Source: a virus. Taken from it: a stretch of 64,000 nt of DNA. Shown here one piece after another: positions 1 through 64,000 of this stretch. Each line of letters starts with the position of its first letter. The stretch's first letter is position 1. The position numbers and the translations under genes were made by a program. The stretch lies in IMG/VR virus record IMGVR_UViG_3300037502_002506, positions 2,324 through 66,323 of that record. One strand, 5' to 3'. The notes below the pieces were generated by a model. That model searched no databases. It was not told the DNA's origin and saw only the letters and a list, made by a program, of their open reading frames with translations.

Positions 1-1
1 G

Positions 2-376
2 TACACTAAAATTAGAAGCATCAGTATTTCCAACATATGAAGGATCTACAATATCTGCAATAGGAATATAACAATAATTTTGTGTTGTAAAGTCTATGCT
101 TGTATTTTTAACATAAGTGTTTGGAATTAATTTTGTAAGTGTTTGCCATTGTAATGTTCCTAATGCCTCAACATATTGATAAATCATTAAATATTCGTCA
201 TCTGTTGTAAGAAGGTTTATGTAAAGGTCAAATACATTTGGAGTCTGTCCAATATCTACAAGATCTGGTTTTCCATTACCAGCATAGATTCTGCTTCCAC
301 GATCACCTTGTGGCCCAAAATCAACTTCTACTTCAACTATTTCTGGTCCGCCAAGAACTAATATATCTTCTGCCAT
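2..376 (-). CDS. Probable virion structural protein, runs off window edge
   Basis: ATG at 376, MAEDILVLGGPEIVEVEVDFGPQGDRGS...; co-oriented with collagen-like genes. Confidence 0.6.
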   Translation of the reverse strand, partial: MAEDILVLGGPEIVEVEVDFGPQGDRGSRIYAGNGKPDLVDIGQTPNVFDLYINLLTTDDEYLMIYQYVEALGTLQWQTLTKLIPNTYVKNTSIDFTTQNYCYIPIADIVDPSYVGNTDASNFSV

Positions 377-378
377 AT

Positions 379-798
379 TTATCCTAGATTTGAAGAACTT
401 GTAACTTGATCAATTATAGTTATAGTTCCTGTCATTAAAGTAACAATCATTGGATAGTCTCCACCATTTGCTGGCTTACTTACTTGAACATCATAAACAT
501 AAGTTTTTGCTGGATCTAAATACTGAGAATCGCCTGGTCTTATTGCACACGTTACATAAGTTTTATCATCAGAAATTTTTGCATAACACTTGTGATACCC
601 AGGAGCAGAATCTCCACCTCTGGCTTCTGCAAATGCAAAAACAGCACTGTCAAAATTAGCAGTTAATTGATTGTTATCGTGATCATAAACGAATGGAGAT
701 AAAGAATAAACGCTTCCATCTGATGCTTTAGGATAGACACGAAACTCATAGGTGTCACCCTTATAATAGTTAATATTGTATGTACCTGGAAATGCCAT
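379..798 (-). CDS. Virion structural protein, BppU-like beta domain
   Basis: YKGDTYEF...YVYDVQV...GTITI pattern; GAGGAGG SD. Confidence 0.55.
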   Translation of the reverse strand: MAFPGTYNINYYKGDTYEFRVYPKASDGSVYSLSPFVYDHDNNQLTANFDSAVFAFAEARGGDSAPGYHKCYAKISDDKTYVTCAIRPGDSQYLDPAKTYVYDVQVSKPANGGDYPMIVTLMTGTITIIDQVTSSSNLG

Positions 799-814
799 AG
801 TTCCTCCTCGTAAA

Positions 815-1534
815 TTATATCACAGACACGTATATAGAATTCATTATTACGGATGAGTCATAATCAGTTCTAATTTGAGGTACCGCTCCAGAATTCCACA
901 TAGCATTATCTTCTATAAAAAAATGTTGTGTTACGTACATATTATAAACATACTGATATTTTAATGATGCTACAAACTGCGAAATCTCGGTGGTAGATTT
1001 AGGAAAGAACGTTCTTATCCAAATTTCAGTATTGTTATAGTTTGTAGTAAGTTCAAAATTATAAGTAACAAATACTTGGGATCCTAATTTTAAACCTTTA
1101 AAATTTAACATTCTTTGCTCTTTATTCCAAAGGCTTACAGATCCTTCTGGCAGATATTTTTCATTTGTATTAGATCCTTGACCATCTACCCAAACATTTA
1201 CCCAACCATCGTCTCCATAATTAACGCCAAGATTTGTTGGTCTTCTATTATTATTAAAATATGATGCCCATCCCGCTTGCTGTCCAGACGAAGACAAAGA
1301 ACTTAAGCCGTCTTTGCCAGGTGTGCCTCTATCGCCTTTAGGACCCTGAATCCCGTCTTTTCCTGCAGGCCCTTGAGGTCCAGGTACCCCTTCAGGTCCC
1401 TGTGGTCCCATCGGGCCAGGAACAGGAACATAATTAATTAAAACATCAGTGTTGGTAGTCTGAGTTTCTACAACTTGTGCAGCATAACTAGATTTTTTGC
1501 TTGAAGGAAAGTCCATGGATTTTGAGACTGCCAT
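815..1534 (-). CDS. Collagen-like (G-X-Y) tail/virion protein
   Basis: GPMGPQGPEGVPGPQGPAGKDG repeat. Confidence 0.7.
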   Translation of the reverse strand: MAVSKSMDFPSSKKSSYAAQVVETQTTNTDVLINYVPVPGPMGPQGPEGVPGPQGPAGKDGIQGPKGDRGTPGKDGLSSLSSSGQQAGWASYFNNNRRPTNLGVNYGDDGWVNVWVDGQGSNTNEKYLPEGSVSLWNKEQRMLNFKGLKLGSQVFVTYNFELTTNYNNTEIWIRTFFPKSTTEISQFVASLKYQYVYNMYVTQHFFIEDNAMWNSGAVPQIRTDYDSSVIMNSIYVSVI

Positions 1535-1543
1535 GGATTAATC

Positions 1544-2137
1544 CTATAGATCTCCGACTTTATTTACTGTCAAAATAATCGACGGTATAGAAGGAACTCC
1601 AACTGGAGTAACAGCGTCAGTAACTGCACCAATAGAAACGTTTGTAGATGCTGTATACCACATTAACTGAAAGTCTTGTGGAAGTGTATTACAATCAACA
1701 AAGAAGTTCCATGCAGCAACGCTATATGTTGTATTATTTGCCATATGAATTATTGTTGCGGTATCTGGAACATCCACCCCATTATGTCTTAACCAAATAT
1801 AAATCTCTGCAGAGGATCCACCTGTTTTTTGTAATTGTGCAGAGAATGCAATATTATAAATTCCAAGGTTTGCCATTGTAATATGTGATCCATCTACAAT
1901 AGAAACTCCGTTGCTTACATCTGTTGAGTTTAATTCAAATGGTCTAATTGATCCGCCAGTTTGTATTGTTGTATCAAAAAATGATCCAAATTTTAAATTT
2001 GTAATTGATCCAGGTTCTCCTTGTGGGCCAGGTTCTCCTTGTGGACCCTGTAGTCCTTGTGGTCCTTGTGGTCCTTGTGGTCCTTGTTCTCCTGGAACTG
2101 ATGCTCCTGGCATCGGGACTATCTTAATAACTGCCAT
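1544..2137 (-). CDS. Collagen-like tail/virion protein
   Basis: GPQ repeats; start reassigned to MAVIKIVP at 2137 behind AGGAGG. Confidence 0.7.
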
Positions 2138-2523
2138 TATAAACTTCCTCCTGGTGAAACATCTCCAATAACATATATTGTTCCTACTACTGGAGTCCAA
2201 ACTAAATCATCAACAATTACCTGAACGTCAAATAATAACTCTGCAACAGTTGATTTATATCCAGTTCCCCAGTTTTCTGTTGTTTCTGGTTCTGCTGTTA
2301 TATCTACATATCCATCAAATGCGTTACAATTTAAAGAATCTAGTACATCTCCAAATTGATCGTACGCTGTACACTTATATGTCCAATTTTCTGTATCGTA
2401 ATATGTTACTTCGTCGTCTTGATAAAATTCAACACGTAATGTTGCTGTATCTCCACGAACTACTCTCCATTGTATAGTAACTGGATCAGCACCAAAAATT
2501 TCGGGAGCACAAGAATTTGCCAT
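2137..2523 (-). CDS. Virion structural protein, BppU-like
   Basis: VRGDT...FDVQV...GTIYV pattern, similar to 379..798. Confidence 0.5.
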
Positions 2524-2802
2524 AATAACAGATTATACCATGAAAAATGGACTTGCTCCAAAGTCGGTGGGTATGAGAGACAGACCAAGGAGCAAGCAAT
2601 TAAAATTATATCATAACGGATAAAACGGACAAATGGTAATTATAGTTTTTGAACTATAAAATCTTTATGGTATAGTGTTTATAGGGTTTGTGGGGGCTTT
2701 GCACTGAGAGATAATACTCACTTCTCAACATCAGATTGCTATATAAAAATCTATGGGGGGAGGGGGGGCTTTCCCTAAAAGATAATACTTATATTATATA
2801 TA

Positions 2803-3087
2803 TTACTTTTTATTAGAAATATAATCAATAAGAATTACATACATCTTATCGAGTTTTTTATCCATATCTCTTCTAACCATATCTGCTTCATTTTGACGCT
2901 CTTTGATATCGTACATTTCTTTTTTTATGTCTTTGATTTCATCTCTCATTGAAGATCCAGAATTTGGTTTTAATTCAGACAAATAATGTTTAACCATCCA
3001 CTTGATTCCATAAGCAATACCTGATAGAATAGTACAGATGCCTATTATTATTTCAATTACTAGAGCGGTTCCTTCTGTAGCAAACAT
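2803..3087 (-). CDS. Membrane protein with coiled-coil C-terminus (holin-like)
   Basis: One hydrophobic segment then a charged coiled coil; start uncertain. Confidence 0.4.
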   Translation of the reverse strand: MFATEGTALVIEIIIGICTILSGIAYGIKWMVKHYLSELKPNSGSSMRDEIKDIKKEMYDIKERQNEADMVRRDMDKKLDKMYVILIDYISNKK

Positions 3088-3119
3088 AACGAGTATATTA
3101 TAAAGGGAATTTTTAAAAA

Positions 3120-3887
3120 ATGAAAACTGAGATACTTCAAACACTAGAGCATTCTACAAATTTAATAATATCCCCAGATATGGATGGTTTTGTTTCGGCG
3201 CAGTTATTGAATCGTTACAACGGAGCAAAAATTGTCGGCACGTATGACAAGAATATTCTTTGTCTTTCGAACGGAATTAGTCCTAGAGATTGTTTGTTTG
3301 TCGATTGCGATATAAATCATCCAGATTATGTTTCAATAGGCAATCATATGCGTTTAGCAAATGACAATATGTCGTCGAAAAGTTTTAACCCCAATATTCA
3401 CTTCGGCATAACTAAGTACAGCGACAAGTTTCCATTCGCAACCGCTTATTTAATTGCGTTCGCAACAGGAATTCAAACATCGGCGACAGAGATGATACGC
3501 ATGGCATACGCTGACTCTACTCTACGCAATATGGATAATTACAGCGACAACATGCGAACATGGTCTGATAGGATGGTTTGTCCTGCAGTAGAGTATGTTA
3601 TTTATGAAACCGAAGATGCCAGAAAAATTGACGACGGTATACGAATCAAATATCCAAACCAATCCTTTACGTCAAAGAGATATGGCAAAGATCGGTATAT
3701 ACAAACCCTTAATGAGGCTTTCGTCCAAGAGAAGGTTTCACATGAAACATTAACACATGGATATAAATATCAAACCGATAAAGTTGGTTTGACCACCACC
3801 AAGAAATATATGTGTGATATTTTCTCATATGCTGAAGTATATTCAGGAGAATATTCTGTTACGTATTATGATATGATGGATTGGTGA
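3120..3887 (+). CDS. DHH-like phosphoesterase
   Basis: IISPDMDG resembles DHH motif I; FVDCD and GNH downstream. Confidence 0.45.
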   Translation: MKTEILQTLEHSTNLIISPDMDGFVSAQLLNRYNGAKIVGTYDKNILCLSNGISPRDCLFVDCDINHPDYVSIGNHMRLANDNMSSKSFNPNIHFGITKYSDKFPFATAYLIAFATGIQTSATEMIRMAYADSTLRNMDNYSDNMRTWSDRMVCPAVEYVIYETEDARKIDDGIRIKYPNQSFTSKRYGKDRYIQTLNEAFVQEKVSHETLTHGYKYQTDKVGLTTTKKYMCDIFSYAEVYSGEYSVTYYDMMDW

Positions 3888-4084
3888 GAGATGATGTTAA
3901 GTTTACGGATTTATTTGATCCTAATCAGCCAAGAAGTGATAGGGCCTTAATTGAATCCCGCCTCGAAATATGCAATTCGTGTGAATGGTTTAACAAGCGT
4001 ATGGTAAAATGTAAGAAGTGTGGTTGTTTTATGAAATTGAAGTCAACCTTAAAACAAGCAAAATGTCCGATAGGAAAGTGGTAA
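3881..4084 (+). CDS. Small Cys-rich protein
   Basis: CxxC...CxxCGC...CPxGKW. Confidence 0.6.
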   Translation: MVRDDVKFTDLFDPNQPRSDRALIESRLEICNSCEWFNKRMVKCKKCGCFMKLKSTLKQAKCPIGKW

Positions 4085-4085
4085 T

Positions 4086-4277
4086 ATGAAAAAAGAAGAA
4101 GTTGTAGAGATTATGATTTATACCGTCAATAATTACAATATTGAAGGTGCCGAGAGGGCTGGTTTAAACCATGAACAAATTCAAAACATGTTAGATACTA
4201 GCAGGCCAGGATTAGAGTATATGTTTAATAGGATTTATGATGATCTTGTTAAAAAGGGTGCTCTTACGGCTGAGTAG
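4086..4277 (+). CDS. Hypothetical protein
   Basis: ORF packed against upstream gene. Confidence 0.55.
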   Translation: MKKEEVVEIMIYTVNNYNIEGAERAGLNHEQIQNMLDTSRPGLEYMFNRIYDDLVKKGALTAE

Positions 4278-4479
4278 GTTTACAAGAACAGTTTGAGCAA
4301 CATTGTTCTTTGAAGATTTTTAATGCCAAACCATCGTTTTCTGGTCTGCCTAGATCTTCCCAAAACTTTTCTCTACCCATAGCATCTGTTTCTGGTATAA
4401 CTGATGATTCATAGTTAGGGGATATACCACTTTTACACCAATCGAGATTTTGATCCCCCGCATTTTTTAGGTTTTCCAT
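4264..4479 (-). CDS. Hypothetical protein
   Basis: ATG 6 nt after TATAAT (4486-4491, -). Confidence 0.5.
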   Translation of the reverse strand: MENLKNAGDQNLDWCKSGISPNYESSVIPETDAMGREKFWEDLGRPENDGLALKIFKEQCCSNCSCKPTQP

Positions 4480-4649
4480 ATATTGATTATACACTAAATC
4501 TGAAAAATTTTTTAAAAACCATTTTTATGAAAATCTGAATATTTTTCAAAGATGCATGATACATAAATAATAAAAATAAAAGCAAAAAAATAGTGAGCAC
4601 ATAATGAAGGATCAGAGTTATGCGCTCACTACTGGGGCAAGTTTTTATT

Positions 4650-4841
4650 CTATTCCGCACCCTGCCTTTTTCCAAATAGCCACCCATGATGTATTCCAAT
4701 GAGAGGTGCGTCAATATTTACCGCAATACCTACTGGAAGTGATGTTGAAAATGTAGAAATAAAAGTTTCTACTGTTTCTTTGTTAGGGAGATTTATTGTC
4801 TTACTCTCTCCGTTAGTTGTTGTTAGTTTTACTGGTATCAT
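4650..4841 (-). CDS. Hypothetical early protein
   Basis: AGGAG SD, ORF. Confidence 0.6.
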   Translation of the reverse strand: MIPVKLTTTNGESKTINLPNKETVETFISTFSTSLPVGIAVNIDAPLIGIHHGWLFGKRQGAE

Positions 4842-4956
4842 TTTTATTTTCTCCTAATTGTATTTTATCATAATGTGAGCGGTCATAGTTAGCAAGTGTT
4901 CCACCATTAGCAAGGTGAGCCTTTCTGCGTAGTTGTTCTGCTGAGTAGTTAGCCAT
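4813..4956 (-). CDS. Small hypothetical protein (47 aa), below ORF-track cutoff
   Basis: MANYSAEQLRRKAHL...; overlaps neighbours. Confidence 0.5.
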   Translation of the reverse strand: MANYSAEQLRRKAHLANGGTLANYDRSHYDKIQLGENKNDTSKTNNN

Positions 4957-5068
4957 TTGCTACACACTCGCAAGGTTCAATGCTGTAATCGTATCTATCA
5001 CCATAGAATACATAACCTTTTCCGTAGCATGATGAGCATTTGATTTCTATTGTTTTGTATAGTTTCAT
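4949..5068 (-). CDS. Small Zn-finger protein (39 aa)
   Basis: CSSCYGKG...CEC; GAAAGGA SD and own promoter. Confidence 0.65.
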   Translation of the reverse strand: MKLYKTIEIKCSSCYGKGYVFYGDRYDYSIEPCECVANG

Positions 5069-5117
5069 TTATTTATCCTTTCAATAATGTAAGTCTATCA
5101 GGTAGCACTGACAAGGA

Positions 5118-5294
5118 CTAGCCTTGCCAATGTTGAGAGTCATCACCCTCATCTACTCTAACAGTTTCGATAGTGTAGCCCCAACGGACTAGGCTATCTA
5201 GCAAGTCATTTATTTGATACTCGCTAACCATGAGGCGATTTACTACCTCTACTAGTGTGCCGTCTTTTTCGGCTGTGTAACTAAGTGTTTTCAT
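5118..5294 (-). CDS. Small hypothetical protein (58 aa)
   Basis: MKTLSYTAEKDG...; AGAAAGGA SD and promoter. Confidence 0.65.
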   Translation of the reverse strand: MKTLSYTAEKDGTLVEVVNRLMVSEYQINDLLDSLVRWGYTIETVRVDEGDDSQHWQG

Positions 5295-5383
5295 TTAGTT
5301 ATCCTTTCTATTTAGTAATCTTATCCTATACCCTGCCACTGACATTTTGGGGTGTCTGTGGGGTGTGTCCCCTGTGATTTATA

Positions 5384-5503
5384 TCACTTGCAATCGCACA
5401 CTTTGTGCTGCTTGTAGAATTGATGCCCACTCTTTGGGCAAGTTACATATTCACTAGGCTTGACTATCATATAGTCGTTTCTTGATTCGAAAATTGTGTT
5501 CAT
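5384..5503 (-). CDS. Small Cys/His protein (39 aa)
   Basis: MNTIFESRND...CPKSGH...CDCK; AGAAAGGA SD. Confidence 0.6.
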   Translation of the reverse strand: MNTIFESRNDYMIVKPSEYVTCPKSGHQFYKQHKVCDCK

Positions 5504-5588
5504 TTTCTTATCCTTTCTTTATTTTCTAATACTGGAAGTATAACAGAGGGGACTGACATTTTGACCCGTTTTTCGGGCGTGTCGTCCA

Positions 5589-5756
5589 TCAATTTTTGTG
5601 AGTTGCCTCACACTCTGGAGCACACTTAGATGGGAGGCTCCATAGGTACTTGAGGAGAGCCTTTCTCTCAGATAGTGAGATTTCAGGGTGATGTCCCTTG
5701 ACACCTCCATGCTGATACTCATAAACGATTTTTTCTAATGTTTTATTTGATAACAT
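5589..5756 (-). CDS. Small hypothetical protein (55 aa)
   Basis: MLSNKTLEKIVYEYQHGG...; AGAAAGGA SD. Confidence 0.6.
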   Translation of the reverse strand: MLSNKTLEKIVYEYQHGGVKGHHPEISLSERKALLKYLWSLPSKCAPECEATHKN

Positions 5757-5868
5757 AACTAAATATCCTTTCTAAAAATACAATAGTATCCTATCACAAA
5801 AATATCAAAAAGTCAAGTCCTAACACGGCGTGTCGTGTGTGAATTAGGTCACATTTTCTGCCTCGCTG

Positions 5869-5890
5869 CGACACGCCCGACAGCGTCGGC
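5869..5890 (+). repeat. 22-bp repeat CGACACGCCCGACAGCGTCGGC, copy 1
   Basis: Identical to 7417-7438; contains CCGAC-N3-GTCGG palindrome. Confidence 0.95.
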
Positions 5891-5977
5891 AAAATGTCCG
5901 TTTTGTCCACTTACGTACGATGTGATTTTTCTCACAAAAATATTTTACAAAATGTCCGATTTATCCGCATTTTAGAT

Positions 5978-6006
5978 TTGAGATTGTCAGACCCCTGTGC
6001 TAGACT
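5978..6006 (+). promoter_or_regulatory. Sigma-A-like early promoter with TGTCAG spacer element
   Basis: TTGAGA-17-TAGACT, extended -10 TG, TGTCAG 10 nt before -10. Confidence 0.75.
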
Positions 6007-6035
6007 TACAGCATTAGAAAGAAAGGAAAAATGAA

Positions 6036-6218
6036 ATGAAAACTCCAATGTCGCTTAGAGAAATTGAGGAATTAGGTTTCTCTCTTGAAAGTAAAATTTG
6101 CGTGTTCTGCTCTCAAATAGTAGATGAAAGAATTTGCCTAAATTGCGGTGAATATAAAGGTGTAATAAATATCGTCGAAGCCGTAGGATACTACGGAAAA
6201 GAAATTCTCGGATACTAG
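6036..6218 (+). CDS. Small Zn-ribbon protein
   Basis: CVFC...CLNC; AGAAAGGA SD. Confidence 0.65.
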   Translation: MKTPMSLREIEELGFSLESKICVFCSQIVDERICLNCGEYKGVINIVEAVGYYGKEILGY

Positions 6219-6233
6219 AAAGGAAAACCGAAA

Positions 6234-6380
6234 ATGAATTATCAAGAACTAAAAGAGGCTCAAGATAAACAACGAGCCAAAGAAATGGAAAGAATTCGTC
6301 TAATGAATGAAATGTCTTTCGCTAATCGTAATCCTCGCCCTCTAAATAATGCCTATGAGTTAGGGAAATTAGATCGCTAA
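6234..6380 (+). CDS. Small hypothetical protein (48 aa)
   Basis: MNYQELKEAQ...; AGAAAGGA SD. Confidence 0.6.
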   Translation: MNYQELKEAQDKQRAKEMERIRLMNEMSFANRNPRPLNNAYELGKLDR

Positions 6381-6417
6381 ATGTGATATACCCCACAAAA
6401 ATCAACGGCGTGTCGCC

Positions 6418-6446
6418 TTGATTTTGTCAGGGGAAAATGCTAAAAT
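6418..6446 (+). promoter_or_regulatory. Early promoter
   Basis: TTGATT-17-TAAAAT with TGTCAG; GGCGTGTCG and CRP-like box upstream. Confidence 0.75.
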
Positions 6447-6476
6447 TACAGAGTAATAAAATGAAAGAAGGTAAAA

Positions 6477-6674
6477 ATGAAAACTTATTCAATTCCAGAC
6501 CTGCTAATTGGTCAGACTTACTACCCTCGCTCTATGGCGAGAAAATACCAGTATGGTGAAATCAACTTCGCTGAAAAGCGTGAGGATATTTACCTAAGCG
6601 AAGGCTATGAGCCTTTCGCAATTCGTTTCAATGGCAACAAGTGGGCTACTGTTGCGGTTAGGGTGGCTGACTAA
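6477..6674 (+). CDS. Hypothetical early protein
   Basis: SD and promoter. Confidence 0.65.
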   Translation: MKTYSIPDLLIGQTYYPRSMARKYQYGEINFAEKREDIYLSEGYEPFAIRFNGNKWATVAVRVAD

Positions 6675-6790
6675 TGAAACTTCATGAATTTCAAGAATTA
6701 GTAAAAGCGCAACGCAAAGCGCAAGAATTGACAAACTTAGAGAAAATCGCTAAAATTGTATCAACAACGAAAGAAAAGGAAAATAACTAA
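6674..6790 (+). CDS. Small hypothetical protein (38 aa)
   Basis: TAATG coupling on both sides. Confidence 0.55.
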   Translation: MKLHEFQELVKAQRKAQELTNLEKIAKIVSTTKEKENN

Positions 6791-7047
6791 TGACTAACGC
6801 AACTTACACAGATTTCCCCTTCACAGTAAAGGGAATCAACTTCATCTCACGAGTTTATTCTCACTCAGAAATGCTAAAAACAATTCTTAGCCTGCCTGCG
6901 GGAATTTTTGAAACCATGAATCAGGAAGCAGTTTCCGAAATTATTGGTGACCCTTCATTGCTAACTAATGATGAACTATTGACAGAACTAGACAGAGTAA
7001 ATGAAGGCGGAACTCATGCCTTTATTTTGTTAGGAGAAAATAACTAA
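6790..7047 (+). CDS. Hypothetical early protein
   Basis: SD, TAATG coupling. Confidence 0.65.
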   Translation: MTNATYTDFPFTVKGINFISRVYSHSEMLKTILSLPAGIFETMNQEAVSEIIGDPSLLTNDELLTELDRVNEGGTHAFILLGENN

Positions 7048-7238
7048 TGACACTTTCTAAAACACACTTCAAGGCTATTGCTTCAATCCTCGCAGATGTA
7101 AAAGATGAAATTCATCCGCAAGTCTATGAGGATTTAGTAGAAGGCTTCTCAACTTATTTCGGAACTAAAAACGAATTATTTGATAAAGCAAAATTCGAAA
7201 CCGCTTGCGGTGTTGATGAGTTAGGAATTATCGCATGA
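7047..7238 (+). CDS. Hypothetical early protein
   Basis: KTHFKAIA...FDKAKFETAC, a common small phage protein pattern. Confidence 0.65.
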   Translation: MTLSKTHFKAIASILADVKDEIHPQVYEDLVEGFSTYFGTKNELFDKAKFETACGVDELGIIA

Positions 7239-7416
7239 GCAGATTTCTGACTACACTTGTTCAAATTTTTCTCATCGCTTCTATTTATTACACTATAAAA
7301 CTTGCGACAAAAGAAAACTAAATTCAAAACATGCGAGGTCTGCGGTAGAATTTTTGTCGCAGATCTAAAATGTTTTTTGTGCGCTGCTAAACAGTAGTTC
7401 AACTTTCAACTAATTC

Positions 7417-7438
7417 CGACACGCCCGACAGCGTCGGC
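7417..7438 (+). repeat. 22-bp repeat, copy 2
   Basis: Identical to 5869-5890. Confidence 0.95.
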
Positions 7439-7441
7439 CAC

Positions 7442-7461
7442 TTATCCACAGGATATCCACA
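7442..7461 (+). promoter_or_regulatory. Tandem DnaA boxes
   Basis: TTATCCACA 7442-7450 and ATATCCACA 7453-7461. Confidence 0.6.
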
Positions 7462-7569
7462 ATGTGAATTACGTTACAATAAAAAAAATTCCCGAATTAC
7501 GGCGTGTCGATTTGCTTTCCAGAAATATTTTTGATAGGCTTGAAGCCTGAAAATGAAAGAAGGTAAAAA

Positions 7570-7725
7570 ATGAAAAATATTCTAATCTCATATGTAATCG
7601 ATGCTGATACGGATAAAGAAGCGATTAGTCATCTAAAGGCTTTGCTTTATTTGTTGCCACAAGACTATGCGAAAAACTTTCAAGTTTTTGATATTTGTGA
7701 TGTAGATAACAGCGTTTTGGCTTGA
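7570..7725 (+). CDS. Small hypothetical protein (51 aa)
   Basis: MKNILISYVID...; SD and promoter. Confidence 0.55.
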   Translation: MKNILISYVIDADTDKEAISHLKALLYLLPQDYAKNFQVFDICDVDNSVLA

Positions 7726-7750
7726 AAATGTCAGTAGCCTATGATAGGCT
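7722..7750 (+). promoter_or_regulatory. Early promoter
   Basis: TTGAAA-17-TAGGCT with TGTCAG. Confidence 0.75.
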
Positions 7751-7777
7751 CAGAGTATTGAAAGAAAGGAAATAAAA

Positions 7778-7990
7778 ATGGATAAATTGGAATACGCACT
7801 ACGACAGATTGCTAATTGTAATCTATGCGAAGGCAAGGGTGTCTTTTACTTTGGTAGCGGAGACTACTATGACTTTGAGGATTGCGAGTGTAATACTTAT
7901 GGAATTATCTTTGATGAAACAGGCGAGGTAATTTTTGATAATGGACTACTAAGTGAGCCTGAACTACTAATGAGCGGAGAAGCACGATAA
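7778..7990 (+). CDS. Small Zn-finger protein
   Basis: CNLCEGKG...CEC; resembles 4949..5068. Confidence 0.65.
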   Translation: MDKLEYALRQIANCNLCEGKGVFYFGSGDYYDFEDCECNTYGIIFDETGEVIFDNGLLSEPELLMSGEAR

Positions 7991-8289
7991 TGGGAAGCAA
8001 CATGGCTAACGAAATGGCAAGCGGTGTATTAGATGATTTAGGAATACACCTAGACATTGAAACTCAGATAGGAATTCACTTATCTGCTAATCACTACCCT
8101 CCCGTACCCTCCAGCATGGTCAAGCCTTGTATTGAGGCTATTGACGCAGTAAATGATTTGGGACTATGGGACGCAGACATAGAATTGCCTGAAGGAATAT
8201 CGTGGCGAGGTAGCAATTATGCCCCTGCCCATGCTATTATTGAGGCACACCACCTAGAGGCTTGGCTTATTGAAAGAGAGGAATACTAA
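7990..8289 (+). CDS. Hypothetical early protein
   Basis: HLSANHYPPVP...HHL; coupled to upstream gene. Confidence 0.7.
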   Translation: MGSNMANEMASGVLDDLGIHLDIETQIGIHLSANHYPPVPSSMVKPCIEAIDAVNDLGLWDADIELPEGISWRGSNYAPAHAIIEAHHLEAWLIEREEY

Positions 8290-8290
8290 A

Positions 8291-8443
8291 ATGAATGGAT
8301 ATAAATTCAGAACTGCGCTTGCTAAAATCGCACCTGATTATCAGATAGATGAGGATAATGACGGACAGATAATTATCTACACTAATCTAAAAGATGACGG
8401 AAATGACAACTATATTGAATTTGACCTAGATGAGGAGAACTAA
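8291..8443 (+). CDS. Small acidic protein (50 aa)
   Basis: MNGYKFRTAL...; GAGG SD. Confidence 0.55.
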   Translation: MNGYKFRTALAKIAPDYQIDEDNDGQIIIYTNLKDDGNDNYIEFDLDEEN

Positions 8444-8445
8444 AA

Positions 8446-8655
8446 ATGGAATACACTTATGCGCTAACTACTTCCTATGACGGGGAACTAGTAAATACCC
8501 TGCGGGTTTCAGATTTACTTGAAGCCGTAAATGCGTGGGATAAATGCGTAGACTTTGGCGATGCTAAAGAATACGCAACCTATAACTTATCAGACCCACT
8601 AGGTAAAATGTATACAAAAACTTTTTACCGAAATGGTGAAGTGAGCATTCGCTAA
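8446..8655 (+). CDS. Hypothetical early protein
   Basis: GAGGAG SD. Confidence 0.65.
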   Translation: MEYTYALTTSYDGELVNTLRVSDLLEAVNAWDKCVDFGDAKEYATYNLSDPLGKMYTKTFYRNGEVSIR

Positions 8656-8883
8656 ATGTCTGATACAATGATGAGCATGGAATTGCGATTCGCTGATTAT
8701 CTTCTGCCAAACCAATTGGCGGAAGGTGATCTCATCAAACTTGAAAACCAGTATCTAACTGTAAAAGAAATTAGCGAAACTAAAGAAGGATACAATTTAG
8801 TTTTAGCAGATGACTTTGATGATGAAGAAGAATATTTTATTCTTGATGATACAAAAATTGAATGGTATGTTTTTGTAGAATAA
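8656..8883 (+). CDS. Hypothetical acidic protein
   Basis: ORF adjacent to upstream stop. Confidence 0.6.
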   Translation: MSDTMMSMELRFADYLLPNQLAEGDLIKLENQYLTVKEISETKEGYNLVLADDFDDEEEYFILDDTKIEWYVFVE

Positions 8884-9138
8884 AATCCCGAAAAAGCGGG
8901 CCGACCAATTTATACCAAATGTCCGTTTTACGTAGTTTACGTAGAATCTCCCAAAATTTGTGATTTTTATTTGTTTGTGATATTATTATTTTATGTTTAG
9001 AAAAAGCAAAGAAGAGTTGAGACGCATTCAAGAGTTGCGTAGATCCAATGCAGCCTCTGCCGTAAATAGCAAGCGTGTTTATACTAGACAAAGCAATAAA
9101 AAAATGATAGACTTATCAATGAAAGAAAGGGATGAGCA

Positions 9139-9858
9139 ATGAAACTAAAACGCTCTAATGATAGGAAGGTGGCCAATGCAGTCTCCCCAAATGGGAAAAC
9201 GCCAACAATTGCTAACACTTTTGGACTACCTAGTGGTAAGGCTTACTCATGTCCTGGTGAGACCTCTGTATGCGCTAAAGTCTGCTACGCAGGAAAACTC
9301 GAAAAAATCTACAAAGGAGTAAGAGATACTCTATTACACAATTGGAATTTGCTAAAAGACGCAGACCATGACACAATGGAAAATCTATTGCAAGAAATGA
9401 TAGATGATTTCAAAAAAGATTGTGATAAGAAAGACGCCCCTAAACTATTCCGTATCCACTGGGATGGCGATTTCTTTAGCAAGGAATACGCATTCGCATG
9501 GAAACACGTAATCCTAAATAATCCTGATGTTCAATTCTGGGTTTATACTCGTGTAAAGATTGCTGCAGAAATGCTAAAGAATATTGATAATCTTAGTTTA
9601 TATTTCTCTGCAGATAGTGAGAATATCAAAACAGCCGTAGAACTAAAACAAAATCATGGTGTACGCATGGCATACCTTGCACAGAATTTTGTAGCGGGTC
9701 AAGAAAAAATGAAAGAACTAATTTCTAAGCCTGGTGCTAAATGTCCTGAAAATGCAAAACGTATTCCTCTAATCTCTACTAATGGCAGCGCATGCGTTAG
9801 TTGTGGATTGTGTGTTTATAATAAAGCAGATATTGTATTTAGTGCGAGTAAAAAATAA
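9139..9858 (+). CDS. Gp88-like (radical-SAM-related) protein
   Basis: CPGETSVCAKVCYA, RIHWDGDF, C-terminal CVSCGLC. Confidence 0.7.
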   Translation: MKLKRSNDRKVANAVSPNGKTPTIANTFGLPSGKAYSCPGETSVCAKVCYAGKLEKIYKGVRDTLLHNWNLLKDADHDTMENLLQEMIDDFKKDCDKKDAPKLFRIHWDGDFFSKEYAFAWKHVILNNPDVQFWVYTRVKIAAEMLKNIDNLSLYFSADSENIKTAVELKQNHGVRMAYLAQNFVAGQEKMKELISKPGAKCPENAKRIPLISTNGSACVSCGLCVYNKADIVFSASKK

Positions 9859-10081
9859 AATGCGTGTAGAGTATTTATTGATAGCATGGCTAATACTTTA
9901 CTTTTTTATTTCTCAATAGATCCCCCGCAAAAAGTGGTCGGCCCCCAAAACCTATTTTGTCAAGTTACGACTATGTGATTATGTTCACAAAAAAAATACC
10001 CCCAAAACCCTCCCCAAATTGTATTTTTGGTATTTTTCTGCTAAACTTATACTAAGACCCAAACAGAAAGGAAAAACGCAA

Positions 10082-10249
10082 ATGACACTAGGCGGATACA
10101 CTTATCAGGTAGGAGATTTATTTACTACCAGCAAGACAGGTGTGACAGGTCGTATTGAGAAGTTCGTTCCAATGCGTCAAAATGTCACTAAGGTCATGCT
10201 TCGCTTGGCAAATAATCAAACTAGATTTGCTATGGTGAAAACACACTAA
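10082..10249 (+). CDS. Small SH3/KOW-like protein
   Basis: YQVGD...SKTGVTGRI; paralog of next gene. Confidence 0.6.
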   Translation: MTLGGYTYQVGDLFTTSKTGVTGRIEKFVPMRQNVTKVMLRLANNQTRFAMVKTH

Positions 10250-10348
10250 TCTCAAAATGTGAGAAATATCAGGTTTCGGCTTGACATTATCTCTCAAAAA
10301 TGTAATAATAATACAAGTAATAAAAACCAACTAACAAAGGAGAAAGAA

Positions 10349-10516
10349 ATGGCAGTAGCAACAGCAACTTACAAGGTAGGCGACACCTACACCTCACAGA
10401 AGTCAAAGGTGACAGGCGTTATTACTGAAATCAAGCCAAACACAGACGGAACAAGCGTTCGTGTAAAACTTGATGTCAATGGCTCACCTCGCTGGACAAC
10501 TTGGACAGCAAAGTAA
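10349..10516 (+). CDS. Small SH3/KOW-like protein
   Basis: YKVGD...SKVTGVI; AAGGAG SD. Confidence 0.65.
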   Translation: MAVATATYKVGDTYTSQKSKVTGVITEIKPNTDGTSVRVKLDVNGSPRWTTWTAK

Positions 10517-10534
10517 TTCCTAAATAACAGGAAA

Positions 10535-10563
10535 AGTCCTGAGCATGACTACTAAAACTGCTC
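10535..10563 (+). ncRNA. Conserved H-type pseudoknot element, copy 1
   Basis: AGTC-CTGAGCAT-GACT-ACTAAAAC-TGCTC. Confidence 0.7.
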
Positions 10564-10628
10564 ACTTGATTTCTAGCAGTAAAAATGCTAGACTATAAAT
10601 AACAACCCACTAAGAAAGGATAAAGTAA

Positions 10629-11048
10629 ATGGCACGACAGAAAGCAATTAGCGTGAAAATCGCTACAACTAAAGTCATCAAGGCTTTAGAAACAAAACTA
10701 GCACAAATCCAAAAGGATAAGGCTAGTCAGAAATCAAACGAGGAAAAGTTTGATAAGGCTCTAAAGGCTTACAACAAAGAGGTAGCAAAGTTAGCACTAG
10801 ATAAAATCTCTAAGGCAACTGACCTATCTGCTCACAAGAGATACAATGGAGAAGTCCAAGTATCCTTCGCTCTACCTGCTGGAACTATTGACCTACCTAC
10901 TGAACCTGAAAGAGAGTTTCAGAGTTTCCATGAGTGGCAATACAAGGAAATGATAGAGGAAATTGAGAACGCAATTCGTATTCTCAAGATGACAGATGAG
11001 GAAGTAGTTTCTACTTCTACTTACAACGCTATCGCTAGATACTTGTAA
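10629..11048 (+). CDS. Hypothetical coiled-coil protein
   Basis: AGAAAGGA SD, promoter. Confidence 0.75.
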   Translation: MARQKAISVKIATTKVIKALETKLAQIQKDKASQKSNEEKFDKALKAYNKEVAKLALDKISKATDLSAHKRYNGEVQVSFALPAGTIDLPTEPEREFQSFHEWQYKEMIEEIENAIRILKMTDEEVVSTSTYNAIARYL

Positions 11049-11052
11049 AATT

Positions 11053-11076
11053 GAGAGGGGTGTAAAAGCCCCTCTC
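11053..11076 (+). terminator. Hairpin after gene stop, possible terminator
   Basis: GAGAGGGG/CCCCTCTC stem; weak U-tract. Confidence 0.5.
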
Positions 11077-11125
11077 TCTATCCCCTGCGTTCCACGCTAT
11101 TTATAGCAAGTGTCCCCTGGGGATC

Positions 11126-11151
11126 GTCCTGAGCATGACACTAAACTGCTC
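11126..11151 (+). ncRNA. Pseudoknot element, copy 2
   Basis: GTC-CTGAGCAT-GAC-ACTAAAC-TGCTC. Confidence 0.7.
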
Positions 11152-11161
11152 CACCTCCAAC

Positions 11162-11191
11162 TTGACAAATGTCAGACCCCAATGCTAAACT
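11162..11191 (+). promoter_or_regulatory. Early promoter
   Basis: TTGACA-18-TAAACT with TGTCAG. Confidence 0.8.
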
Positions 11192-11217
11192 TAGTATTAG
11201 AAAGAAAGGAAACTAAA

Positions 11218-11490
11218 ATGATAGCAACCGCTATAGCACTACAACAAGCAACACAAGAAGCAGTTCATGATGAAATGACTATGGACATGGCTTCTCACTT
11301 ATTTCACGCAAGAAATGAAATGTCAGATAATGATTTCGCAAGAGCATTATTTGAATATTCTGCTCTGCTCTCATCACTAACAACAACTCTTGTAACCCAT
11401 GTATTATTGACAGAGGAACAAGTAAATGCTATGATTAGTGATATCAAAGAATTTGATGAACTTGGAAAGGATGTAACAAATGGAAACTAA
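11218..11490 (+). CDS. Hypothetical protein
   Basis: Start reassigned behind AGAAAGGA. Confidence 0.7.
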   Translation: MIATAIALQQATQEAVHDEMTMDMASHLFHARNEMSDNDFARALFEYSALLSSLTTTLVTHVLLTEEQVNAMISDIKEFDELGKDVTNGN

Positions 11491-11890
11491 TGTAATTCAT
11501 GCGACGGAGGAGTATCTTCGTAATCGAATCACAGAACTAGAGGAGCGAGTAAAGACTGTAGAAGAGTCTCATGCTCGTGTTGTACAGCGGGATTTTAGTA
11601 CATCTGCTGCACTGAATGCAATGTCAGAGTCGCTACGTGACTGGACCGTGGAGAACCTAGAAAATGGCTCTATCAATGATGAGCAGGCCTTGGAACTGGC
11701 GGAGATTGGTTCGTTTGAACTAACAAAAGAAGTAGAGGCTGAAGTCTCTGTAACTTACTACATAACATTGAATGTGCCTGCAGGAGAAAATGCTGAAGAC
11801 ATAATCAATGATATTGATTTCGACGCAATTGTATATGACACGGACCATGTTACACATGTTTCATCTAGTGTCGACAGTGTTGACATCTAA
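11480..11890 (+). CDS. Hypothetical acidic protein
   Basis: GAAAGGA SD, overlap with upstream gene. Confidence 0.7.
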   Translation: METNVIHATEEYLRNRITELEERVKTVEESHARVVQRDFSTSAALNAMSESLRDWTVENLENGSINDEQALELAEIGSFELTKEVEAEVSVTYYITLNVPAGENAEDIINDIDFDAIVYDTDHVTHVSSSVDSVDI

Positions 11891-11896
11891 ATAAAT

Positions 11897-11999
11897 TTGC
11901 GTGGTTCATGAAAGGCCACGCAATGTGCACGGATCTCTTCTTTCATCCTTTCTTTCAAAGAGACCGTGAGGGACCTGAGCACGTCCACGTAAACTGCTC
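11897..11999 (+). ncRNA. Candidate small RNA: hairpin + anti-SD hairpin + pseudoknot copy 3
   Basis: Stems 11897-11923 and 11928-11968 (loop CTTTCATCCTTTCTTTCA); GGAC-CTGAGCAC-GTCC-ACGTAAAC-TGCTC at 11971-11999. Confidence 0.65.
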
Positions 12000-12081
12000 A
12001 CCTCCAAAAAAGTGGTCGGCCCGTTTTGTCCTAAAATGTCCGATTTACGAAGTTACGATCAAAACGCCCGAATCCCAGGAT

Positions 12082-12110
12082 TTGCTTTTGTCAGACCGCT
12101 GTGCTAAACT
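12082..12110 (+). promoter_or_regulatory. Early promoter
   Basis: TTGCTT-17-TAAACT with TGTCAG. Confidence 0.75.
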
Positions 12111-12143
12111 TTAGATAATAAACAAAACAGAAAGGAATAAAAA

Positions 12144-13145
12144 ATGGCTCATGAATTAGAATCAGAAAAGTCATTCGCTAGTTTCCGTGAACCTGCTTGG
12201 CATGGTTTAGGAACCGTATTTACAGAGGAAGTTTCCACACGGGAAATGTTGTCTCTTGCTAATCTCCAGAATTGGAATGTTAGATTGGAAGATGTTGTGA
12301 TTCCAGAAAATCTCACATCAGATAAATCTTATCAGTATGTTGTGCGTACTAATCCGTTTGATAAAAATCAGACAGATGTTCTTGGTGTTGTAGGTGAGCG
12401 TTATGTTCCACTACAAAATGAAGACCTATTCACTTTTGGTGATGCGATTCTTGATGGCGGTGGTCGTTGGGAAACAGCAGGTTCTCTAAAAGGTGGTCGT
12501 GTAGTGTTTGGCTCTCTTGCGTTAGAGCGTGAGACAGTTCTTGACCCTAATGGCGTTGCTGATGTTGTCAAGACTTATCTTCTTGTCAATACATCACATG
12601 ACGGTTCAGTTGCTATTCAAGCAAGTGTGACCCCCGTTCGTGTTGTGTGTGCTAATACTCTTGCCGTTGCTCTTGGTAGAGGTAAGCGTGGTATAAAGCA
12701 ATCATTCAAGATTCGTCACACGCAATCTGCTGATGGTAAAGTTCAACAGGCTCGTGAGGCTCTAGGTGTTGCTAATGCATACATGGATGAGTTTTCTAAA
12801 ATGGCTCAGTTGATGATTCAAAAAGAAATCACAGCGCAACAGTTCAATGACATTGTTTTGCTTGCGTATCCAAAGCCTGATGAGACTAAGAAGGGTGCAT
12901 TGAAAAAGTGGGAAAATAAAATTGACACTATCAATGACATCTACACAGGTCAATTCAATGGCATGATTGCCAATACTGCTTGGGGTGCTTGGAATGCACT
13001 CACAGAAAGAATCGATTGGTATCGTGGAGGTAAGCGTGGTCTTACTGAATCAATCCTAATGGGTTCAAGTGGTTTTGACCCTGCTATCACAGCAGAAAAA
13101 AATCGTTTGCTACAAGTTGTGAATTCAACTTTAGAATTAGTATAA
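12144..13145 (+). CDS. DUF932 / phage-plasmid-like protein
   Basis: PAWHGLG, WETAGSL, SHDGS, TPVRVVCANT. Confidence 0.85.
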   Translation: MAHELESEKSFASFREPAWHGLGTVFTEEVSTREMLSLANLQNWNVRLEDVVIPENLTSDKSYQYVVRTNPFDKNQTDVLGVVGERYVPLQNEDLFTFGDAILDGGGRWETAGSLKGGRVVFGSLALERETVLDPNGVADVVKTYLLVNTSHDGSVAIQASVTPVRVVCANTLAVALGRGKRGIKQSFKIRHTQSADGKVQQAREALGVANAYMDEFSKMAQLMIQKEITAQQFNDIVLLAYPKPDETKKGALKKWENKIDTINDIYTGQFNGMIANTAWGAWNALTERIDWYRGGKRGLTESILMGSSGFDPAITAEKNRLLQVVNSTLELV

Positions 13146-13154
13146 ACTAATTCA

Positions 13155-13181
13155 ACTCCTGAGCATGAGTATAAACTGCTC
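13155..13181 (+). ncRNA. Pseudoknot element, copy 4
   Basis: ACTC-CTGAGCAT-GAGT-ATAAAC-TGCTC. Confidence 0.7.
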
Positions 13182-13348
13182 TATTTTTTATTTGACAAAA
13201 GATCAAAAAAGTGGCCGACTAAAAATATCATCAAAAACTTTTATTACGTAACCGACTAAAAATGTCATGAATTTTTTTCATTACGTACAACTTGCTTTTT
13301 CCCCTAGATTTTGGTAGAATAATAATAGAACCCATGAAAGGAAATATA

Positions 13349-13510
13349 ATGCTAGGATATACAACAGAGCAGGTAGAAAATATGGCTACTACTTTAAACT
13401 ATTCTATTCATCATCATATTAATAATACTGTATTTGCTGATGAGGATAAGAAGGTATTGAGAGATCTAGAGGATTTCTTATGGGGATTATTGGCAGAGGG
13501 ACGTGTTTGA
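13349..13510 (+). CDS. Small hypothetical protein
   Basis: GAAAGGA SD before MLGYT. Confidence 0.6.
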   Translation: MLGYTTEQVENMATTLNYSIHHHINNTVFADEDKKVLRDLEDFLWGLLAEGRV

Positions 13511-13564
13511 CATACCCTGCCTAATTTGCTAGAATAATACAAGAACCCACAGAAAGGACCCATA

Positions 13565-14311
13565 ATGCCAAATTGGTGTTACAACTATCTAACTATCGAG
13601 GGCAATGAGCAAGACATTGCTAAAGTTAAAGCACAACTTAACCAACCATTTACTAAAATGCATGATACATTCAATATGGAGACAGGTCAAATGGAGTTCA
13701 CAGAGACCTCATACTCTAACCCTGTATTTGCATTCCATAATATATATAATCACACACAGGCAGGTATATCTGATGAGGATTATATGAAGCAACCTGACCA
13801 TACCCTGCCAATTCAAGAGGCTATGATGTTTAAGGGTAATCATTGGTACGACTTTAATGTTCGTGAATGGGGAACCAAATGGGATGTGGCTGTCCGTGAC
13901 GGAGAAGACTATCCTGAAACTGAGTTAAATACAGAGGACGACTGGTCAACTAGTTTGACATATAGGTTTAATACAGCATGGTCACCCCCTGTTCCTGCTA
14001 TTGAGAAGTTATCTCTTCAATATCCTAATCTAGAATTTACCTTGTCTTATGAAGAAGAGACTGGGTGGGGTGGAGAAGTTCTATTCGTGGACGGAAGCGG
14101 AAGCGAAATAGAATCCTATGAAAACAAGTGTAGAGATTGTGATTCAGTCAATACATTACAGTATTGTGATAACGATTGTGGAGAAATCTGTGATTCTTGT
14201 CACTATCTAGGCGAGGCAGACCTAGAGTGTGTTGCAGAGTGTGATGAGCACAAGATATACTTAGACGACGAACACGTACCCAACTACAGAATGGACCAAC
14301 CAAATGTCTAA
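13565..14311 (+). CDS. DUF1281/YubB ferredoxin-like protein with Cys-rich tail
   Basis: MPNWC, WGTKWD, FNTAWSPP. Confidence 0.75.
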   Translation: MPNWCYNYLTIEGNEQDIAKVKAQLNQPFTKMHDTFNMETGQMEFTETSYSNPVFAFHNIYNHTQAGISDEDYMKQPDHTLPIQEAMMFKGNHWYDFNVREWGTKWDVAVRDGEDYPETELNTEDDWSTSLTYRFNTAWSPPVPAIEKLSLQYPNLEFTLSYEEETGWGGEVLFVDGSGSEIESYENKCRDCDSVNTLQYCDNDCGEICDSCHYLGEADLECVAECDEHKIYLDDEHVPNYRMDQPNV

Positions 14312-14510
14312 TTACTTATTAGAGTATATGAAGATACATCTGGTCTCTATTGAACAAGACCAATCAGACGTATCAGAACAAATGGAATCGCTTGACCCTA
14401 ACTCTAAAGACTATGCTGAGTTAGACTTTGAATATAACTGGTTGGCAGGTCAGATTATTGCTACCCGCCACTTTATACAGATTGGAGAAGAGCATGCAAA
14501 CAAACTTTAA
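14304..14510 (+). CDS. Hypothetical protein
   Basis: Overlapping operon ORF. Confidence 0.6.
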   Translation: MSNYLLEYMKIHLVSIEQDQSDVSEQMESLDPNSKDYAELDFEYNWLAGQIIATRHFIQIGEEHANKL

Positions 14511-14778
14511 TCCAGATTACAATCTAGAGGAGCACATACAGTTAGCAGTAGATATGCGTGTGCCTGCTTTAGATATCATGCATGGTGAACTTAAGAACCT
14601 AATGTATGAGGCTGAACTACAACTTGAGGAAGCACGTCGCATAGAACAAGATAATCATTACTCAGACGCTATGCAGTCCATGGAACGTACATATGCTGAG
14701 GGATATATTGACGCTCTTGTACATCTTTATAATTTAACTTATCAGTTATCATTTGCTATCGCAGAACGGGAGGAGTAA
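14494..14778 (+). CDS. Hypothetical protein
   Basis: GGAG SD before MQTNF. Confidence 0.6.
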   Translation: MQTNFNPDYNLEEHIQLAVDMRVPALDIMHGELKNLMYEAELQLEEARRIEQDNHYSDAMQSMERTYAEGYIDALVHLYNLTYQLSFAIAEREE

Positions 14779-14926
14779 TGGAGATCTTGATCGGACTATT
14801 TCTAGTATTAATGGTACTAGGAGCAGCAGCAGGAGGGTATACAAATGAGCCAAAACTATGAGCAGTTGACATTAGACCTACAATTTGATACACTAGAAGA
14901 AAACCCTACTACCGAAAGGACCCACC

Positions 14927-15283
14927 ATGGGAGCACGTTGTACATTCGTTTTTAAGCAGTCAGAAGACCAGGCAGTGGCCTTATACAGCCATTGGGGTGA
15001 ATACTCTATTTATCCAGACCTGGCAGCAGCCCTGCAGCATGCAGCACCACGCCTAGGCGATGAGTCATACTACATACGTATGGCTGTTAGTTATCTAATC
15101 AAGGATAATATTATGGACGAGACGGGGTATGGAATTTATGCCTGCAATCCTAATGACCTGGGATTCATGGACCATCCCGTGCTAATTGATTTAATTAATA
15201 AGACTGTAACTGATGACACTGGTATACATACTATACAAGATTTTATTAACTATCACAGTCTTGTGACGACGGTCACATCCTAG
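14927..15283 (+). CDS. Hypothetical phage protein
   Basis: MGAR...LYSHWG; GAAAGGA SD. Confidence 0.7.
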   Translation: MGARCTFVFKQSEDQAVALYSHWGEYSIYPDLAAALQHAAPRLGDESYYIRMAVSYLIKDNIMDETGYGIYACNPNDLGFMDHPVLIDLINKTVTDDTGIHTIQDFINYHSLVTTVTS

Positions 15284-15347
15284 GAGGGTTGGGTCCCCTC
15301 CGTAATAACGGGGGCGTAGGTAGCACCTTTCTTCTACTTGCGCCCCC
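15283..15347 (+). ncRNA. Candidate small RNA: hairpin + anti-SD hairpin
   Basis: GGAGGG/CCCTCC stem, then 14-bp stem 15310-15347 with loop CACCTTTCTT. Confidence 0.5.
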
Positions 15348-15382
15348 ACCTCTTATTTGATACAATGACTATAAGGAGAACT

Positions 15383-15595
15383 ATGAGAAAACACAGACTA
15401 ACTGACGAGGAGAAAGTTGCCATGCGTATTTCCGCTATCGTATCTGACCTTCGCCTTGACATTGAGCAGGTGGGCGAGTATTTAGCAGTAATCGCACCAA
15501 CAGTTTCCTACAACAGACTTATCACTATCGCAGAAAGCGCACAATACCACAAAGAGGAGAAATACAATGAGCAACACCAATACAGACTTTTCTAG
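15383..15595 (+). CDS. Hypothetical protein
   Basis: AAGGAG SD before MRKHRL. Confidence 0.65.
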   Translation: MRKHRLTDEEKVAMRISAIVSDLRLDIEQVGEYLAVIAPTVSYNRLITIAESAQYHKEEKYNEQHQYRLF

Positions 15596-15842
15596 TAGAT
15601 GTAGTATCTTGGGGGACTTGTGGGTAAATTACAAAAGCGAACCTGAGTTTGAGGATTTCATTGACTACAATGATATTGGTTTGCCATTAGCATTTGCTAT
15701 CGCACAAGATATTATTCCTGCTTCCGAAATGGCTACAAAATATATCAACGAAACATGGGATTTATTTTTAGAGTCACTTGGTGTAAAAGATACAGGATAT
15801 TCTGGTCTTGATGAATTGCTGTCAGGATTTGACAATTTGTAA
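15567..15842 (+). CDS. Hypothetical protein
   Basis: GAGGAG SD; YNDIGLPLA. Confidence 0.7.
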   Translation: MSNTNTDFSSRCSILGDLWVNYKSEPEFEDFIDYNDIGLPLAFAIAQDIIPASEMATKYINETWDLFLESLGVKDTGYSGLDELLSGFDNL

Positions 15843-15849
15843 AAAGCCC

Positions 15850-16918
15850 TGAAAACGGGTCGGTGCATTTTTCTTTGTTAACAAACCATTACGAACCGAC
15901 ATAAATTTTTCCCAGATTTTGGGATTACGATCCAAACCAAAAAATCCCCAAACCATTTACCATAATATTTCTATATTGTCAAACCGATGTTATAATTTAT
16001 ATATGAGTCCAAGGCATTTTTATAATTACAGTAGGAATGATCCAAAAGGATATAAAGCCTTTAGCGATAATCTACATAACTCTTTTGTAGCCTTTACTAA
16101 TGTCATTAATTTAAGAAAGTTCTTTTCTATCTCCCTCCCGTTTTTGAGTCAGATGAAATCGGCAGAGCGATGTGACTTAGTTGCTATAAAGAGTGGACCT
16201 ATAGATGTTTGGAACAATCCAGATGATCCTGGTAATGGATCTATCTTTATAGCAGTCCCGCCGACTTCGAGCGGGGCCGAAAATCCTGGCGGGAATAAGA
16301 AAAACACCAAACCATTACATAGAGACCTATATAAGTAATAACAAACCATTGTTTTTAAGGTTTTCAAACATTTTAAAACATTTTTCCTGGATATAAAACA
16401 TATTACGAAATTATCAGAAATTTCCCAGACTTTTGGCAATTTTTCTGCATAAATCTATTACGAAGATACTTGACAAACCATGGTTTTGCAGATATAATGC
16501 CAAACCTTTTATACATGGTTTGACAGATATGGGGCATATATGGTATAAGGGTTTGGGGATATAGGGTTTGATAGATATATGGTTTGTGGTTTGACATTAC
16601 GATCCCGCCTTAAAAAACGCTCCATGCTCCACTATCCTCCACTTCACTCCACTTTAACCCTATTTAATAAAAATATCAGTAAGATTTTTCTGTGGATAAC
16701 TTGTGGATAACTTTTTGATATACTAAGATTATGAGTCAAATAACAAGATGGTTTAAAGATAAATCCTATGCTATGTATCTAGAAAAAATCAGGGAATACA
16801 ACAAATCCTGGTCTGCCAAATGTTATTTTTGTAATAAGCCATCTATAGACTATGACTGTGAAGATCATTTAATTAGACCAGTATGCCAGAAACATTATAT
16901 TCATTGACCTGTGGATAA
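15850..16918. other. Candidate replication origin / regulatory non-coding region
   Basis: AAACC-to-GGTTT repeat switch, CTCCAC repeats, DnaA boxes TGTGGATAA at 16691, 16702, 16910. Confidence 0.5.
16731..16907 (+). CDS. Small Zn-binding protein (58 aa)
   Basis: CYFC...CQKH; ATG 6 nt after TATACT. Confidence 0.5.
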   Translation: MSQITRWFKDKSYAMYLEKIREYNKSWSAKCYFCNKPSIDYDCEDHLIRPVCQKHYIH

Positions 16919-17191
16919 CTATTCCTTATTGAGTATCTTTTTCAACAAATCTTTGGGGGTAGTCTTATCTTCATCTGACAATCCACCATACTTATGAAGT
17001 AATTTTAAAAGCAGGGTAGCCAGAAATAAATCATCAGAATAAGCCATCCAAGGAAATAATATATCAAACAAATCTACAGGTATGGCTATATAAACTAAAC
17101 AAAATGTTACTGTGATTTTGACCCATAGAGGAGATCTTTTGAATTGAGCCTTATATGGTTTGATAATATCTTTTATTTTTTGCGAGGGCAT
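16919..17191 (-). CDS. DUF1232/YkvA-like membrane protein
   Basis: YIAIPVDLF...YSDDL. Confidence 0.65.
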   Translation of the reverse strand: MPSQKIKDIIKPYKAQFKRSPLWVKITVTFCLVYIAIPVDLFDILFPWMAYSDDLFLATLLLKLLHKYGGLSDEDKTTPKDLLKKILNKE

Positions 17192-17204
17192 ATAGATAAG
17201 TCTA

Positions 17205-17543
17205 TCATGTCTGTCTTATAGCCCTATTGACCATATTGATCAATCTTCTCTTGGTTATTTTCTTGGCATTAAATGTCTCCGTATATCCCCCATATGGCAT
17301 ATCCCCCTTATCCAGATAATGTCCATATCTCTCTCTTAGGGTTTGTAGTACTATAGATTCTATTCTTCTGGCTCCCCGCCGATCTTGAAAATACCAATAA
17401 CAAACCAATTCCCATCCTTTGGTCTTATGCTGGCGAAACCTTTTACCAGTTATATCTCCAACCCCTATCTTTATGGCGTTATATTCTTTATGGTAGATAA
17501 TATATAAGATGGTTGGGGACATAGGCATATTATAGGCTATCAA
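17205..17543 (-). CDS. GIY-YIG-like nuclease domain protein
   Basis: LYII...KIGV...R..QH...E...GYTETF. Confidence 0.6.
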   Translation of the reverse strand: MIAYNMPMSPTILYIIYHKEYNAIKIGVGDITGKRFRQHKTKGWELVCYWYFQDRRGARRIESIVLQTLRERYGHYLDKGDMPYGGYTETFNAKKITKRRLINMVNRAIRQT

Positions 17544-17619
17544 ACATATTGCTCGTTTAGAGCATAAGGGGTTTGTGTTTCTATTTTCCGCCGAACTTTA
17601 AATGGTGTATAATGTAATT

Positions 17620-18285
17620 ATGGATCCCATTTCGAAAGAAGAAGATACAAGTACTTATAATTTTGACGCTTTAAAATCAAATGTTCCGTTTATTGTAAAT
17701 GGACAGGTTGTAGGACAACACCCAGACTATTTCGATAGATCTGAAATCTATAAGCAAAATTTTGAAAAAATGGGTAGCGATTCAAAAAATATTAAAATTA
17801 TTAAAAATTTTATTTCTGAAAGAGAATGTAAAATATTAATACAGTATATAAATACTTTTGCAATACCAAAGGAATATCCAGTTAAATGGGATGAAAAACT
17901 TGAACCAATTGTTACAAGAAAATCATATGTAAATGTAGAACCTACATATAAATATGTTCCATTAGTACAAGATTTACTAGAAAAAGAATACGGATTTCCA
18001 GTAAAAAATAAAAATGTATTTGTCGGTAGATGGGACGTAGGGGATAATTTAGATTTACATGTAGATGATTTAGGCACAACCAGTACTAATCATATGGCAA
18101 CACTTATATATTTAAACAGTGATTATGAGGGGGGAGAGATTGAGTTTCCAACTCACAACATATCTCACAAGCCTCAAGCAGGAGATCTCATAATGTTTCC
18201 TGGCAATATGCACTATGCTCATGAGGTAAAAACCATTACATCTGGATCAAGATATAGTATTCCGATGTGGTTTGAGTTTGTATAA
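17620..18285 (+). CDS. 2OG-Fe(II) oxygenase, prolyl-4-hydroxylase-like
   Basis: HVD...YLNSDYEGGE...HEV...RYS. Confidence 0.85.
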   Translation: MDPISKEEDTSTYNFDALKSNVPFIVNGQVVGQHPDYFDRSEIYKQNFEKMGSDSKNIKIIKNFISERECKILIQYINTFAIPKEYPVKWDEKLEPIVTRKSYVNVEPTYKYVPLVQDLLEKEYGFPVKNKNVFVGRWDVGDNLDLHVDDLGTTSTNHMATLIYLNSDYEGGEIEFPTHNISHKPQAGDLIMFPGNMHYAHEVKTITSGSRYSIPMWFEFV

Positions 18286-18288
18286 GTC

Positions 18289-18924
18289 ATGAATGATGAT
18301 TCATATATAATTAAAGATTGGGCTATAGTCACATTACCCCGTGTCGGAAGCCATTACTTACAGGAAAGAATATTTGCACATACGGGCAAATTGATAGTAA
18401 AGTATCATGAACCAAAACCTCAAACCTGGGGCTATGCAATTAAGGGATTGCTTAAACGCAACAACCGTTTTTGGAGCGGATTAGAGGTAGATAAATTAAA
18501 ATTAATAACCATAGTTAGAGACCCAAAAGATTTACTAATATCACATATTGCTTTATCTATAAAGCAAAAAGATACAAGATTTGTTATAGAAGATAATTTT
18601 TCATTAAATCTTGGTAATATTAAGGGTTTGATAGACAAATCTTGCAAACAGTACCTAGAACTTGAAGAAATTAGCAGTATAGTTATAGACTATAATCAAT
18701 TAGTATCATTTCCATTTGAGGTTACTTCAGCCGTAGCCAATATTTTAGAAATTGATATAATTACAGATAAATATGAGACACGCCTAGCAGATTCTGAAGG
18801 ATATTCCGTAAGTAGTAAAGAGTTACCACAATATGATGATGTAAAAAATGTTATAAATGATATGGATCTCTCAGATTTTTATCAGGCTTACAATAAAATA
18901 TTATCTAGGGCCATCACCCTATAA
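18289..18924 (+). CDS. Sulfotransferase-like P-loop protein
   Basis: PRVGSHYL and IVRDP motifs. Confidence 0.55.
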   Translation: MNDDSYIIKDWAIVTLPRVGSHYLQERIFAHTGKLIVKYHEPKPQTWGYAIKGLLKRNNRFWSGLEVDKLKLITIVRDPKDLLISHIALSIKQKDTRFVIEDNFSLNLGNIKGLIDKSCKQYLELEEISSIVIDYNQLVSFPFEVTSAVANILEIDIITDKYETRLADSEGYSVSSKELPQYDDVKNVINDMDLSDFYQAYNKILSRAITL

Positions 18925-19479
18925 AAATAAACGTAAAAACGCTATATAATATATCATCATGCTATCCCGTGAATCCAAAATAGACTCGATAATTGAAATT
19001 ATTCACGATCAAATAAAAGGAAAGCATAAGGATAAGTTGGCAAGAAAGTTAGCCGAAGAAATATTAGAGGCAATTGATGACGATGCCCCCAGTTGGTACG
19101 AGCATGGATAAAGAACAGATAAGGTATCTTTGCTATAGTTGTGGGGTTATATTTATGATAGATATTGATCTTGAGGATAAATGGGAACATTGTCCGAGAT
19201 GCTATAATAAATAGATGAAAGATGAGAAGTGCTATTATTGTGATAACAAGGCAGAATACAATCAGCCTGAAAAAGAGACAGGCATCATAGTTGGTGTTTG
19301 TTTTAAACATTTTACATATATTTATGCAGGATAGGGGCATATATGGCGATCAATACTAAAGAGTGGTCTAAAGAAACTAAAACAAGAATTATTCTTTCTA
19401 CCCTCGTTATTTTGGCAGCATTTGTATTTTTTTCTTTCATCTAATATAGTGTATAATTAAAAGATGATTCGGGGATGCT

Positions 19480-19737
19480 TTGTCACAAGAAAATATTAAA
19501 AAAAGAAAGTTGTTGGATGGTTCTGAGGTTAATGATTATGACTATCCAATTGATTTAATTTTACATACTAAGGCTCCAGGTAAATGGAAAGTTATTGATC
19601 TTGAAACTGGGCAAGAATATTTGGGTTCTGAAATAACACATAGCACCTTTGGAGAGATTTTACGCACCAAAGTAAGTAATGGTAAAATAGGATCTTGGCT
19701 TAAAACTAAAAGGAGAGACGGATCTAATGTCGAATAA
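19480..19737 (+). CDS. Hypothetical protein
   Basis: ORF overlapping next gene. Confidence 0.6.
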   Translation: MSQENIKKRKLLDGSEVNDYDYPIDLILHTKAPGKWKVIDLETGQEYLGSEITHSTFGEILRTKVSNGKIGSWLKTKRRDGSNVE

Positions 19738-21181
19738 ACCAATAACCTTCCACTGGATGTGGAGGAGACACTGGCAGATAAGTGACAGTATCGAAAACCT
19801 AGACCTTGATGGAATTCTACGTATGGCACAAGAATTAGATGGTGCAAACGTTAAGTCCGTTTTACTTCCATATGGTCCAGGTGGTATTGATTTTTCTTTA
19901 GTTATAAAAGACGCATTAGAAAAAACAAATCAATTAATTATGACAATTGCTTTACCTGCATATGGAACAAGTCCTGACTATGCTGCTAAAATTTTAGAAA
20001 CATTAAATCGTTTTGCTCCTGGAAGAATTGGAGTAAACCTTGTTGCTGGAAGATGGGGAGATGAAGGAAACAGCACTGCAGAAAAATTAGTAATAGATCA
20101 TTATATGCATGACTCTTCACTTATTGATACCCTTGCAAAAAGGGTGGCAATATCAGAAGTTTGGATGGATAAGGTTATGGCATTAATGGAAAAACATCAG
20201 CATAAAACACATATGGCTGTTGTTGGTTCCTCAGACACAACAATCAGGATAGCAAACAAGCATTGCGAATACATATACGTAGATGATAATCTGTTACGTA
20301 ATCCTGAGCAGTACGCAAAAATAACTAATTCAAAGCCAATCCTTATTGTAGATCCGCTAATAATTGAAAAGCCTGAAGACGTAGACAATGTTATCTATGA
20401 CGAGAATGCTCCGCCAAGAAAACAATTTCATCATATAATTGGAACACATGATGAGGTTGTTTCTGCAATTAAAGGTATTGCAGAAAAATTTAATATTTAT
20501 GATTTTATGATACATACAGATCAAAAAGATATTAGCAAATTGTTAAAACTAGTAAAGGAATTTGATAAAGTGCAACCTAACAACAATGATATGGAACATT
20601 TTGATATATCGAATGATGACAGAAGGCCTGAAGGATCTACAATTCATCATGAGGTTTTTGAAAAATTAGGATCTAAGCCAGATAATTTAAAAGTCTTTAC
20701 TAATTTTATTTCTCCAGAACAATGCAGCGCTATTATAGAAAGCATAAAAAATTCAGAGCCATCGTCTGAAAAACCAGTTCAGTTTAGCCCTGATGGGAAT
20801 CCCCTGACTTTTAGAAAAGACTGGGATATAAATCCGTACATAGATACATACAATGACATTGTTCGTGGTGTTATTGAGGCAGAATATCCAGTTAGAGTAA
20901 AAAGCAGAAGTGCAAAAATTGCAGAGTGGACAAAGAATGATGTTTATGATTTACACATTAATGATCTAGGGATAAATGATTTTAATAATATGTCTGTCAC
21001 TATATATCTTAATGATGATTTTGAAGGCGGAGAATATTATTTTCCCACTCAAAATAAAATCTTTAAACCAAAGGCTGGAGATTTAATTATTTTTCCAGGG
21101 AACATGCACTATAATCACATTATAAGCAAAGTTACTTCTGGATCAAGATATACTATTCCCTTATGGTATACCTTTATTTAA
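19727..21181 (+). CDS. Luciferase-like monooxygenase domain fused to 2OG-Fe(II) oxygenase
   Basis: N-term GRIGVNLVAG LLM-like; C-term HIND, YLNDDFEGGE, HII, RYT. Confidence 0.65.
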   Translation: MSNKPITFHWMWRRHWQISDSIENLDLDGILRMAQELDGANVKSVLLPYGPGGIDFSLVIKDALEKTNQLIMTIALPAYGTSPDYAAKILETLNRFAPGRIGVNLVAGRWGDEGNSTAEKLVIDHYMHDSSLIDTLAKRVAISEVWMDKVMALMEKHQHKTHMAVVGSSDTTIRIANKHCEYIYVDDNLLRNPEQYAKITNSKPILIVDPLIIEKPEDVDNVIYDENAPPRKQFHHIIGTHDEVVSAIKGIAEKFNIYDFMIHTDQKDISKLLKLVKEFDKVQPNNNDMEHFDISNDDRRPEGSTIHHEVFEKLGSKPDNLKVFTNFISPEQCSAIIESIKNSEPSSEKPVQFSPDGNPLTFRKDWDINPYIDTYNDIVRGVIEAEYPVRVKSRSAKIAEWTKNDVYDLHINDLGINDFNNMSVTIYLNDDFEGGEYYFPTQNKIFKPKAGDLIIFPGNMHYNHIISKVTSGSRYTIPLWYTFI

Positions 21182-21648
21182 AATCAGAATGAACATAAAA
21201 GATAAGATAGACAATGTATTGTTCAAAATTGGACAAGAAATAAAAATACATAAAATCAACCCTGATAATACTATTATTGAAATAAATTATGACAAATATT
21301 CTGATGAGATTTTAAAATTATTTGAAGAATATAAACACTTATAACTTTACAAATCTATTGTATTGGTGTATACTAAAGATATGATCAATAGGGTAGTAGT
21401 ATGTCCTAAATGCAATAAAGAAATAGAAGTCAGAACTGGTATATTTGCCCATGATACACTTAATAGACATATGAAAGAGCATAAATGAAAGAATATACTT
21501 TTCCAGATACAGATAAAGAAGGGTATGAAATTATTATCCCTAATAATGTAACAAAAGATATTATCCGTGACTACCTTCAAAAAACTTATTATTGGTCTAT
21601 TGCTCTTGGGTCTTTTATAATTGGGTTTTTGGCTGGAGTAGTGGTATC

Positions 21649-22023
21649 GTGAATCAGTCAGATGAAATAAAAGAACCAAAATCTATTTTAGATAACTCAG
21701 TCGCAGAACATAAATCTCGTCCTCCATTACGATGGATCGCAAATTGGGCGGGATCAATAGCATCTTCAGGATTACTAGAGATATCATATCTAGAAGATGA
21801 AGGCAAAACAGATACATTTAGATATAAGTTTCATGCATGGAAATGGGATACATTCTGGCCACTATATAGAGAGTATGGAACTGCATATAGATTGAGAATG
21901 GATTTGAGCGGGGCAGAATGGGATGACTATGATGCTGATGGTATTCCATATTGGGATAAGTGGGAAGAATGGGATTTCGTAGATGAAGAGACAGATGATG
22001 CATTTAGGGTTATATATAAATGA
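21649..22023 (+). CDS. Hypothetical Trp/Asp-rich protein
   Basis: GTG start behind GGAG. Confidence 0.55.
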   Translation: MNQSDEIKEPKSILDNSVAEHKSRPPLRWIANWAGSIASSGLLEISYLEDEGKTDTFRYKFHAWKWDTFWPLYREYGTAYRLRMDLSGAEWDDYDADGIPYWDKWEEWDFVDEETDDAFRVIYK

Positions 22024-22100
22024 AATACGCTATCGGTATCCTAATACTACTATTTGCTATACTTAACTACATGGCATACTTACAGGGAAGGACATATTAA

Positions 22101-22649
22101 ATGATTTATCACAAGCACTTATTGGTTAATGCTAAAGTAAAGAATCCAATAAATACAGAAGAAGAGGGAATTAATTTCCTTCGCAATTTAGTCGAAAAGA
22201 TCGACATGAAGATTATTAAGGGTCCATTTGCATCCTATGTGGATAAAGATGGCAATAAGGGTCTAACAGGAATTGTAATGATTGAGACCAGCCATATTGC
22301 TTTTCACATATGGGATGAAGTAGACCCAGGATTAATTCAATTTGATTTATATACTTGTGGTCAACTAGAATTCAATAAAGTTATTAATATCTTCAAAGAA
22401 ACATTTAATGTTGTTGAATTTGATTATGTATTATTTGATCGTGAAAATGGATTTGTTGTAGAACAAAGCGGTCGGGAAGCCGATGGAGTTCAATACAACC
22501 AATACCCTGACGGCAAAACAGTCCCAAAAGAAATGCTAAATCCAAATATTGGAGGGTGGTTAAAACCAAAAAATCATCAAGATGATACAGACTTTGACCC
22601 TTCAATCATAGAAGAAATATGGGGTAAAAAAATAGGAAAAAATAAATAG
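22101..22649 (+). CDS. speD: S-adenosylmethionine decarboxylase proenzyme
   Basis: GLTGIVMIETSHIAFHIWDE...DLYTCG. Confidence 0.8.
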   Translation: MIYHKHLLVNAKVKNPINTEEEGINFLRNLVEKIDMKIIKGPFASYVDKDGNKGLTGIVMIETSHIAFHIWDEVDPGLIQFDLYTCGQLEFNKVINIFKETFNVVEFDYVLFDRENGFVVEQSGREADGVQYNQYPDGKTVPKEMLNPNIGGWLKPKNHQDDTDFDPSIIEEIWGKKIGKNK

Positions 22650-22764
22650 ATATTAAAAACAATTACAAATCCTAATATAAAAAATAGTTTAAATGGTAAA
22701 GATATTTGACAATTTATCTTGAATATTGTACAATTATAATATAACCTAAACAAAAGGATTTAAA

Positions 22765-23961
22765 ATGAAAAAAATTATCTACATTGTTTTTGCAAGTTTA
22801 TTATTTTCTTCATCTCCATCAGTAGCAGTAGAGTTTGGCCAAGATGCGACTGGAGATCCAACTGCGGTGAAGGTTGGAGGCGCATCTGGGTTTTTGTATT
22901 CCGAGAGAATTGTTATAACTGTTGGGCACGTAATTGATAGCACTGGCGGTCTGGCTTATTGGGAGCGAAGTGGTGTCATATATAAGCCAGGCATTGCTAG
23001 TATTGCAGGGCAAAGAGGCTACAAAGTTAAAAAGGTAATTATTCCAAGTACCTATGTTTACCCAGATTATGCAAATAATATAATTTTCGATGATCTCGCC
23101 ATAATTGTTTTGAGTGAGGACATTCCCGTAACAAAGAAGGCTGTTCTTGCAACAGAGGAGCAGATGAAACGTTTTGTGAGGGAAAAGTCTAAAGTTGAGT
23201 TGGTTGGTTATGGAATTACAAATGTAAATCAGAGAAATAGGCCATGGGCAGAAATCATTAATCGGCCACCAAACAGACTTACAAGCACTTTATTGTCTCC
23301 TGAAGAGGTGCTTAACTTCTACAGACAATACACAGTGGATTGGAAGAAGATCAATAAGCCAGGTGTTTACGGCATAGTTCAAAATCGTGACCTGAAGCAG
23401 AGTCACATTTGTGATGGAGATTCAGGATCAGTATTTTTTGTCGAAGAAAATAATGTTCGTTATGTTCTTGGAACAACTGGACTTGGACTGGTCAATAATA
23501 ATTGTCAGGCACCAGAAAGATTGTCTCCGTTTCCTTCGATGAGTTGGATTGATCCCAAATCAAAGTTACCAAGTTTAATAAAAGAGGCAGAAGAGATTGT
23601 TGCTGAAGATAGGAAAATAGAATTCGCTCAGGCAGAAGCAGTACGTCTTGCTGCAGAGTTGAAAGCAGAGCAAGAAGCAGAAGCGAAGGCAAAGGTTGAA
23701 GCAGAGGCCAAAGCAAAGGCTGAGGAAGAAGCACGGGCAAAGACTGAAGCAGAACTAAAAGCCAAGGCAGAAACGGAAGCGAAGGCTGAGGCAGAAATTG
23801 CAGCAAAAAATGTTGCAGCATTAGCAACTAAAAAAGCATTTGCTGGCAAAAGATGCACTAAACTAAACAAAACTACAACTGTAGTAAAATTGGTCAAGTT
23901 TACTTGTGTCAAAAAGGGCAATAAACTTGTTTGGAATAACGGGGTAATCATAAATAACTAA
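22765..23961 (+). CDS. Secreted trypsin-like serine protease with Ala/Glu/Lys coiled coil
   Basis: Signal peptide; TVGH, DDLAI, CDGDSG triad; EAEAKAK repeats. Confidence 0.75.
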   Translation: MKKIIYIVFASLLFSSSPSVAVEFGQDATGDPTAVKVGGASGFLYSERIVITVGHVIDSTGGLAYWERSGVIYKPGIASIAGQRGYKVKKVIIPSTYVYPDYANNIIFDDLAIIVLSEDIPVTKKAVLATEEQMKRFVREKSKVELVGYGITNVNQRNRPWAEIINRPPNRLTSTLLSPEEVLNFYRQYTVDWKKINKPGVYGIVQNRDLKQSHICDGDSGSVFFVEENNVRYVLGTTGLGLVNNNCQAPERLSPFPSMSWIDPKSKLPSLIKEAEEIVAEDRKIEFAQAEAVRLAAELKAEQEAEAKAKVEAEAKAKAEEEARAKTEAELKAKAETEAKAEAEIAAKNVAALATKKAFAGKRCTKLNKTTTVVKLVKFTCVKKGNKLVWNNGVIINN

Positions 23962-23971
23962 ATAGTTTTAG

Positions 23972-24045
23972 GGAGCAGTAGCCAAGTTGGTCAAGGCCCC
24001 GAACTCATAATTCGGCTATCGTAGGTTCAAGTCCTACCTGCTCTA
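23972..24045 (+). tRNA. tRNA with CAT anticodon (elongator Met or Ile2)
   Basis: GGAGCAG/CTGCTCT acceptor, CCGAA-CTCATAA-TTCGG, TTCAAGT loop. Confidence 0.9.
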
Positions 24046-24048
24046 CAA

Positions 24049-24206
24049 GGTCTATCCAGAATTCGACTCAGGATAGATACAACTGCCCCGAAACTTTCGC
24101 AGGTGGAAGTCGTTAGATAACCCAGTCGAATGGGCCTAAGCAGACAGCATCTAGGGAGCAGAGCCAGTGGTTATATTCGCCGTAGAAACGGGTAGCGTGA
24201 CTGGCA
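24049..24206 (+). ncRNA. Candidate structured RNA with kissing loop
   Basis: Five predicted stems; loop TTCGAC complementary to loop GTCGAA. Confidence 0.6.
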
Positions 24207-24225
24207 CTTATAATTGCGTAGTTTA

Positions 24226-24298
24226 GCCCTTGTAGCCCAGTGGTAGAGGCACACGACTTAAAATCGTGACAGCGTTGGTTCGAATCCAACCAGGGGCA
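24226..24298 (+). tRNA. tRNA-Leu(TAA), short variable loop
   Basis: GCCCTTG/CAGGGGC, CACGA-CTTAAAA-TCGTG, TTCGAAT. Confidence 0.85.
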
Positions 24299-24326
24299 CG
24301 ATGGTATACTTGATGTGGAGGAATAA

Positions 24327-25085
24327 ATGATTATACAAATTATTGGGCTGCCTGGTTCTGGCAAGACAGCACTTGCACAGGCACTTAAAGAAAGAATTAA
24401 TGCTATTCATCTTAATGCAGATGAAGTTAGATCAACGGTAAACTCCGATCTAGGATTTAGCAATGAAGATAGAATTGAGCAAGCAAGAAGAATGGGAGAA
24501 ATGGCTAGGCTTATTGCCAAGCAAAATGTTGCCCCTGTCATTGTTGATTTTGTTTGTCCAACTGAAGAAGCGAGAGAGGCATTTGGTTTTGCAGATTTAG
24601 TGGTATGGGTTGATAGAATTAAGCAGGGCAGATTTGAAGATACCAATAAACTTTGGGCAGACCCTTGGCATTTTCATATAAGAATTCTTGATGGTTATAC
24701 TATAGAAGAAGAGGTTAATACTGTAATTCAAACTGGATCATTATTTGACTGGTCTGCTCCAACTACTTTGCAACTTGGAAGATATCAACCTTGGCACGAA
24801 GGGCATCAGGCTTTAAAAGAAGAAGCCCATAAGAGAACACCACAGGTTCTTGTCGGTGTTCGTAATACCTATAAAACATCTGAAAAGGATCCATTGAAAT
24901 ATGACGAGGTGTCCGAATTTATTAAGCAGGATAATCCATTTAAAGATACGTTAGTATTACGACTACCCAATATTACCAATGTTGTTTATGGTCGTGATGT
25001 AGGATATAAGATTGAACAAGTAAAGTTAGGAGAAGACATTGAGTCTATTAGTGCTACTCAAAAGCGTAAAGAAATGGGTATTTGA
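24327..25085 (+). CDS. Adenylyl-sulfate kinase-like domain fused to HxGH nucleotidyltransferase
   Basis: GLPGSGKT, ADEVR...DLGFS..DR; GRYQPWHEGH. Confidence 0.75.
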   Translation: MIIQIIGLPGSGKTALAQALKERINAIHLNADEVRSTVNSDLGFSNEDRIEQARRMGEMARLIAKQNVAPVIVDFVCPTEEAREAFGFADLVVWVDRIKQGRFEDTNKLWADPWHFHIRILDGYTIEEEVNTVIQTGSLFDWSAPTTLQLGRYQPWHEGHQALKEEAHKRTPQVLVGVRNTYKTSEKDPLKYDEVSEFIKQDNPFKDTLVLRLPNITNVVYGRDVGYKIEQVKLGEDIESISATQKRKEMGI

Positions 25086-25150
25086 TAATTCAAGTAATTC
25101 CTGGGCAGATAAAGAAGCAGAATTATTTATTAACTTTAAAGAAAAAATAG

Positions 25151-25354
25151 ATGAGAGTAACGAAGAGTAGATCGTTTGCTAAAGCCTGGAGTTATAGAGT
25201 ATTTGGCACCTTGACTTCTTTTCTTGTTGTGTATATAATTACTGGAGAGGCTGTTTTGGCTACCGCTATTGCATTTTGGGAAACCGTATTAAAAATAGGT
25301 GTATATTATTGGCACGAAAGAATATGGGACAAAATACAGTGGGGTAGAAAATAA
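25151..25354 (+). CDS. DUF2061 membrane protein
   Basis: RSFAKAWSYR...YYWHERIW. Confidence 0.8.
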   Translation: MRVTKSRSFAKAWSYRVFGTLTSFLVVYIITGEAVLATAIAFWETVLKIGVYYWHERIWDKIQWGRK

Positions 25355-25357
25355 AAT

Positions 25358-25429
25358 ACCTCTGTAACTCAGCGGAAGAGTAGCGGACTTCTAATCCGTT
25401 TGTCGCAGGTTCGATTCCTGCCAGGGGCA
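25358..25429 (+). tRNA. tRNA-Arg(TCT)
   Basis: GCGGA-CTTCTAA-TCCGT; TTCGATT; A1:C72 mismatch. Confidence 0.85.
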
Positions 25430-25445
25430 CTACAATTAAATACTT

Positions 25446-25521
25446 TGGTCTGTAGTTCAGTTGGTAGAACACTCGACTGTTAATCGAGATGTCGCAGGAT
25501 CGAGACCTGCCAGACCAGCCA
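25446..25521 (+). tRNA. tRNA-Asn(GTT)
   Basis: TGGTCTG/CAGACCA, CTCGA-CTGTTAA-TCGAG, encoded CCA. Confidence 0.9.
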
Positions 25522-25546
25522 TGATACAATTTAGTGTGGAGTTAAT

Positions 25547-27151
25547 ATGTCAATAAACAAAATAGTAATTGTTGGCGGTGGATCTGCTGGATGGATGTCA
25601 GCAGCAACACTAATAAAAGCATTTCCAGATAAAGACATAAGTGTAATAGAATCTAAACATGTTCCAATTATAGGTGTTGGAGAGTCTACATTGGGTCAGA
25701 TTAAACGCTGGACAGATTTTATAGGATTACAAGATAAAGATTTTTTAAAGGCTACAGATGCTACATATAAATTAAGCATAAAATTTACTGATTTTTATAA
25801 AAAAGATTCTGGCGGATTTCATTATCCATTTGGAACCCCAATGGTATATAAAAATAGAAATCCATTTTACGATTGGCATATTAAAAAATATATATCTCCA
25901 GAGACACCAGTTACAGATTTTGTAGAATGTTTATTTCCAGCAGCAGCATTATTTGCAAAAAATAAATACTCTGAAAATCTTAATAATGAGTTCGATAATT
26001 TTGATACTAAGAGGGCTGTTGCATATCATTTTAATGCTGTTAAGTTTGGGCAGTGGCTTAAGGATTTTGTATGTTTGCCAAATGGAGTAAAACATATTGA
26101 AGCAACTGTTACTAATGTTATTAAAGATGATGAGGCAGGAATTAAATATCTTGAATTAGATAATAACGAAATTGTTAATGCAGATTTGTTTGTAGATTGC
26201 ACAGGCTTTAAAAGTCTGTTACTTGGTGAAACTTTAAATGAACCATATATTTCTTTTCAACATTTAATTCCAAATAACGGTGCTTGGGCTGCACAGGTGC
26301 CGTACAAGGATAAAGAAAAAGAAATGGAATCCTATACAAACTGTACAGCCCTTGGAAATGGATGGTGCTGGAATACCCCACTATATTCTAGATTAGGAAC
26401 TGGATATGTCCATTCAACAAAATTTATTACAAAAGAACAGGCGCTAGATGAGTTTAAGCAATACCTAATGTCAGATAAAATGATAATTCCTAGAACTAAA
26501 GAAGAAGTCGAAGATTTAAAGTTTAGATACATTGACATGAAAATTGGTATTCACGAGAGAACATTTGTAAAAAATGTAGTAGCAATAGGAATGGCTGCTG
26601 GTTTTATTGAGCCACTAGAATCTAACGGCTTATATACAGTACATGAATTTTTGTTTAAGTTAATAGATATATTACAAAGAGATAATATAAGTCAGTTTGA
26701 TCGAAACATGTATAATCAATCAACTAAGTCTATATATCAAGGATTTGCTAAATTTGTATCCTTACATTATTTATTGTCTCACAGAGATGATACAGAATAT
26801 TGGAGAAGCATTAAAAATGGAACCACAATAGATGTGGAAAATGAAATGCTAACTTCTTTATTTGATAAAGAAGATCCTTTTAATGATTTAGTTCAAAGAT
26901 ATATGACAAAACAGGAGCACCCTTTCGGTCCTGCTGGAATAACATACATAGCCACTGGAATGAACTTAAACATGATGAATATTGCTAGGGCAAAAGCGGA
27001 TTACTTTGGAACAGGAATACCGCTAGGACATTCGGCCTTTCAATTTAATTCAATCTGGGAAGAAAGAAAGCAAAAATGGAAGAATAATGCAATTAATGCA
27101 CCGTCCTTATATGAGTATTTAAAAAATAATTATTTTGACGGAGAAGAATAA
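25547..27151 (+). CDS. Tryptophan-halogenase family flavin-dependent enzyme (PrnA/RebH-like)
   Basis: GGGSAG, GVGEST, TYKLSIKF lysine, WCWNTP, FIEPLESNG. Confidence 0.85.
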   Translation: MSINKIVIVGGGSAGWMSAATLIKAFPDKDISVIESKHVPIIGVGESTLGQIKRWTDFIGLQDKDFLKATDATYKLSIKFTDFYKKDSGGFHYPFGTPMVYKNRNPFYDWHIKKYISPETPVTDFVECLFPAAALFAKNKYSENLNNEFDNFDTKRAVAYHFNAVKFGQWLKDFVCLPNGVKHIEATVTNVIKDDEAGIKYLELDNNEIVNADLFVDCTGFKSLLLGETLNEPYISFQHLIPNNGAWAAQVPYKDKEKEMESYTNCTALGNGWCWNTPLYSRLGTGYVHSTKFITKEQALDEFKQYLMSDKMIIPRTKEEVEDLKFRYIDMKIGIHERTFVKNVVAIGMAAGFIEPLESNGLYTVHEFLFKLIDILQRDNISQFDRNMYNQSTKSIYQGFAKFVSLHYLLSHRDDTEYWRSIKNGTTIDVENEMLTSLFDKEDPFNDLVQRYMTKQEHPFGPAGITYIATGMNLNMMNIARAKADYFGTGIPLGHSAFQFNSIWEERKQKWKNNAINAPSLYEYLKNNYFDGEE

Positions 27152-27173
27152 GTATGATAGTATATTTATTGTT

Positions 27174-27247
27174 GGTCCGTTAGTTCAGTTGGTTAGAACG
27201 CTACCCTGTCACGGTAGAGGTCGTCGGTTCAAGTCCGATACGGATCG
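27174..27247 (+). tRNA. tRNA-Asp(GTC)
   Basis: GGTCCGT/ACGGATC, CTACC-CTGTCAC-GGTAG. Confidence 0.9.
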
Positions 27248-27287
27248 CTAGAGCCTGGTGTATCCGTTATTGGTGTATAATGATTGT

Positions 27288-27857
27288 ATGCAACAAAATA
27301 ATTATTTGGTAAATGAGTGTGTCCCTCACCTACTTACATATAATAGAAGTGGGATGCATTTTTTTGATGATAATCTATATGAAATAGAAAAAATTCATTT
27401 TACTCAATCACACCTTATAGAACAACTATTTGATGAAAACAACAATAAGAAAAGAGTGATAGTAACAATAGCAAGAGAGCCGACTGGAAGTATTCCTTCT
27501 TATATAGCACATCTTGGTAATTATTATTTAGAAAATGCTATCGATTTTGGAATTAGAGAAAAAATAACAGAGTATATACTAATGTATTCTTTCTTATGTG
27601 AACATGCAGACTATGTCATAGATTTTAATGATCTCATAAAATATCCAAAAATTGTAATTAAAAAATTATTAGAGTTATTAAATATAGATAAAGATAAATA
27701 TGTTTATTTTGAAAGAGACATTATACCTAGAAGTGAACACTATATTCCATCAAGCAAGTCGTTACCAAACTATAAAGAAAATCTGTTAGATGGCTATAAT
27801 CTTGATTTATGTTATTATTACTATCATAAACTTTTAGAAAAGAAAATTATAATTTAG
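27288..27857 (+). CDS. Sulfotransferase-like protein
   Basis: TYNRSGMHF, IAREP; paralog of 18289 and 29210. Confidence 0.5.
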   Translation: MQQNNYLVNECVPHLLTYNRSGMHFFDDNLYEIEKIHFTQSHLIEQLFDENNNKKRVIVTIAREPTGSIPSYIAHLGNYYLENAIDFGIREKITEYILMYSFLCEHADYVIDFNDLIKYPKIVIKKLLELLNIDKDKYVYFERDIIPRSEHYIPSSKSLPNYKENLLDGYNLDLCYYYYHKLLEKKIII

Positions 27858-27920
27858 TTTTATTTGTAACTTTACAAAACTACTGAATCAATGTATAATG
27901 GTAATATGTCTACCAATCAT

Positions 27921-27995
27921 GGCACTATCGTCTATCGGATAGGACATCGCCCTTTCACGGCGGAAAGACGGGTTCGATTCCCGTTAGTGCTACCA
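27921..27995 (+). tRNA. tRNA-Glu(TTC)
   Basis: GGCACTA/TAGTGCT, TCGCC-CTTTCAC-GGCGG, encoded CCA. Confidence 0.9.
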
Positions 27996-28036
27996 GTTTG
28001 GTATAATAGAATGACTACTAGTAGAAAGAAGAGCAA

Positions 28037-28606
28037 ATGAGAACTATCGGAGATAAGTTAGAGCCGTTTCGTATCATTGGAGTAAAACCAGGTAGACTGG
28101 ATGCTTCTGATGATGTATTTGAAGTATTGGATGAAAAATCATTTCCAGGAAAATGGAAGGTAATTGTATATTATCCAAAGGATTTTACATTTGTATGCCC
28201 GACAGAAATTGTGGCATATGATAAATTAGTTAACGATTTTAATGATCGTGACGCAGTATTGTTAACAGGATCAACAGATAACGAGTTCTGTAAAATTGCA
28301 TGGCGTAACGCACATGAAGATTTAAAAAAGACTAATTCTTGGTCTTTTGCAGATCAAATTCGTGAATGGTCTTGGGCAGAAGATGAAGGCTATACTGGAC
28401 TTGCAAACCAATTAGGGATCTTAAATAAAGATGGTGTTGCACTTCGTGCTACCTTTATTGTTGATCCAGATAATGTTATTCAACATGTAACTGTAAATAA
28501 TCTTAATGTAGGTCGTAGTCCAGAAGAAACTCTTCGTGTACTTGATGCCTTGCAAACAGGAGAACTTTGTGCCTGCAATAGAAGCCTTGGTGGAGAAACA
28601 CTGTGA
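28037..28606 (+). CDS. ahpC: Peroxiredoxin AhpC
   Basis: YPKDFTFVCPTE, GELCACN. Confidence 0.92.
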   Translation: MRTIGDKLEPFRIIGVKPGRLDASDDVFEVLDEKSFPGKWKVIVYYPKDFTFVCPTEIVAYDKLVNDFNDRDAVLLTGSTDNEFCKIAWRNAHEDLKKTNSWSFADQIREWSWAEDEGYTGLANQLGILNKDGVALRATFIVDPDNVIQHVTVNNLNVGRSPEETLRVLDALQTGELCACNRSLGGETL

Positions 28607-29115
28607 GTTGGGTAGATGAAGTAAAGGAACTTGTTCCTGAGTATGCTAAAGACATTAAGTTAAATCTTGATGCTGTGATCAATAGAAGTACTTTTGATTA
28701 CGATTACTCTTCATCCCTTGCACTTGCAGCAGCCCTTGCAACAGGTAATCAGGACATTGTCGCTATGGTTTCTGATGGTGTTACAGATGAGGTAGAAAAA
28801 AATGCAGCCTTTACAGCAGCAGCCTTGATGGCACAGAACAATGTATGGTATCCATATACTGAGATGGCAGATGATCCAAATCTAACTGGATTACCAGCAC
28901 AACTTAGAATGAATGCTATTGCATCTCATGGCGGTACAACTAAGGCGAAGTTTGAGTCGTATGCGCTTATTGCATCTATTATTGGAAAATGTCATTTCTG
29001 TGTAAAGGCTCATTATGAAACCTTAAAACAAGAAGGATATACAACTGAACAACTTCGTGATATCGGAAGAATTGCTGCAACAATTAATGCTATCGCCAAG
29101 GTTGTCGTAGCGTAA
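28603..29115 (+). CDS. ahpD: Alkyl hydroperoxide reductase AhpD
   Basis: PEYAKDIKLNL, MAQNNVWY, CHFC; overlaps ahpC. Confidence 0.9.
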   Translation: MSWVDEVKELVPEYAKDIKLNLDAVINRSTFDYDYSSSLALAAALATGNQDIVAMVSDGVTDEVEKNAAFTAAALMAQNNVWYPYTEMADDPNLTGLPAQLRMNAIASHGGTTKAKFESYALIASIIGKCHFCVKAHYETLKQEGYTTEQLRDIGRIAATINAIAKVVVA

Positions 29116-29120
29116 TGGTT

Positions 29121-29192
29121 GCCTCCTTAACTCAGGGGTAGAGTACTCGCCTTGTAAGCGAGATGTCGTAGGTTCAAATCCTACAGGAGGCT
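29121..29192 (+). tRNA. tRNA-Thr(TGT)
   Basis: GCCTCCT/AGGAGGC, CTCGC-CTTGTAA-GCGAG. Confidence 0.9.
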
Positions 29193-29209
29193 CTGATATG
29201 ATTAACAAT

Positions 29210-29809
29210 ATGAGTAAAGAGATACATCTTATTACATATCCTAGATGTGGATCAACTTATCTTTCTAAATTATTAAGTGACAGTTTTCAAAAAGAAATTT
29301 ATAGAAGACATCTTAATGGAACAAAGAAGATGGATCCCGAATATAGTAAAGATAACGATTATTATAATGATGCAGGATCAAAATCTTTTAAAGAAAACAA
29401 TTATGCAATTACCGTATTAAGAAATCCTGTAGACTCTATCTCATCTTTATGTTCTATGGAAAATTTTTATAATAAAAATATTGATATTGATTTTAATATT
29501 AAACAATATACTGAATATTATATTTATTTTTTTAAAGATATTTTAAAAATTGTAGATTTAATGATAGATTTTAATGATATCAATATACATAAAGATAATA
29601 TTTTAAAATATGTAGGTGATAAAACTAATAATAGTATTATAAATAAAAATTATTCACCAGATATATCAGATCTTTCAGATCATCAATTTTTAAAATCTTC
29701 TAAAATAAATAAAAACTATGAATGCATTAAAGAAAAGGTTAAAAATAATGACTTAACTGAATGCTTTAACGTTTATAATAGTTTGATAACAGAATGCAAA
29801 AAATTTTAA
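29210..29809 (+). CDS. Sulfotransferase-like protein
   Basis: TYPRCGSTYL, VLRNP. Confidence 0.55.
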   Translation: MSKEIHLITYPRCGSTYLSKLLSDSFQKEIYRRHLNGTKKMDPEYSKDNDYYNDAGSKSFKENNYAITVLRNPVDSISSLCSMENFYNKNIDIDFNIKQYTEYYIYFFKDILKIVDLMIDFNDINIHKDNILKYVGDKTNNSIINKNYSPDISDLSDHQFLKSSKINKNYECIKEKVKNNDLTECFNVYNSLITECKKF

Positions 29810-29821
29810 ATAGTTTAAAAA

Positions 29822-29962
29822 CTATTTTTTATCTTTGTTATACTCGCCGTATTTTCCAAGAACAGCCTTTACAGTACCATCTTTACGAAGACGAACGATC
29901 ATTCCATCTTTAATTTGTATAGGGTTAAACTTATCGTGTCTTTTAAATTTACCAGATGACAT
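29822..29962 (-). CDS. Small basic protein (46 aa)
   Basis: MSSGKFKRHDKFNP...; TAATG coupling. Confidence 0.55.
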   Translation of the reverse strand: MSSGKFKRHDKFNPIQIKDGMIVRLRKDGTVKAVLGKYGEYNKDKK

Positions 29963-30243
29963 TATTTTTGCTTTCTTTCAAAGGCAGAGCCTTCCCAAAA
30001 TATCTTTTCTACTGGTATACAATTAGGAACCATTTTTCCATCTTGTTCTTTCATTCCTCTTTGTACGTATCCTTCCCAGCATGGGTTATCAGCCTTTATA
30101 TTGCCCTCAGAGCGGTTTATAGCATAGATCTGTGCTGCAGCCTCAGAACGAGTCTTATGGCATCCCATAACCTCTCCTGTGTCCTTCATAGCGGGGTATC
30201 CAGAGCATCCTCCAGAACCTTTAGCACCTACATGATACGGCAT
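29962..30243 (-). CDS. Hypothetical protein
   Basis: CWEGY...VPNC motif; leaderless-type start. Confidence 0.65.
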   Translation of the reverse strand: MPYHVGAKGSGGCSGYPAMKDTGEVMGCHKTRSEAAAQIYAINRSEGNIKADNPCWEGYVQRGMKEQDGKMVPNCIPVEKIFWEGSAFERKQK

Positions 30244-30282
30244 AATAAATAGTATACCATATTCTTATGGTAAAATAGATAT

Positions 30283-30462
30283 ATGGAACAAACACTGACA
30301 TCAGAGCAACAGGCAGAAATTCTTATTAATAAAATTATGCAAATAACAAAAGATAGGATTGTATCTATACTACAGCCAGAGTTTGATAAAATATCGGATG
30401 GACACTATCATTTTGATAAAGCACTAGCAGATGCTATTATTACTGATATTAAAAATGCTTAA
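30283..30462 (+). CDS. Small hypothetical protein (59 aa)
   Basis: ATG 6 nt after TGGTAAAAT. Confidence 0.5.
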   Translation: MEQTLTSEQQAEILINKIMQITKDRIVSILQPEFDKISDGHYHFDKALADAIITDIKNA

Positions 30463-31135
30463 AAAAATAATACAACCTTTAGGATATGATCAAGAAGTTT
30501 TATTCAAAACTAATGAAATTGAAAAGGCAATTCCTATATCCCAAAATCAATTAAACGATGCAAAACTCTTTACTTCAAAATATGAGTACGCAAAAACTTT
30601 AAATAAAAATATATCTTATTTAGAGATTGGAGTTGGTTGGGGATACTCTGCTCAAATGTTTATAGATACAACTAATGCTAAAAGTGCTGACCTTGTAGAT
30701 GTTTATAATAATTGCGACGGTGTTGTTGCAGCGGGAGGACCTGCGCCCAAAGATAGTTTACTAACACATGAGGAGTATATAAAGTCTAAATTTTCTTATC
30801 ATCCTAATGTTAATATTATAAAAGGAGACGCAAGAGACATAGCACCTACCTTAAATAAAAAATATGATTTAATATTATTAGATATGGAAAGAGAAAGATT
30901 TTTTATAAGAAATCTTTTATCAATTTGTTCCAAAATAACTAATGTAGATGGAATTATAGGATTAACCTCTTATATAATTTATGATGGTATTTTTTATAAT
31001 GAGTTGCGCCATGAGCAAGTAGGCGTATTTCAAAGTGTAAATGAATTTTTACACTTAAATAAAAATTGGTCTGTTGATGCTATGGTGTTAAATGATCTTG
31101 GGTATCATGACATATATATTAAAAGAAAATCATAA
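30455..31135 (+). CDS. Class I SAM-dependent methyltransferase
   Basis: LEIGVGWGYS, KGDA, YDLILLD. Confidence 0.75.
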   Translation: MLKKIIQPLGYDQEVLFKTNEIEKAIPISQNQLNDAKLFTSKYEYAKTLNKNISYLEIGVGWGYSAQMFIDTTNAKSADLVDVYNNCDGVVAAGGPAPKDSLLTHEEYIKSKFSYHPNVNIIKGDARDIAPTLNKKYDLILLDMERERFFIRNLLSICSKITNVDGIIGLTSYIIYDGIFYNELRHEQVGVFQSVNEFLHLNKNWSVDAMVLNDLGYHDIYIKRKS

Positions 31136-31140
31136 TAAAA

Positions 31141-31167
31141 GAGCAGTTTAGCCACATGCTCAGGTGG
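31141..31167 (-). ncRNA. Pseudoknot element, copy 5
   Basis: CCAC-CTGAGCAT-GTGG-CTAAAC-TGCTC, 8 nt after Hsp20 stop. Confidence 0.7.
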
Positions 31168-31175
31168 TCTTTTAC

Positions 31176-31595
31176 TTACTTGATTTTGATAGTTTTTGGT
31201 TTCTTTTCTTCGGGAATGTTTCTTTCCACAAAGACGCTAAGAATACCGTCTGCCATTTCAGCACGATCTACCTCCATATACTCTCCAAGAGCAAAGGTGC
31301 GTGTGAATTTTCTGGTTGCGATACCCTTATGAAGTACCTCAGAAGAGGACTCTTCGGCTTTCTCACCCTTGATAAATAGACTTCCATTATCCACAGAAAC
31401 CTCTACCTCGTCCTTGCTAAATCCAGCAACAGCCAAAGATAGTTTGTAAGTATCCTCATCTAACTTTACCAAATCATATGGTGGAAAAGATTGACGAGTT
31501 GCCTCACGATGGATATTTGAAAGACGGTCCAACTCTCTGTTGAAACCAATAAAAAATGGATCCTTAAATAGATCCAATGCAAATGAACTTACCAT
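31176..31595 (-). CDS. Small heat-shock protein Hsp20 (IbpA-like)
   Basis: FPPYDL, LAVAGF, HKGIATRKFTRTF, DGILSV. Confidence 0.92.
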   Translation of the reverse strand: MVSSFALDLFKDPFFIGFNRELDRLSNIHREATRQSFPPYDLVKLDEDTYKLSLAVAGFSKDEVEVSVDNGSLFIKGEKAEESSSEVLHKGIATRKFTRTFALGEYMEVDRAEMADGILSVFVERNIPEEKKPKTIKIK

Positions 31596-31663
31596 TATTC
31601 CTCCTTGTTAAGCGAGTTCGTTTATACCCCCCTTTGGGCAGGTACATATAAATTATAGCATAA

Positions 31664-31695
31664 TAAAACAGGGATGTCAATTACCCATCCCTGTT
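31664..31695 (-). terminator. Intrinsic terminator
   Basis: AACAGGGATG/CATCCCTGTT stem then T-run on - strand. Confidence 0.7.
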
Positions 31696-31710
31696 CTAAA
31701 CCAAATACTA

Positions 31711-32019
31711 TTAAAGCATTTGTGATGGCTTACCGCCACCGCCAGACTTCTTTTTTACAGTAGCCTTTTTCTTCTTTGCAGGAGCCTTTACTGAAATGTT
31801 TTCTAAAGCATCCTGTAATGCTTTGAGTGCAGGCATTCTGCCAAATGCGGTATCGTTTGGATTGAGTGCTCTCAATGCAACTGGTGCAATAGCAGCCACC
31901 AGCGAGTACGCAAGTGTCTTAGGATCTGTAACCCCAGACATATAGAGTGCAAGTGCAGCACCTAGAACTGATCGTCCGTATGATGCAAGCATTGCTTTGT
32001 TTTGTTCACTAAGTTTCAT
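31711..32019 (-). CDS. Holin-like membrane protein
   Basis: Two hydrophobic segments, LNPNDTAFG, basic tail. Confidence 0.5.
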   Translation of the reverse strand: MKLSEQNKAMLASYGRSVLGAALALYMSGVTDPKTLAYSLVAAIAPVALRALNPNDTAFGRMPALKALQDALENISVKAPAKKKKATVKKKSGGGGKPSQML

Positions 32020-32028
32020 TTTTTCCTC

Positions 32029-32187
32029 CTAGGATATGAATCTAGTTATGGCATCGTAACCTAGCCATAATCCAATTATACCAGCAACCCCAGCAAACAC
32101 GGGAGGGGCTGGAACTGGAAGTTTAAAGGCTGCAAAAATAACTCCGCATCCAAAGCCTGTCAATATTGAAAATACTATCTCTTTCAT
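32029..32187 (-). CDS. XapX/DUF1427 small membrane protein
   Basis: GVIFAAFKLPVPAPPVFAGVAGIIG. Confidence 0.75.
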   Translation of the reverse strand: MKEIVFSILTGFGCGVIFAAFKLPVPAPPVFAGVAGIIGLWLGYDAITRFIS

Positions 32188-32375
32188 AACTCATTCTCCT
32201 TTATCTTATCTAATGGGGTTGGCAATGTTACCAACGTGCCACACTCCTTACAACTTCCATCTAAAAAATACAAGCCTATCTCATAATCTAAGGGGTCAAA
32301 TTGAACAGTAGCAACAAAATATACGCATCCACAATTTGGACAACTACAAGTTGGGATTCCTCTAGCGTCCATCAT
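32184..32375 (-). CDS. Zn-ribbon protein
   Basis: CPNCG...CKECG. Confidence 0.7.
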   Translation of the reverse strand: MMDARGIPTCSCPNCGCVYFVATVQFDPLDYEIGLYFLDGSCKECGTLVTLPTPLDKIKENEL

Positions 32376-32766
32376 TTATCTCATTTGGCAAAAGATTTTT
32401 TAATTTTTTATATTCCTCAGATACTTTTTTAAGAGTATTGTAATGCGGGTATTGTGACATTAAAATTCCATATTCATCAAAATAGTTAAATTCTTTATCT
32501 GCAATGTCTATAAACTCTTTAATGTTTTTTTGCAATTTTTCAATTTCATTAAATGCAAGTTCTCTAGTTTCACTTAAAAAATTAATCAGATGATCTTTTT
32601 CTATATCTTCATTGGACAATACCTTTTTCTTTATTGATTCATTATCCAACTTTAATTGTGTCATTAAAAATAATAACTCTATATTTTTATTTTTTAATCT
32701 TATATTTTCAAAAACAACACTAAAGATAACAAAAATAACTATTATGAATACTATAAAGTCAAACAT
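32362..32766 (-). CDS. Membrane-anchored coiled-coil protein
   Basis: N-terminal hydrophobic helix. Confidence 0.6.
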   Translation of the reverse strand: MFDFIVFIIVIFVIFSVVFENIRLKNKNIELLFLMTQLKLDNESIKKKVLSNEDIEKDHLINFLSETRELAFNEIEKLQKNIKEFIDIADKEFNYFDEYGILMSQYPHYNTLKKVSEEYKKLKNLLPNEINDGR

Positions 32767-33256
32767 TAGAAACCTCATGTGTTGGCCAATAATATTTACA
32801 TGGAAGTTTGCGCTCAGGGCAACAAGGAGAGTTATTAATACTTGTTACTGCATATTGAAATTGTGAATAAAAAAGCGGATCTTTTTTAAATAAATTGGCA
32901 CGATGAGTTGTTACAATACGAATTAATTTTTTTTCATCTTGGAAATACTCAGGCATATTATTGCCCCAATTTTCCCAACACATTTCTTTTAATATGTTAA
33001 GATTTATTTCATTGTTTTCGGTCTTGATGCCACGACTTTTAGCCTCAGCAATCATAGCCTGTATATAAGACCACAGGCCTCGCTCAAAACCTTTCCACAT
33101 CAATACTGCTGGATGATTACGCCAACCACCTGTAGGAGATTTACCAGATAAAACATTAAGAATCTGATAGCCTTCTAAGATTTGTTTGTTAAGTCGTTTA
33201 TTATCAAGCATGTAAGCAGATACACTGTAATCGCTTTGTGGTAAAAATGTTTGCAT
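32759..33256 (-). CDS. Pyrimidine-dimer DNA glycosylase family (DenV-like)
   Basis: MQTFLP, LDNKRLNKQILE, WRNHPAVLMW, HRANL. Confidence 0.8.
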   Translation of the reverse strand: MQTFLPQSDYSVSAYMLDNKRLNKQILEGYQILNVLSGKSPTGGWRNHPAVLMWKGFERGLWSYIQAMIAEAKSRGIKTENNEINLNILKEMCWENWGNNMPEYFQDEKKLIRIVTTHRANLFKKDPLFYSQFQYAVTSINNSPCCPERKLPCKYYWPTHEVSNV

Positions 33257-33287
33257 ATACTAATTATACTCCCAAACGTCAATTAAG

Positions 33288-34298
33288 TCAAAGATGCAAT
33301 GAGTCTTTTTGATATAAATTATAAAATAAATCTGCAAAATGTTGTTGAACATGAATGCCTGGATGAGCATAGTCAGTTACCTTTTTATAATTTATAATAG
33401 AATAATCTGATCCTTGAAACCAACAAACGTCATCCTTAAACTCAGACCCATGATCTGAATTACAACTATTAGATACAAGACTGCCAATAGGTAATGTTTT
33501 TTGTGTTTGAAATATAGAAGTAAAATTTTTTAATTTAAAATCTTTAATTTTAATTAATTCTGTCATAACTAAATCAGTGTGTAGGTCCCATGTCGACCAA
33601 TATAGTTTTATGTTATTTGTTAAACAAAATGATTCTAAAATATATATAAAGTTTACAGCATCTAAAATTAATTGGTGTGGAGAAACTGAATCTTCTATAT
33701 TTGTTTTATCTTTTACTTCCATAAACAAAGAATCTTCATATAAAAGGGTAACTGGATTACAAAAGGTTAAATGTAACTGATGCTTGTTTGGATCATCACG
33801 TACTATTTTACTTGACTTATAAAATTCGTGATCTGCAACAACCATGCTTCTAAAAAAATCTGGAAATAAACAAAAAATTTCTTTTGGCATTTTGTTATTC
33901 CTACAATACTGAATGATATTAGTACAAATACTTTCTACGGATCCTCCAGGATTTCCTAAATTTGTAATATTCTTATTAAGTTTTTTTCCTAAAATGTTTG
34001 TCCATCTTCCTAATTCTGGAACCCCAATGCCAAAAGTTATAGAGCATCCAGATGCTATTGCAGTTGCATTTTCGTCAATTTCTCCACGAAGACCAAGATG
34101 ATTAATTTTGTAAGTATTCTGTTCATCAATAGTTGCAATATGAGAATCAGTTTGATTCCATTCTGTATCAACAGAATTTTTAGCATTTGCAGGATAGAAT
34201 CCTAAATGATTGTTGTCTGAAAAGTATTTTTCTAAATACCATTTATTTTCGCTATTTTCTCTATAAGCATCTAAAATATTTCTCGTTAAAAATGACAT
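33288..34298 (-). CDS. SGNH-hydrolase-like protein
   Basis: GCSITFG, NLGNPGGS, DYAHPG. Confidence 0.5.
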   Translation of the reverse strand: MSFLTRNILDAYRENSENKWYLEKYFSDNNHLGFYPANAKNSVDTEWNQTDSHIATIDEQNTYKINHLGLRGEIDENATAIASGCSITFGIGVPELGRWTNILGKKLNKNITNLGNPGGSVESICTNIIQYCRNNKMPKEIFCLFPDFFRSMVVADHEFYKSSKIVRDDPNKHQLHLTFCNPVTLLYEDSLFMEVKDKTNIEDSVSPHQLILDAVNFIYILESFCLTNNIKLYWSTWDLHTDLVMTELIKIKDFKLKNFTSIFQTQKTLPIGSLVSNSCNSDHGSEFKDDVCWFQGSDYSIINYKKVTDYAHPGIHVQQHFADLFYNLYQKDSLHL

Positions 34299-34299
34299 A

Positions 34300-34893
34300 T
34301 CATCTTGTTTCTCTTACAGAATCAGGAATTGTATTTTCTGTAGATTCATATTCATTTATATTTCCACGATAAGGTGAACCTTCAAAATTAAACCACAATG
34401 TAGAAGAATATCGCTCTCCAGTATTTTTAAGCACTTCATGCAAATAATGCTGATTGCTAGGGAATGTAACAAAACTATTTGCTTTTGGCTTAATTTTTAA
34501 ATCATGCCACGGGAAGTTTATTTCTCCGCCAATATAATCATCATTAATGTAGTAGATTATAGCAAAATCTCCTGTTGTATCTACATGTTTATTCATGGAA
34601 TAGTCTGTTTCAAATTTAATTAAATGAAGTTCGTGTTTGTCAAAAACACGAAACTTTACATTAAAATGTTCTTCACACTTCTTAAAGCCAAGCCTAAAAA
34701 CTTTATCTAATATGTCAATAATTTCTAAGGACAACCCTTTATCAAAACTAAAGTATTTGACTCCCCAGGGCTGAGTATGCCAATCCTTAACATTAACCGT
34801 ATAGTCAAGTAATTTTTTATGATCTTCTTCAGATAAAACATTTTCTGTAATATGTATATTTTCTACAGAGTTTCCAAAATCATATTCTGTCAT
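34300..34893 (-). CDS. 2OG-Fe(II) oxygenase
   Basis: HVD, YINDDYIGGE, HEV, RYS. Confidence 0.85.
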   Translation of the reverse strand: MTEYDFGNSVENIHITENVLSEEDHKKLLDYTVNVKDWHTQPWGVKYFSFDKGLSLEIIDILDKVFRLGFKKCEEHFNVKFRVFDKHELHLIKFETDYSMNKHVDTTGDFAIIYYINDDYIGGEINFPWHDLKIKPKANSFVTFPSNQHYLHEVLKNTGERYSSTLWFNFEGSPYRGNINEYESTENTIPDSVRETR

Positions 34894-34896
34894 AAT

Positions 34897-35499
34897 TTAT
34901 CCATACCATTCTTTATTTTTATTAAATGTAGAGCCAGTAAACTGAAACCATATAGTAGAACTATATCTATCACCTTTAAAGATTGTGGACACTTCATGCA
35001 TATAACCTTCGTTTCCAGGGAAAAAGATTAAACTATTAGGATCTGGTTTAATGTTTAAATTAAATTTTGGAAAACAAATTTCTCCACCAATATAGTCATC
35101 GTTAATGTAATATATTACTGCAATATGGTTTTCTTCACTTGACAGCGTGTCTACATGTGCATCCAGGAACATGCCTTGTCTAAATTTAATTAAATTAAGT
35201 CTATGTTTGTCTACTGGATTGATCTCTACACCATATAAATTTGTGCACTTTTCATAGGCAAGTGTAAAAACTTTATTTAATATTTTAACAATTTCTTCTG
35301 GTAAATCGTCATGGAAAACAGATTCAGAATCCCATGGTTGTCGTCTCCACATCTTATTATTTTTTACATAATCAAGTATAATTTTATGTTCTTCTTCAGA
35401 CAAAACATTTCGTATGTATTGTATATTTTCTTCAGAGTCTCCTATTTTGGCAACATTATTTAAATAAATGTCATCTTTTTCAGAAGGATCGATAATCAT
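34897..35499 (-). CDS. 2OG-Fe(II) oxygenase
   Basis: HVD, YINDDYIGGE, HEV, RYS. Confidence 0.85.
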   Translation of the reverse strand: MIIDPSEKDDIYLNNVAKIGDSEENIQYIRNVLSEEEHKIILDYVKNNKMWRRQPWDSESVFHDDLPEEIVKILNKVFTLAYEKCTNLYGVEINPVDKHRLNLIKFRQGMFLDAHVDTLSSEENHIAVIYYINDDYIGGEICFPKFNLNIKPDPNSLIFFPGNEGYMHEVSTIFKGDRYSSTIWFQFTGSTFNKNKEWYG

Positions 35500-35540
35500 A
35501 TACTTATTTTACCATACTCTCTAGGATACAACTTTTTGTC

Positions 35541-36194
35541 CTAATATTTCAATTGTTGGTTATAGATCTCACGAAGTTCTGTTGTTCCTAAAAATGTAGA
35601 ACCAGCAAACTGAAACCTCATTGGAAAGGTGTATCTAAATCCTTCTAAAACCTCAAGTACTCCGTGAACATAGTTTTCGTTACCAGGAAACATAATTAAA
35701 CTATTTGATTTAGGTTTAATTTTTAAATTATAATCTGGAAATTCTAATTCTCCGCCTTTATAGTTATCATTAATATAATACATACAGACAATATGTTGGT
35801 GTTTTTGAGCGTCTGTATCTATATGGGGGGTCATCTTACTGCCCCTGCTCCACTTAGTTAAAAGATATTCACCCATAAAATTATCATTTGCTTCTATATC
35901 TATATCATAATAATCTATACATTTTATTCTAGCAGTTTGAAATATTTTTTTTAAAAGTTTAAGAATATTTTCTGGAATTGCTTCTTTATGGGTTCTTTCG
36001 GTGGTCCATGGCTCTTTAATCCAAATTTGATTAGAATTATTTACAAAATAAGATAATGTTTGATATTCTTCATCAGATAAAAAATTATCTACAATATATA
36101 CATTTTTTGCAGAACTTCCTAACTTAGCAACATTTTTTAAATAAATTTCATCTTTTTCTAAATCAAGACGTTTTCTAAAAACTTCTTCATCCAT
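35541..36194 (-). CDS. 2OG-Fe(II) oxygenase
   Basis: HID, YINDNYKGGE, HGV, RYT. Confidence 0.85.
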   Translation of the reverse strand: MDEEVFRKRLDLEKDEIYLKNVAKLGSSAKNVYIVDNFLSDEEYQTLSYFVNNSNQIWIKEPWTTERTHKEAIPENILKLLKKIFQTARIKCIDYYDIDIEANDNFMGEYLLTKWSRGSKMTPHIDTDAQKHQHIVCMYYINDNYKGGELEFPDYNLKIKPKSNSLIMFPGNENYVHGVLEVLEGFRYTFPMRFQFAGSTFLGTTELREIYNQQLKY

Positions 36195-36433
36195 TATCCC
36201 ATTCCTCCTTCTCTAACTAAAAGAACAATGGCTCCATTGTCCTCAAGAGCCTTCTTTACCCTTATCATATATTGTACTGCAAGTTTTTTATCATCATCAA
36301 GCAAAGACATAAAAGATTTTTCTGAAGCACGAACGGTAATAAAACTATCATTATCTATTAAATCTAACTTAAATCCCTTGGGTGCAAAATGATCAAGAGA
36401 TCGAAAAGCCTTACGCATAGCATCTGTATACAC
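36194..36433 (-). CDS. Hypothetical protein
   Basis: Coupled operon ORF. Confidence 0.65.
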   Translation of the reverse strand: MYTDAMRKAFRSLDHFAPKGFKLDLIDNDSFITVRASEKSFMSLLDDDKKLAVQYMIRVKKALEDNGAIVLLVREGGMG

Positions 36434-36729
36434 TATAGCAATTCCTCTGGCTGTTTTCTAATAGCAGTAATAATTGCCTTTGTGCCTTCCCACCTTACAC
36501 GACCAAGGCAACCTACATTATACTTTATATCACCTTCATACTTAGATGAAATAGCATACGCATACCCATGAATTTCAAAGTCACTTGCTAATGCTTGATT
36601 TCCATTAATAAAAATTCTCCATACAAGCGGATCGTCTGCCTCTGCTTTAGTATTAAATCTTAAAATAATATCATCATATGGGCGCATCCATCTATCTTTT
36701 ATGATAGTCCAAATATATTTAATCTTCAT
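36433..36729 (-). CDS. Hypothetical protein
   Basis: Coupled operon ORF. Confidence 0.65.
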   Translation of the reverse strand: MKIKYIWTIIKDRWMRPYDDIILRFNTKAEADDPLVWRIFINGNQALASDFEIHGYAYAISSKYEGDIKYNVGCLGRVRWEGTKAIITAIRKQPEELL

Positions 36730-37487
36730 AGACCCATTTCTTTTCTTTTTTGTGTTGCAGAAATAGAGTGAATTTGTTCGCCTAAATCTAATTGCTCAAC
36801 CTTATAACCTACATCACGACCACATACAATGTTTGTAATGTTTGGTAATCTTAGCACCATTGCACTATCCATAAACTTATCTTTATCAATATAACCCTTT
36901 ACCTGATCAAAGGTAAATGGGTCTTTCTCACTTGTGTTATAGGTATTACGGACTCCTACTAGTACCTGGCTTGTTCTCTTCCCCGCTTCTCTGTAGAGTG
37001 CGTGATGCCCTTCATGCCATGGCTGATATCTACCAAGCATTAATGTTGTTGGTGCAGACCAATCATGTAATTTAAATTGTTTAATAATTTCTGTTGCCTT
37101 TTCGTCAGGATTCCATTCGTGACTAATAAAAGCCATATCAAAATTATTAGGAACTTCAAATATCTTATTAGTATCTTCGAATCTGCCCTCTTCGATAGTT
37201 TCCATATAAATCAAAATATCTGGTTTACCAAATGCTGCACGAGTTAATTCTGTCGGACATACAAAATCTACAATTACTGGCGCTACATTTTGCTTTGCAA
37301 TCAACCTCGCCATCTCTCCCATACGACGAGCCTGTTCAATCCTATCTTCAGCGGTAAATCCAAGATCAGAATTAACCGTAGCCCTGACTTCATCTGCATT
37401 AAGATGAATTGCATTAATGCGTTCTTTAAGTGCTTTTGCTAGTTCTGTTTTTCCAGAACCAGGAAGTCCTATAATTTGAATTATCAT
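36726..37487 (-). CDS. Second APS-kinase-like / nucleotidyltransferase fusion
   Basis: Close paralog of 24327..25085. Confidence 0.75.
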   Translation of the reverse strand: MIIQIIGLPGSGKTELAKALKERINAIHLNADEVRATVNSDLGFTAEDRIEQARRMGEMARLIAKQNVAPVIVDFVCPTELTRAAFGKPDILIYMETIEEGRFEDTNKIFEVPNNFDMAFISHEWNPDEKATEIIKQFKLHDWSAPTTLMLGRYQPWHEGHHALYREAGKRTSQVLVGVRNTYNTSEKDPFTFDQVKGYIDKDKFMDSAMVLRLPNITNIVCGRDVGYKVEQLDLGEQIHSISATQKRKEMGL

Positions 37488-37771
37488 TTTTTCTCCATTG
37501 TTAGTGCTTGCCAAATCTCTGACCAATTATCGGAATCCTTGTGACTGTTAAATTCTTTTGATATTGATCCACCCTCTAAGTATATCCCACCCCAAACTCC
37601 CCACTCTTTACTAGAAATGCCTACGGCAAAACAAGTTTTTACTACTGGGCAGTCCTGACATAACTTATCTATGGCAGGTCTTAAAGACTCTTCTTCTTCA
37701 TATTTTTCAAAAAATATATTTGTGTCGTAATCAACACAAGCAGCGCTATCTTTCCATTTTAGTTTGTGCAT
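37484..37771 (-). CDS. whiB: WhiB family transcription factor
   Basis: Four Cys (C..CQDCPVVKTC) and GVWGG. Confidence 0.9.
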   Translation of the reverse strand: MHKLKWKDSAACVDYDTNIFFEKYEEEESLRPAIDKLCQDCPVVKTCFAVGISSKEWGVWGGIYLEGGSISKEFNSHKDSDNWSEIWQALTMEKK

Positions 37772-37976
37772 TTATAAAACTTTCTGGTATATCCCAACCA
37801 TTTTTTCCTGGTATAAACTTACGAGTCATATACCATTTTCCATCAATATATGCACCATATTTTGAGGTTCTACCCTTTTCAGATCTATATCTATTAATAA
37901 CAGACCATCCATCCCAAAATAATGTATTGCTTGAGTTTACTATTTTTTCCATTTGCTCTAATGATTTAATATTCAT
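37746..37976 (-). CDS. Hypothetical protein
   Basis: Operon ORF, AGGAG SD. Confidence 0.65.
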   Translation of the reverse strand: MNIKSLEQMEKIVNSSNTLFWDGWSVINRYRSEKGRTSKYGAYIDGKWYMTRKFIPGKNGWDIPESFINAQTKMER

Positions 37977-37984
37977 ATCTTCTC

Positions 37985-38335
37985 CTAGTATCTAAAGATT
38001 CCAACTTCTATATTTTTTAATTCTGCTTCCTTAACTAATTTTGAAACAGAATCGTTTGGTGTTGATAAAAATGCAAGATAATTAAAGTCTTGTATGTTTT
38101 CTTCAATCCAAGAAGGAGGCACCTTATACATTTTAATCTTCTTGCCCCTTGATCTCATACTGCGTTCAGACACATTAACAAATTCCATTACCATAGAATT
38201 TATTTTTGCTGGTCCTGCTGTATAAATATAAAAGTATGGATCATCCTCTTTAGCACTTGAGAGTGCTACCCCCATAGCACGAAGAAAAACCTGGTAGTCG
38301 TCAAATGACTTACTACCCTGCACTCCCACTATCAT
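37985..38335 (-). CDS. SLOG/YspA-like protein
   Basis: VGVQGSKSFDDY N-terminus. Confidence 0.45.
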   Translation of the reverse strand: MIVGVQGSKSFDDYQVFLRAMGVALSSAKEDDPYFYIYTAGPAKINSMVMEFVNVSERSMRSRGKKIKMYKVPPSWIEENIQDFNYLAFLSTPNDSVSKLVKEAELKNIEVGIFRY

Positions 38336-38738
38336 CTAAAGTCCCTTCTCGTAATTTATCTATAATAAATATCATCTTATCTAATTGTACCCTATTCATA
38401 GTCATTGTGTCAACCCTTCTTGTGGTTTCTTTGTTAACTGTTCCATCAATAGACATATCTGCCACATATAATGCATTATCTTTAATCCAGTAGGCCCTGT
38501 TGTCCATAATTATTACTTTAATGTTATTTTTTGCCTCATGGATCTTAGATTGAGTTTTTTTAATTTTTTTAATTTTTGTGCCTTTCGGTAGTAACGGAAA
38601 TATTAAAGAATGAATATGGCTTTGGCTATACCTTATAGGCTTTATTTTGCTTTCTTGTAATATATTATGTTTAGCCTGAAACTTTTCAAACAAATATATT
38701 AAAATAAAAGCCAATATAAATCCTGATATGTATTTCAT
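38313..38738 (-). CDS. Membrane-anchored hypothetical protein
   Basis: N-terminal hydrophobic helix. Confidence 0.6.
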   Translation of the reverse strand: MKYISGFILAFILIYLFEKFQAKHNILQESKIKPIRYSQSHIHSLIFPLLPKGTKIKKIKKTQSKIHEAKNNIKVIIMDNRAYWIKDNALYVADMSIDGTVNKETTRRVDTMTMNRVQLDKMIFIIDKLREGTLDDSGSAG

Positions 38739-38757
38739 TATGGACTTATTATACTAC

Positions 38758-39081
38758 CTATTGAATCAGATTGCGCTTAATCTCCTTAAGAGAAAATTGC
38801 ATGTCTTCATCTAATTCATTAATATTTGTTTCATTAAAGGCACGACTAGTTAATGAAACCATCGGATTGTTTGAAGTAACATCCATATTGATAAATCCCA
38901 ATTCCCAAAGTTTCATGGCAGAAGATATAAAATTATCTAATACCAATTTATGTAACTCAGGGTTTATCTTTTCTAAATCTTTATTAAAGGTATACAGCAT
39001 TTCTCCAGTATCTGGATCAAGTGCTGCTGGCTCTACTACCCCAGATAATACCAATTTGTCGAAATCACTTGGTTCTTGCAT
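38758..39081 (-). CDS. Hypothetical protein
   Basis: Operon ORF; start uncertain. Confidence 0.6.
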   Translation of the reverse strand: MQEPSDFDKLVLSGVVEPAALDPDTGEMLYTFNKDLEKINPELHKLVLDNFISSAMKLWELGFINMDVTSNNPMVSLTSRAFNETNINELDEDMQFSLKEIKRNLIQ

Positions 39082-39484
39082 TTTTTGACTTTTCTCGCTG
39101 TTGGGCAAGTACAGCAAAATCTTTTACCTTGGTATCTCCAAGATATCCCCAAGCATATCCATCCTCAATCATATGATCATTAATAGATACGGTGTCTCCA
39201 TTAACATAAAGCCAACCAAGAATTCTGCCATACTTCTCAGAAGAATCTGGTTTTTCAGTTTTAATTACTATTAACTCTGCGTCTTTTAATTTTGTTTTAA
39301 GATATTCTTTTGCTTCAAGTCCAAGACTTTTTTCAAACTTATCCTTGGTGCGTGATTCTGGAGTGTCAATACCAGCAAGGCGTACTCGTTGGGAGTAGGA
39401 CACATTGAAGCCAAGGTCAATGTCCACATCAATAGTGTCTCCATCTACCACTCCCGTAATCTTTTTTACTCTATATTCGTACAT
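39065..39484 (-). CDS. Thermonuclease (SNase) family
   Basis: VVDGDT, VRLAGIDTPE, KYGRIL. Confidence 0.9.
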   Translation of the reverse strand: MYEYRVKKITGVVDGDTIDVDIDLGFNVSYSQRVRLAGIDTPESRTKDKFEKSLGLEAKEYLKTKLKDAELIVIKTEKPDSSEKYGRILGWLYVNGDTVSINDHMIEDGYAWGYLGDTKVKDFAVLAQQREKSKNARTK

Positions 39485-39741
39485 TAGTTCTCGCTTCCAA
39501 CCTGTCGGTTTTCAATAAGTCGCTCTCTTTCGTCAACAATTTCTAATGCAAACTTCATCATATTGTCATACCCAATTGCATTATCCATTGCCTTATTGTA
39601 ATGATGTCCACAAAACAATAGGTCAGACCCATTCTTTCCGATCACCTTTACATAAGCCTGAGCAGAGCAACGATCACAACGATCTGTTGCATCAAGAAGC
39701 CATACCTTTTCTTCTTCTTTGCTCTTTAGCATACTGAACAT
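39484..39741 (-). CDS. Small Zn-binding protein typical of Actinobacteria
   Basis: DRCDRCSAQAY...LLFCGHH. Confidence 0.7.
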   Translation of the reverse strand: MFSMLKSKEEEKVWLLDATDRCDRCSAQAYVKVIGKNGSDLLFCGHHYNKAMDNAIGYDNMMKFALEIVDERERLIENRQVGSEN

Positions 39742-39742
39742 A

Positions 39743-39928
39743 TTATACCTTTCTATTATCAGTTTTATAAAAACCAGAGCCGTTAAAGGTGACTCCTATA
39801 TTAGAGTATACACGAACTAAAGGTTTATCGCAAGTCTCGCAGGCATAACCTGGATCTTCATCAGACATCGATCTAACTTTTGTATATCGTACAGCACATG
39901 CCATACAATCATATTCATATGATGGCAT
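39743..39928 (-). CDS. FmdB family zinc-ribbon protein
   Basis: MPSYEYDC..C...C..C...FNGSGFYKTD. Confidence 0.85.
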   Translation of the reverse strand: MPSYEYDCMACAVRYTKVRSMSDEDPGYACETCDKPLVRVYSNIGVTFNGSGFYKTDNRKV

Positions 39929-40037
39929 TATTTATTCTTTGTCTTAGCCTTTACCTGCCATACAGGAAGTTTTAAATTGTCTCCAGACCACTCATAGCCT
40001 AGAAGTTTGACAACGAACTTAATAATTTTAATACGCA

Positions 40038-40256
40038 TTATTTCACCTTCTTGCCAAATTTGGCCCAGACTCTTTCGTGAAGATAATAAAATGTCATCTC
40101 TAGTGCCATATACGATATCGCATATAGACCAACATATTCCCATTCAGCCTCACCATAAATTATATGACTTACTGCAAATAAAATTCCAGCAACAAATGTA
40201 AAATGTACAAATGGCCAACTAATTGTTTTTAGCAGGCTTTTCTTTTTTGATTCCAT
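40038..40256 (-). CDS. DUF2061 membrane protein
   Basis: KSLLKTISW...YYLHERVW. Confidence 0.75.
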   Translation of the reverse strand: MESKKKSLLKTISWPFVHFTFVAGILFAVSHIIYGEAEWEYVGLYAISYMALEMTFYYLHERVWAKFGKKVK

Positions 40257-40283
40257 AACTCCTCCTATTTATATTATAGCACC

Positions 40284-41705
40284 CTACCTGCAGATTGTAA
40301 AGTTATATGTATTTTCCCATGCCGTGATGTCTTTTTCATCATTCAATAAAGGCTGTCCCTTTATGTTTAAACTTGTATTTAGTAGTATTGGAACCCCAGT
40401 CATAGTATACCAATTAGATAGAACCTCGTATAGACCTGGATGCTGTTGTCTATTGACCGTCTGCACCCTTGAGGTTCCGTCTTTATGAACAACAGATGGT
40501 ATTTTGTCTGGCCTTAAGCATTTTACAGCATACTGCATGTATGGCGATGAAAATCTCATGTCAAACCATTTATCAGCGTGTTCTTCCATAACTACTGGAG
40601 CAAAAGGTCTAAATAGTTCTCTTTTTTTAATAAGATTAACTTTATCTTTTATGAGTGGGTCTCTAGGATCAGCAAAAATTGATCTATTGCCTAAAGCCCT
40701 AGGACCATACTCTGCTCTTCCTGTTGCTACTGCTGCCACCTTATCTCTAATTAAACTAGTAATAATTTGATTTACTGGATACTCCCCGCCTAAATCATGA
40801 CCAAGGTATGGGCTTTTCCAATTTAAATGCTTTCCATAAAACGCTGCTGCTGCACCAAGAGATGATCCTGCGTCTCCAGGATTGGGCATAATCCATACAT
40901 CATCAAACATTCTCCAAAGCATCGTATTCGCTGCACAATTTAAAGCACATCCCCCCATAAAAACAAGATTGCGCTTGCCTGTAAGTTTTTGTGCCATCGA
41001 CATAAAGTTTACTAATCTATTTTCATATACCCGTTGTACTGCTGCTGCAATATCAAACTTATCTTGTTCTGTAATGGGCATATCCCAATCAAAAATGCCT
41101 TTATGAAAGTTATATTTTTGTTTTTGTAAGTCTGGGAAATATTCATTTACCTTAAGAAAATATTTTGACCAATCTCCATATGCCGCCATGCCCATAAATA
41201 TATATTCTTCTTCATTAGGTTTTAGTCCAACTAACTGCGTAAATGCCGAATAAAATAATCCAAAACTAAATGGATAATTTTTTTTATAAACAGATTTTAT
41301 ATCTGATCCTTGACCCACCCAAATACTTGAAGTGTTATATTCTCCGATTGCATCTAATACAACTATGACCGCATCATTAAACTTACTTGTATAGTACCCA
41401 GCGCAAGCATGTGAATAATGATGATTAAAATATTTAATTGGTAAATCCATTGGGATATTCGGCTTCCAATCAGCAGCCCCACCCTTTAAAAATATTCTTG
41501 ATCTTTTCAACTGAGGATGCTCGTAGTATGCAATATGTGTTGGCGTCCCATAATTTAAGAGATCTAGGTAAATATCTTTATTGTTATACCAGTCATTTTT
41601 TTGCTTGCTGTACCTTTCTGCATGTCCAGAAAATAAAATTTCTCCGTCTTTAATTAAAGATACAGAAGCGTCATGAGAAGTTTCATTTATTCCAAGTATT
41701 ATCAT
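40284..41705 (-). CDS. Carbamoyltransferase (CmcH/NodU family)
   Basis: HDAS, ERYS, HHYSHA, GGCALN, GPRALGNRS, FRPFAP, NTSLN. Confidence 0.92.
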   Translation of the reverse strand: MIILGINETSHDASVSLIKDGEILFSGHAERYSKQKNDWYNNKDIYLDLLNYGTPTHIAYYEHPQLKRSRIFLKGGAADWKPNIPMDLPIKYFNHHYSHACAGYYTSKFNDAVIVVLDAIGEYNTSSIWVGQGSDIKSVYKKNYPFSFGLFYSAFTQLVGLKPNEEEYIFMGMAAYGDWSKYFLKVNEYFPDLQKQKYNFHKGIFDWDMPITEQDKFDIAAAVQRVYENRLVNFMSMAQKLTGKRNLVFMGGCALNCAANTMLWRMFDDVWIMPNPGDAGSSLGAAAAFYGKHLNWKSPYLGHDLGGEYPVNQIITSLIRDKVAAVATGRAEYGPRALGNRSIFADPRDPLIKDKVNLIKKRELFRPFAPVVMEEHADKWFDMRFSSPYMQYAVKCLRPDKIPSVVHKDGTSRVQTVNRQQHPGLYEVLSNWYTMTGVPILLNTSLNIKGQPLLNDEKDITAWENTYNFTICR

Positions 41706-41789
41706 TTTAATAAATATACCTTCTATTATTGTCTGCCTTTTTTATTTTACGAATTAAAAAATAAAGTTTAATTTTTTTAATTATTTTTT

Positions 41790-42449
41790 TCATGCTTCTC
41801 CTGTCGAATAGACCATTTCTCTCATATTATGATACCAATGAGGCAAGGAATACCTAGAACCGCTTGTTATTGGATATACTTCGTGAACATATAAAAAGTT
41901 AGAAGGAAAAAAAATAATACTTCCTGCAGGAGGCTTAATTTTTATTTTAGAATTTTGAAACTCTATCTCTCCACCCTCATAGTCATCGTTTAGATAACTT
42001 ACAGTGGAAAGAATCCTACTGCTAATGCCGTGATCAATATGTGCAGGCAAAAATCCGCCAACTTCGTATCTTAATAAATGAATGCTGAATTCTCTATTTT
42101 TTATATTTTTTCCACAAAAGGGATAAAGTGTGTTTGCATAATGATTGGTAGCAAAATCTAAAGATTCATATAGTTTTTTGGATATACTTAGTTGCTCATT
42201 AAAATAATAATCGCTAGGCTTTATGGCATGCCGTGGGGGTAAAAACTTTTGCCAACAAAAAGTTTCCATAGTTTTAGCGCTTTCATTTTGCCATGGCTTC
42301 CATGGCTTTATATTAGTAAAAGATGTTCCATGTTCTTTATTCTCGTATCTTTTATCTAAAGAGTTAAGGTCTTCTATAATTTGTCCAGGTTCTTTAATTA
42401 CATTTTTATATAATACTAAACCAAGATCTAAAATTTCATATTCTAGCAA
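41790..42449 (-). CDS. 2OG-Fe(II) oxygenase
   Basis: HID, YLNDDYEGGE, HEV, RYS; TTG start inferred. Confidence 0.85.
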   Translation of the reverse strand: MLEYEILDLGLVLYKNVIKEPGQIIEDLNSLDKRYENKEHGTSFTNIKPWKPWQNESAKTMETFCWQKFLPPRHAIKPSDYYFNEQLSISKKLYESLDFATNHYANTLYPFCGKNIKNREFSIHLLRYEVGGFLPAHIDHGISSRILSTVSYLNDDYEGGEIEFQNSKIKIKPPAGSIIFFPSNFLYVHEVYPITSGSRYSLPHWYHNMREMVYSTGEA

Positions 42450-43032
42450 GAGGATATACACCAGCCTTCCATAAGCCTGGATTAGGATGATAATCTGGAT
42501 CTGCATGTTGTGGCAGACTAGTATGCATAAAAAGCGCTGTAAATCTTTCACCACGGGTAACTGTAGTTATTCCATGAATATATTCTGTTCCCGCTCCTGG
42601 AAAAAATACTGCAGAATACTGTTTTGGTTTATACTGAAAATCTTGGTTTGGAAAATAAATTACTCCACCATCATAACTTTTTTCATCACTTAAATAAATA
42701 ATTGTACTAAACTCAATAAAAGATTCGGGGTCTTGTGCATCAATATGTAGTCCGCCCTTAGTTCCAGGCACCCAGTGAGATCCAAAACCTTTAAACACAT
42801 ATATTGGATTTACAAATCCATTTAACGCTTTGTGCATTTCGTTAGATTTTTTCCCATATCTTATCATTATATCTTGTACCGTTTTGTTGTATGGTAATGA
42901 AGTTCCGCCATATCTATCAGAGTAATACTTTGGGTATGGATTTTTTTCTGAATTAGGGTCTAGTTGTTGCTGAATTAGAGTCGCTGCATCATCTGGTGTA
43001 ATAAAATTTTCTATAACTGTTATTCTATGCAT
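42436..43032 (-). CDS. 2OG-Fe(II) oxygenase
   Basis: HID, YDGG, HGI, RFT. Confidence 0.8.
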   Translation of the reverse strand: MHRITVIENFITPDDAATLIQQQLDPNSEKNPYPKYYSDRYGGTSLPYNKTVQDIMIRYGKKSNEMHKALNGFVNPIYVFKGFGSHWVPGTKGGLHIDAQDPESFIEFSTIIYLSDEKSYDGGVIYFPNQDFQYKPKQYSAVFFPGAGTEYIHGITTVTRGERFTALFMHTSLPQHADPDYHPNPGLWKAGVYPLARI

Positions 43033-43054
43033 AATTATCTCCTATTATACTGTA

Positions 43055-43885
43055 CTAGGTTATTTGTACCTTATTATATCCCGCTATAAATCTTGGGGCA
43101 TTCATATTTTCAAGACTAATATTATAATCACTATAATAAACATCATCAACCTGATAAGGAATTTCTAGTATATCTCCAATGGATATACCGTGAAAAGATT
43201 CAAACTTATCATTATTTTCTTTTTTTATTATTGATAACATTTTGTTGTATCCATGATTTATTGAAAATGATTTGTATGTATTGGAATTTTCTTGTATTTC
43301 CTTATGGTATAAATTAGTCGGCAATGAATATATGCTATATCCCTTATTTACAAATAGCAAAGACGCAAAAAGATCTTGTCCAATTTCTTTTAATTTTTTT
43401 AATTTAATTAAAGTCATTGCATCAATTTGAGAGCAAAATATTAAATCTGTATCAACATAATTTGTTTCTTTTATTGAATCAGAGTATTGCCTGTCTACAA
43501 CAACATGATGCTTATTTATAGATAATTTTGGCATACCGAATCCAGAAATTATTTGTTTATCATCAATGTTGGAAGTTAAATAAATATCCCATTCATTCAT
43601 TAAAGAAATATTTGGATTTATTTCTAAATAATATTTACAATTACTATAATGCAATAAGGCCATGTTTCTGTAATAGGTTATAGATTTCATATCATCCCAT
43701 TTAATATGATTATATACAATATCAGCATCTACTTTATTAAACAAAAAATCTCTATTGACATTATTTTGATCATAAACATAATAGGTTATGCCATTTTGGT
43801 TGCTTTGTTTACTTATTATATCTTGTAAATTTTCTAATAAGTTTTTATTTTTATAACCATAAACAAAAACTTTTATAGATGTCAT
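43055..43885 (-). CDS. Hypothetical protein, possibly degenerate glycosyltransferase fold
   Basis: Long ORF in modification cluster; no clear DxD. Confidence 0.4.
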   Translation of the reverse strand: MTSIKVFVYGYKNKNLLENLQDIISKQSNQNGITYYVYDQNNVNRDFLFNKVDADIVYNHIKWDDMKSITYYRNMALLHYSNCKYYLEINPNISLMNEWDIYLTSNIDDKQIISGFGMPKLSINKHHVVVDRQYSDSIKETNYVDTDLIFCSQIDAMTLIKLKKLKEIGQDLFASLLFVNKGYSIYSLPTNLYHKEIQENSNTYKSFSINHGYNKMLSIIKKENNDKFESFHGISIGDILEIPYQVDDVYYSDYNISLENMNAPRFIAGYNKVQIT

Positions 43886-43886
43886 G

Positions 43887-44555
43887 TTATACCAATGGAA
43901 TCCAGTGTTGTGGCAATGCCGAAGTCATCCTTAAAGAAGCAAGTGGAGCAATGTCATATGCCAAAGTAATTCTTGGCCCATCCCAATCCCAGTCTCCCAT
44001 CGCATGAGGGTGTCCCATTTCAGAAAGAATAAGCCTGTTGTCTTTATTATGATTTTCAATAATTAATTCATCTTTATTTTCTAACTTATAAAAAGTTGAT
44101 GAAGGCTCTGCCTTAATACAATAATACCCATGCCAAAATGGCGCCCAAGGACCGCCATGGTCATGCCAATTTAACTTTCCAAGTTTACGATCATTAATAT
44201 TAAACCATCCCTGAATATAATATTTTTGCTGTTTAAAGTTAACCCCATAGTAATCGCAAGCCTCAAGGGTGAGATCTTTTACTGCAGAATAAACATTATA
44301 AATTTCTTCTGTGTAAAATTGAAAAACATTATACTCTGACCACTTAACGGTAGAAACGCTACCAGATTCGATCCAAAATTTATCGTTTTCTGATCCCACT
44401 GGAGATACTCCACGCAAATTTGTATTTTGGATATCTCTATATACCTGAATTAGATCATTTGTCATTTGGTTTAAATCATTATTTAAATACTTTTCAAAAA
44501 ATTTATGTGGTTTGTTATAAGTTTTTGGTATATTATAAATATTAAAGCCTTGCAT
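43887..44555 (-). CDS. 2OG-Fe(II)/cupin-fold oxygenase-like protein
   Basis: WFNIN, WHDH, GYY, H, RITLAYD. Confidence 0.6.
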   Translation of the reverse strand: MQGFNIYNIPKTYNKPHKFFEKYLNNDLNQMTNDLIQVYRDIQNTNLRGVSPVGSENDKFWIESGSVSTVKWSEYNVFQFYTEEIYNVYSAVKDLTLEACDYYGVNFKQQKYYIQGWFNINDRKLGKLNWHDHGGPWAPFWHGYYCIKAEPSSTFYKLENKDELIIENHNKDNRLILSEMGHPHAMGDWDWDGPRITLAYDIAPLASLRMTSALPQHWIPLV

Positions 44556-44592
44556 ATTTTCTCCTTTTATGATTACTATCTATTATACACTA

Positions 44593-45324
44593 TTAATAGT
44601 TTTTTCTTTGCCATGTAGATTTTTTATAATGTGCTGTAATGTGTGAGCGTCTTTTTTCTTCTTTTATTTTATTTTCCCAATGCTTCTCTTCGGAATAATC
44701 TAGTTCAAGAGACCAGTCTTCTCTTTTTATTGGAATCATTTGAAATAAAGGTGTACCTTTTTCTATAACCCCTTCAAAACCTCTTTTAAGAAAAAATGAA
44801 AAGAATACAGGCAGTCCCCAAATATCGCTATCCACTATTCCAGATGGACTATAAAAGGGCAAGTCATATCTATTAAAAGGATGAGTTATTAAAAGAGAAT
44901 ACCCTGGAGGGGTTTCATAATACCAAAACATTTTCCATCCAAAGTGGATTGGATGGCATTCTTTTGGAATAGCAAAATCTACTAAAGGTCTGGTATCAAT
45001 TAATGGAACTTCTGTTTTCCAAAATAAAGACGGCTTTTCATCTTTATCTAATACAACTTCAACATCTTCTGGCAATGTTTGAATGTATCCAGATGTCATA
45101 GCATCCATTAATGGATTACAAAGTTTAGTAGATACATCAGAGCCATCTTGACCTCGATCATTTACTGGATGTAAAAAACTTTTACTATGACTTGATCCAT
45201 GACGATAACCTGCTAAATCTTTATACCAGTCTGGCAAAACTGAAAGCGCTTTTACTGGAGGAGTATTATATAAACTATTATTTGCATTGACTCCAGTTGG
45301 AGAAAATATTACTTTATTTACCAT
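44593..45324 (-). CDS. Hypothetical protein commonly found beside phage oxygenases
   Basis: KLCNPLMDAMTSGY, TPPGYSLL, GIVDSD, GTPLFQ. Confidence 0.6.
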   Translation of the reverse strand: MVNKVIFSPTGVNANNSLYNTPPVKALSVLPDWYKDLAGYRHGSSHSKSFLHPVNDRGQDGSDVSTKLCNPLMDAMTSGYIQTLPEDVEVVLDKDEKPSLFWKTEVPLIDTRPLVDFAIPKECHPIHFGWKMFWYYETPPGYSLLITHPFNRYDLPFYSPSGIVDSDIWGLPVFFSFFLKRGFEGVIEKGTPLFQMIPIKREDWSLELDYSEEKHWENKIKEEKRRSHITAHYKKSTWQRKNY

Positions 45325-45979
45325 ATTCTCTTTCTACTTTATCAATAATTTCTTTATTTTCAATAATTATATCACATATGGGTGTGTTAATTGGAATTAC
45401 TCCGTAAATATAATCATTATATTTTTCTATATGGTCTCCTTCAGACTTAATTAAAAAATGAAACCAATCGCAATTCCAATCTTCATTCTGATTTAGTTTA
45501 TAAAAATTTACCTTTGTATTTAAAATTTTAAATGGAGAATCTTCTATTTCTTTTATACTTAATGTTAAATTTTCATCAAAAATCCATGGTATGTAAAATT
45601 TATAACAAGCATTAAAATAACCTTGTAAATTACCAACAGATATTTCGGAAGGATAAAACTGTCTTTGCCATGTTTTGTCTAAAGCATATAATCCATCTCG
45701 CATTGGCTGAAACCATATTTCTGCATGTGTAAAATATCTTAAGTGTATTGTCTCGTTGTTTTTTATAATTTTTGGCCTTGGCCAAAACTCTTTGGCATAA
45801 CCATTTATTGGTTTTAAAATATTATCATAGTAAAAACTATGAACAATGGGTTGTGATGATGCCCAAACCCCAGGCATAGTTATGTTTGCCTTTACTATTT
45901 CTGTAAAACTTTTATTTTCTGAATTAATCCAAAATTCGGATCCGATTCTGTTTTTGTTTACTAATCTCTTTATATCCAT
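45314..45979 (-). CDS. Hypothetical protein
   Basis: Operon ORF. Confidence 0.6.
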   Translation of the reverse strand: MDIKRLVNKNRIGSEFWINSENKSFTEIVKANITMPGVWASSQPIVHSFYYDNILKPINGYAKEFWPRPKIIKNNETIHLRYFTHAEIWFQPMRDGLYALDKTWQRQFYPSEISVGNLQGYFNACYKFYIPWIFDENLTLSIKEIEDSPFKILNTKVNFYKLNQNEDWNCDWFHFLIKSEGDHIEKYNDYIYGVIPINTPICDIIIENKEIIDKVEREYGK

Positions 45980-45988
45980 GACGTCACA

Positions 45989-46192
45989 TTAAATAAATAT
46001 TCTAACTACATGTTCGCATGGGTCTCCCCCTGCTTCCCATTCCTCTAACTCTTCTTCACCCATATACTGATATCCCCCATCGTGGGTGTGACAGTATGGA
46101 TCGCTAATCCAGCCTCTTTCAATACCGTTTTGCAACCAAATACCAAATTCTTGTTCCTCTGGAGACAAATCTTCCATACCCATATGATTCAT
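45989..46192 (-). CDS. Small acidic protein
   Basis: CHTHDG...DPCEH; leaderless-type start. Confidence 0.65.
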   Translation of the reverse strand: MNHMGMEDLSPEEQEFGIWLQNGIERGWISDPYCHTHDGGYQYMGEEELEEWEAGGDPCEHVVRIFI

Positions 46193-46207
46193 ATATTTAT
46201 TGTACTC

Positions 46208-46741
46208 CTAAATGCTTAGGATGTCAATAGGACCTTTGCAAGACGTGGAATGGGTAATAGCAGCATTTACTGCAAGTACCGCCCTTTTCCTTGCATCCTT
46301 TTGTTTTTGTGTTGAATACAATGAGCCTAATGCTAAATCTCCACCAGAACCCATTGCTAAATAATCTTGTTCGTATTGTGTTAACGACATATCGGCTGCA
46401 TTATGCTCATATATTTTTCCACGCACACAGATAATCATTCCAAAATCTGATGACGTAGATGTATCTACCCACCAACCTTCATAAAAATTACGCAAGGCTT
46501 TCAAAAACTTACTATACATAAACTTATCAATACTTCCACGACCCTCAAATTGTGGAGGCACAAATAAATGCCTTATCCTATCTCCGTCCATTGATCCAGC
46601 GTATCCAAATAGGTAGCCTTCTTTTTTCCATATCTTAGGACTTGAAGATATATTTACTGTATTGTCATCTGAGATAGCACGATCACCAGCCATCCATATT
46701 TTATTATTTACTTTGTCACGAACGACTGCGATACAAGTCAT
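46208..46741 (-). CDS. Ntn-hydrolase, HslV/proteasome-beta-like protease
   Basis: N-terminal (M)TCIAV, AGD, K, AMGSGG. Confidence 0.7.
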   Translation of the reverse strand: MTCIAVVRDKVNNKIWMAGDRAISDDNTVNISSSPKIWKKEGYLFGYAGSMDGDRIRHLFVPPQFEGRGSIDKFMYSKFLKALRNFYEGWWVDTSTSSDFGMIICVRGKIYEHNAADMSLTQYEQDYLAMGSGGDLALGSLYSTQKQKDARKRAVLAVNAAITHSTSCKGPIDILSI

Positions 46742-46796
46742 TACATACCCTTCTGTGTTTAGTATTTAGTATAGCATTGAACTAAAAATGTGTCAA

Positions 46797-47390
46797 CTAC
46801 TTAATAGTTTGTCCACATTCTGGACATGTTTTAGGCTTCTTAGCAGTCTTATTAGGCTTTGAAGATTCATCAGATTTCTTTACTGCTGCCCCGCCAAACT
46901 TGGGACGACCAAAACCTACGATAGATATCATTATATTCTTTTTATTTTTTTTATAGGCACGGAGTTGCTTACAAACCTCTCCACCATTTCTCTGACTGCC
47001 CTTTTTATTGCTTGAAGTATTGCCCTCAATGCACCAAACAGTACCATCGCCATTATCTTCAATAACAATACCTACGTGAGAAATTCTATCGACACCGTCT
47101 GATGGGAAATCAAAATAGGCGATATCTCCTGGTTCTGGATCTGCTAAGTCTCCATCAATCCATGAGCCTGCTTTCTTAAATGCAGCAGCACCACTTGGAG
47201 TATAAACGGTATTGGGAACCTTTACGCCTGCCTCATTTGCACACCACATAACAAATGAACCACACCATGGTTGAAAATTGGCCTTAGCAAATTTACCATA
47301 TTTAGTTTCATTATCTTTCGGACCTTCAATAGTTCCAACTTCACCCTTGGCTACTTCAATTAATTTTTCTGCTGTTCCCATTTCTGCCAT
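46797..47390 (-). CDS. CHAP-domain endolysin/peptidoglycan hydrolase
   Basis: QPWCGSFV, PGDIAYF, SHVGIV, IEGNT. Confidence 0.85.
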   Translation of the reverse strand: MAEMGTAEKLIEVAKGEVGTIEGPKDNETKYGKFAKANFQPWCGSFVMWCANEAGVKVPNTVYTPSGAAAFKKAGSWIDGDLADPEPGDIAYFDFPSDGVDRISHVGIVIEDNGDGTVWCIEGNTSSNKKGSQRNGGEVCKQLRAYKKNKKNIMISIVGFGRPKFGGAAVKKSDESSKPNKTAKKPKTCPECGQTIK

Positions 47391-47392
47391 GA

Positions 47393-47806
47393 TTAATCCT
47401 TATCCCAATCAGTATCTACTGGCTGCTCTTCTGGCATAGCACCATCTGGTTTTTTAGCAAGTCTTGCTCTAACTTCATCAAGTTCTGCATCAAGTTTATC
47501 TTCTGCCATTCTAATTTCTGAGTCTACTTTTTTATTATCCACTTGTGCTTGCATAATATCTTTTGCTCCACTTTGCCCAATCAATAAACCAGCAAGTGTT
47601 CCTGTGATAAATGTCGCTACTGATCCCAACACATTGAAGAACATCTTGTCGTTTTCTGACTGTGCTCCAATTGGTTGGGTTACAAATATAAGAGCGTACA
47701 AAATTCCTAACGATGTCGCTAATAAAATTGTTCCAAGCGTTATGCCAAGAATAAACTTAAGTCGTGCGTCAAGATCCTGCGGTGTTAATCTTTCTTTTTT
47801 ACTCAT
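47393..47806 (-). CDS. Two-TM membrane protein (lysis-associated)
   Basis: Two hydrophobic helices next to endolysin. Confidence 0.6.
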   Translation of the reverse strand: MSKKERLTPQDLDARLKFILGITLGTILLATSLGILYALIFVTQPIGAQSENDKMFFNVLGSVATFITGTLAGLLIGQSGAKDIMQAQVDNKKVDSEIRMAEDKLDAELDEVRARLAKKPDGAMPEEQPVDTDWDKD

Positions 47807-47984
47807 CCTGTTTTCCTATCAAGTCTTTTGTACAAGTTCCTGTAGCCTCACATATAGGTGGGTTACACTCCGCCTTTTCCCAGTTTGCTGGATCCTGGCA
47901 AGGATAGCGATAGTGACCGTCATACCCGCAGCCACCAAGGCCTAATACAAGTATACACGATAATAAAATATGAGGAATCTTCAT
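47799..47984 (-). CDS. Small Cys-rich lipoprotein
   Basis: LGLGGC lipobox-like; YRYPCQDPANW. Confidence 0.6.
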   Translation of the reverse strand: MKIPHILLSCILVLGLGGCGYDGHYRYPCQDPANWEKAECNPPICEATGTCTKDLIGKQDE

Positions 47985-48001
47985 ATCTGTATTATACCAA
48001 G

Positions 48002-48211
48002 TTATTCTTTCTCTTCACGAAGCGGGATGGTGATAAGCCATAGGGCTATTGATATTAATGTGGCTACCCCCACTACCTGCTGGGCGGTACCTGTAAGGGT
48101 AAGCCAGGCGATAAAGAAGCCAAGGATGGTAAATACTTGGGCTATGCTCTCAATAATAGCAGCCTTAAACCACTTAAAGAGTCCTTTGACTACCTTCTTA
48201 ATCATGTTCAT
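48002..48211 (-). CDS. Small two-TM protein (holin-like)
   Basis: Two hydrophobic helices. Confidence 0.55.
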   Translation of the reverse strand: MNMIKKVVKGLFKWFKAAIIESIAQVFTILGFFIAWLTLTGTAQQVVGVATLISIALWLITIPLREEKE

Positions 48212-48212
48212 A

Positions 48213-49838
48213 TTATAACCTCCTTAGTGACATAACTGAACTAACAATATTTCCTACCAAAATAACAGGTATAACTACCTCTTGAACCTTTTCTCTTTGA
48301 TCATCTGTCATATCTTTACCCCACTCTGATGGGTTTAAAACCTTAGATAAATCTATATCAGTCAATGCTGCTATTGGATTTTCTAAAAACTTGTCTGCTT
48401 GTATTTCTGTTACAGCATCTGCTAATGTATAAGGCATAGGAGCGTCTGCATTTTCTTGTGCCCTTTCAGCAAACTCAACAACGGCTGCTGCTACAGCAGG
48501 ATTTTCTTTTGCTACTTCTGCAATAAGGGCAACTTCTTCTGCCTTAATGCCAAGATCTTCTGCCAACTCTTTCTTTGCCTCTGGATTTAATTCAGTCAAA
48601 AAGTTTGATACTGCTGACATTAATTTAGCATCATTAACGCTAATTAGTTTGTTTAACTTTTTAAGTTCTTCGTCAGAAATAGGGCTACCATCTGTGTTAT
48701 CCTTATCTGGTGTTACTACAGGATCTTCATCAACAGGTTGCTCAGGTTCAGGCTCTGGGGTTGGATTTGTATCCGTTGGCTGAGGTGAAGGCTCTTCTAA
48801 AGGCTCTGGAGTTGGATCCGTCTCTTCGTTCTCCTTATCTGTGGTATCAGGGCTTGGAGTTGGATTGGGATCTTCTGGTTCAGTTTGCTCATCATCTGGC
48901 CAACGAGGATCCTCTGGAGTAACTATCTCTGGATCAACCTCAACATCAGGTTCAGGCAAATCTGGTTCTTCTGTAGAGTCAGGTGTTGGTGTAGGATCTG
49001 GCTCTGGGGTAACTTCTTCTACTGGCTCGTCACCATTAATAGAAGCAATAAGATTATTTAAGTCTGATATTTCATTAGCGAGTTGCGCTGCCTCTGCTAC
49101 CTGCTCCTGCTGTTCTTCAGGCGTTATAGGGGCTTCTGTGGGCGTTGGAGAAGGTTCTGGAGATGGTTGTTGGGTAGGAGTAGGAGAAGGTTCTGGGATA
49201 GGCTCTGCAGCAAGTGTAGGGGCTGGATCAGAGGCTGATACCTGCGTAGCACCCCATTGCTCAAGAGACACGATAGAGCCATCATGCAATCGAACGCCTG
49301 TTCTAAGATTTTGATATTCTGGACCTTGATAACTATAGGACACTGCTATACCACCAGTATTAGTAATAGCCACTAATATATTTACTGTGCTTGGTTGTGC
49401 CCCATAGTTACCGAATGGAACCATGTTTAGGTTAATTTGAAATCCACCCTCTGAATAATATATATCCAAACCAGATGTACCGCTTGCTCCTGGAAACCAG
49501 TCCATTGAGTATAAGGAGATAGATGGCGTATTAGGATATGCCCAGTATGTGGGATCAGGTTGTCCAAATGTAATTACTGAATTAGTTGTAGCGTAAATGT
49601 TTTCATACTGTACCCCGTCAAAAGTCACGGTAGTTGCAATTGGTATTTGATAAGATATGTCGTCACCTGAACAAGTATCCATATGATTTACTGTAGGTTG
49701 TTCATCACCATTATATGCTGCTGCGATGGTTTGCGATTGAATATAGTTTACACAAGTAGCGTTAGCGTTTTCTGGAAGCCATAGGTTGAACCCAAAAGCC
49801 AATAAAGATGCTGTCAGTATTCGGGTTAATTTTTTAAT
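48213..49838 (-). CDS. Secreted Pro/Glu/Thr-rich surface protein with C-terminal anchor
   Basis: Signal peptide, beta-rich N-domain, PEPSPTPT repeats, C-terminal helix; ATT start inferred. Confidence 0.7.
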   Translation of the reverse strand: MKKLTRILTASLLAFGFNLWLPENANATCVNYIQSQTIAAAYNGDEQPTVNHMDTCSGDDISYQIPIATTVTFDGVQYENIYATTNSVITFGQPDPTYWAYPNTPSISLYSMDWFPGASGTSGLDIYYSEGGFQINLNMVPFGNYGAQPSTVNILVAITNTGGIAVSYSYQGPEYQNLRTGVRLHDGSIVSLEQWGATQVSASDPAPTLAAEPIPEPSPTPTQQPSPEPSPTPTEAPITPEEQQEQVAEAAQLANEISDLNNLIASINGDEPVEEVTPEPDPTPTPDSTEEPDLPEPDVEVDPEIVTPEDPRWPDDEQTEPEDPNPTPSPDTTDKENEETDPTPEPLEEPSPQPTDTNPTPEPEPEQPVDEDPVVTPDKDNTDGSPISDEELKKLNKLISVNDAKLMSAVSNFLTELNPEAKKELAEDLGIKAEEVALIAEVAKENPAVAAAVVEFAERAQENADAPMPYTLADAVTEIQADKFLENPIAALTDIDLSKVLNPSEWGKDMTDDQREKVQEVVIPVILVGNIVSSVMSLRRL

Positions 49839-49895
49839 AGTCCTTTCTTCCTCCAGATTAAATACAGGACTATTATAACATTTTATTTGAAATAA

Positions 49896-49926
49896 AAGAA
49901 AAAGGGAGCCAGTTTCCTGACTCCCC
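49896..49926 (-). terminator. Intrinsic terminator
   Basis: GGGAGTCAG-GAAA-CTGGCTCCC then TTTTTCTTTT. Confidence 0.8.
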
Positions 49927-49944
49927 AATCTATTAATTTGTTAA

Positions 49945-51093
49945 TTACTTAACAAGTGTAACTTTTGCAGAAGGGTTCTTCTTGTTCCACTTCTTAGCAA
50001 GATCATTGAATGCCTTCTTCATTGCAGCGATTGCAGCAGCATTATCTGCCTTAACCTTTGCAAGTTCAGCAGCATGTGCAGCAGTTGCATCAGCAAGAGC
50101 CTTATCTGCAGTAACCTTAGCGGTTACGGCATCAGCCTTCAACTTAGCAATTTCAGCAGCAGCAGTAATAGCAGCAGCATCGGCAGCAGCCTTTGCAGCA
50201 ACTGCATCAGAGGCAGCCTTTGCTACAGCAGCAGCAAGAGCAGCATCTGCAGTTACCTTATCAGCAGCACGAGCAGCCTTTTCTGCAGCGAGTGCAGCAT
50301 TAGCAGTAGCAAGTGCTCCAGCAAGATCAGATACTGTTACGATTGCAGTCTGAGAAGTTGTTGCCAACTTAATTGTTGGAACAGATGTTGGTGCAGTAAT
50401 AGATGCTCCAACGGCAACGGTTCCAGCAGTTGCAGGAAGTGAGATCTCTGATGTGTAACGACCTGTTACAAGAGCATCAGCAGTTACTGTTCCAGCAGTT
50501 GCGCCACCGAGAGTAGTAACAGTTACTGTATCAGCAACAGCGTTGCCGAAAATATCTGCTACATCAAGAGTTGCAGTTACCTTGCCAGAAATATTTCCTG
50601 AAGCAGGGATTGACATCTTAAGATCGTATGCAGGACCTGCAACACCCTTAAGATAGATTGTTGTTGCTGCACCAGTTACAGAAACTGTAACAGCAGAAGC
50701 AGCAGTACTTGTTGTGTATGCATAAACAGTCGCTGTTGTTGAAGCAGGTGTGACTGTGATTGATGAGGATCCAGCAGATGCATTAACTGTTGAACCAATT
50801 GCAGATACGAGGCGTGTGTTCGCACCAACTGCAGTAAATGTTACTGGTGTTCCAGCAACGACAGTAGCAGTGATTAGAAGTGCTTCGTTGTTAGTAGCAG
50901 TTGAGGTATCTGCAACGCTTACTACGTTGTCAGATGGAACCTTAACTAGAAATGGTGAGGCTGCAGTACCTGCGCCAGAAACTTCAGTGGTTACGTCTAC
51001 TGAAACGGTATTGGCACTTGCAGGTGTCACTACGAGTGTGCCCAGTGTCATGGCTGCAACCACGGCAAGAGCGATCTTCTTAAATGAATTCAT
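49945..51093 (-). CDS. Secreted Ala/Thr-rich Ig-like surface protein with coiled coil
   Basis: MNSFKKIALAVVAA signal peptide; AAAKAAAD repeats. Confidence 0.7.
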   Translation of the reverse strand: MNSFKKIALAVVAAMTLGTLVVTPASANTVSVDVTTEVSGAGTAASPFLVKVPSDNVVSVADTSTATNNEALLITATVVAGTPVTFTAVGANTRLVSAIGSTVNASAGSSSITVTPASTTATVYAYTTSTAASAVTVSVTGAATTIYLKGVAGPAYDLKMSIPASGNISGKVTATLDVADIFGNAVADTVTVTTLGGATAGTVTADALVTGRYTSEISLPATAGTVAVGASITAPTSVPTIKLATTSQTAIVTVSDLAGALATANAALAAEKAARAADKVTADAALAAAVAKAASDAVAAKAAADAAAITAAAEIAKLKADAVTAKVTADKALADATAAHAAELAKVKADNAAAIAAMKKAFNDLAKKWNKKNPSAKVTLVK

Positions 51094-51120
51094 TTTTCTC
51101 CTTTTATTATTCATTTTGGT

Positions 51121-52905
51121 TTATATTGTTTTTAGTCTATCCAAATAGTCTTTTATATCTTCTATTTGACTAGGTTTATATTGTATCACGTTCTCAGGGA
51201 GCGTGTCAACTCTACGAGGCTGTCCACGAAAAGTGTGAATGTCTACTTCAAGGTTTTGATCCCTTGGAGTATATGATATCGCACCAAAGATGGAACCGCA
51301 AACTGCGTCTGCAAGGTCCTTAGATTTCTTTCGTGGATGGTCTACTTTATCATTTTTCATAATCTTAAGTTCTGTTAATTCTTCAAATAGTAATTCAATG
51401 GCAGGCATGGCAAGCCTTTCTTCGTATATAAGCATAGCCATATCTTCATAATGTTTCTTTGCTACAGATACCGTCTCTGTTCTTATGCCTACCGCCTGTA
51501 GTTCATTTTGAATATCAAATGATTGCCAACGGTCAAATGTAACAAGTCCTATATTAAACCCAAGTCTGCGTAGATTTTGTATCCACTGTTTTACTTCAGA
51601 TAAATTGACTGGTCCTTCTACCTTCGGCTCCCACCATGCCACCGCATCGACAACCACTACTGGCGATATCTGTTCATAATCTTTTATTACCTGCACATTA
51701 ACCCACTTCTCAACATGTGAGATTGCTACCGCACATTTATCATGCTTTTGTGCAAGGTCAGCATGAACATAATAAATTTTGTCTGGATCTGGTTTAAAGT
51801 TTTCTTCAAATCTTCTGAATTGGTCAAGTGGATTTCTTATTGTCATACAAGAACGAACCTTGTCTGCCTGCTTAAAAAATGCATCTGATGCATATGTAGG
51901 AACACAAGCAAAGCGCATCATTGCATCTCCTAGGTCTGTCATGAAAGCAATCTTAAAATCATCTACTTTTCTAGTAGGATTTACTTCCCATGTAGGTCTT
52001 TTAAGGGCAAAAACTCCAGGATATTTATATGACTTAATATGATCTTCGTCCCAGGCTATATCAAACCAGTTATCCTTGTCATCTTCTGGTAATAGTGGGT
52101 TAATTATAAATCTATGTGTTCTTGATATTATTTCTTTATCAGCAATTACTGCTTCATACCGCTCAGAAATGAAGTCTCCGTTATAACGGGGGAATGAAAG
52201 AAGAACTACTTTTCCAAGATCAGGGAAACGAGAATCCACTGACCCACGGAATGCTTTATAAATATTATCGGCAGTTTTACCTTGTTCATTTCCTGTTGCA
52301 ACCTCAGATGCAAAACCAGAAATCTCATCAAGAACTGCAAGCAAAAGATTTAGACCCTCATGTGATTCTCTTTCTGAATGTCCAGAGTAGACAGTAATTG
52401 ATTTATCAAAGCCTATTGAGTCTACCTTTGCTTCATATTTACCAGCAAACCAAGGAGACTTTTCGATCTTAGTCTTAAAACCTTTAAAGAAAACATTCTT
52501 TGCTTGTTGTGCGTTAATAGCCACATTGATTAGGTCTATTGCATCTCCACTTGGTTTTCCGAAATATCTTGCAGGGTCTTTAAGACATAATAACTTATAG
52601 ACAATATAAGCACAAGCAACAGTAGAGGTGAAGTCCTTCCCACTACCCTTCCCAAGTTGTAAAATGATTTCGTTTTTTGTGTATTTTTCATAATATCTTG
52701 CTCCTTCCTCTTCTCCCATAATGTTTTGTAAATCTTCTTTGCGATATATCTGACTCATTGCCTGGACTATATCGTATTGAATATCTGATAATCCTGGTTG
52801 TCCTAAATAATCTGGAGACTCAACAAATGTCTTTGCATCTACTGGAGTTTCTTCAAAATGGTTATCGGCAAGTGCCTCAAGAAAATCATTGAACATCGTG
52901 GACAA
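51121..52905 (-). CDS. terL: Terminase large subunit
   Basis: GKGSGKD Walker A, AVLDE Walker B, HADLA, DRWQS, KDLADAV. Confidence 0.88.
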   Translation of the reverse strand: MSTMFNDFLEALADNHFEETPVDAKTFVESPDYLGQPGLSDIQYDIVQAMSQIYRKEDLQNIMGEEEGARYYEKYTKNEIILQLGKGSGKDFTSTVACAYIVYKLLCLKDPARYFGKPSGDAIDLINVAINAQQAKNVFFKGFKTKIEKSPWFAGKYEAKVDSIGFDKSITVYSGHSERESHEGLNLLLAVLDEISGFASEVATGNEQGKTADNIYKAFRGSVDSRFPDLGKVVLLSFPRYNGDFISERYEAVIADKEIISRTHRFIINPLLPEDDKDNWFDIAWDEDHIKSYKYPGVFALKRPTWEVNPTRKVDDFKIAFMTDLGDAMMRFACVPTYASDAFFKQADKVRSCMTIRNPLDQFRRFEENFKPDPDKIYYVHADLAQKHDKCAVAISHVEKWVNVQVIKDYEQISPVVVVDAVAWWEPKVEGPVNLSEVKQWIQNLRRLGFNIGLVTFDRWQSFDIQNELQAVGIRTETVSVAKKHYEDMAMLIYEERLAMPAIELLFEELTELKIMKNDKVDHPRKKSKDLADAVCGSIFGAISYTPRDQNLEVDIHTFRGQPRRVDTLPENVIQYKPSQIEDIKDYLDRLKTI

Positions 52906-53422
52906 TTGTAATCACTTCATCTTTTTTAGCAATATCAGAAAGCCTACGCATGATCTCATCACGTATTTGTGGATATTCAGAAGCAATATCACGAAGAATT
53001 CCCATAAGTATTTCTTGCTTCTTTTCTATCTGCAACATTTCTTCTGCTAACTCTTTATTTTCTAATAGACCTGCTTTTTGAAGCATATCAATTCTTTTAG
53101 ACTCAATATCCATAACAAGTTTTATGGCTTGTGTCTTAGCGCCTAAATTATTAGTCAGGCTGGCTTCATCTATAACTTCGTATGATTTTGCAATTAATTT
53201 GTTATAGTGAGTATCAGCAATAGCAAGTGCTTCTTTTGCACGAGCACGAATAGCATCATTAGCAGATGCCATAACTTTCCATTCATTAATATGCTGAACT
53301 ACACGATTTCTTGGAATTGCCAAATCTTTAGATATTTTGGTAGCATCATTACCCTTTAGATATTCTCCTACTACTGTATTAAGTTCATCAAGATGCTTGA
53401 CTAAATCTTCTTCAGTTGACAT
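52886..53422 (-). CDS. HTH protein, probable terminase small subunit
   Basis: N-terminal HTH-like, helical; directly upstream of terL. Confidence 0.5.
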   Translation of the reverse strand: MSTEEDLVKHLDELNTVVGEYLKGNDATKISKDLAIPRNRVVQHINEWKVMASANDAIRARAKEALAIADTHYNKLIAKSYEVIDEASLTNNLGAKTQAIKLVMDIESKRIDMLQKAGLLENKELAEEMLQIEKKQEILMGILRDIASEYPQIRDEIMRRLSDIAKKDEVITIVHDVQ

Positions 53423-54380
53423 GATTCTCTTTCATATAAAAATCATACACTTCTGTTGACCAAAAGGAATGATATGCGGTTCCATAATGTATTTTATCCC
53501 TTGCAACCAAATAAAACTTATCTTCTTTATTTTTCATATGATAATTCTGTATCCAGTCTGGTGAAGGCCATGTAGTCTTATAAATTGAATCTAGTTCTAC
53601 TGCATTGCTATTTAAAAAATTTGCCATTGGAGGGGACCAGGAAAATATAAATAATTGTATGTTATTCATTTTACAAAATGTTTCTAGCATTAATAAATAT
53701 TGATATATATATATAAATTTTTCATAAACAATTGCTGAGTCAATTGTGTTTTGAAAGGGCATAACAGAATGAAAATATTTATCTTTAAAATATTCAAAGT
53801 TTTCCATTTTGTTCAAAGATATTTTATCTTTCCATTCTGTTTCTGTTGAAACTATGTTTTCTATTACAGTATAAAATCTACAAACATCTGGCAAGTTTAA
53901 AAAAATTACATCTGGTTTAGAATAATTATTTATGTATCTGAAAATATCTGTTACAATCTGAAAAGTACTAATTGCTGGCATACTGATATTATAATAACCC
54001 GAAACTTTTTCTTTTTCTTTTATTTTATTATAAACTAAATAGGGCCATATTTCTTTAGAATAAAGACCTGTCCCATAGGTTACAGAGCATCCAGCAAATA
54101 ATATATGTTTTCCATCATGCTCTTTTTTAAATTCATCAGATCTAAAATTTTGAGAATTCAAAGTCAGGGTATCAGGTTCATCAATATAATTAATAATCCA
54201 TGGTTCATAATTCATATCGTCAGTGTCTAATTGATCAAATACAAAGGCATGATTCCTACTCGAAATAGATTTTAATTCTTTACCAAAAGCATTTAAAATT
54301 TTTACACGAGAAGAAACATTAAGATTCATACATCCAGCATAATTTGTTAAAAAAGTGTTTAGATTTTTTTTGTATGACAT
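53412..54380 (-). CDS. SGNH-hydrolase-like protein
   Basis: GCSVTYG...DKIHYG; paralog of next gene. Confidence 0.5.
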   Translation of the reverse strand: MSYKKNLNTFLTNYAGCMNLNVSSRVKILNAFGKELKSISSRNHAFVFDQLDTDDMNYEPWIINYIDEPDTLTLNSQNFRSDEFKKEHDGKHILFAGCSVTYGTGLYSKEIWPYLVYNKIKEKEKVSGYYNISMPAISTFQIVTDIFRYINNYSKPDVIFLNLPDVCRFYTVIENIVSTETEWKDKISLNKMENFEYFKDKYFHSVMPFQNTIDSAIVYEKFIYIYQYLLMLETFCKMNNIQLFIFSWSPPMANFLNSNAVELDSIYKTTWPSPDWIQNYHMKNKEDKFYLVARDKIHYGTAYHSFWSTEVYDFYMKENHVN

Positions 54381-54382
54381 AA

Positions 54383-55414
54383 TTATTGATTATGATCCTT
54401 TTTATACCAAGAATATGCTAATTCAGCCCAAGCATACTGATATGCAGTCCCCTCATGTATGCCATCTCTTGCGTTGATTGTAAAATTATCATTTTTATTT
54501 AACAATATGTACTCAGCCATTAAATCCTGAGTTAATTTTATATCATCTTTAGTCCTAGAAATGTTTTTAAATGAATCCAAGTCTGTTTGATCTAAAAACC
54601 AATTTGTGCTTAAGTTATGAGAGAATATATATAATTCTATATTATTTGCTTTACAAAATGTTTCTAGCATCATTAAATATTGATACACATATATAAATCT
54701 TTCAGCATGTATTAAGTGTTGCGTTTCTGGAGGCTTTCGTTCCCCTGCCCATACAGGTCTTGCTGCTATGTTATCATCTTCTGCATTTAGCGGAACTGTA
54801 TGATGCCAACTAGGAAATGTTTTTAAAAAATTAAATTCTTTTGGAAAATGAAGAACACGATCTTTGTAAATAGGCATTGAGTAAAATCTTGATAAATTGG
54901 GTAAATTTATAAATATTGTATCTGGCTTTGAATAAGTATCAATATATTTAAAGATATCCGCAACAATTTCAAAAGTTCCTATTCCCGTAATTGCTAAATT
55001 ATAATAACCAGAAACTTTTTCTTTTTCTTTTATTTTATTATAAACTATCCATGGCCAAATTTCATTATTGTAAAGTCCAACACCATAAGAATTTGAACAT
55101 CCAGAAAACAATATGTGCTTTCCTTCATGTTCTTTTTTAAATTCATCAGATCTAAATAAAAGTGAATTAACCTGAAGGGGGTCTGGAGAATCTACATAAT
55201 CTAAAATCCATGGTTGGTGTTCTGCTAGGTGCTCCAAAGTTTGATATGTTAGTCTATTTTGAGAAACGCTTCTAATCTCATCTATGCTTTTATTAAATGA
55301 AAATACTAGTTCTGGAAAAGAAAATCCTACTAAATTTTTATTGAGTGGATTTTCTACTCTTTCTCCGATGTTTACATCTACTTCAGGGATATTGTGATAT
55401 TTTAAGGTTTTCAT
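54383..55414 (-). CDS. SGNH-hydrolase-like protein
   Basis: GCSNSYG...DGIHEG. Confidence 0.5.
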   Translation of the reverse strand: MKTLKYHNIPEVDVNIGERVENPLNKNLVGFSFPELVFSFNKSIDEIRSVSQNRLTYQTLEHLAEHQPWILDYVDSPDPLQVNSLLFRSDEFKKEHEGKHILFSGCSNSYGVGLYNNEIWPWIVYNKIKEKEKVSGYYNLAITGIGTFEIVADIFKYIDTYSKPDTIFINLPNLSRFYSMPIYKDRVLHFPKEFNFLKTFPSWHHTVPLNAEDDNIAARPVWAGERKPPETQHLIHAERFIYVYQYLMMLETFCKANNIELYIFSHNLSTNWFLDQTDLDSFKNISRTKDDIKLTQDLMAEYILLNKNDNFTINARDGIHEGTAYQYAWAELAYSWYKKDHNQ

Positions 55415-55426
55415 AATATTATTATA

Positions 55427-55762
55427 TCACTCCCCGTTTTTTGCTTTTGCTATTTTTAATAATACTAAATATCCTATTAAGTCATCAATGTCGTTATCAC
55501 CTGGGTAATCTGTACCCTTCATAAGCCTATTTAATTTATCATCAATACGGACATGGAGTTGCTCTCTTGGTCCCGCCTTTGAAAATATACGGACAGGATC
55601 TAGGGCTGAATTGCCGTAAGCGATATTTTTCTTAACAAGCATATGTGCAATTTCATGGCAGGTAGACAAAATTTCTTTACCTGCTTCTGTACCTACTGTC
55701 AATAAGGATAAGTCATCGCATTCAAAATGATCTCTATCTGGAAATACTGGTTCTAAACTCAT
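55427..55762 (-). CDS. DUF1599-like nucleotide-modification-associated protein
   Basis: KKNIAYG, RIDDKLNR, DLIGY. Confidence 0.7.
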   Translation of the reverse strand: MSLEPVFPDRDHFECDDLSLLTVGTEAGKEILSTCHEIAHMLVKKNIAYGNSALDPVRIFSKAGPREQLHVRIDDKLNRLMKGTDYPGDNDIDDLIGYLVLLKIAKAKNGE

Positions 55763-55914
55763 CTTTTTGACTTCCTTAATCCAAATTTAGCAAGATATAC
55801 ATATATGGTTTCCACGCTTGCACCACACTCCTTTGCTATCTCTTGAGGAGTCTTCTTGTCTATAAAATATCTTTTACGAAGCCAAGACTCGTTAGTATAT
55901 AGTTTAGCAGCCAT
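55759..55914 (-). CDS. Small HTH protein (51 aa)
   Basis: WLRKRY...TPQEIAKECGASVETIYVYL. Confidence 0.7.
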   Translation of the reverse strand: MAAKLYTNESWLRKRYFIDKKTPQEIAKECGASVETIYVYLAKFGLRKSKR

Positions 55915-55916
55915 GA

Positions 55917-56489
55917 CTACTCCTTGTCAACCCCAATAGCCTTGTTCCAATTATTTATAGACCAATGCCCTATTCCACAGGCATCAGCAACATCATTATC
56001 ATCAATTTTTTTATTATAAATAATATCCAATAACTTTATTGTTCTTTGTTTACGAAAATCTCTTTCATATGATTTATACCATGACTCTGATTTACCTGGA
56101 TTAGAAGATCTTATCTTAAACTGTTCTTCTTTGGTTAATCTTTTATTTCCTAAATAATTTTGCCAAGTTATCGGAGATACCTTGCCTATTATTTTAATCC
56201 CTGCCAAGCCTGCTCCTCCTAAAATACCACCTTGAATTAAAGCAAGGTCTGCTGCAGTTTTTGGGGAATTCATAAATACAGTATGTTCAATAACAATAGC
56301 ATCTATCAAATTATAATAATCAAATAATGCCTTAGATTTTTTACAAGCATCAGTTATTTTTTCATATATGTCATTACCTTCAAATGTAATTTTGCCATAT
56401 CGATCTAAATTTTTATTTGAGTAAATAGCAAATGCAATATTGTTAGTGCTGGCATCAATAGAACATATTGTTTTGGGCAAATTATTCAT
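55917..56489 (-). CDS. RuvC-like Holliday junction resolvase
   Basis: SIDAS, IVIE, DVADA. Confidence 0.75.
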   Translation of the reverse strand: MNNLPKTICSIDASTNNIAFAIYSNKNLDRYGKITFEGNDIYEKITDACKKSKALFDYYNLIDAIVIEHTVFMNSPKTAADLALIQGGILGGAGLAGIKIIGKVSPITWQNYLGNKRLTKEEQFKIRSSNPGKSESWYKSYERDFRKQRTIKLLDIIYNKKIDDNDVADACGIGHWSINNWNKAIGVDKE

Positions 56490-56760
56490 TGAGTAGCCTT
56501 TTTATTTGCTTTAGTGTTTTATTAACTTCAGAAGGATTGATTAAGCAGTTATTGCACAAAGGCTCATCGTTATAAATTGATAAACTTGTTTTGCACATTT
56601 TGCAAATCCTAACCTTTCCTTTTCTTTTTTGTCTTCGTTGAAGAATATATCTTTGTGCTATTTTTTCTTTTGTTGCTTCAGTTCTACATATTTCTGAACA
56701 ATATATTTGATAAGAAACACTTGCGCTAAATAATTTATCGCACCAGTTACAGTTCTTCAT
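56482..56760 (-). CDS. Zn-finger protein
   Basis: Four Cys pairs. Confidence 0.65.
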   Translation of the reverse strand: MKNCNWCDKLFSASVSYQIYCSEICRTEATKEKIAQRYILQRRQKRKGKVRICKMCKTSLSIYNDEPLCNNCLINPSEVNKTLKQIKRLLNE

Positions 56761-57604
56761 CTTTAAGCAACTCCAGAGGTTTAATTTTAATTACCCCTGT
56801 CTCTGCTTCAGCACATGCCTTTTGAATTGGACACACCTTACATATTTTAGAATTAGATCTGTATGGCTTCTGTGGAAGTTGCCGATCTTTCCAACTACTA
56901 TATGTTTCTCGCATCCAATCAAATGCCTGGTCTACCCACCGACGGTAATGATCGTTTACTACTACTGGCAACGTCAATAACTCATGATTATTTTTATTTT
57001 CATAAATCATTACACCTTTGCCAATTTTCCAAACCTTCATATAAATAAGCAATTGCATAAGATGACCCATCTTAGGCTTTCTACTATTCTTTTTATATTC
57101 AAACCCTTCATTAGTAATTGTTTTGATTTCTCCAATTACACGTTCATCGTTAATACTAAGCATAACATCACCATATCCATCAAATGGCGGGTCTTCTGTT
57201 TTAACCCTAAACTCCATTGCTGGATGAGTTTGCTTATTATATTTTCTTGGAAGCGGATCCATCTCCATTGTCTCATCTAACAATCCCGATGACTCAATAG
57301 CCTCTTGAATTCTTCCATGACCAAGAGTTCCGTTTGTTCTGTTTGCTACGCCATACGCATCAGAGTTATCATAAAATACTGCCCCATCGAATGCTAGATA
57401 CCAATATCTTGGACATTCCCCAGCACCATACGTTAATCCAGAAGCAGAAAAATTACTCTTTTTACTAAACTTAGGTTTAGTTTTAGCCATGTATCCAGAT
57501 TCAATCTTTTCAATTAACCCCTCAATAAAACCATGGTCTTCGTTATTTTTTGAAACTTTTTTATCATTTTTTAACATTACTTGTTGCAGTAAATTTTTTG
57601 TCAT
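56747..57604 (-). CDS. Cas4-like PD-(D/E)XK exonuclease
   Basis: CPRYW, GDV, EIKT, QLLIY, C-terminal CKVCPIQKAC. Confidence 0.8.
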   Translation of the reverse strand: MTKNLLQQVMLKNDKKVSKNNEDHGFIEGLIEKIESGYMAKTKPKFSKKSNFSASGLTYGAGECPRYWYLAFDGAVFYDNSDAYGVANRTNGTLGHGRIQEAIESSGLLDETMEMDPLPRKYNKQTHPAMEFRVKTEDPPFDGYGDVMLSINDERVIGEIKTITNEGFEYKKNSRKPKMGHLMQLLIYMKVWKIGKGVMIYENKNNHELLTLPVVVNDHYRRWVDQAFDWMRETYSSWKDRQLPQKPYRSNSKICKVCPIQKACAEAETGVIKIKPLELLKDEEL

Positions 57605-57638
57605 TGTTATCCTTTGGTTAACTTAATTATAGCAGATA

Positions 57639-57947
57639 TCATCTGGTTATATATTTAAGAGCAGACACTAAATTATTAATAGACTCCGCTGCAGTATAGT
57701 ATAAATTCTTTTTACCCCTGTCTGACTTGTCTACATTTGCCATCCATGTAGCCTTTAAAGACATTTTAGAGGCTATTGCTTGAAGTCTAACTATTTCTAG
57801 TGTAGCCACTTGCATGGGAATATCTGGCTTTAAAATAATCTTTGCTATTGTTGTTAAGGCAGTGGTAAACTCTTCATCTTTCATGTATTCAGCAATTTCT
57901 ACAAGACCATTTATTTGCTCAAGTGTTGTTTTTTGTTCATCAAGCAT
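57639..57947 (-). CDS. Hypothetical protein
   Basis: Operon ORF. Confidence 0.7.
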   Translation of the reverse strand: MLDEQKTTLEQINGLVEIAEYMKDEEFTTALTTIAKIILKPDIPMQVATLEIVRLQAIASKMSLKATWMANVDKSDRGKKNLYYTAAESINNLVSALKYITR

Positions 57948-58758
57948 TGTTATTTTTTCTTTCTATAGCATCTTGATATCTTGCCTCTAATTCTCTTATT
58001 TTAGCCAGCCGTATTAATCCATCTTCTTTTTCTAATTTTTCCATTTTTTCTTGCCATGCATTATTATATTCATCAAATTTACTTTTTTCTTTCCACTCTT
58101 GGAATCTAATTTTTCTGGCTTCTGGGTCACGTGCTGGAATATTTAATTCATCAAAATCTTTTTGAACTGCAAAGTGTGCTGTCCAAACCTCACAGTTATC
58201 GTCTTCTTTTAATAGAATAGGATCTCTCCAATGAATTGTACCTGCCCCCCAGAAAAGCAATAAATCTCCATATTCCAGATCAAAACGATAAAGTTCTCCA
58301 TTAACATCGATAACTATTGGCCAACTAATATTAGCATCTAGTTGATAATCTATTGTTAATTTAGTAAAATAATTATCTGAATCAAAATGTGGTGGAAGTT
58401 TGGGTGATATTGCAAGATCTGTTTCATTTCCTCTGTTTTCAAATGCATTTGGGTTATGCTTTTTGTTGTAAGAAAGATAACTGTTGTGTGTCATTTTAAC
58501 TTCTTCTCCAACAAAATCAGACGCAAAATCTTCTATTTTTTTTAACAATTTACCAGCAACTTTTAGTTCTATTTGTTCTCTAGCAAGTTCTGGAAGAACT
58601 AGAGGGGAGTAAAAACCACCTGGTGGCAAACCTTTTCCATGATTTATTAATTCTTTTATTTCTTTAACCTCGTCATCAGAAAAAAATCCTTTTATAACAT
58701 GGGGGATGACATCTTCATATTGTCCGAATTTTTTTGGTTTATATGCTGCGTTTATCAT
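57940..58758 (-). CDS. 2OG-Fe(II) hydroxylase-like protein
   Basis: LPPHFD, WPI, GDLLLFWG, HWR. Confidence 0.7.
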   Translation of the reverse strand: MINAAYKPKKFGQYEDVIPHVIKGFFSDDEVKEIKELINHGKGLPPGGFYSPLVLPELAREQIELKVAGKLLKKIEDFASDFVGEEVKMTHNSYLSYNKKHNPNAFENRGNETDLAISPKLPPHFDSDNYFTKLTIDYQLDANISWPIVIDVNGELYRFDLEYGDLLLFWGAGTIHWRDPILLKEDDNCEVWTAHFAVQKDFDELNIPARDPEARKIRFQEWKEKSKFDEYNNAWQEKMEKLEKEDGLIRLAKIRELEARYQDAIERKNNNA

Positions 58759-58765
58759 ATATATA

Positions 58766-59065
58766 TTATACCACTTTCCTAGAATCCAAACTTATCAATT
58801 CTTCTAATATAGAAAACTCAAGTACTGCCAATCTTACCTTCTTATTATCTTTTCCAATAACAACTATAATCGCAGGATCATTGTTATTTTTTATTGCATC
58901 GGTAACTGCTTTGGCCCAGACATCCTGATTGAGAGTAAAAGATTTTGATACCTCCTTAAAATCTATAGTAAAATTATTCCAGGTTGCGTCACCCTTTTTA
59001 ATTCCTCTACCAGAATTTTTATGTTGCTTGGCACCTATTCTTTTGCTTTCACTTTTTTCACTCAT
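58766..59065 (-). CDS. Hjc-like PD-(D/E)XK resolvase/nuclease
   Basis: NSGRG..KGD...IDFKE. Confidence 0.6.
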   Translation of the reverse strand: MSEKSESKRIGAKQHKNSGRGIKKGDATWNNFTIDFKEVSKSFTLNQDVWAKAVTDAIKNNNDPAIIVVIGKDNKKVRLAVLEFSILEELISLDSRKVV

Positions 59066-59226
59066 ATTTTTTTACCTTTTTATATCCAACTTTAAATAAT
59101 TGAACTTCTGATAAGTGTTTATCTGAGCACATCCAGGTTGCCATGCCTGTTGCAGGATAAAGTCTAATTGTTCTTACTTCTTTTTTACAAATCTTACAGG
59201 GAAACTTTCCTTCGTAGATAGTATAC

Positions 59227-60240
59227 TTATCCACTAATATTATTCTTAATCATATCTTGTAGATCAAGATCCTCTCTTACTCTGCTAACAAATCCTTCTC
59301 TACCCTGAACTTTAGAGCCGTCTGGTAAAAGATACCAGGCTCCTGTTCTTTCCACAATTCCCATTAATTCAGCAGTGTCCACGAGATCAGCAATAGAGTC
59401 AATTCCTAAATTGCTACCTCTAAAATAAAAATCATACTCACCAGATTGAAATGCTGCTGAAGTTTTTGAAAATTGAAGATCCCAGCGAATTTTTCTACCA
59501 ACTTTTTCTTCAATTGCCTTGTCTCCGACATATATCTTTCCCTTGATTGCTTGATTTTCTGACTCTGAAGAAAATAATTTAACTACAGTAGACGAATAAA
59601 ATTTTGTAGCCTGGCCTCCAGTTGGCTGCTGACTTGTGTACATTGCACTAATATTATTTCTTGACTGACTAATTAAAAGTAATAGGGTTGGCTTAACTTT
59701 ATTATTTGCATAATTAAGCATTTTCCATGCATTACTGAAGTCACGAGACTCGGCACCTATTTGTTTTGTATTTTCTAATTGTTTTAATTCTGTAGAATCT
59801 TTTTCAAAATAAATTGCTGGCAATAAAGATGTAATTGAGTCTACAACAATAATATCAACACCAGCCTCTATTAAACTTACCCCTACATCCACCATCTCAT
59901 TAATAGTTCTTGCTTGTGAAACAATTAGTTTGGATGTATCAACGCCTAGTTTTTCAGCCCAACTTTTGTCATATGACATTTCAGCATCAATCCAAGCGCA
60001 TACTTTTCCTTCTGATTGTGCAAGAGCAATTGTTTGCAAGCATAATGATGATTTTGCACTTGACTTGCTGCCCCAAACTAGTACCTGTCTGCCGTAAGGA
60101 AATCCGCCATTCAATGCACGATTAAGACCGTAACTTGGTGTTGCTGCATATTCTGTTTTTGGAACTTCATCACCTACAAGAATATTTTTTCGTAGTTTGG
60201 GATTTAGTTGTGCTAATACATCTTCAAGGCTAACTGACAT
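59227..60240 (-). CDS. recA: RecA/UvsX-like recombinase
   Basis: GGFPYGR, GSKSSAKS, IDAE, VVDS, PTGG, GAWY. Confidence 0.9.
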   Translation of the reverse strand: MSVSLEDVLAQLNPKLRKNILVGDEVPKTEYAATPSYGLNRALNGGFPYGRQVLVWGSKSSAKSSLCLQTIALAQSEGKVCAWIDAEMSYDKSWAEKLGVDTSKLIVSQARTINEMVDVGVSLIEAGVDIIVVDSITSLLPAIYFEKDSTELKQLENTKQIGAESRDFSNAWKMLNYANNKVKPTLLLLISQSRNNISAMYTSQQPTGGQATKFYSSTVVKLFSSESENQAIKGKIYVGDKAIEEKVGRKIRWDLQFSKTSAAFQSGEYDFYFRGSNLGIDSIADLVDTAELMGIVERTGAWYLLPDGSKVQGREGFVSRVREDLDLQDMIKNNISG

Positions 60241-63200
60241 TTATATCCTCCAATATTACTGTACCGTCTTTAGTTTTACCTAATTCAAACTTATATGCAT
60301 GGCCTTCTTCAATCTTCATATATGCCTTAGCAAAGGCAGTAGGGAATACTGTTACTGGATGAAGTTCTCTAGATGTATCTGCTAGAGTCAGCGATGCCAT
60401 TTTCTTTCCTGCTTTCGTTATTCTAGGTTTAAATGATACCACAAATAACTCATCATCTTTGTATGGAAGCATTCTGTAGTTTAGAAATTTAATTAATGCA
60501 GCATCTGAGTTTTTTATTTCGTCCACAGGAATAGCACTAACAATTCTATTATCAGAACAGAGTGCAATATAACTTCGTCCAGCCTCAATTGTAGTTTGCT
60601 CTTCATCAAACACACCTATACTTCCTGTTTTATCTAATATTTCAACACGAGACCAACCTTTACCACGCTTGATACCTTTAACCATTCCCATAAGAATAAA
60701 GGATCCCTTTTCCTCAAAGTCTTCTACAGGATTAATAAAGGCGTGATAGTGTGACGGAACTGTTTGTGTAAATTCTGGTAAACCCAAATACTCATAAAGA
60801 TTTTCACGGATCTCATTATCATTTCTAGGATTATCTGGGAATGTAGCAGCACCAATAATTCTTAATGCTTCTAGTGCTCTACTATTTACTCCATTCCCTT
60901 TCGTAAACGTAAAATCTCTAAGTTCTTCAAAAGATTTAAAAGGTCGTGCCGATATATATCGTTCTGCAATCTTGTCAGAGATAAACTTGATCCCCGAGAG
61001 TCCAAACCGAATACCCTTACCCTCAATCTTAAAATCGATATCCGAATCATTAATGTGAGGCAACTTAATGCTAATGCCCATTCTCTTCGCTTCAATAAGA
61101 TATTCAGTTCGTGCATCTTTGTCCCTTTCATTTTTTAATAATGAGTACATAAACTCAATTGGATAATAATATTTTAGCCATGCCGTCCAATACGAGAGCG
61201 TAGAGTAAGCAACCGCATGAGACTTGTTGAACGAATAACCCGCATGCGCCTCAAAGTCATGCCATAAATCACGAGCCTGATTAGGACTAACAAACTTACT
61301 AGCACCATCAACGAACCTATCACGAAAAGCATCAAATTCTCTAGCATCTTTCTTTTTACCAATGATCTTACGAACCTTGTCCGCTTCAGACCAAGACATC
61401 CCTCCAAGTTCAACGCAGGCCTGCATGACCTGCTCTTGGTATAGGATACACCCATATGTTTCTTGTGTGAATGGTTTCATGGTTTGATGCAGATAATTTA
61501 CTGCCTGTCTACCGTGCTTGCGTTCAATATAGTCCTTGCCAATAGTATTCATTGCACCTGGACGAACCAAGGCATTGGAAGCAGCAAGTTCTGCTAAATT
61601 CTTTACACCCATCTTAACAAGTAGGTTGGTATAAGGTGTGGCTTCACATTGGAACACACCCTTTGTATATCCCTCAGAAAGCATCTGATAAACCTTGGAA
61701 TCATCCATATCAAGACTTAAAAGATCTATCTCAGTGCCCTCTCGCTCCTTGATAATATTTAATGTATCGTTAATAACGCTTAAGGTTTTAAGACCAAGTG
61801 CGTCGATTTTGATGAGTCCGATTTTCTCAGCCTCTTCCATATCAACTGCCACAACAGGAATACGCTCATCGGAACCAGGAGAATTACGTGTCTCCATCGG
61901 TGCGTACCTAAAAATAGGATTTTTACTAGTGACAACACCAGCAGCGTGTATGCCAGTACCTCTAATACGACCACGAAGTTGTTCTCCATATTGCTCCACC
62001 TCTGGATATTTTTCTCTAAACCATGCCGTTGTTTTTGAAGTGCAATACTCATCCCAAGTATCTACTAACTTCAAAACTTTGTTTACGTCTGCCAACGGAA
62101 TGTTTAATGCACGAGCAACATCTCGTACAACACCTTTGTCTTTAAATTCTAAAAATGTAGCGATAGATGCAACATGCTTATACTGCCTAACAAGATAATC
62201 CTTAACCTCATCACGACGAGAATCTTGAATATCTGTATCAATATCTGGGAAGTCATTACGCTCTGGATTAATAAAACGGAAGAATAAAAGACCATGCTTG
62301 ATAGGATCTATATCTGTAATTCCTAGAGCATAGCAAAGCAAAGAACCAGCGGATGATCCACGACCTGGGCCTACCATAATTCCCTCTTTCTTAGCCCATG
62401 AAATCATACTCTGGACTACAAGAAAGTACGGACCAAACTTTTTATCTTTAATAACTTTAAGTTCTTCATCGAGTCTATCTAAATATTCTTTATTTTTATC
62501 TAAACCTTTTTCTGACAAACCCTCTATTGCAAGATCTTCTAATTGTTTGTCGGGATTTTTATATTGAACTGGAAGAAGATTTAGCCCATCCTTAATATCA
62601 TAGTCTTCTACTTTATTGGCAAGTTCAATTGTATTTTCATAAATATCTGTTCTAAAAATAGCCTGCTTTTCCATAGCAGCCTGAATCTCTTCATACGACA
62701 GAAGATGAATATCAAATTTATTAAATGACATTTGTCTATCTGCGCCATATAGGTAATCAAGACGCTTCATCAAGTCCCCTTGCTTTTTGGACTTTTCATA
62801 TGTGGCATCCTTCTGAATCTTATTTGAATAAGTATTGAGAATAAGTTTTAATTCTTGAATTTCTTTTTGTGATGGATCAACATGATGGCAGTCTGGAGTT
62901 ACGATTGGTTTAATCTTAAACTCATCTGCTAACTGCAATATTGTTTGATTAATGCCTTCATCATTATGTGGCATTACTTCAAGATAATAATCATCGCCAA
63001 ATTCTTCTTTAAACCACTTTATATATTTCTTTGCCATGCCAAGTTCACCTAGTTCAATTGACTTAGCAATAATTCCGCTTGGACATGCAGAAGATACAAT
63101 AATGCCTTCTTTATATTTAGAAAGAACCTCAAAATCTATTCTAGGCTTTTTATAATATCCTTCTGTCCAAGCAATTTCATTTAACTTATTTAAATTTTCT

Positions 63201-63508
63201 AAGCCTACCTTATTCTTGGCTAGAAGAATTATATGATTGTATACCATGTCTAATGGTGTAGTGCGATCTTCTTTGTCTCTTCTATCAAAACGATCCTCAC
63301 ACATATAACCTTCTATGCCAAGAATAGGCTTAATACCACTTGCTTTAGCAACACGATACATTTCTCTATGGCCAGAAAGGGAGCCATGGTCTGTGATTGA
63401 TATTGCTGGCATACCCAATTTTGATGCACGATCTACATATTCAGAAGGCAACCCAATACCATCGAATAATGAAAAATGAGTATGTAAGTGTAGCGGTACG
63501 TAATTCAT
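60230..63508 (-). CDS. dnaE: DNA polymerase III alpha subunit
   Basis: PHP HLHT/TDHG, GRGSSAGS, PDIDTD, HAAGV, FNKSHA. Confidence 0.95.
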   Translation of the reverse strand: MNYVPLHLHTHFSLFDGIGLPSEYVDRASKLGMPAISITDHGSLSGHREMYRVAKASGIKPILGIEGYMCEDRFDRRDKEDRTTPLDMVYNHIILLAKNKVGLENLNKLNEIAWTEGYYKKPRIDFEVLSKYKEGIIVSSACPSGIIAKSIELGELGMAKKYIKWFKEEFGDDYYLEVMPHNDEGINQTILQLADEFKIKPIVTPDCHHVDPSQKEIQELKLILNTYSNKIQKDATYEKSKKQGDLMKRLDYLYGADRQMSFNKFDIHLLSYEEIQAAMEKQAIFRTDIYENTIELANKVEDYDIKDGLNLLPVQYKNPDKQLEDLAIEGLSEKGLDKNKEYLDRLDEELKVIKDKKFGPYFLVVQSMISWAKKEGIMVGPGRGSSAGSLLCYALGITDIDPIKHGLLFFRFINPERNDFPDIDTDIQDSRRDEVKDYLVRQYKHVASIATFLEFKDKGVVRDVARALNIPLADVNKVLKLVDTWDEYCTSKTTAWFREKYPEVEQYGEQLRGRIRGTGIHAAGVVTSKNPIFRYAPMETRNSPGSDERIPVVAVDMEEAEKIGLIKIDALGLKTLSVINDTLNIIKEREGTEIDLLSLDMDDSKVYQMLSEGYTKGVFQCEATPYTNLLVKMGVKNLAELAASNALVRPGAMNTIGKDYIERKHGRQAVNYLHQTMKPFTQETYGCILYQEQVMQACVELGGMSWSEADKVRKIIGKKKDAREFDAFRDRFVDGASKFVSPNQARDLWHDFEAHAGYSFNKSHAVAYSTLSYWTAWLKYYYPIEFMYSLLKNERDKDARTEYLIEAKRMGISIKLPHINDSDIDFKIEGKGIRFGLSGIKFISDKIAERYISARPFKSFEELRDFTFTKGNGVNSRALEALRIIGAATFPDNPRNDNEIRENLYEYLGLPEFTQTVPSHYHAFINPVEDFEEKGSFILMGMVKGIKRGKGWSRVEILDKTGSIGVFDEEQTTIEAGRSYIALCSDNRIVSAIPVDEIKNSDAALIKFLNYRMLPYKDDELFVVSFKPRITKAGKKMASLTLADTSRELHPVTVFPTAFAKAYMKIEEGHAYKFELGKTKDGTVILEDINVS

Positions 63509-63511
63509 CTA

Positions 63512-64000
63512 TTACCAGTCGATATTAGTCGCTGATGTAGATGATGGGGAGTCAAACCCAAGATAGAATGCTTCTTGCTCCGCATATGGAACACGACGCA
63601 ATGCTTTTTCTAATGGGTATGGCTCAATGCCTTCCCAGTTAAACGGTTCCTTATCTGGAGCCGAAGGAATCAAAGTATAGGATGTCTCAGTACCCTGACC
63701 ATTGCGCTTTAACTTCCAAGTAATATTTGAGATACTTCCTGTTTCAAGAGCATATTCACGAATGGTGTTAAACGAGGACTGCTTGCTTACGCCCATGGAC
63801 CAGATAGCGACATAAGGCTTATCTTCAATGCCGTCGTCTACAAGTACATTGCAATAAAAACGTAGACGGCCACGCCATCCACTATTTCCCTTTGGATCCT
63901 TGCGATACATCTCTTCAGCCCAGTCACGACCTTCGGTATCCATAGTGTCTACAGCCTTACGCTTGTAATCTTTTGGATTTGTATGTTCCTTAACGACAAG
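63512..64000 (-). CDS. Single-stranded DNA-binding protein (gp32-like), 5' truncated
   Basis: KLKRNGQGTETSY, acidic C-terminus; frame open to window edge; upstream of dnaE. Confidence 0.6.
   Translation of the reverse strand, partial: LVVKEHTNPKDYKRKAVDTMDTEGRDWAEEMYRKDPKGNSGWRGRLRFYCNVLVDDGIEDKPYVAIWSMGVSKQSSFNTIREYALETGSISNITWKLKRNGQGTETSYTLIPSAPDKEPFNWEGIEPYPLEKALRRVPYAEQEAFYLGFDSPSSTSATNIDW

Follow-up and report, generated by a model that had tools for sequence, protein, structure and literature searches.

Start codons six nucleotides behind extended −10 promoters predict leaderless genes in a low-GC phage of probable actinobacterial host

RESULTS

Hexamer-to-ATG geometry

The window, a 64,000-nt stretch of a viral contig with 35% GC, probably contains a class of genes whose extended −10 promoters make the A of the ATG the first transcribed base, giving leaderless mRNAs in an actinobacterial phage; this reading is drawn from the DNA sequence. 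The class numbers ∼17 genes, and its −35 box is mostly absent. The preliminary description had placed 13 ATGs at 6–7 nt after a −10 hexamer that was often TGn-extended, and both statements held. All 13 lie behind a TATAAT-like hexamer, 11 with a gap of 6 nt and two (29210 and 30243) with a gap of 7 nt (Table 1), and TGn precedes the hexamer at 8 of them. The remaining 5 have GTG or GAG before the hexamer (G at −13). A TG at −15/−14 combined with a weak or absent −35 was found, as in extended −10 promoters. Further sites of the same kind, absent from the earlier list, are 16003 (+), 19215 (+), 17522 (−), 2523 (−, gap 8) and 18959 (+, gap 8); the 39-aa DUF6757 gene at 19215 is shorter than the ORF length threshold used.

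Table 1. Promoter-like motifs at gene starts and other features of the window; 'additional' marks sites beyond the 13 listed previously
Start	Feature	Coordinates	Strand	Remark
2523	TGG-TATAAT-N8-ATG; 128-aa ORF start	2521..2540	−	additional
4479	GTG-TATAAT-N6-ATG; 71-aa ORF start	4477..4494	−	in-frame GTG 5 codons upstream
	Putative early block, small ORFs	5066..15842		leftward 5.07–5.8 kb, rightward 6.0–15.8 kb
16003	TGT-TATAAT-N6-ATG; 111-aa ORF start	15988..16005	+	additional
16731	TGA-TATACT-N6-ATG; 58-aa ORF start	16716..16733	+	first start codon of ORF
17522	TATAAT-N6-ATG; 105-aa ORF start	17520..17537	−	additional; divergent from 17620
17620	GTG-TATAAT-N6-ATG; 2OG-Fe(II) oxygenase (221 aa) start	17605..17622	+	
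19215	TGC-TATAAT-N6-ATG; 39-aa DUF6757 protein start	19200..19217	+	additional; 30.7 bits, cut-off 27
27288	GTG-TATAAT-N6-ATG; 189-aa ORF start	27273..27290	+	directly after tRNA-Asp
29210	TGA-TATGAT-N7-ATG; 199-aa ORF start	29194..29212	+	after tRNA-Thr; start ambiguous
30243	TGG-TATACT-N7-ATG; 93-aa ORF start	30241..30259	−	divergent from 30283
30283	TGG-TAAAAT-N6-ATG; 59-aa ORF start	30268..30285	+	then methyltransferase gene
33256	TTGACT-N17-TATAAT-N6-ATG; denV (pyrimidine dimer glycosylase, 165 aa) start	33254..33291	−	11/12 consensus matches
35499	TGG-TAAAAT-N6-ATG; 2OG-Fe(II) oxygenase (200 aa) start	35497..35514	−	
	WhiB-family protein (95 aa)	37484..37771	−	46.9 bits, cut-off 23.6
46192	TTGACA-N17-TACAAT-N6-ATG; 67-aa ORF start	46190..46227	−	promoter within upstream gene's end
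47984	TGG-TATAAT-N6-ATG; 61-aa ORF start	47982..47999	−	head of CHAP endolysin block
55414	TGA-TATAAT-N6-ATG; 343-aa ORF start	55412..55429	−	head of block running into terminase
58758	TGG-TATAAT-N6-ATG; 272-aa ORF start	58756..58773	−	head of Cas4-like exonuclease/RuvC block

A strict −10 was defined as T,A,..,T with at least five of six matches to TATAAT. At a gap of 6 nt before any ATG the window holds 32 such sites, against 19.8 ± 4.6 in 100 dinucleotide shuffles, and 15 of the 32 open ORFs of at least 50 aa, compared with 1–7 of 16–28 for the control gaps. The extended form TGNTAWAAT-N6-ATG was observed eight times with 0.29 expected, a count reached by none of the 100 shuffles, and its spacing controls were at chance (N5, 1 versus 0.31; N7, 0 versus 0.30).

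The exact 6-nt spike was repeated in all three diverged whole-genome relatives used for comparison (G001–G003; DnaE 75–95% identical). When the four genomes were pooled, a strict −10 stood at gap 6 in 44 of 967 first-start ORFs of at least 60 aa, where ∼6 were expected from 2450 internal ATGs; gaps 5 and 7 gave 7 and 5. TGn was present at 31 of the 44 sites, ATG was the start codon at 38 (550 of 967 for all first starts), and a −35 with at least five of six matches was found at just five, none of these properties having been a search criterion.

Several leaderless-type promoters abut or overlap the upstream gene or lie 7–17 nt behind a co-directional one, without a terminator. Putative internal-promoter junctions occur at 46192, 47984, 55414 and 58758, and at the last two the upstream stop codon is built into the motif, as the TGA before the hexamer (55414) or the TAA within TATAAT (58758). 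This arrangement, together with the ∼20 loose TATAAT-like hexamers per gap that arise by chance in so AT-rich a genome, would suit a reading in which the hexamers are mere AT-rich junction sequence and polycistronic mRNAs are translated by SD-independent initiation or re-initiation. We consider this unlikely, because the spike lies at exactly 6 nt rather than over a broad range, TGn is frequent at the pooled sites, and consensus −35 boxes stand at 17 nt at 33256, 46192 and many denV homologues. Moreover, an upstream stop falls within the hexamer at only 1 of the 13 sites, and at the divergent or intergenic sites 16731, 17620/17522 and 30243/30283 there is no upstream gene to couple to. Where a leaderless-type gene closely follows a co-directional gene, longer transcripts may also be made, with SD absent there.

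Shine–Dalgarno sites and the putative early block

The earlier claim that the early ORFs mostly carry Shine–Dalgarno (SD) sites was borne out: by a hand count, the SD duplex reaches −7 kcal/mol or better at 24 of 29 starts in the 4.6–15.9 kb region, where the background rate is 8.4%. Of the 17 GAAAGGA copies in the window, 16 fall within 5.07–14.92 kb, and GAAAGGA-N7-ATG occurs six times with 0.25 expected. Each putative early ORF lies behind TTGACA-N17/18-TGnTA[AG][AGC][AC]T, followed by a leader ∼18–27 nt long that carries a GAAAGGA-type SD, and repeat families D1–D5, D11 and D16 form conserved repeats directly upstream of some starts in this block, RBS included. The 5–16 kb block is taken here to be early, an assignment that we infer.

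The proposed contrast between this block and the rest also stood: in a hand tally on home-made gene calls, whose start refinement was partly steered by the same signals, leaderless-type starts were 0 of 29 in the putative early block and 17 of 88, or about one in five, elsewhere. The remaining 71 of the 88 non-early genes are not leaderless-type, so 'accessory' failed as a class-wide rule, and the label is only partly right for the leaderless-type genes themselves, which also head the endolysin, terminase and Cas4-like/RuvC blocks. A hand count found an SD of −7 kcal/mol or better at 2 of 17 leaderless-type starts versus 49 of 100 other starts, and in both of the former the G-rich tract precedes the hexamer and so would not be part of the transcript. 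SD-like tracts (−6.8 to −11.9 kcal/mol) are present at 4 of the 17, at least 13 nt upstream and before the hexamer; a functional SD between promoter and start is absent, since 6 nt leave no room for one.

The two architectures could constitute a timing programme that acts on transcription, not on translation, run by a WhiB-built sigma-appropriation switch in abundant freshwater phages. Early genes would then need a consensus −35 (TTGACA, with a weak −10 and the GAAAGGA leader), and leaderless and minimal-leader genes would use −35-independent extended −10 promoters. Occupation of region 4 would turn the early leadered class down while the extended −10 leaderless genes stayed on. We consider this reading unlikely.

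Host lineage

The earlier link to Actinobacteria is probably right despite the 35% GC. A WhiB-family protein is encoded in all four genomes (G000–G003), and this family is described, in the excerpt cited, as confined to Actinobacteria and their phages (PMC13013590). DnaE is 55% identical to that of Streptomyces phage BillNye, with which the order SSB-DnaE-RecA-resolvase-Cas4-like-RuvC-terminase is shared. WhiB, the DnaE identity and the shared gene order together make an actinobacterial host likely; a search with AhpC gave no host signal. The window is likely to be part of a low-GC freshwater actinobacterial phage, a remote relative of the large siphophages of Streptomyces (Stanwilliamsviridae).

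Conservation in relatives

The geometry is conserved in several gene families although the N6 and the N-termini vary. In the 58758 family TATAAT-N6-ATG was kept at 15 of 15 loci with start and upstream DNA (49–97% aa identity). In the 17620 family, GTGTATAAT-N6-ATG was kept at 15 of 17 related loci examined (43–100% aa), while the N6 and the N-terminus vary. GTATAAT-N6-ATG was kept by 8 of 8 relatives of 27288 (53–72% aa), one of them as TAGAAT-N7, and is lacking in six more distant ones; across this family's alignment the ATG column is invariant and the flanks vary. The 55414 family has TATAAT-N6-ATG at 5 of 8 related loci (64–92% aa), the three without it being 36% identical.

Single orthologues gave a similar picture. 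TATAAT-N6-ATG is found in the G002 orthologues of 30243 (75% aa; preceded by TGC) and 47984 (86% aa). For 46192 the motif reads TTGACA..TATAAT-N6-ATG in the G003 orthologue (81% aa) and TACAAT-N5-ATG in that of G001. For 2523 the N8 is kept in G002 and the G001 orthologue has TGG-TATAAT-N6-ATG, and the geometry at 38738 is likewise kept in an orthologue. The G001 homologue of 35499 (60% aa) lacks the geometry, and no relatives of the 4479 and 16731 ORFs were found in G001–G003.

Among denV homologues, a −10 at gap 6 was seen in 12 of 55 distinct upstream regions, often with TTGACA-N17, the rest being SD-led; the layout TTGACA-N17-TAnnnT-N6-ATG recurs among the homologues despite unrelated spacers. 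In different relatives denV is preceded by one of three modules: a leaderless promoter, an SD combined with stop–start coupling, or a promoter with a GAAAGGA leader. These interchangeable modules, and the fusion of promoter and start codon, agree with the suggestion that each cargo gene is a self-contained cassette, but the overlap of promoters with upstream genes does not, nor do the terminators, which are not enriched (10 terminator-like sites in the window versus 9.6 expected).

The conservation also bears on whether the starts were mis-called, the true start codons lying elsewhere in the ORFs behind ordinary SDs. In-frame upstream start codons exist at 4 of the 13 listed sites, among them 4479, 17620 and 27288, and in the 30243 ORF an SD-like site accompanies an ATG further downstream (30168). 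The start of the 29210 ORF (weak sulfotransferase match; a single relative, 97% identical) is ambiguous: the rival ATG at 29198 is preceded at 7 nt by AGGAGG, which falls within the 3' end of tRNA-Thr, and may be the real, SD-led start. As a general account, mis-calling is very unlikely: in 9 of the 13 ORFs no possible start codon precedes the listed ATG, relatives favour it at 17620 and 27288, the latter with its invariant ATG column, and homologues of denV, 55414, 58758 and 17620 match from residue 1.

DISCUSSION

In our favoured model the promoter and the start codon form one unit. The ∼17 genes would lie behind extended −10 promoters consisting of TGn or GnG followed by TATAAT, RNA polymerase would start 7 nt past the hexamer, at the A of the ATG, and the mRNA, beginning with AUG, would be translated by the host ribosome without SD contact. 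Such translation is routine in Actinobacteria, leaderless mRNA is translated efficiently by Actinobacteria and Deinococcus-Thermus, and in mycobacteria the leaderless start codon is AUG or GUG. The remaining genes would rely on SD sites, on stop/start coupling or on neither, and the putative early block would use a separate repeated module, with a −35-dependent promoter, a weaker −10 and a short GAAAGGA-SD leader. Observed directly are the geometry, its excess over chance, the exact spacing, the TGn enrichment, the conservation, the swap for SD modules and the signs of actinophage affiliation.

The preliminary description went further and proposed a switch in which anti-SD hairpin RNAs silence SD-dependent translation while leaderless phage genes stay on; such RNAs would act by titrating SD sites or by mimicking the 16S tail. 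Leaderless-type and SD-led genes do coexist, unevenly spread, and CCTCC lies beside a short hairpin in two small early-block elements, yet we find the switch highly improbable and the least tenable of the readings: there are just three such inverted repeats, two with CCTCC, placed directly upstream of early −35 boxes, more like an operator/promoter context, they show no folding advantage over shuffled sequence (z = −0.9, −1.2 and +0.4), no Rfam families besides tRNA were found in the window, and a general SD block would hit the phage's own genes, given the strong SDs outside the early block, for example on terminase, RecA and Hsp20 (an SD on ahpC as well as Hsp20 had been noted correctly).

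In practical terms, conventional gene callers that rely on an SD will misplace starts in these abundant lake phages; 4 of the 13 listed starts have longer in-frame alternatives, and a promoter-at-start model is advisable for low-GC aquatic actinophages. No expression module can be smaller than a promoter joined to its ATG, and the module exchange at denV illustrates how phage cargo genes can be re-plugged. For uncultured phages the start grammar offers an indirect clue to the host. Knowledge of leaderless initiation itself is unchanged.

Comparison with known systems

The cI mRNA of phage lambda made from PRM starts at AUG, as predicted for the genes here, but cI is one regulatory gene, and its host has few leaderless mRNAs. 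BillNye (Stanwilliamsviridae) resembles the window in its DnaE, replication/recombination gene order, tRNA field and WhiB, and in the 50 kb examined it has TGnTAnnnT at N6 or N7 before three annotated gene starts. Its enrichment is weak and not N6-specific, however (N6, 5 versus 1.95 expected; N7, 5 versus 1.85), and it comes from soil and infects a high-GC host, whereas the window has numerous auxiliary genes of aquatic type. In mycobacteriophage Adephagia, conserved start-associated repeats (SAS/ESAS) reportedly stand immediately before some of the start codons, in part together with a promoter; they resemble the GAAAGGA leader module in kind only. The present repeats differ in uniting promoter and SD leader in one region. 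Adephagia (cluster K) is likewise an actinophage, and its gene 90 is predicted to be leaderless (PMC11373665); as far as that excerpt shows, leaderless-type genes are far more numerous here.

A similar arrangement is that of recX of Mycobacterium tuberculosis, which is transcribed from a promoter inside recA, the A of its ATG being the first base of the transcript (PMC3062782, in the part cited). The window likewise has putative promoters within upstream co-directional genes, with starts predicted at the A of the downstream ATG, at several junctions and from sequence, whereas for recX the start has been mapped, at one site in a chromosome. The nearest parallel is GeneMarkS-2 group C, described in the excerpt cited as having a Pribnow box 6–8 nt before leaderless first-in-operon genes and SDs for the rest within one genome, and covering 773 of 859 Actinobacteria genomes, or 90% (PMC6028130). 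As far as that excerpt goes, group C concerns cells and classical operons, whereas the pattern here belongs to a 35% GC phage genome and many of its promoters lie inside gene arrays. The hexamer also differs, being near-perfect TATAAT with TGn rather than TANNNT, the loose −10 of high-GC hosts. Actinobacteria are well known for starting genes in this way, and the pattern seen here fits the dual promoter/SD model of group C.

Leaderless-type starts in the window

The preliminary description had listed 13 ATGs as leaderless starts, and their geometry was correctly recognised: all 13, read on the correct strand, follow a TATAAT-like -10 hexamer, at a distance of 6 nt in 11 cases and 7 nt in two. 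TGn precedes the hexamer at eight of these sites and GTG or GAG at five, and for nine of the 13 the listed ATG is the first possible start codon of its ORF. Since the genome is AT-rich, loose TATAAT-like hexamers are common in the window. A strict -10 was found 32 times at a gap of 6 nt before any ATG, against ∼20 per gap by chance (z 2.6). What sets gap 6 apart is what its ATGs open: 15 of the 32 begin ORFs of at least 50 aa, compared with 1–7 of 16–28 at the control gaps.

The extended form of the motif is more sharply placed. TGNTAWAAT-N6-ATG occurs eight times where 0.29 matches are expected, a number reached in none of 100 shuffles, while the same element gives one match at N5 (0.31 expected) and none at N7 (0.30 expected). 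Of the 28 TGNTAWAAT sites in the window, eight are thus followed by an ATG at precisely 6 nt. Six of the ORFs so opened are at least 58 aa long, one encodes a 39-aa DUF6757 protein and one is a mini-ORF of 8 codons. Some of the predicted promoters are embedded in the end of the preceding gene; at 58758 the TAA stop of the upstream gene lies inside TATAAT, and at 55414 the upstream TGA stop supplies the TGn.

Several other candidates were rejected. At 48205 (-) the TATAAT falls within the Shine-Dalgarno (SD) spacer of the ATG at 48211, and the hexamer before 27906 (+) probably serves tRNA-Glu as its promoter and does not mark a gene start. The site at 41705 (-), TATATT with N7, is weak and has SD-led orthologues. 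That at 32068 (-) leads into an ORF of just 8 codons, situated on the 49-nt leader that precedes the SD-led 32019 gene.

Features located in the window
Feature	Position	Strand	Remarks
Leftward array of tiny putative early genes, facing away from the rightward early block	5057–5518	-	Three tandem units, spacing 226 and 209 nt, each ending GAAAGGATAA-N-AAATG
GAGCA-N11-TGCTC inverted repeat, copy 1	11127–11169	+	Directly upstream of early -35 box
GAGCA-N11-TGCTC inverted repeat, copy 2	11975–12005	+	Directly upstream of early -35 box
GAGCA-N11-TGCTC inverted repeat, copy 3	13157–13199	+	Directly upstream of early -35 box
Perfect TTGACA-N17-TATAAT	16470–16498		
Two direct copies of TGTGGATAAC	16691–16711	+	Immediately 5' of the -10 of leaderless-type gene 16731
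GC-rich box (TTCTATTTTCCGCCGAACTTTAAA)	17578–17602	+	At the -35 place upstream of the 17620 promoter
Seven tRNA genes	23972–29193	+	Interleaved with auxiliary genes
TGG-TATAAT-N6-ATG of rejected start 32068	32066–32083	-	A leaderless mini-ORF, or else an ATG present by chance
WhiB-family protein	37484–37771	-	Score 46.9 bits (cut-off 23.6)
51-aa ORF	55759–55914	-	Just upstream of the leaderless-type 55414 gene

Conservation in related viruses

The gap-6 spike is present in each of three whole related virus records: G001 (112.9 kb, with terminal repeats, DnaE 75% identical), G002 (123.5 kb, 95%) and G003 (86.9 kb, 79%). When these were pooled with the window's own record, a strict -10 stood at gap 6 in 44 of 967 first-start ORFs of at least 60 aa, where ∼6 would be expected from 2450 internal in-frame ATGs; gaps 5 and 7 gave seven and five. 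TGn, which was outside the search criterion, lies ahead of 31 of the 44 (a raw count), 38 of them start with ATG compared with 550 of 967 ORFs overall, and just five have a -35 matching at 5/6 or better. These unselected features agree with reading the sites as promoters.

Individual families retain the arrangement to different depths. TATAAT-N6-ATG is kept at all 15 loci of the 58758 family that hold both start and upstream DNA (49–97% protein identity). In the 17620 oxygenase family, GTGTATAAT-N6-ATG is kept at 15 of the 17 loci examined (43–100%) with a varying N6 and protein N-terminus; one of the two other loci lacks the geometry and one is unclassified. For 27288, the arrangement is present in eight of eight relatives at 53–72%, in one of them as TAGAAT-N7, and absent from six that are more distant. 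In the 55414 family five of eight keep TATAAT-N6-ATG, the three exceptions being at 36% identity. Among G001–G003, the orthologues of 30243, 46192, 47984, 2523 and 38738 retain the geometry, whilst 35499, denV and the carbamoyltransferase have SD-led orthologues there. The feature is real, statistically robust and conserved.

The most instructive family is denV. A -10 of 4/6 or better stands at gap 6 in 12 of 55 distinct upstream contexts (80 loci), often with TTGACA 17 nt upstream and with unrelated spacers. In the other contexts the gene is either SD-led, its start overlapping a stop codon as TAATG, or follows a promoter of its own and a GAAAGG leader, so one and the same gene is plugged into three interchangeable expression modules.

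The GC-rich box upstream of 17620 is conserved in many relatives of this oxygenase even where the coding sequence has diverged, which makes it a candidate regulator binding site.

SD-led starts and the putative early block

SDs were scored as the duplex of the 16S 3' tail with positions -21 to -3, a measure by which 8.4% of random positions reach -7 kcal/mol. Starts were classed by hand on home-made gene calls, and since start refinement used the signals later tallied, both classes are inflated in the following counts: the 29 starts of the putative early region (4.6–15.9 kb) comprise 24 with a strong SD, three with a weak one, two with none and no leaderless-type start, against 17 leaderless-type, 25 strong, 13 weak and 33 with neither signal among the 88 starts in the rest of the window. 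Drawing none in 29 when 17 of 117 are leaderless-type has a probability of ∼0.005 (hypergeometric, worked by hand). The proposed division between an SD-led early block and leaderless starts elsewhere therefore holds, with the addition that 71 of the 88 non-early genes are not leaderless-type; many of the starts with neither signal overlap an upstream gene. Calling the leaderless class 'accessory' was too narrow, as such starts also head blocks with the endolysin (47984), the terminase (55414) and the Cas4-like exonuclease plus RuvC (58758).

Judged from its sequence signals, the early block is distinct in kind. Its genes lie downstream of TTGACA-N17/18-TGnTA[AG][AGC][AC]T promoters, 11162–11191 being one example, and their leaders measure roughly 18–27 nt. 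GAAAGGA is almost confined to it, with 16 of 17 window copies at 5.07–14.92 kb, 15 of these on the local coding strand, and GAAAGGA-N7-ATG occurs six times (0.25 expected). AGGAGG is spread over other modules, with two of 15 copies within the early block. A third layout, with TATAAT 15–16 nt before the ATG, was seen at 798, 4841, 15383, 24327, 25547, 40143 and 40256, and would put an AGGAG-type SD at the extreme 5' end of a ∼9–10 nt leader.

The two copies of TGTGGATAAC resemble a DnaA box; this stretch, which separates the early block from the block of tRNA and auxiliary genes, may be an origin or have a regulatory role.

Gene content and probable host

The 66.3-kb IMG/VR virus record, of which the window covers bases 2324–66323, has a CheckV completeness estimate of 60%; the window has ∼35% GC. 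Core genes encode DnaE, RecA, SSB, a Cas4-like exonuclease, RuvC, terminase, a CHAP endolysin and collagen-like tail fibre proteins. Along the whole protein, DnaE shares 55% identity with its counterparts in Streptomyces phage BillNye and relatives, and the order of replication, recombination and packaging genes is identical to BillNye's. A WhiB-family protein is encoded in the window and in all three whole relatives; this family is described as confined to Actinobacteria and their phages (PMC13013590). These homologies make an aquatic actinophage of low GC the most likely identity of the phage. No near DNA match to the window was found in a phage database. AhpC relatives in genome contigs gave no host signal: the best matches (88–92%) lie on short contigs of 3–7.5 kb (L207–L209) that are binned in MAGs of unrelated phyla (Beijerinckiaceae, Acidimicrobiaceae) and are probably mis-binned phage contigs, and the next tier (60–71%) comes from varied taxa, mostly Betaproteobacteria.

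The auxiliary genes include speD, AhpC, CMD, Hsp20, denV and SNase. The stretch from 17.6 to 44.6 kb is unusually rich in paralogous 2OG-Fe(II) oxygenases (eight Pfam hits) and also encodes two APS-kinase/cytidylyltransferase-like proteins, one or two sulfotransferase-like proteins, a tryptophan halogenase and a carbamoyltransferase, a set that suggests a phage-encoded modification pathway.

Two freshwater metatranscriptome runs of one sample each contained 7% of the sampled words. Contigs placed on 16501–36500 amounted to 14 and 12 scattered pieces, mostly ∼105–330 nt, with eight and seven at 99% identity or better and no accumulation of contig ends at any point; being assembled, they are uninformative on transcript 5' ends or silent genes, and the libraries may contain DNA. 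Those scattered over 22240–35394 show little or no divergence from parts of speD, a trypsin-like gene, ahpC/CMD, Hsp20 and a 2OG oxygenase.

Cassettes and switches

The further suggestion that each cargo gene forms a self-contained cassette finds no counterpart in terminators: 10 terminator-like sites were counted at 16.5–36.4 kb (9.6 expected) and 14 at 4–17.8 kb (7.9 expected), so insulated cassettes are unsupported outside the early block. Promoter-like TATAAT boxes lie directly after tRNA-Asp (27273) and ahead of tRNA-Glu (27871–27899), which may mean that tRNAs and cargo genes are transcribed together in short units.

The preliminary description also envisaged anti-SD hairpin RNAs that would silence SD-dependent translation, and here the key part is missing. 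In the early block the sole elements with CCTCC are the GAGCA-N11-TGCTC repeats, two of whose three copies are followed by it. None of the three folds better than shuffles, so they resemble operators more than RNAs. Strong SDs on the terminase, RecA, Hsp20 and tail-module genes of the phage itself speak against SD-led translation being shut off in general. Another conceivable switch is transcriptional: the phage WhiB, acting on sigma region 4, would shift expression between early promoters that depend on a -35 and leaderless promoters of the extended -10 type. This reading would draw on the reported binding of Wbl proteins to that region (PMC13013590), and we consider it very improbable.

The 51-aa ORF at 55759–55914 has a weak, sub-threshold match to helix-turn-helix domains including sigma-70 region 4 (17.8 bits, cut-off 25.7), and in BillNye a small HTH protein occupies the equivalent position.

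Comparison with known systems

The most likely reading of the leaderless-type starts is that their extended -10 promoters are recognised by host RNA polymerase with the primary sigma factor; their spacing would make the A of the ATG the purine at which transcription begins, so that the mRNA would open with 5'-AUG and be translated without an SD. From the conserved geometry we infer both the transcription start at this A and leaderless translation. The arrangement is that described for Actinobacteria: in the account of GeneMarkS-2, leaderless first-in-operon starts have a Pribnow box 6–8 nt before them while other genes use an SD, and 773 of 859 actinobacterial genomes are placed in this group (PMC6028130). 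As promoters here are also embedded in the upstream gene, a precedent is recX, which is transcribed from inside recA with its start mapped at the A of the ATG (PMC3062782); a mycobacteriophage gene with a predicted leaderless transcript has also been described (PMC11373665). The feature thus belongs to a well-known kind and is not a new mechanism. A literature search of main texts turned up no genome-wide survey of leaderless starts for actinophages from fresh water or with low GC.

In the cultured relative BillNye, three motif matches coincide with annotated gene starts, at record positions 51374, 71906 and 72437. The enrichment there is nevertheless weak and without N6 specificity, with five matches at N6 (1.95 expected), two at N5 (2.12) and five at N7 (1.85).

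Follow-up and report, generated by a model that had tools for sequence, protein, structure and literature searches.

Five copies of a motif in the window

The window analyzed here, a 64,000-nt stretch of DNA from a lake phage, carries five copies of a short motif, all of them on the sense strand and downstream of a stop codon (Table 1). A family search returned no match for the 85-aa ORF upstream of copy 1 or for the 139-aa ORF between copies 1 and 2. The motif accompanies only 5 of the window's approximately 119 ORFs and is therefore not a general gene-end signal. In relatives, the order downstream of the DUF932 gene is pseudoknot, then tRNA-Asp. Copy 5 is the sole structure in the 40-nt gap 3' of hsp20, and it abuts the end of a convergent gene. 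Thus, there is no same-strand gene downstream, and only the upstream gene can be served there.

Table 1. Coordinates of the motif copies and of neighboring features in the window
Feature	Position	Strand	Details
ORF, 85 aa	10259..10516	+	Stop upstream of copy 1
RNA-library contig	10505-10620		Includes copy 1
Copy 1	10535..10563	+	46.5 bits; pattern match 10539-10563; stop-to-P1 gap 18 nt
Copy 1, P1	10535-10538 with 10547-10550	+	AGTC/GACT
Copy 1, loop	10539-10546	+	CUGAGCAU; GAGCA at 10541-10545 is the P2 5' strand
Copy 1, linker	10551-10558	+	ACUAAAAC
Copy 1, P2 3' strand	10559-10563	+	UGCUC
ORF, 139 aa	10629..11048	+	Between copies 1 and 2
Strong hairpin	~11053-11076		Between the stop of ORF 10629..11048 and copy 2
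Copy 2	11125..11151	+	41.0 bits; pattern match 11129-11151; P1 GUC/GAC, just 3 bp, outer C.A unpaired; P2 3' strand 11147-11151; gap 76 nt
Promoter-like sequence	11162-11191		TTGACA-18-TAAACT, 3' of copy 2
ORF, 136 aa	11480..11890	+	Stop upstream of copy 3
Strong hairpin	~11898-11922		Upstream of copy 3
Copy 3	11971..11999	+	39.5 bits; pattern match 11975-11999; P1 GGAC/GUCC; loop CUGAGCAC; linker ACGUAAAC; gap 80 nt
DUF932-family gene	12144..13145	+	Stop upstream of copy 4
Copy 4	13155..13181	+	44.8 bits; pattern match 13159-13181; P1 ACUC/GAGU; gap 9 nt; tail directly 3' of knot UAUUUUUUAUUU
Convergent gene	30431-31135	+	Its end lies 5 nt from that of copy 5
Copy 5	31141..31167	-	43.5 bits; pattern match 31141-31163; P1 CCAC/GUGG; gap 8 nt; tail directly 3' of knot UUUUAUUAU
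hsp20	31176..31595	-	Stop upstream of copy 5
Promoter of hsp20	31680-31652		Own consensus sigma-70-type promoter

When both strands of the window were scanned with the pattern CTGAGCAYN{4,12}AAACTGCTC, exactly five matches were obtained, four on the plus strand and one on the minus strand, and none of 100 dinucleotide shuffles of the window contained any match; either half of the motif alone occurred at chance-level frequency. A covariance model made from copies outside the window recovered the same five only, with the next best score at 10 bits (the bit scores in Table 1 are from this model). The original prediction had located these five copies, listed the pairs of the first stem (P1), and assigned every copy to the sense strand, downstream of a stop codon, with copy 5 at 8 nt after Hsp20, all of which was borne out. 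Its statement that four copies follow another hairpin held in part: the hairpin is strong before copies 2 and 3 and spans the stop codon before copy 4, and the one before copy 1 is only weak and overlaps P1.

The highest RNA-contig depth was found in the 139-aa ORF (3351 in bin 10840-11023, run X18). Across copy 4, the depth in run X18 went from 49 to 7.5 to 0 in assembled contigs whose ends and strand are not resolvable, a drop that we treat as a weak hint. Additionally, positions 11052 and 13156 are joined in a metatranscriptome contig; relatives therefore differ by a cassette with a boundary at a copy.

An RNA fold with two covarying helices

The motif is a compact, RNA-level H-type pseudoknot of 27 to 30 nt with the consensus N4-CUGAGCAH-N4'-N(1-8)AAAC-UGCUC-A. 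The 4 bp of P1 are free in sequence but always paired, while the second stem (P2), formed by GAGCA with UGCUC, is nearly fixed in sequence and covaries wherever it is altered. A loop of 1 to 2 nt lies over P2, the helix junction consists of 1 nt, and an A-rich linker lies over P1. Loop, P2, and linker are strictly conserved; conservation is strict at approximately 18 of 27 positions, and nothing is conserved outside the 27 to 30 nt of the motif in a set of 143 copies. The folding energies were -0.9 to -5.2 kcal/mol for P1 alone and -4.5 to -5.0 kcal/mol for P2 alone; each helix by itself is weak, and the stability of the knot is marginal.

Both helices are backed by compensatory changes. In the 143 copies from IMG/VR and the window, P1 showed covariation at all four pairs, and none of 500 shuffles reached the observed score. 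P2 was assessed in 93 copies that had been found by a model treating P2 as unpaired, and two-sided changes were seen at four of its five core pairs; 94.8% of the P2 cells paired, versus 23 to 42% with the partner slid, and again no shuffle (0/500) reached the score. Sense-strand wobbles in P2 of these copies were 16 G.U versus 1 C.A. A double-mismatch search gave 21 pattern matches in 49 viral records, of which eight were compensatory in P2 and one in the P1 closing pair; the reversed-pattern control gave none. The pseudoknot and its covariation had been proposed from the window copies, and the support now extends from P1 to P2. GAGCA had been called invariant, which is true within the window but not elsewhere, where its changes accompany changes in the partner strand. 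The covariation of both stems, together with G.U wobbles on the sense strand only, points to an RNA fold and not a DNA site, the same preference that the original prediction had expressed over a DNA operator.

Distribution and gene context

A scan of IMG/VR placed the motif in more than 131 loci, so it extends far beyond a five-copy feature of one phage. Cultured carriers are phages of Mycobacterium, Arthrobacter, Paracoccus, Lentibacter, Synechococcus, and Vibrio, and further carriers were recovered from human feces. They include T4-like, T7-like, and long-tailed phages with hosts in several phyla and with quite different transcription machinery. The motif is a broadly distributed phage element, present in many unrelated phages, with one to eight copies per genome clustered within one region. 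No family in Rfam 15 matched it, in agreement with the earlier failure to recognize a named family.

Of 68 copies, 65 shared their strand with the upstream gene, and two of the three exceptions were gene-calling errors on inspection. In one genome, all five copies on the opposite strand still followed the strand of the local genes, as does copy 5 of the window. In 92 dereplicated loci, the distance from the stop codon to P1 was 0 nt (1 locus), 4 nt (1), 5 nt (20), 6 nt (11), 7 nt (5), 8 nt (5), 9 nt (5), 10 nt (5), 11 nt (2), or at least 14 nt (37). The lower limit is sharp at 5 nt, with only 2 of the 92 loci closer to the stop. The peak at 5 to 6 nt could reflect genome compaction together with ribosome clearance, and it is compatible with any RNA-level function.

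What follows the motif is varied: a ribosome-binding site, a tRNA, a promoter, the end of a convergent gene, a DUF2800 RNA, or another copy. A same-strand tRNA of one of seven isotypes lies 3 to 14 nt downstream in 13 of 143 copies, and many copies have a ribosome-binding site and ATG 9 to 35 nt downstream. Since a tRNA or ribosome-binding site lies within a few bases, many copies must be read through. In two human-fecal phages, a DUF2800 RNA (RF02960) begins on the same strand 1 nt past the motif. This RNA is a separate structured element of 158 nt; the motif lies outside its Rfam model and mostly occurs without it. The first 9 nt past the motif are A/U-rich, with 4 to 10% G. Ordinary hairpins or terminators adjoin locus L121 and, as judged by eye, also L186, L223, and L235.

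Candidate roles and related systems

The position of the motif fits the role of a 3'-end device that had been proposed for it, and several readings of such a role, or of a different one, can be weighed. It is possible, though rather doubtful, that the knot is an operator to which a conserved factor binds in trans, be it a ribosomal protein or subunit, some other RNA-binding protein of universal occurrence, or a phage protein that is widespread, and that this factor exerts a common post-transcriptional control, such as ribosome capture and re-use after termination, timed shut-off, or factor sequestering. Such a function would be consistent with strict conservation of loop, P2, and linker beside a free P1, with marginal thermodynamic stability, with the clustering of up to eight copies in one region (three inside 170 nt in record G033), and with the coexistence of the motif with ordinary hairpins; moreover, the commonest 5-nt spacing would place the knot at the mRNA entrance of a ribosome on the stop codon. 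However, a search of a phage collection gave no homologue of the 139-aa ORF that separates copies 1 and 2, and the range of host phyla and of T4-like, T7-like, and long-tailed carriers makes a shared phage protein unlikely. Approximately 40% of the loci are at least 14 nt from the stop, so contact with a terminating ribosome is not required. In phages T4 and T2, the gene 32 knot is an mRNA H-type pseudoknot that has a loop of one nucleotide and is recognized by a protein; it occupies the 5' leader of just one gene. The motif resembles this autoregulatory pseudoknot, which is mentioned in PMC10690425, in being an H-type fold on phage mRNA, but it has another sequence and follows many different ORFs. 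A leaky transcription terminator or attenuator, in which P2, closing on a pre-formed P1, would take the place of the terminator hairpin and fix how much is expressed upstream relative to downstream, is unlikely. The stacked P1 and P2 do form a helix of approximately 10 bp with A/U-rich, G-poor sequence directly 3' of it, the tails of copies 4 and 5 are rich in U, and copy 5, with an A-rich 5' flank, is the only structure between convergent genes. Promoter-like sites lie directly 3' of several copies, and the depth of RNA contigs declines past copy 4 as well as between the genes that flank copy 2, although the latter drop is confounded by the strong hairpin and by relatives without the 2.1-kb segment. 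Against this, only 31 of 141 copies have at least six T in the first 10 nt, the T content of the tail is no higher with a distant than with a tightly linked next gene, and the tRNAs or ribosome-binding sites that begin 3 to 30 nt past the knot are too close for a promoter to fit between and depend on read-through.

The tRNA boundaries (13/143 copies) and the boundaries with DUF2800 RNA would also suit an RNA processing site, either a tiny self-cleaving ribozyme or the target of a universal endonuclease such as RNase P, which would separate cistrons and free tRNAs or structured RNAs. Conservation of the sequence regardless of host and a topology like that of pseudoknotted tRNA-like acceptor arms, with A after P2 in 99 of 143 copies, agree with this. 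We nevertheless consider it quite improbable: no Rfam ribozyme family matched, nothing outside the 27 to 30 nt is conserved, every self-cleaving class known to us is larger than that, ACCA follows the motif in only 7 of 143 copies, and coding sequence directly upstream rules out a T-arm-like hairpin there. The preQ1-I aptamer (RF00522) shares with the motif a small hairpin with a short first stem, a loop that pairs with a 3' segment past an A-rich tail, and marginal stability, and a ligand bound at the helix junction would stabilize the fold. Still, a sensor built in this way is very unlikely, because the Rfam preQ1 models gave no match even at E-values up to 10, the motif has an 8-nt loop, a 5-bp P2, and no obvious pocket, the junction nucleotide varies (U 62, A 20, C 10, and G 1 in 93 copies), and one copy (L324:4042-4088) tolerates a hairpin inserted at the junction. 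Its sites are after ORFs, before tRNAs, and at convergent ends, whereas preQ1-I sits in queuosine gene leaders, and metabolic-regulon leaders are not where the motif is found. Luteovirus-type -1 frameshift knots (e.g., that of beet western yellows virus) are minimal H-type folds of approximately 28 nt with a first loop of 1 to 2 nt containing C, one junction nucleotide, and an A-rich last loop along the first stem, and they lie 5 to 8 nt downstream of the ribosomal A-site codon. The phage motif matches them in size, loops, junction, and A-site spacing, its commonest 5- to 8-nt spacer being that of recoding signals. Unlike them, it follows a stop codon without a slippery site or an overlapping frame, has a weak, A/U-tolerant first stem, and occurs in several copies per genome in DNA phages. 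Recoding at the upstream stop, as by luteovirus frameshift knots or the read-through knot of murine leukemia virus, is extremely unlikely. No upstream position is conserved, and therefore there is no slippery heptamer; the spacing has no 3-nt phase once dereplicated, the stop codons show ordinary usage (TAA 55, TAG 15, and TGA 4) with no bias at the following base, tRNAs or genes with their own ribosome-binding sites lie within a few bases, and approximately 40% of the copies are too distant from the stop. Mycobacteriophage stoperators and T4-type promoter-stem-loop (PeSL) cassettes are short, transcription-oriented intergenic repeats, often near promoters or cassette boundaries, and are read as DNA sites or plain terminator hairpins. 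The motif is like them in siting and orientation, with promoter-like sites often adjacent and a cassette difference bounded at a copy (the 11052-13156 contig), but differs in its two covarying helices and its tolerance of G.U. A DNA-level element, whether an oriented operator of the stoperator kind, a hairpin promoter, or a cassette-marking recombination site, is the least probable of all. Compensatory changes in two helices and wobbles on the sense strand alone speak against it, as do carriers with quite different transcription machinery and a sharp 5-nt limit after stops that lacks a DNA-level rationale, and repeated 27-nt sequences can give rise to cassette exchange as a by-product.

The reading that we tentatively prefer is a cis-acting mark at the end of a cistron that protects or defines the upstream 3' end in read-through transcripts, probably with a conserved factor. 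The covarying RNA fold, the spacing from the stop codon, read-through contexts, the convergent site of copy 5, and the G-poor tail are in its favor, as are, for transcription, copy 1 inside an RNA contig and the falling depth across copy 4. Bacterial intercistronic and 3' stabilizers (REP elements and segmental-stability stem-loops) lie just after a cistron in read-through transcripts, where they presumably protect the segment upstream; they are simple hairpins, G+C-rich as a rule and unconstrained in sequence. They have the same site and role as we propose for the motif, which in contrast is a weak pseudoknot conserved in sequence across phages of several host phyla. Weak helices are a poor passive block to exonucleases, which counts against the mechanism, and protection looks redundant for copies beside ordinary hairpins or terminators (copies 2 and 3 and the four loci named above). 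A plain hairpin would do as a barrier, and thus a barrier alone leaves the conservation of approximately 18 of 27 positions unexplained.

As a cistron-end mark, the knot could work as follows. Past the A-site codon, approximately 5 nt of mRNA lie single-stranded within the ribosomal tunnel. A terminating ribosome would therefore never unwind a stem starting at least 5 nt past the stop, and the knot would stay folded on translated mRNA. Where transcripts run into the next gene, a tRNA, or a structured RNA, a true terminator would not be usable. After a downstream cut, made either at a tRNA by RNase P or within the G-poor, A/U-rich sequence by endonucleases, the knot would become the structured 3' boundary of the upstream cistron and would shield it from 3'-to-5' decay with the stop codon retained. 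In copies 4 and 5, with their U-rich tails, the fold could end transcription too. Because the helices are weak while loops, P2, and linker are conserved across host phyla, the knot would most likely act through a precise tertiary fold, through a conserved host factor that recognizes it, or through both.

Pairing and covariation in the knot

All five window copies of the knot, a 27- to 30-nt H-type RNA pseudoknot with helices P1 and P2, lay where the original prediction had placed them and matched the pattern CTGAGCAYN{4,12}AAACTGCTC. The window is nearly the whole of a 66,323-base IMG/VR virus record; none of 100 dinucleotide-preserving shuffles contained a match to the full pattern, and the two halves of the pattern taken singly occurred in the window at chance-level frequency. 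A covariance model built from outside copies recovered the five at 39.5 to 46.5 bits, with nothing else in the 64 kb above 10 bits. The P1 stems, predicted to vary in sequence and always to pair, agreed with that description, apart from copy 2, where there are just three pairs. The exact pattern was found at at least 131 IMG/VR loci, and with the window added there were 143 unique copies among the matches listed (below, the listed copies). The linker length was identical in 107 of the 143 listed copies, and 136 had at least three contiguous P1 pairs; chance matches would lack a stem and vary freely in linker length. Matches in prokaryote genome contigs were mostly of the chance kind, with scattered linker lengths and four or more P1 pairs in only 18 of 121. 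Those 18, spread over assemblies of many phyla, are plausibly phage DNA.

Coordinates of the knots and of the features discussed with them (L, sequence stretches outside the window; G, viral records)
Feature	Sequence	Coordinates	Strand	Remark
Copy 1	window	10535-10563	+	pattern match 10539-10563
Copy 2	window	11125-11151	+	pattern match 11129-11151
Copy 3	window	11971-11999	+	pattern match 11975-11999
Copy 4	window	13155-13181	+	pattern match 13159-13181
Copy 5	window	31141-31167	-	pattern match 31141-31163
DUF932 gene	window	12144-13145	+	precedes copy 4
hsp20	window	31176-31595	-	precedes copy 5
RNA-library contig	window	10505-10620		spans copy 1
Promoter-like pair	window	10564-10600		past copy 1
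Flanks like DnaA-box-like stretches	window	12000-12060		upstream of DUF932 gene
Copy 5 with flanks	window	31141-31180	both	A-rich 5', U-rich 3'
Seven tRNA genes	window	23972-29192		scattered among protein genes
Auxiliary metabolic genes, jointly	window	17602-18282, 19727-21178, 34300-36191, 41790-42551, 25547-27148, 40284-41702, 22101-22646		
Junction-hairpin knot	L324 = G021	4042-4088 = 34541-34587		
Subtype ending AAAAGGCUC	L338; L322	4040-4071; 2554-2585		examples
Tandem triple	G033 (L334)	65252-65426 (1755-1927)		within about 170 nt
DUF2800 RNA	L352; L353	727-884; 727-883	as knot	Rfam 144; 124 bits
Annotated glutaredoxin CDS	L291 (ICBM2)	1180-1497		runs through knot
Borderline tmRNA	L068	418-490		IMG/VR contig

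P1 consists of 4 bp of free sequence, and its covariation score was reached by none of 500 shuffles (128 copies with at least three P1 pairs, out of the 143 listed). One to three extra pairs could be added in 40 of the 143 listed copies, bringing the structure nearer the stop codon. Because the window was uninformative on P2 and the exact pattern fixes this helix by construction, P2 variants were sought by two routes. By the first, a fixed-spacing pattern with up to two mismatches was run over 49 viral records, each with a canonical copy, and found 82 places, compared with 0 for a reversed-pattern control. Among the 21 double-mismatch places, 8 were compensatory in P2 (G:C to A:U in four, A:U to G:C in two, G:C to A:U at the third pair in one, and C:G to U:A in one), 1 was a swap of the P1 closing pair, 5 combined a G.U wobble with a junction-base change, and 7 were of a subtype ending in AAAAGGCUC. 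The second route used a model with P2 treated as unpaired, so that compensation gained no advantage, and matched 118 times over those 49 records, in 47 of them; 28 sequence stretches gave 100 matches, which yielded 93 unique parseable copies. By pair counting, 94.8% of P2 cells were paired, versus 23 to 42% with the partner slid. Two-sided changes were found at four of the five core P2 pairs, and the covariation score was reached by 0 of 500 shuffles, although these counts are not independent, since the records were picked for holding a canonical copy and many are mutually related.

Pair tallies in the two helices (P1 numbered from the loop outwards, unfiltered)
Pair	Copies	Counts
P1 pair 1	143 listed	CG 133, GC 2, UA 1
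P1 pair 2	143 listed	UA 71, AU 50, CG 16, GC 3
P1 pair 3	143 listed	GC 57, CG 31, AU 29, UA 20
P1 pair 4	143 listed	AU 48, CG 33, UA 14, GC 11, G.U 12
P2 pair 1	93	GC 83, AU 5, GU 3, other 2
P2 pair 2	93	AU 87, GC 4, GU 1, other 1
P2 pair 3	93	GC 90, GU 2, AU 1
P2 pair 4	93	CG 81, UG 10, UA 1, CA 1
P2 pair 5	93	AU 82, AG 11

A sixth P2 pair, between the U before GAGCA and the A after UGCUC, could form in 69 of the 93 copies, and the junction base was free (U in 62, A in 20, C in 10, and G in 1). One knot carried a hairpin inserted at the junction, between the P2 5' strand and the P1 3' strand, so large insertions are tolerated there. From the pairing, covariation, and junction data, the fold is, at the level of sequence, a minimal H-type pseudoknot with a 4-bp P1, a first loop of C(U), a P2 of 5 to 6 bp, one junction base, and an A-rich linker (NNAAAC). 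The recurrent subtype ending in AAAAGGCUC rather than AAACUGCUC made up 11 of the 93 copies and occurred in several records; in it, the innermost P2 A-U becomes A.G and the last linker base changes from C to A. In one viral record (G033), three knots stood in tandem directly 3' of one ORF, the second with the canonical single junction base and the third with a 4-nt junction.

On the sense strand, P2 contained 16 G.U pairs and one C.A, the equivalent of a G.U on the other strand. Outside the window, copies lying opposite to the main cluster of their own genome still followed the local gene strand in five of five cases. A stoperator-type DNA operator needs no pairing within a strand, whereas the knot has two-sided compensatory changes, found in both helices, and the sense-strand G.U pairs. 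Judged by these patterns, the knot is an element that acts as RNA, not DNA, in agreement with the original prediction of an RNA fold.

Placement after stop codons and the sequence that follows

Four of the window copies are on the plus strand among plus-strand genes and the fifth is on the minus strand after hsp20, and this nonrandom orientation, which had been predicted, extended to other stretches. A crude gene caller was applied to 86 copies in 21 stretches, with 18 lying inside an overlapping called ORF set aside. The upstream gene was on the same strand in 65 of the remaining 68, and in two of the three exceptions a same-strand ORF ended 9 and 12 nt upstream. Distances from the last stop base to the first base of the 4-bp P1 were measured in oriented sequence for 136 copies with an upstream open frame of at least 45 codons, forming 92 clusters by upstream coding sequence. 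The onset was abrupt at 5 nt: one cluster each had 0 and 4 nt, 20 had 5 nt, 11 had 6 nt, five each had 7, 8, 9, and 10 nt, two had 11 nt, and 37 had 14 nt or more. The ribosomal mRNA tunnel and helicase keep about 5 nt past the A-site codon single-stranded. Thus, the knot appears to be placed as close to the stop as is possible without being unwound by the terminating ribosome. The stop codons were TAA in 55 cases, TAG in 15, and TGA in 4, with no bias in the following base, and an apparent excess of one 3-nt phase between stop and knot vanished on dereplication to the 92 clusters. Placement at least 5 nt after the stop is a simple, testable rule that relates an RNA fold to the stretch of mRNA covered by the ribosome at termination.

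What followed the knot was varied. By a strict test, 47 of 173 copies had a ribosome-binding site and start codon 9 to 35 nt downstream, and a same-strand tRNA of one of seven isotypes began 3 to 14 nt downstream in 13 of the 143 listed copies. Several relatives of the window phage had a DUF932 gene, then the knot, and then tRNA-Asp; the seven tRNA genes of the window itself have no knot before them. The end of a convergent gene follows window copy 5, and promoter-like sites, some spotted by eye, lay 2 to 12 nt past other knots. A conserved promoter-like pair, TTGATT-17 nt-TAGACT, was seen 2 to 3 nt past copy 1 and its homologues in L043, L088, L039, and L166; with no more than 8 of 12 positions matching, it escaped a consensus scan. 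In two Heliusvirales phages from human feces, a DUF2800 RNA started 1 nt past the knot on the same strand, and the small minus-strand CDSs annotated over it are probably spurious. Annotated CDSs overlapped the knot or opposed its strand in several records. The annotated glutaredoxin CDS of Lentibacter phage ICBM2 starts upstream of the knot; its true start is probably an ATG about 20 to 35 nt past it. DnaA-box-like TTATCCACA sequences, sometimes paired, were seen 30 to 50 nt past the knot in several relatives (L004, L005, L017, L060, and L112), TTATCCACA being the DnaA box consensus; in the window, the homologous segment upstream of the DUF932 gene has flanks matching those stretches and no perfect box.

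The nine bases past the knot were A/U-rich, with G at 4 to 10%, and the first was A in 99 of the 143 listed copies. No other position was conserved on either side of the 27 to 30 nt in these 143. A strict scan for perfect-stem terminators within 50 nt past the knot found none in the 143 listed copies; inspection by eye showed a few with imperfect stems. The U-richness of the tail did not differ with linkage to the next gene. Window copies 4 and 5 have U-rich tails. Given the flanks of copy 5, the P1 hairpin and a U-rich run would also close the plus-strand transcript of the convergent methyltransferase-like gene, and copy 5 may be a two-way terminator.

The RNA data were Logan contigs from four metatranscriptome runs, which have no bearing on RNA ends, strand, or levels and in which uncovered stretches are meaningless. 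One such contig spans copy 1, although contigs cannot prove transcription, and depth, taken from assembled RNA-library contigs only, fell after copy 4 and not at copy 1. Contigs of two runs joined window position 11052 to 13156 with 3 other letters between, which points to relatives in those samples without the 2.1 kb carrying three or four genes. Since the joint falls at the 5' edge of copy 4, repeated knots are possible break points and may serve in this way for cassette exchange.

Carriers and comparison with known elements

Cultured phages were found by BLAST with one 33-base copy, and the matches were verified by reading the sequences. The knot was present in Mycobacterium phage Labelle, Arthrobacter phage Molivia, Paracoccus phage ParMal1 (Autographiviridae), Synechococcus phage S-EIVl (five copies on a single strand), cyanophage S-RIM4 (Kyanoviridae), Vibrio phage D456, and Lentibacter phage ICBM2, as well as in the two Heliusvirales phages. 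The carriers include T4-like, T7-like, and long-tailed phages of Actinomycetota, Cyanobacteria, and Alpha- and Gammaproteobacteria, together with phages recovered from human feces. By its DnaE-like polymerase (about 55% identity), the nearest cultured relatives of the window are Streptomyces phages; scans of BillNye, Bmoc, and Faust with up to three mismatches gave no copy. The window also carries auxiliary metabolic genes (six paralogous 2OG-Fe(II) oxygenase-like genes, a tryptophan halogenase-like gene, a carbamoyltransferase gene, and a SAM decarboxylase-like gene), a set that is unusually rich for a 66-kb lake phage.

Consistent with the original prediction, which recognized no named family, Rfam 15 had no match to the knot. 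At the gathering threshold, the whole window gave 7 tRNAs only, and at E values up to 10, window 10400-13400 gave four chance-level matches, of which only wcaG (16.2 bits; cutoff, 42) touched a knot, at the first bases of copy 3. Nine named-phage loci and 20 IMG/VR loci gave tRNAs, the DUF2800 RNA, and a borderline tmRNA beside the knot, two further chance-level matches elsewhere (E, 0.02 to 0.08), and nothing on the knot. The tmRNA match scored 47.3 bits against a cutoff of 47 and lay about 95 nt downstream of the knot. The boxA core, GCUCUUUA, is single-stranded and stands beside a hairpin in nut and rrn sites; the knot shares only UGCUC with it, the next base being A in 99 of the 143 listed copies, and its UGCUC is paired by covariation. 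For a tRNA-like structure, ACCA followed the knot in only 7 of the 143 listed copies, and coding sequence lay 5 to 10 nt upstream, in the place of the T-arm-like hairpin that such a structure would need. Type III antitoxins are tandem pseudoknots beside a toxin gene, whereas the knots are dispersed, one per gene end, apart from the tandem triple in G033; no ToxN-like protein was found in PHROG and Pfam scans, which took in 71 and 12, respectively, of the roughly 119 ORFs in the window.

Several further candidates were rejected. Sigma-70, sigma-54, and phage-polymerase promoters misfit in hexamer spacing and are opposed by the covariation and the 5-nt stop rule, and an N4-type hairpin promoter would call for a giant virion polymerase, for which the window carries no gene; the longest ORF in it encodes the 1,091-aa DnaE-like polymerase. 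The 139-aa ORF between copies 1 and 2, considered as a partner protein, had no homologue in the phage collection searched. According to PMC1702504, SELEX knots for ribosomal protein S1 have GGA and ACA loop motifs, which the knot lacks. Literature searches by motif sequence and topic found no description, and those on the mycobacteriophage Patience transcriptome gave nothing relevant. The IMG/VR catalogue of 8,495 candidate structured RNAs may include the knot (PMC10690425). In our assessment, the knot represents a new RNA family, although its structural kind is known, and is distinctive for its host breadth and its positional rule.

Possible roles at the gene end

The helices are weak taken singly (P1, -0.9 to -5.2 kcal/mol; P2, -4.5 to -5.0 kcal/mol), and about 18 of 27 positions are strictly conserved across several host phyla, which suggests an unusual tertiary structure or a conserved factor that recognizes the knot. 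We tentatively favor, from its sequence context, a cistron-end mark able to double as a terminator with a U tract, because the upstream ORF is the sole constant neighbor and the knot would stay folded during its translation. Such a mark would give the upstream message a structured 3' boundary once the RNA is cut downstream; knots with a U tract behind them, such as copies 4 and 5, could in addition end transcription. The main rival, which we hold somewhat less probable, makes the knot primarily a site bound by such a conserved factor, possibly the ribosome itself. A leaky terminator is less likely, since at many knots a tRNA, a promoterless gene, or a structured RNA must be co-transcribed, often making a true terminator impossible there; an intrinsic terminator is a G+C-rich hairpin with a U tract directly behind it, whereas six or more T residues in the next 10 nt were found in only 31 of 141 copies, and the helices are weak.

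Less likely too are a recoding signal, a ligand sensor, a processing site, and a DNA site, the last opposed by the pairing within one strand. The knot shares its architecture with luteovirus frameshift knots, and P1 begins 5 to 11 nt past the stop in 53 of 92 dereplicated loci, where -1 frameshift and read-through knots stand 5 to 9 nt past the recoded codon; however, no upstream position is conserved, the stops are ordinary, tRNAs or separate genes come next, and there is no phase preference. The preQ1-I riboswitch aptamer also has this architecture, but window 10400-13400 gave no RF00522 match and the knot follows ORFs of many kinds instead of occupying 5' leaders of queuosine genes. Self-cleaving ribozymes (hammerhead, twister, pistol, hatchet, and HDV-like) had no Rfam match on the knot, where conservation ends at 27 to 30 nt.

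A proposal that we hold to be quite improbable is a universal phage gene-end signal that the bacterial machinery of translation or RNA decay would read, in which putative docking or binding decides the fate after termination. At 5 nt past the stop, the knot would dock where mRNA enters the terminating ribosome, or else bind a different universally conserved factor, and the outcome would be retention or reuse of the ribosome or a message immune to decay. If true, this would be a class of cis element 3' of ORFs undescribed in bacteria and working across at least four host phyla. In phage annotation, the knot offers a practical marker of gene strand and gene ends. If confirmed, it would rank among the smallest structured RNA motifs of tailed phages, and among those with the broadest distribution, while being absent from Rfam. 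A partner or activity, if found, would add a new layer of phage gene expression and possibly a 27-nt, host-independent operon-design part for synthetic biology.

Follow-up and report, generated by a model that had tools for sequence, protein, structure and literature searches.

The gap between two rightward genes of the phage genome analysed here contains an RNA element composed of two consecutive hairpins (H1 and H2) and an H-type pseudoknot, in which the large apical loop of H2 carries the sequence of the 16S rRNA 3′ tail. The pattern of substitutions among relatives indicates that selection acts on the plus-strand RNA structure of H1 and H2, with a stronger constraint on the H2 loop than on its stem. 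The H1-H2 module and its companion pseudoknot represent well-supported new RNA motifs, with dozens of covarying examples, which are absent from Rfam. As regards function, the reading that we favour, to which we assign a probability of roughly 40 %, is that the H2 loop acts as an anti-Shine-Dalgarno (anti-SD) seed on mRNAs led by GAAAGGA, either in trans after processing or in cis.

The window (i.e. the whole 64 kb stretch of DNA that was analysed) derives from a 66 kb IMG/VR virus record which is ~60 % complete, and exhibits a GC content of ~35 %. It encodes WhiB, a GP88-family protein, DUF7455, DnaE, RecA and many 2OG-Fe(II) oxygenases, as well as seven tRNAs (Rfam 15 gathering scan). The DNA runs containing the window are lake-water metagenomes, and complete relatives of the phage measure 101-120 kb. 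Based on this gene content, the lake-water runs and the size of the complete relatives, it is reasonable to regard the window as part of a large freshwater actinophage, with the host phylum judged from WhiB, GP88 and DUF7455; the actinobacterial premise of an initial annotation of this DNA was reasonable on the same grounds. A blastn search of positions 11400-12300 against 50,697 cultured-phage records returned zero matches. Low-GC freshwater Actinobacteria are among the most abundant lake bacteria, and gene regulation in their phages is almost uncharted. For 'Ca. Nanopelagicales', phages isolated together with their hosts are reported (PMC10202952).

The module is located within the interval 11891-12143, in the order H1-H2-pseudoknot, between two plus-strand genes, an ORF (11480-11890) and a DUF932 gene (12144-13145). 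The upstream ORF encodes an acidic protein of 136 aa without a Pfam family and ends with a TAA codon (11888-11890); its homologues precede the module in the closest relatives. H1 (11897-11923, plus strand), which starts 7 nt past this stop codon, consists of a 10 bp stem, with U.G as the two innermost pairs, and a CAUGAAA loop. H2 (11928-11968, plus strand) is represented by an 11 bp stem with a bulged A at 11933, formed by the 5′ arm CACGG(A)TCTCTT (11928-11939) and the 3′ arm AAGAGACCGTG (11958-11968), and by an 18 nt loop, CTTTCATCCTTTCTTTCA (as RNA, CUUUCAUCCUUUCUUUCA; 11940-11957). The core of this loop, UCCUUUCU (11946-11953), is identical to the Gram-positive-type 16S rRNA 3′ end and complementary to AGAAAGGA. 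The pseudoknot (11971-11999, plus strand), which is copy 3 of four in the window, comprises S1 (GGAC/GUCC; 11971-74/11983-86), S2 (GAGCA/UGCUC; 11977-81/11995-99) and the loop L3, ACGUAAAC. Of 503 anchor candidates in the window and in 80 loci, 63 are distinct, perfect instances (4+5 bp) of this pseudoknot, with S1 varying freely. RNAfold of the plus strand of 11891-12012 returned both hairpins as described and an unpaired H2 loop at -38.6 kcal/mol (z=-4.4), and none of 200 shuffles folded as well. The initial annotation had already described the stem at 11928-11968 with its exposed loop, placed between a 10 bp hairpin and pseudoknot copy 3, and all of its coordinates and sequences proved to be correct.

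Judged from strand-specific G.U pairs and the lack of a conserved reading frame on either strand, the module is a non-coding plus-strand RNA structure. G.U pairs account for 21 of 347 stem pairs among 34 H2 hairpins and would be A.C mismatches on the minus strand, while the U.G pairs of H1, likewise mismatched if read on the minus strand, are kept in 20-22 of 23 modules. A plus-strand ORF at 11908-12114 (68 codons), which starts in the H1 loop, was rejected, as it falls into five phase classes with lengths of 6-35 codons in 23 relatives, and in relatives the H1-H2 spacer contains indels of 1-2 nt by which the frames on both strands are shifted. The possibility that the sequence is the ribosome-binding site (RBS) of a real minus-strand ORF, which the initial annotation had named as a refuting case, was also checked: there is no conserved minus-strand ORF and no usable start codon, the only candidate being an ATG that abuts the SD-like string with a spacing of 0, where 5-10 nt would be expected of an RBS. 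Among 23 relatives, the corresponding 19-codon frame specifies 18 different peptides, and early stops cut it short in three cases.

No known RNA family could be assigned to the module. In the Rfam 15 gathering scan of the whole window, nothing was found at the module site, with tRNAs as the only matches, and at E≤10 the interval 9800-13600 yielded only two chance snoRNA matches, both located elsewhere; no covariance model, including those of 6C, RNAIII or any other curated family, therefore matched the module. H2 was also rejected as an intrinsic terminator: its loop comprises 18 nt instead of the 3-8 nt typical of such terminators, its stem is followed by AGGGACC without a U-tract, and it is missing from the terminator scan. 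Canonical stem-plus-U-tract terminators do occur in these phages, and a second, terminator-like hairpin at 15310-15347 (plus strand) and its homologues look canonical. This hairpin, with a 14 bp GC-rich stem and the loop CACCUUUCUU, is located at the end of a GAAAGGA-led gene block, and its homologue in G005 carries the loop UCUAAUCCUUUCUU followed by a U-tract. Despite its CCUUUCU loop it was not accepted as a second family member, as the homologues in G001-G003 carry other loops, and it was not counted as conserved.

Relatives of the module were collected by three independent routes, i.e. a DUF932 protein search (113 confirmed stretches, of which 80 were kept), a search with the exact 18-mer of the H2 loop (39 loci) and a core-plus-pseudoknot pattern search (74 loci). 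In total, 23 distinct H1-H2-pseudoknot modules from viral metagenome contigs were obtained and aligned using MAFFT (alignment A1); in one row (L083) the H2 3′ arm was misaligned and scored as unpaired, and it forms a perfect 9 bp stem when folded alone. Standard pairs occupied 96.5 % of pair cells in the A1 alignment, compared with 81.8 % in shuffled alignments and 33-46 % when the partners were slid. Seventeen of 30 pairs were altered on both sides, a number matched by none of 500 shuffles, with H2 contributing nine of its 11 pairs and H1 seven of its 10, and RNAalifold predicted the same two helices unaided.

Conservation was unevenly distributed across the module. In the 23 modules, 16 of the 18 columns of the H2 loop are invariant (mean column identity 0.954), while the H2 arms exhibit mean identities of 0.68 and 0.73 and the stretch just past the pseudoknot 0.45; the column identity of the H1 loop is 0.994. 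Loop conservation in related phages, which the initial annotation had put forward as a check, was thus borne out by these 23 relatives, with an H2 stem that covaries at 9/11 pairs around a near-invariant loop. Stem lengths are nearly constant, with 10 bp for H1 and 10-11 bp for H2 in all 23 modules. A similarity search detected the module once per genome in each of five complete or near-complete relatives (101-120 kb). Within the window H2 is likewise single-copy, and the other three pseudoknot copies are without it.

More distant copies separate the loop core from its surroundings. A comparison of 34 H2 hairpins was made, comprising 20 of the 23 H1-bearing modules (the near-duplicates L046, L113 and L146 being excluded) and 14 copies without H1. 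These 34 hairpins contain 25 different 5′ arms, and every one of them forms a hairpin around the core. The 14 H1-less copies possess stems unrelated to that of the window and loops of 14-18 nt, in which the core is shared and the 5′ part of the loop differs; in 12 of the 14 the core is followed by U. In different phages, module copies are located behind at least four unrelated upstream gene families. The likeness to the 16S tail (...UCCUUUCU) that the initial annotation had pointed out is therefore retained where neither the stems nor the gene contexts are related.

The invariance of the core among copies found by the pattern is partly circular, because the pattern search demanded the core. 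Two copies found via the DUF932 protein (L051 and L067) also carry it. Furthermore, a scan anchored solely on the pseudoknot, in which the core was not demanded and the subtype used as anchor was narrow, returned 54 loci with 35 distinct upstream contexts: 27 of these contexts contain a large-loop hairpin, all 27 with the core, and the other eight contain different hairpins or none. The core-plus-pseudoknot pattern also matched at least 120 loci in cellular genomes of diverse phyla; among the matches listed, 1 of 120 passes pseudoknot pairing, compared with 48 of 74 viral loci, and no host or prophage copy of the module was identified among these at least 120 listed loci.

The sequence class to which the core is complementary is concentrated in the early region. 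The window contains 13 copies of the 8-mer TCCTTTCT or its complement, compared with 3.6 expected (0/100 shuffles reach 13), and 12 of the 13 copies fall within 5302-13558; the copy in the H2 loop is the only one whose anti-SD sense lies on the same strand as the neighbouring plus-strand genes. GAAAGGA itself is present 17 times in the window, with 16 copies within 3.9-15.3 kb (17.8 % of the window). Each of the 11 plus-strand copies lies no more than 25 nt ahead of an early start codon, as read by the author, and the remaining copies either serve leftward early genes at 5082-5772 (four), represent the antisense of the H2 loop (one) or lie at 49847 (one). Among listed ORF starts outside the early region, GAAAGGA is absent from the 25 nt upstream, and ORFs elsewhere in the window are preceded by GGAGG, AGGAG, AAGGA or no clear site. 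The starts at 7778, 9139 and 11218, for example, belong to the GAAAGGA class, and those at 15384 and 31595 to the AAGGAG/GGAGG class. Since GAAAGGA sites are confined to the early region (16/17), the H2 loop complements an SD class specific to that region, as the initial annotation had held for the early-gene RBS type. Its more specific statement of an exact complement at 7759-7770 is also correct: loop bases 11946-11957 are complementary to the candidate target RBS TGAAAGAAAGGA (plus strand) over 12 nt. On the plus strand, further GAAAGGA sites begin at 6021, 6218, 10066, 10614, 11204, 11465, 12130, 13336, 13552 and 14914.

Predicted duplexes between the loop and translation initiation regions (TIRs) follow the same distribution. 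When compared with a background of 11,632 windows, 18 of 21 curated early starts yield duplexes of -9.4 to -18.7 kcal/mol and thereby reach the 5th percentile (-9.3 kcal/mol) or fall below it; for 10 of the 21 starts, this also holds for the 1st percentile (-12.2 kcal/mol). The strongest predicted duplex (-18.7 kcal/mol) involves the TIR of the GP88-family gene (9119-9135, plus strand), with GP88, 6036, 8282, 7778 and 11218 as the best predicted partners, and where energies fall below -12 kcal/mol, this is mostly due to the shared SD. With up to three mismatches allowed, the complement of the full 18 nt loop is found nowhere in the window, indicative of the lack of a unique target. The last three to four loop bases vary (UUCA, UAUA, UAAA and UUAG), and in five relatives no covariation was seen between this variation and the RBS flanks of the same genomes; similarly, across G001-G005 the extra positions show no conservation at two RBSs, namely those preceding ORF 10629 and the module's upstream gene. 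Pairing beyond ~9-10 nt is thus without covariation support, because the variable loop bases do not track the RBS flanks. The stoichiometry is also unfavourable to the pairing model, with one loop per genome and ~11-17 complementary RBSs.

The mature 16S rRNA of the actinobacterial host presumably ends in CCUCCUUUCU. For several Gram-positives, with no actinobacterium among those covered in the excerpted source, this tail has been shown (PMC6288834). The core can pair with GAAAGGA-type SDs, as it has the same sequence as the 16S tail. Where UCCUUUCU stays invariant and exposed although stems and gene contexts are unrelated, SD sites are its most economical partner, since they represent the one sequence class that is constrained to complement the 16S tail.

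According to the anti-SD reading, an early phage mRNA would carry the H1-H2-pseudoknot module as its 3′ UTR or as an intercistronic tail. H2 would constitute the functional centre of the module, its stem keeping the apical loop of 14-18 nt open, such that the core (U)CCUUUCU, as a copy of the 16S rRNA 3′ tail, could pair with GAAAGGA-type SDs. Once paired, the SD would be inaccessible to the 30S subunit, and early mRNAs would be translated less; host mRNAs with a GAAAGGA SD may be repressed as well, and later genes with GGAGG/AAGGAG-type sites would be spared. Action in trans would involve a stable 3′ fragment shielded by H1, H2 and the pseudoknot, and action in cis would have the loop operate on read-through transcripts. 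From the features described above we infer that the module RNA accumulates, that its loop pairs with SDs and that translation is repressed.

The transcriptional setting bears on the form that such an RNA would take. The nearest candidate start of a module-bearing transcript is a promoter-like site, identified by consensus match only (TTGACA-17-TATGAT with TG; 11407-11435, plus strand; 11/12 consensus matches), which lies inside the preceding gene; the promoter scan detected no promoter-like site between 11435 and H1. A defined sRNA 3′ end is not evident either, because no U-tract follows H2 and a U-run after the pseudoknot is rare, a clear one being present in only two of the 23 modules (L005 and L084). 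As the module starts 7 nt past a stop codon and is without its own promoter, it is better described as a 3′-UTR or intercistronic element, possibly processed, than as an sRNA gene. The initial annotation's candidate sRNA is consequently supported in part: it stands as a real, selected plus-strand RNA structure, while the discrete ~100 nt species that it would yield is a putative one, and the 3′-UTR position and the absence of a promoter between 11435 and H1 speak for an element other than a stand-alone gene.

RNA evidence consists of contigs, in which ends, strand and level are invisible; 22 runs were listed, five of which were recorded as RNA, and X16-X19 were compared. X16 contains five read-length unitigs on 10000-14000. 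One of its unitigs (151 nt, depth 2.8), which could be DNA carry-over, covers 11877-12011 without a mismatch and continues past 12011 with 16 letters unlike the window. The X18 and X19 contigs exhibit a depth of ~1.6 or less at the module.

Among the alternatives, a purely architectural 3′-end fold fares best, although we consider it rather unlikely. In this scenario, side-by-side packing of H1 and H2 with a loop-loop contact, together with the pseudoknot, would stabilize, process or end the upstream mRNA; tertiary contacts would be the reason why the pyrimidine loop is kept, and its resemblance to the 16S tail would be incidental. The nearly equal lengths of the H1 and H2 stems in all 23 modules are consistent with such packing, as is a 7 nt complementarity between AUGAAAG of H1 and CUUUCAU of H2 (-6.8 kcal/mol), which 2.3 % of shuffled H1 loops reach. 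CUUUCAU is present in 23/23 H1-bearing modules, and 13 of 14 H1-less copies carry another 5′ loop part (L067 keeps CUUUCAU); in some H1-less copies (L131 and L187) a hairpin with a G-rich loop replaces H1. Terminator hairpins whose loops are similar also exist (L161 and G005), and the module always abuts the pseudoknot; in the window, four genes or operons in a row bear a copy of this pseudoknot at the 3′ end.

Evidence from the H1-less copies points away from the architectural fold as an account of the core. UCCUUUCU is kept in copies without H1 or a purine-loop partner (L163, L152, L153, the L133 group, L169, L144 and L051), and a contact with H1 thus cannot explain the conservation of the core. 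The H1-H2 contact itself has co-occurrence and not covariation in its favour, because both loops are invariant. Moreover, three of the four pseudoknots in the window do without H2, and true stem-plus-U-tract terminators are present in these phages, H2 not being one of them. Taken together, this suggests a two-part H2 loop, in which the 5′ CUUUCAU may contact H1 and the core is kept for something else. The H1 loop, AUGAAAG(G), is itself SD-like.

A protein partner for the loop is a further, improbable alternative. In this case, a protein that recognizes the 16S 3′ tail or pyrimidine tracts, such as an anti-SD-cutting endoribonuclease toxin, ribosomal protein S1 or bS21, or a 16S 3′-end maturation nuclease, would bind to the loop or be titrated by it as a decoy, which could serve counter-defence or ribosome retuning. 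MazF-mt3 of mycobacteria, for example, cuts UCCUU. The loop has the sequence of the tail itself and not its complement, and a protein recognition site would also account for 7-8 strictly conserved nt within a large open loop. A precedent is provided by pseudo-ToxI, described in the part of the published account consulted as a phage RNA that mimics a host RNA to defeat a toxin (PMC3594212). However, no candidate protein was identified in this analysis, and the match of the core to the early-gene SD type would have to be a coincidence; as to the loop itself, the data do not distinguish protein binding from RNA pairing.

Somewhat less probable still is a role confined to cis, in which the module acts as a translational insulator of the DUF932 gene. 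On read-through RNA, the loop would pair with the next SD, AGAAAGGA at 12129-12136, such that the DUF932 gene is translated only from mRNAs begun at its own promoter. A promoter-like site of this gene (TTGCTT-17-TAAACT with TG; 12082-12110, plus strand), read by eye and below the scan threshold, is indeed located between the module and the gene, and its TGNTAAACT box recurs in the repeat family D1/D2; DUF932 mRNAs begun there would be without the module. The downstream RBS is an exact 8 nt complement of the loop (duplex -10.4 kcal/mol), and a U-tract is missing after H2 and, in most relatives, after the pseudoknot, in line with read-through. Conversely, the RBS is ~180 nt away across a variable intervening sequence, and the DUF932 SD is among the weaker predicted partners of the loop. 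Finally, a minus-strand RBS, DNA cruciform, recombination scar or remnant of an inverted RBS cassette, with no function as plus-strand RNA, is very improbable even though the reverse complement of the loop resembles a phage RBS plus spacer, the identical 18-mer is a true RBS before an ATG in unrelated viral contigs (L090, L100, L102, L105, L118 and L119), similar strings are minus-strand RBSs at 5302-5773 of the window and intergenic cassettes seem shuffled, since the ATG spacing of 0, the 18 peptides in 23 relatives, the frame-shifting indels, G.U pairs that are valid only on the plus strand and compensatory changes that keep pairing rather than sequence all contradict it.

The anti-SD reading places H2 beside known anti-SD apical loops of bacteria. 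Regarding the features of that class, to which 6C, RNAIII and RsaE belong, H2 exhibits a stable hairpin with a single-stranded, pyrimidine-rich loop, and loop-RBS complementarity at the in silico level only. In S. aureus, the 3′ domain of RNAIII (hairpins 7, 13 and 14) presents UCCC in its apical loops, also in the terminator hairpin; these loops bind several mRNA SDs and block initiation. RNAIII and H2 are alike in their anti-SD apical loops, predicted only in the case of H2, and differ in organism and sequence; RNAIII is, in addition, a 514 nt quorum-sensing effector that encodes a peptide and recruits RNase III. The actinobacterial 6C sRNA (B11/6C in M. tuberculosis), in the portion of the report available, uses C-rich apical loops to pair with G-rich RBSs and represses translation in a chaperone-free manner (PMC6486639). 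From that portion, 6C resembles H2 in presenting pyrimidine-rich apical loops on hairpins, within the same host phylum. In contrast, no sequence or model similarity was found between the two (Rfam, E up to 10), and the C-runs of 6C differ from the literal 16S tail, UCCUUUCU, of H2. Whereas 6C is a chromosomal stand-alone gene, H2 is phage-borne, lies 7 nt past a stop codon without its own promoter and is fused to a pseudoknot. By analogy, then, H2 resembles the anti-SD loops of 6C and RNAIII and is a member of neither family; the element differs from both in its phage-borne, 3′-UTR-embedded and pseudoknot-fused nature and in the literal 16S tail sequence. A literature search, which cannot prove that none is in print, found nothing relevant on a phage RNA of the H2 kind.

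With respect to biogenesis and effect, two further systems are comparable. CpxQ and SroC are 3′-UTR-derived sRNAs. CisR, according to a partial view of its description, is likewise an sRNA derived from the prtV 3′ UTR (PMC13250501). As far as that view extends, such RNAs share with the module a location at an mRNA 3′ end, the lack of their own promoter and a seed in a structured 3′ fragment; the candidate seed of the module, unlike theirs, is generic for an SD class and not gene-specific. Phage T4 RegB is an early endoribonuclease that silences early mRNAs by cutting GGAG in the SD. It would be a functional analogue of H2, RegB being a protein nuclease and H2 a proposed RNA that masks GAAAGGA.

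An extension of the anti-SD reading, which we regard as rather speculative and unlikely in its full form, is that of an RNA-only temporal switch, in which a phage copy of the ribosomal anti-SD tail masks early, and perhaps host, GAAAGGA sites. With the build-up of early transcripts, an H1-H2-pseudoknot fragment resistant to nucleases would accumulate, and ribosomes would pass to the middle and late genes led by GGAGG/AAGGAG; the SD-like H1 loop might serve as a lid on the seed that is opened by ribosomes terminating 7 nt upstream. If true, such a switch would be an RNA counterpart of T4 RegB, with a virus partitioning the translation apparatus by SD class. Two SD classes divide the genes of the phage, and each genome carries a single exposed copy of the 16S segment by which one of these classes is read. 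If the pairing model holds, the module would be a clear case of rRNA mimicry steering a viral early-to-late transition, and a natural tool for SD-class-specific translational control in Actinobacteria.

The pseudoknot also forms part of a larger repeated unit, as it recurs together with a promoter in four copies in the window. In T4-type phages, PeSL cassettes are described, in excerpts of two reports, as repeated intergenic units of a structure followed by an early promoter, which are found on either side of small early genes, at the boundaries of gene gain and loss (PMC2839356, PMC4122927). The pseudoknot-plus-promoter unit resembles these, as far as the excerpts describe them, in being a repeated cassette; the likeness does not extend to the single-copy H2, and the structure in the window is a pseudoknot, not a terminator hairpin. 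Intergenic cassettes in the window appear to be shuffled, with a joint linking 11052 to 13156.

The early region was shown to contain a recurrent H-type pseudoknot of approximately 30 nt, copies of which are located at window positions 10536-10564, 11125-11153, 11971-11999 and 13155-13183, with many further copies present in L002-L081 (80 related loci on viral metagenome contigs). Each copy is arranged in the order S1 (4 bp), CUG, S2, S1', an A-rich segment ending in ...UAAAC, and S2'. Nearly any sequence is tolerated in S1, while S2 is represented by GAGCA or, alternatively, by GGCCA, GGACA, GGGCA or GAGUA. Across the window and the 80 loci, 63 distinct instances with perfect 4+5 pairing were identified among 503 anchor candidates, compared with a chance expectation of fewer than one by our own arithmetic. 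An Rfam scan returned no match for the pseudoknot. The element is repeated behind consecutive early genes, usually with a promoter directly downstream; relatives also carry it in tandem, and at one further related locus (L317) a copy is situated immediately 3' of a tRNA-like 3' end. The pseudoknot may represent a processing site, an unusual terminator or a decoy.

Between the pseudoknot and the promoters, further repeated intergenic boxes were observed (window 9930-9950, 12006-12060, 13205-13290, 5869-5975 and 7417-7447). These comprise AAAAAGTGGTCGGCCC, repeats of (A)AATGTCCG(A/T)TTT, and TTACGA/TTAAGA, while the intergenic boxes of relatives include GTGATC..ATCAC palindromes. Such boxes probably constitute operator or regulator sites.

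The early genes (window 5300-15300) are preceded by a Shine-Dalgarno (SD) class of their own, GAAAGGA, often in the form GAAAGAAAGGA, whose pairing partner in the 16S tail is the extreme 3' terminus; the SD of genes outside this region is GGAGG, AGGAG or AAGGA. That a single phage employs two SD classes may be a sign of temporally controlled translation. The GAAAGGA-led block is closed by a terminator-like, GC-rich hairpin at 15310-15347 (14-bp stem, loop CACCUUUCUU), representing another 16S-tail-like loop, and the next gene possesses an AAGGAG site. Among the complete or near-complete relatives, the homologue of this hairpin in G005 displays the loop UCUAAUCCUUUCUU and a U6 tract; the loops of the counterparts in G001-G003 differ. 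A terminator-like hairpin was also encountered on another viral contig (L161), where a 9-bp GC-rich stem carries the anti-SD-type loop GUCUUAUUCCUUUCUA, with UUUU directly 3' and without a pseudoknot.

In two RNA-recorded runs, the summed contig depth rises far above that of every other bin at window 10938-11078 (4689 and 2258, respectively; next bin 0), where many contigs are only 90-95% alike and therefore derive from relatives. This interval takes in the 3'-terminal part of ORF 10629-11048 together with the hairpin GAGAGGGG..CCCCUCUC that follows it, and the depth peak is suggestive of a transcript 3' end that is abundant. Furthermore, contigs from two RNA runs (X18 and X19) connect window position 11052 to 13156, with ACT in between, which implies a relative lacking 2.1 kb, equivalent to three genes and the H1-H2 module (hairpins H1 and H2 with their adjoining pseudoknot copy). 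The borders of this missing segment adjoin hairpin and pseudoknot elements. The joint, of which the shorter side is only 26 nt and which repeats can create, hints at cassette shuffling resembling that of the T4 PeSLs.

Window 17600-45000 carries an unusual load of auxiliary genes, including at least seven 2OG-Fe(II) oxygenase domains, a tryptophan halogenase, two APS-kinase-like proteins, a sulfotransferase and a carbamoyltransferase. AdoMet decarboxylase, peroxiredoxin and Hsp20 are likewise encoded within this interval.
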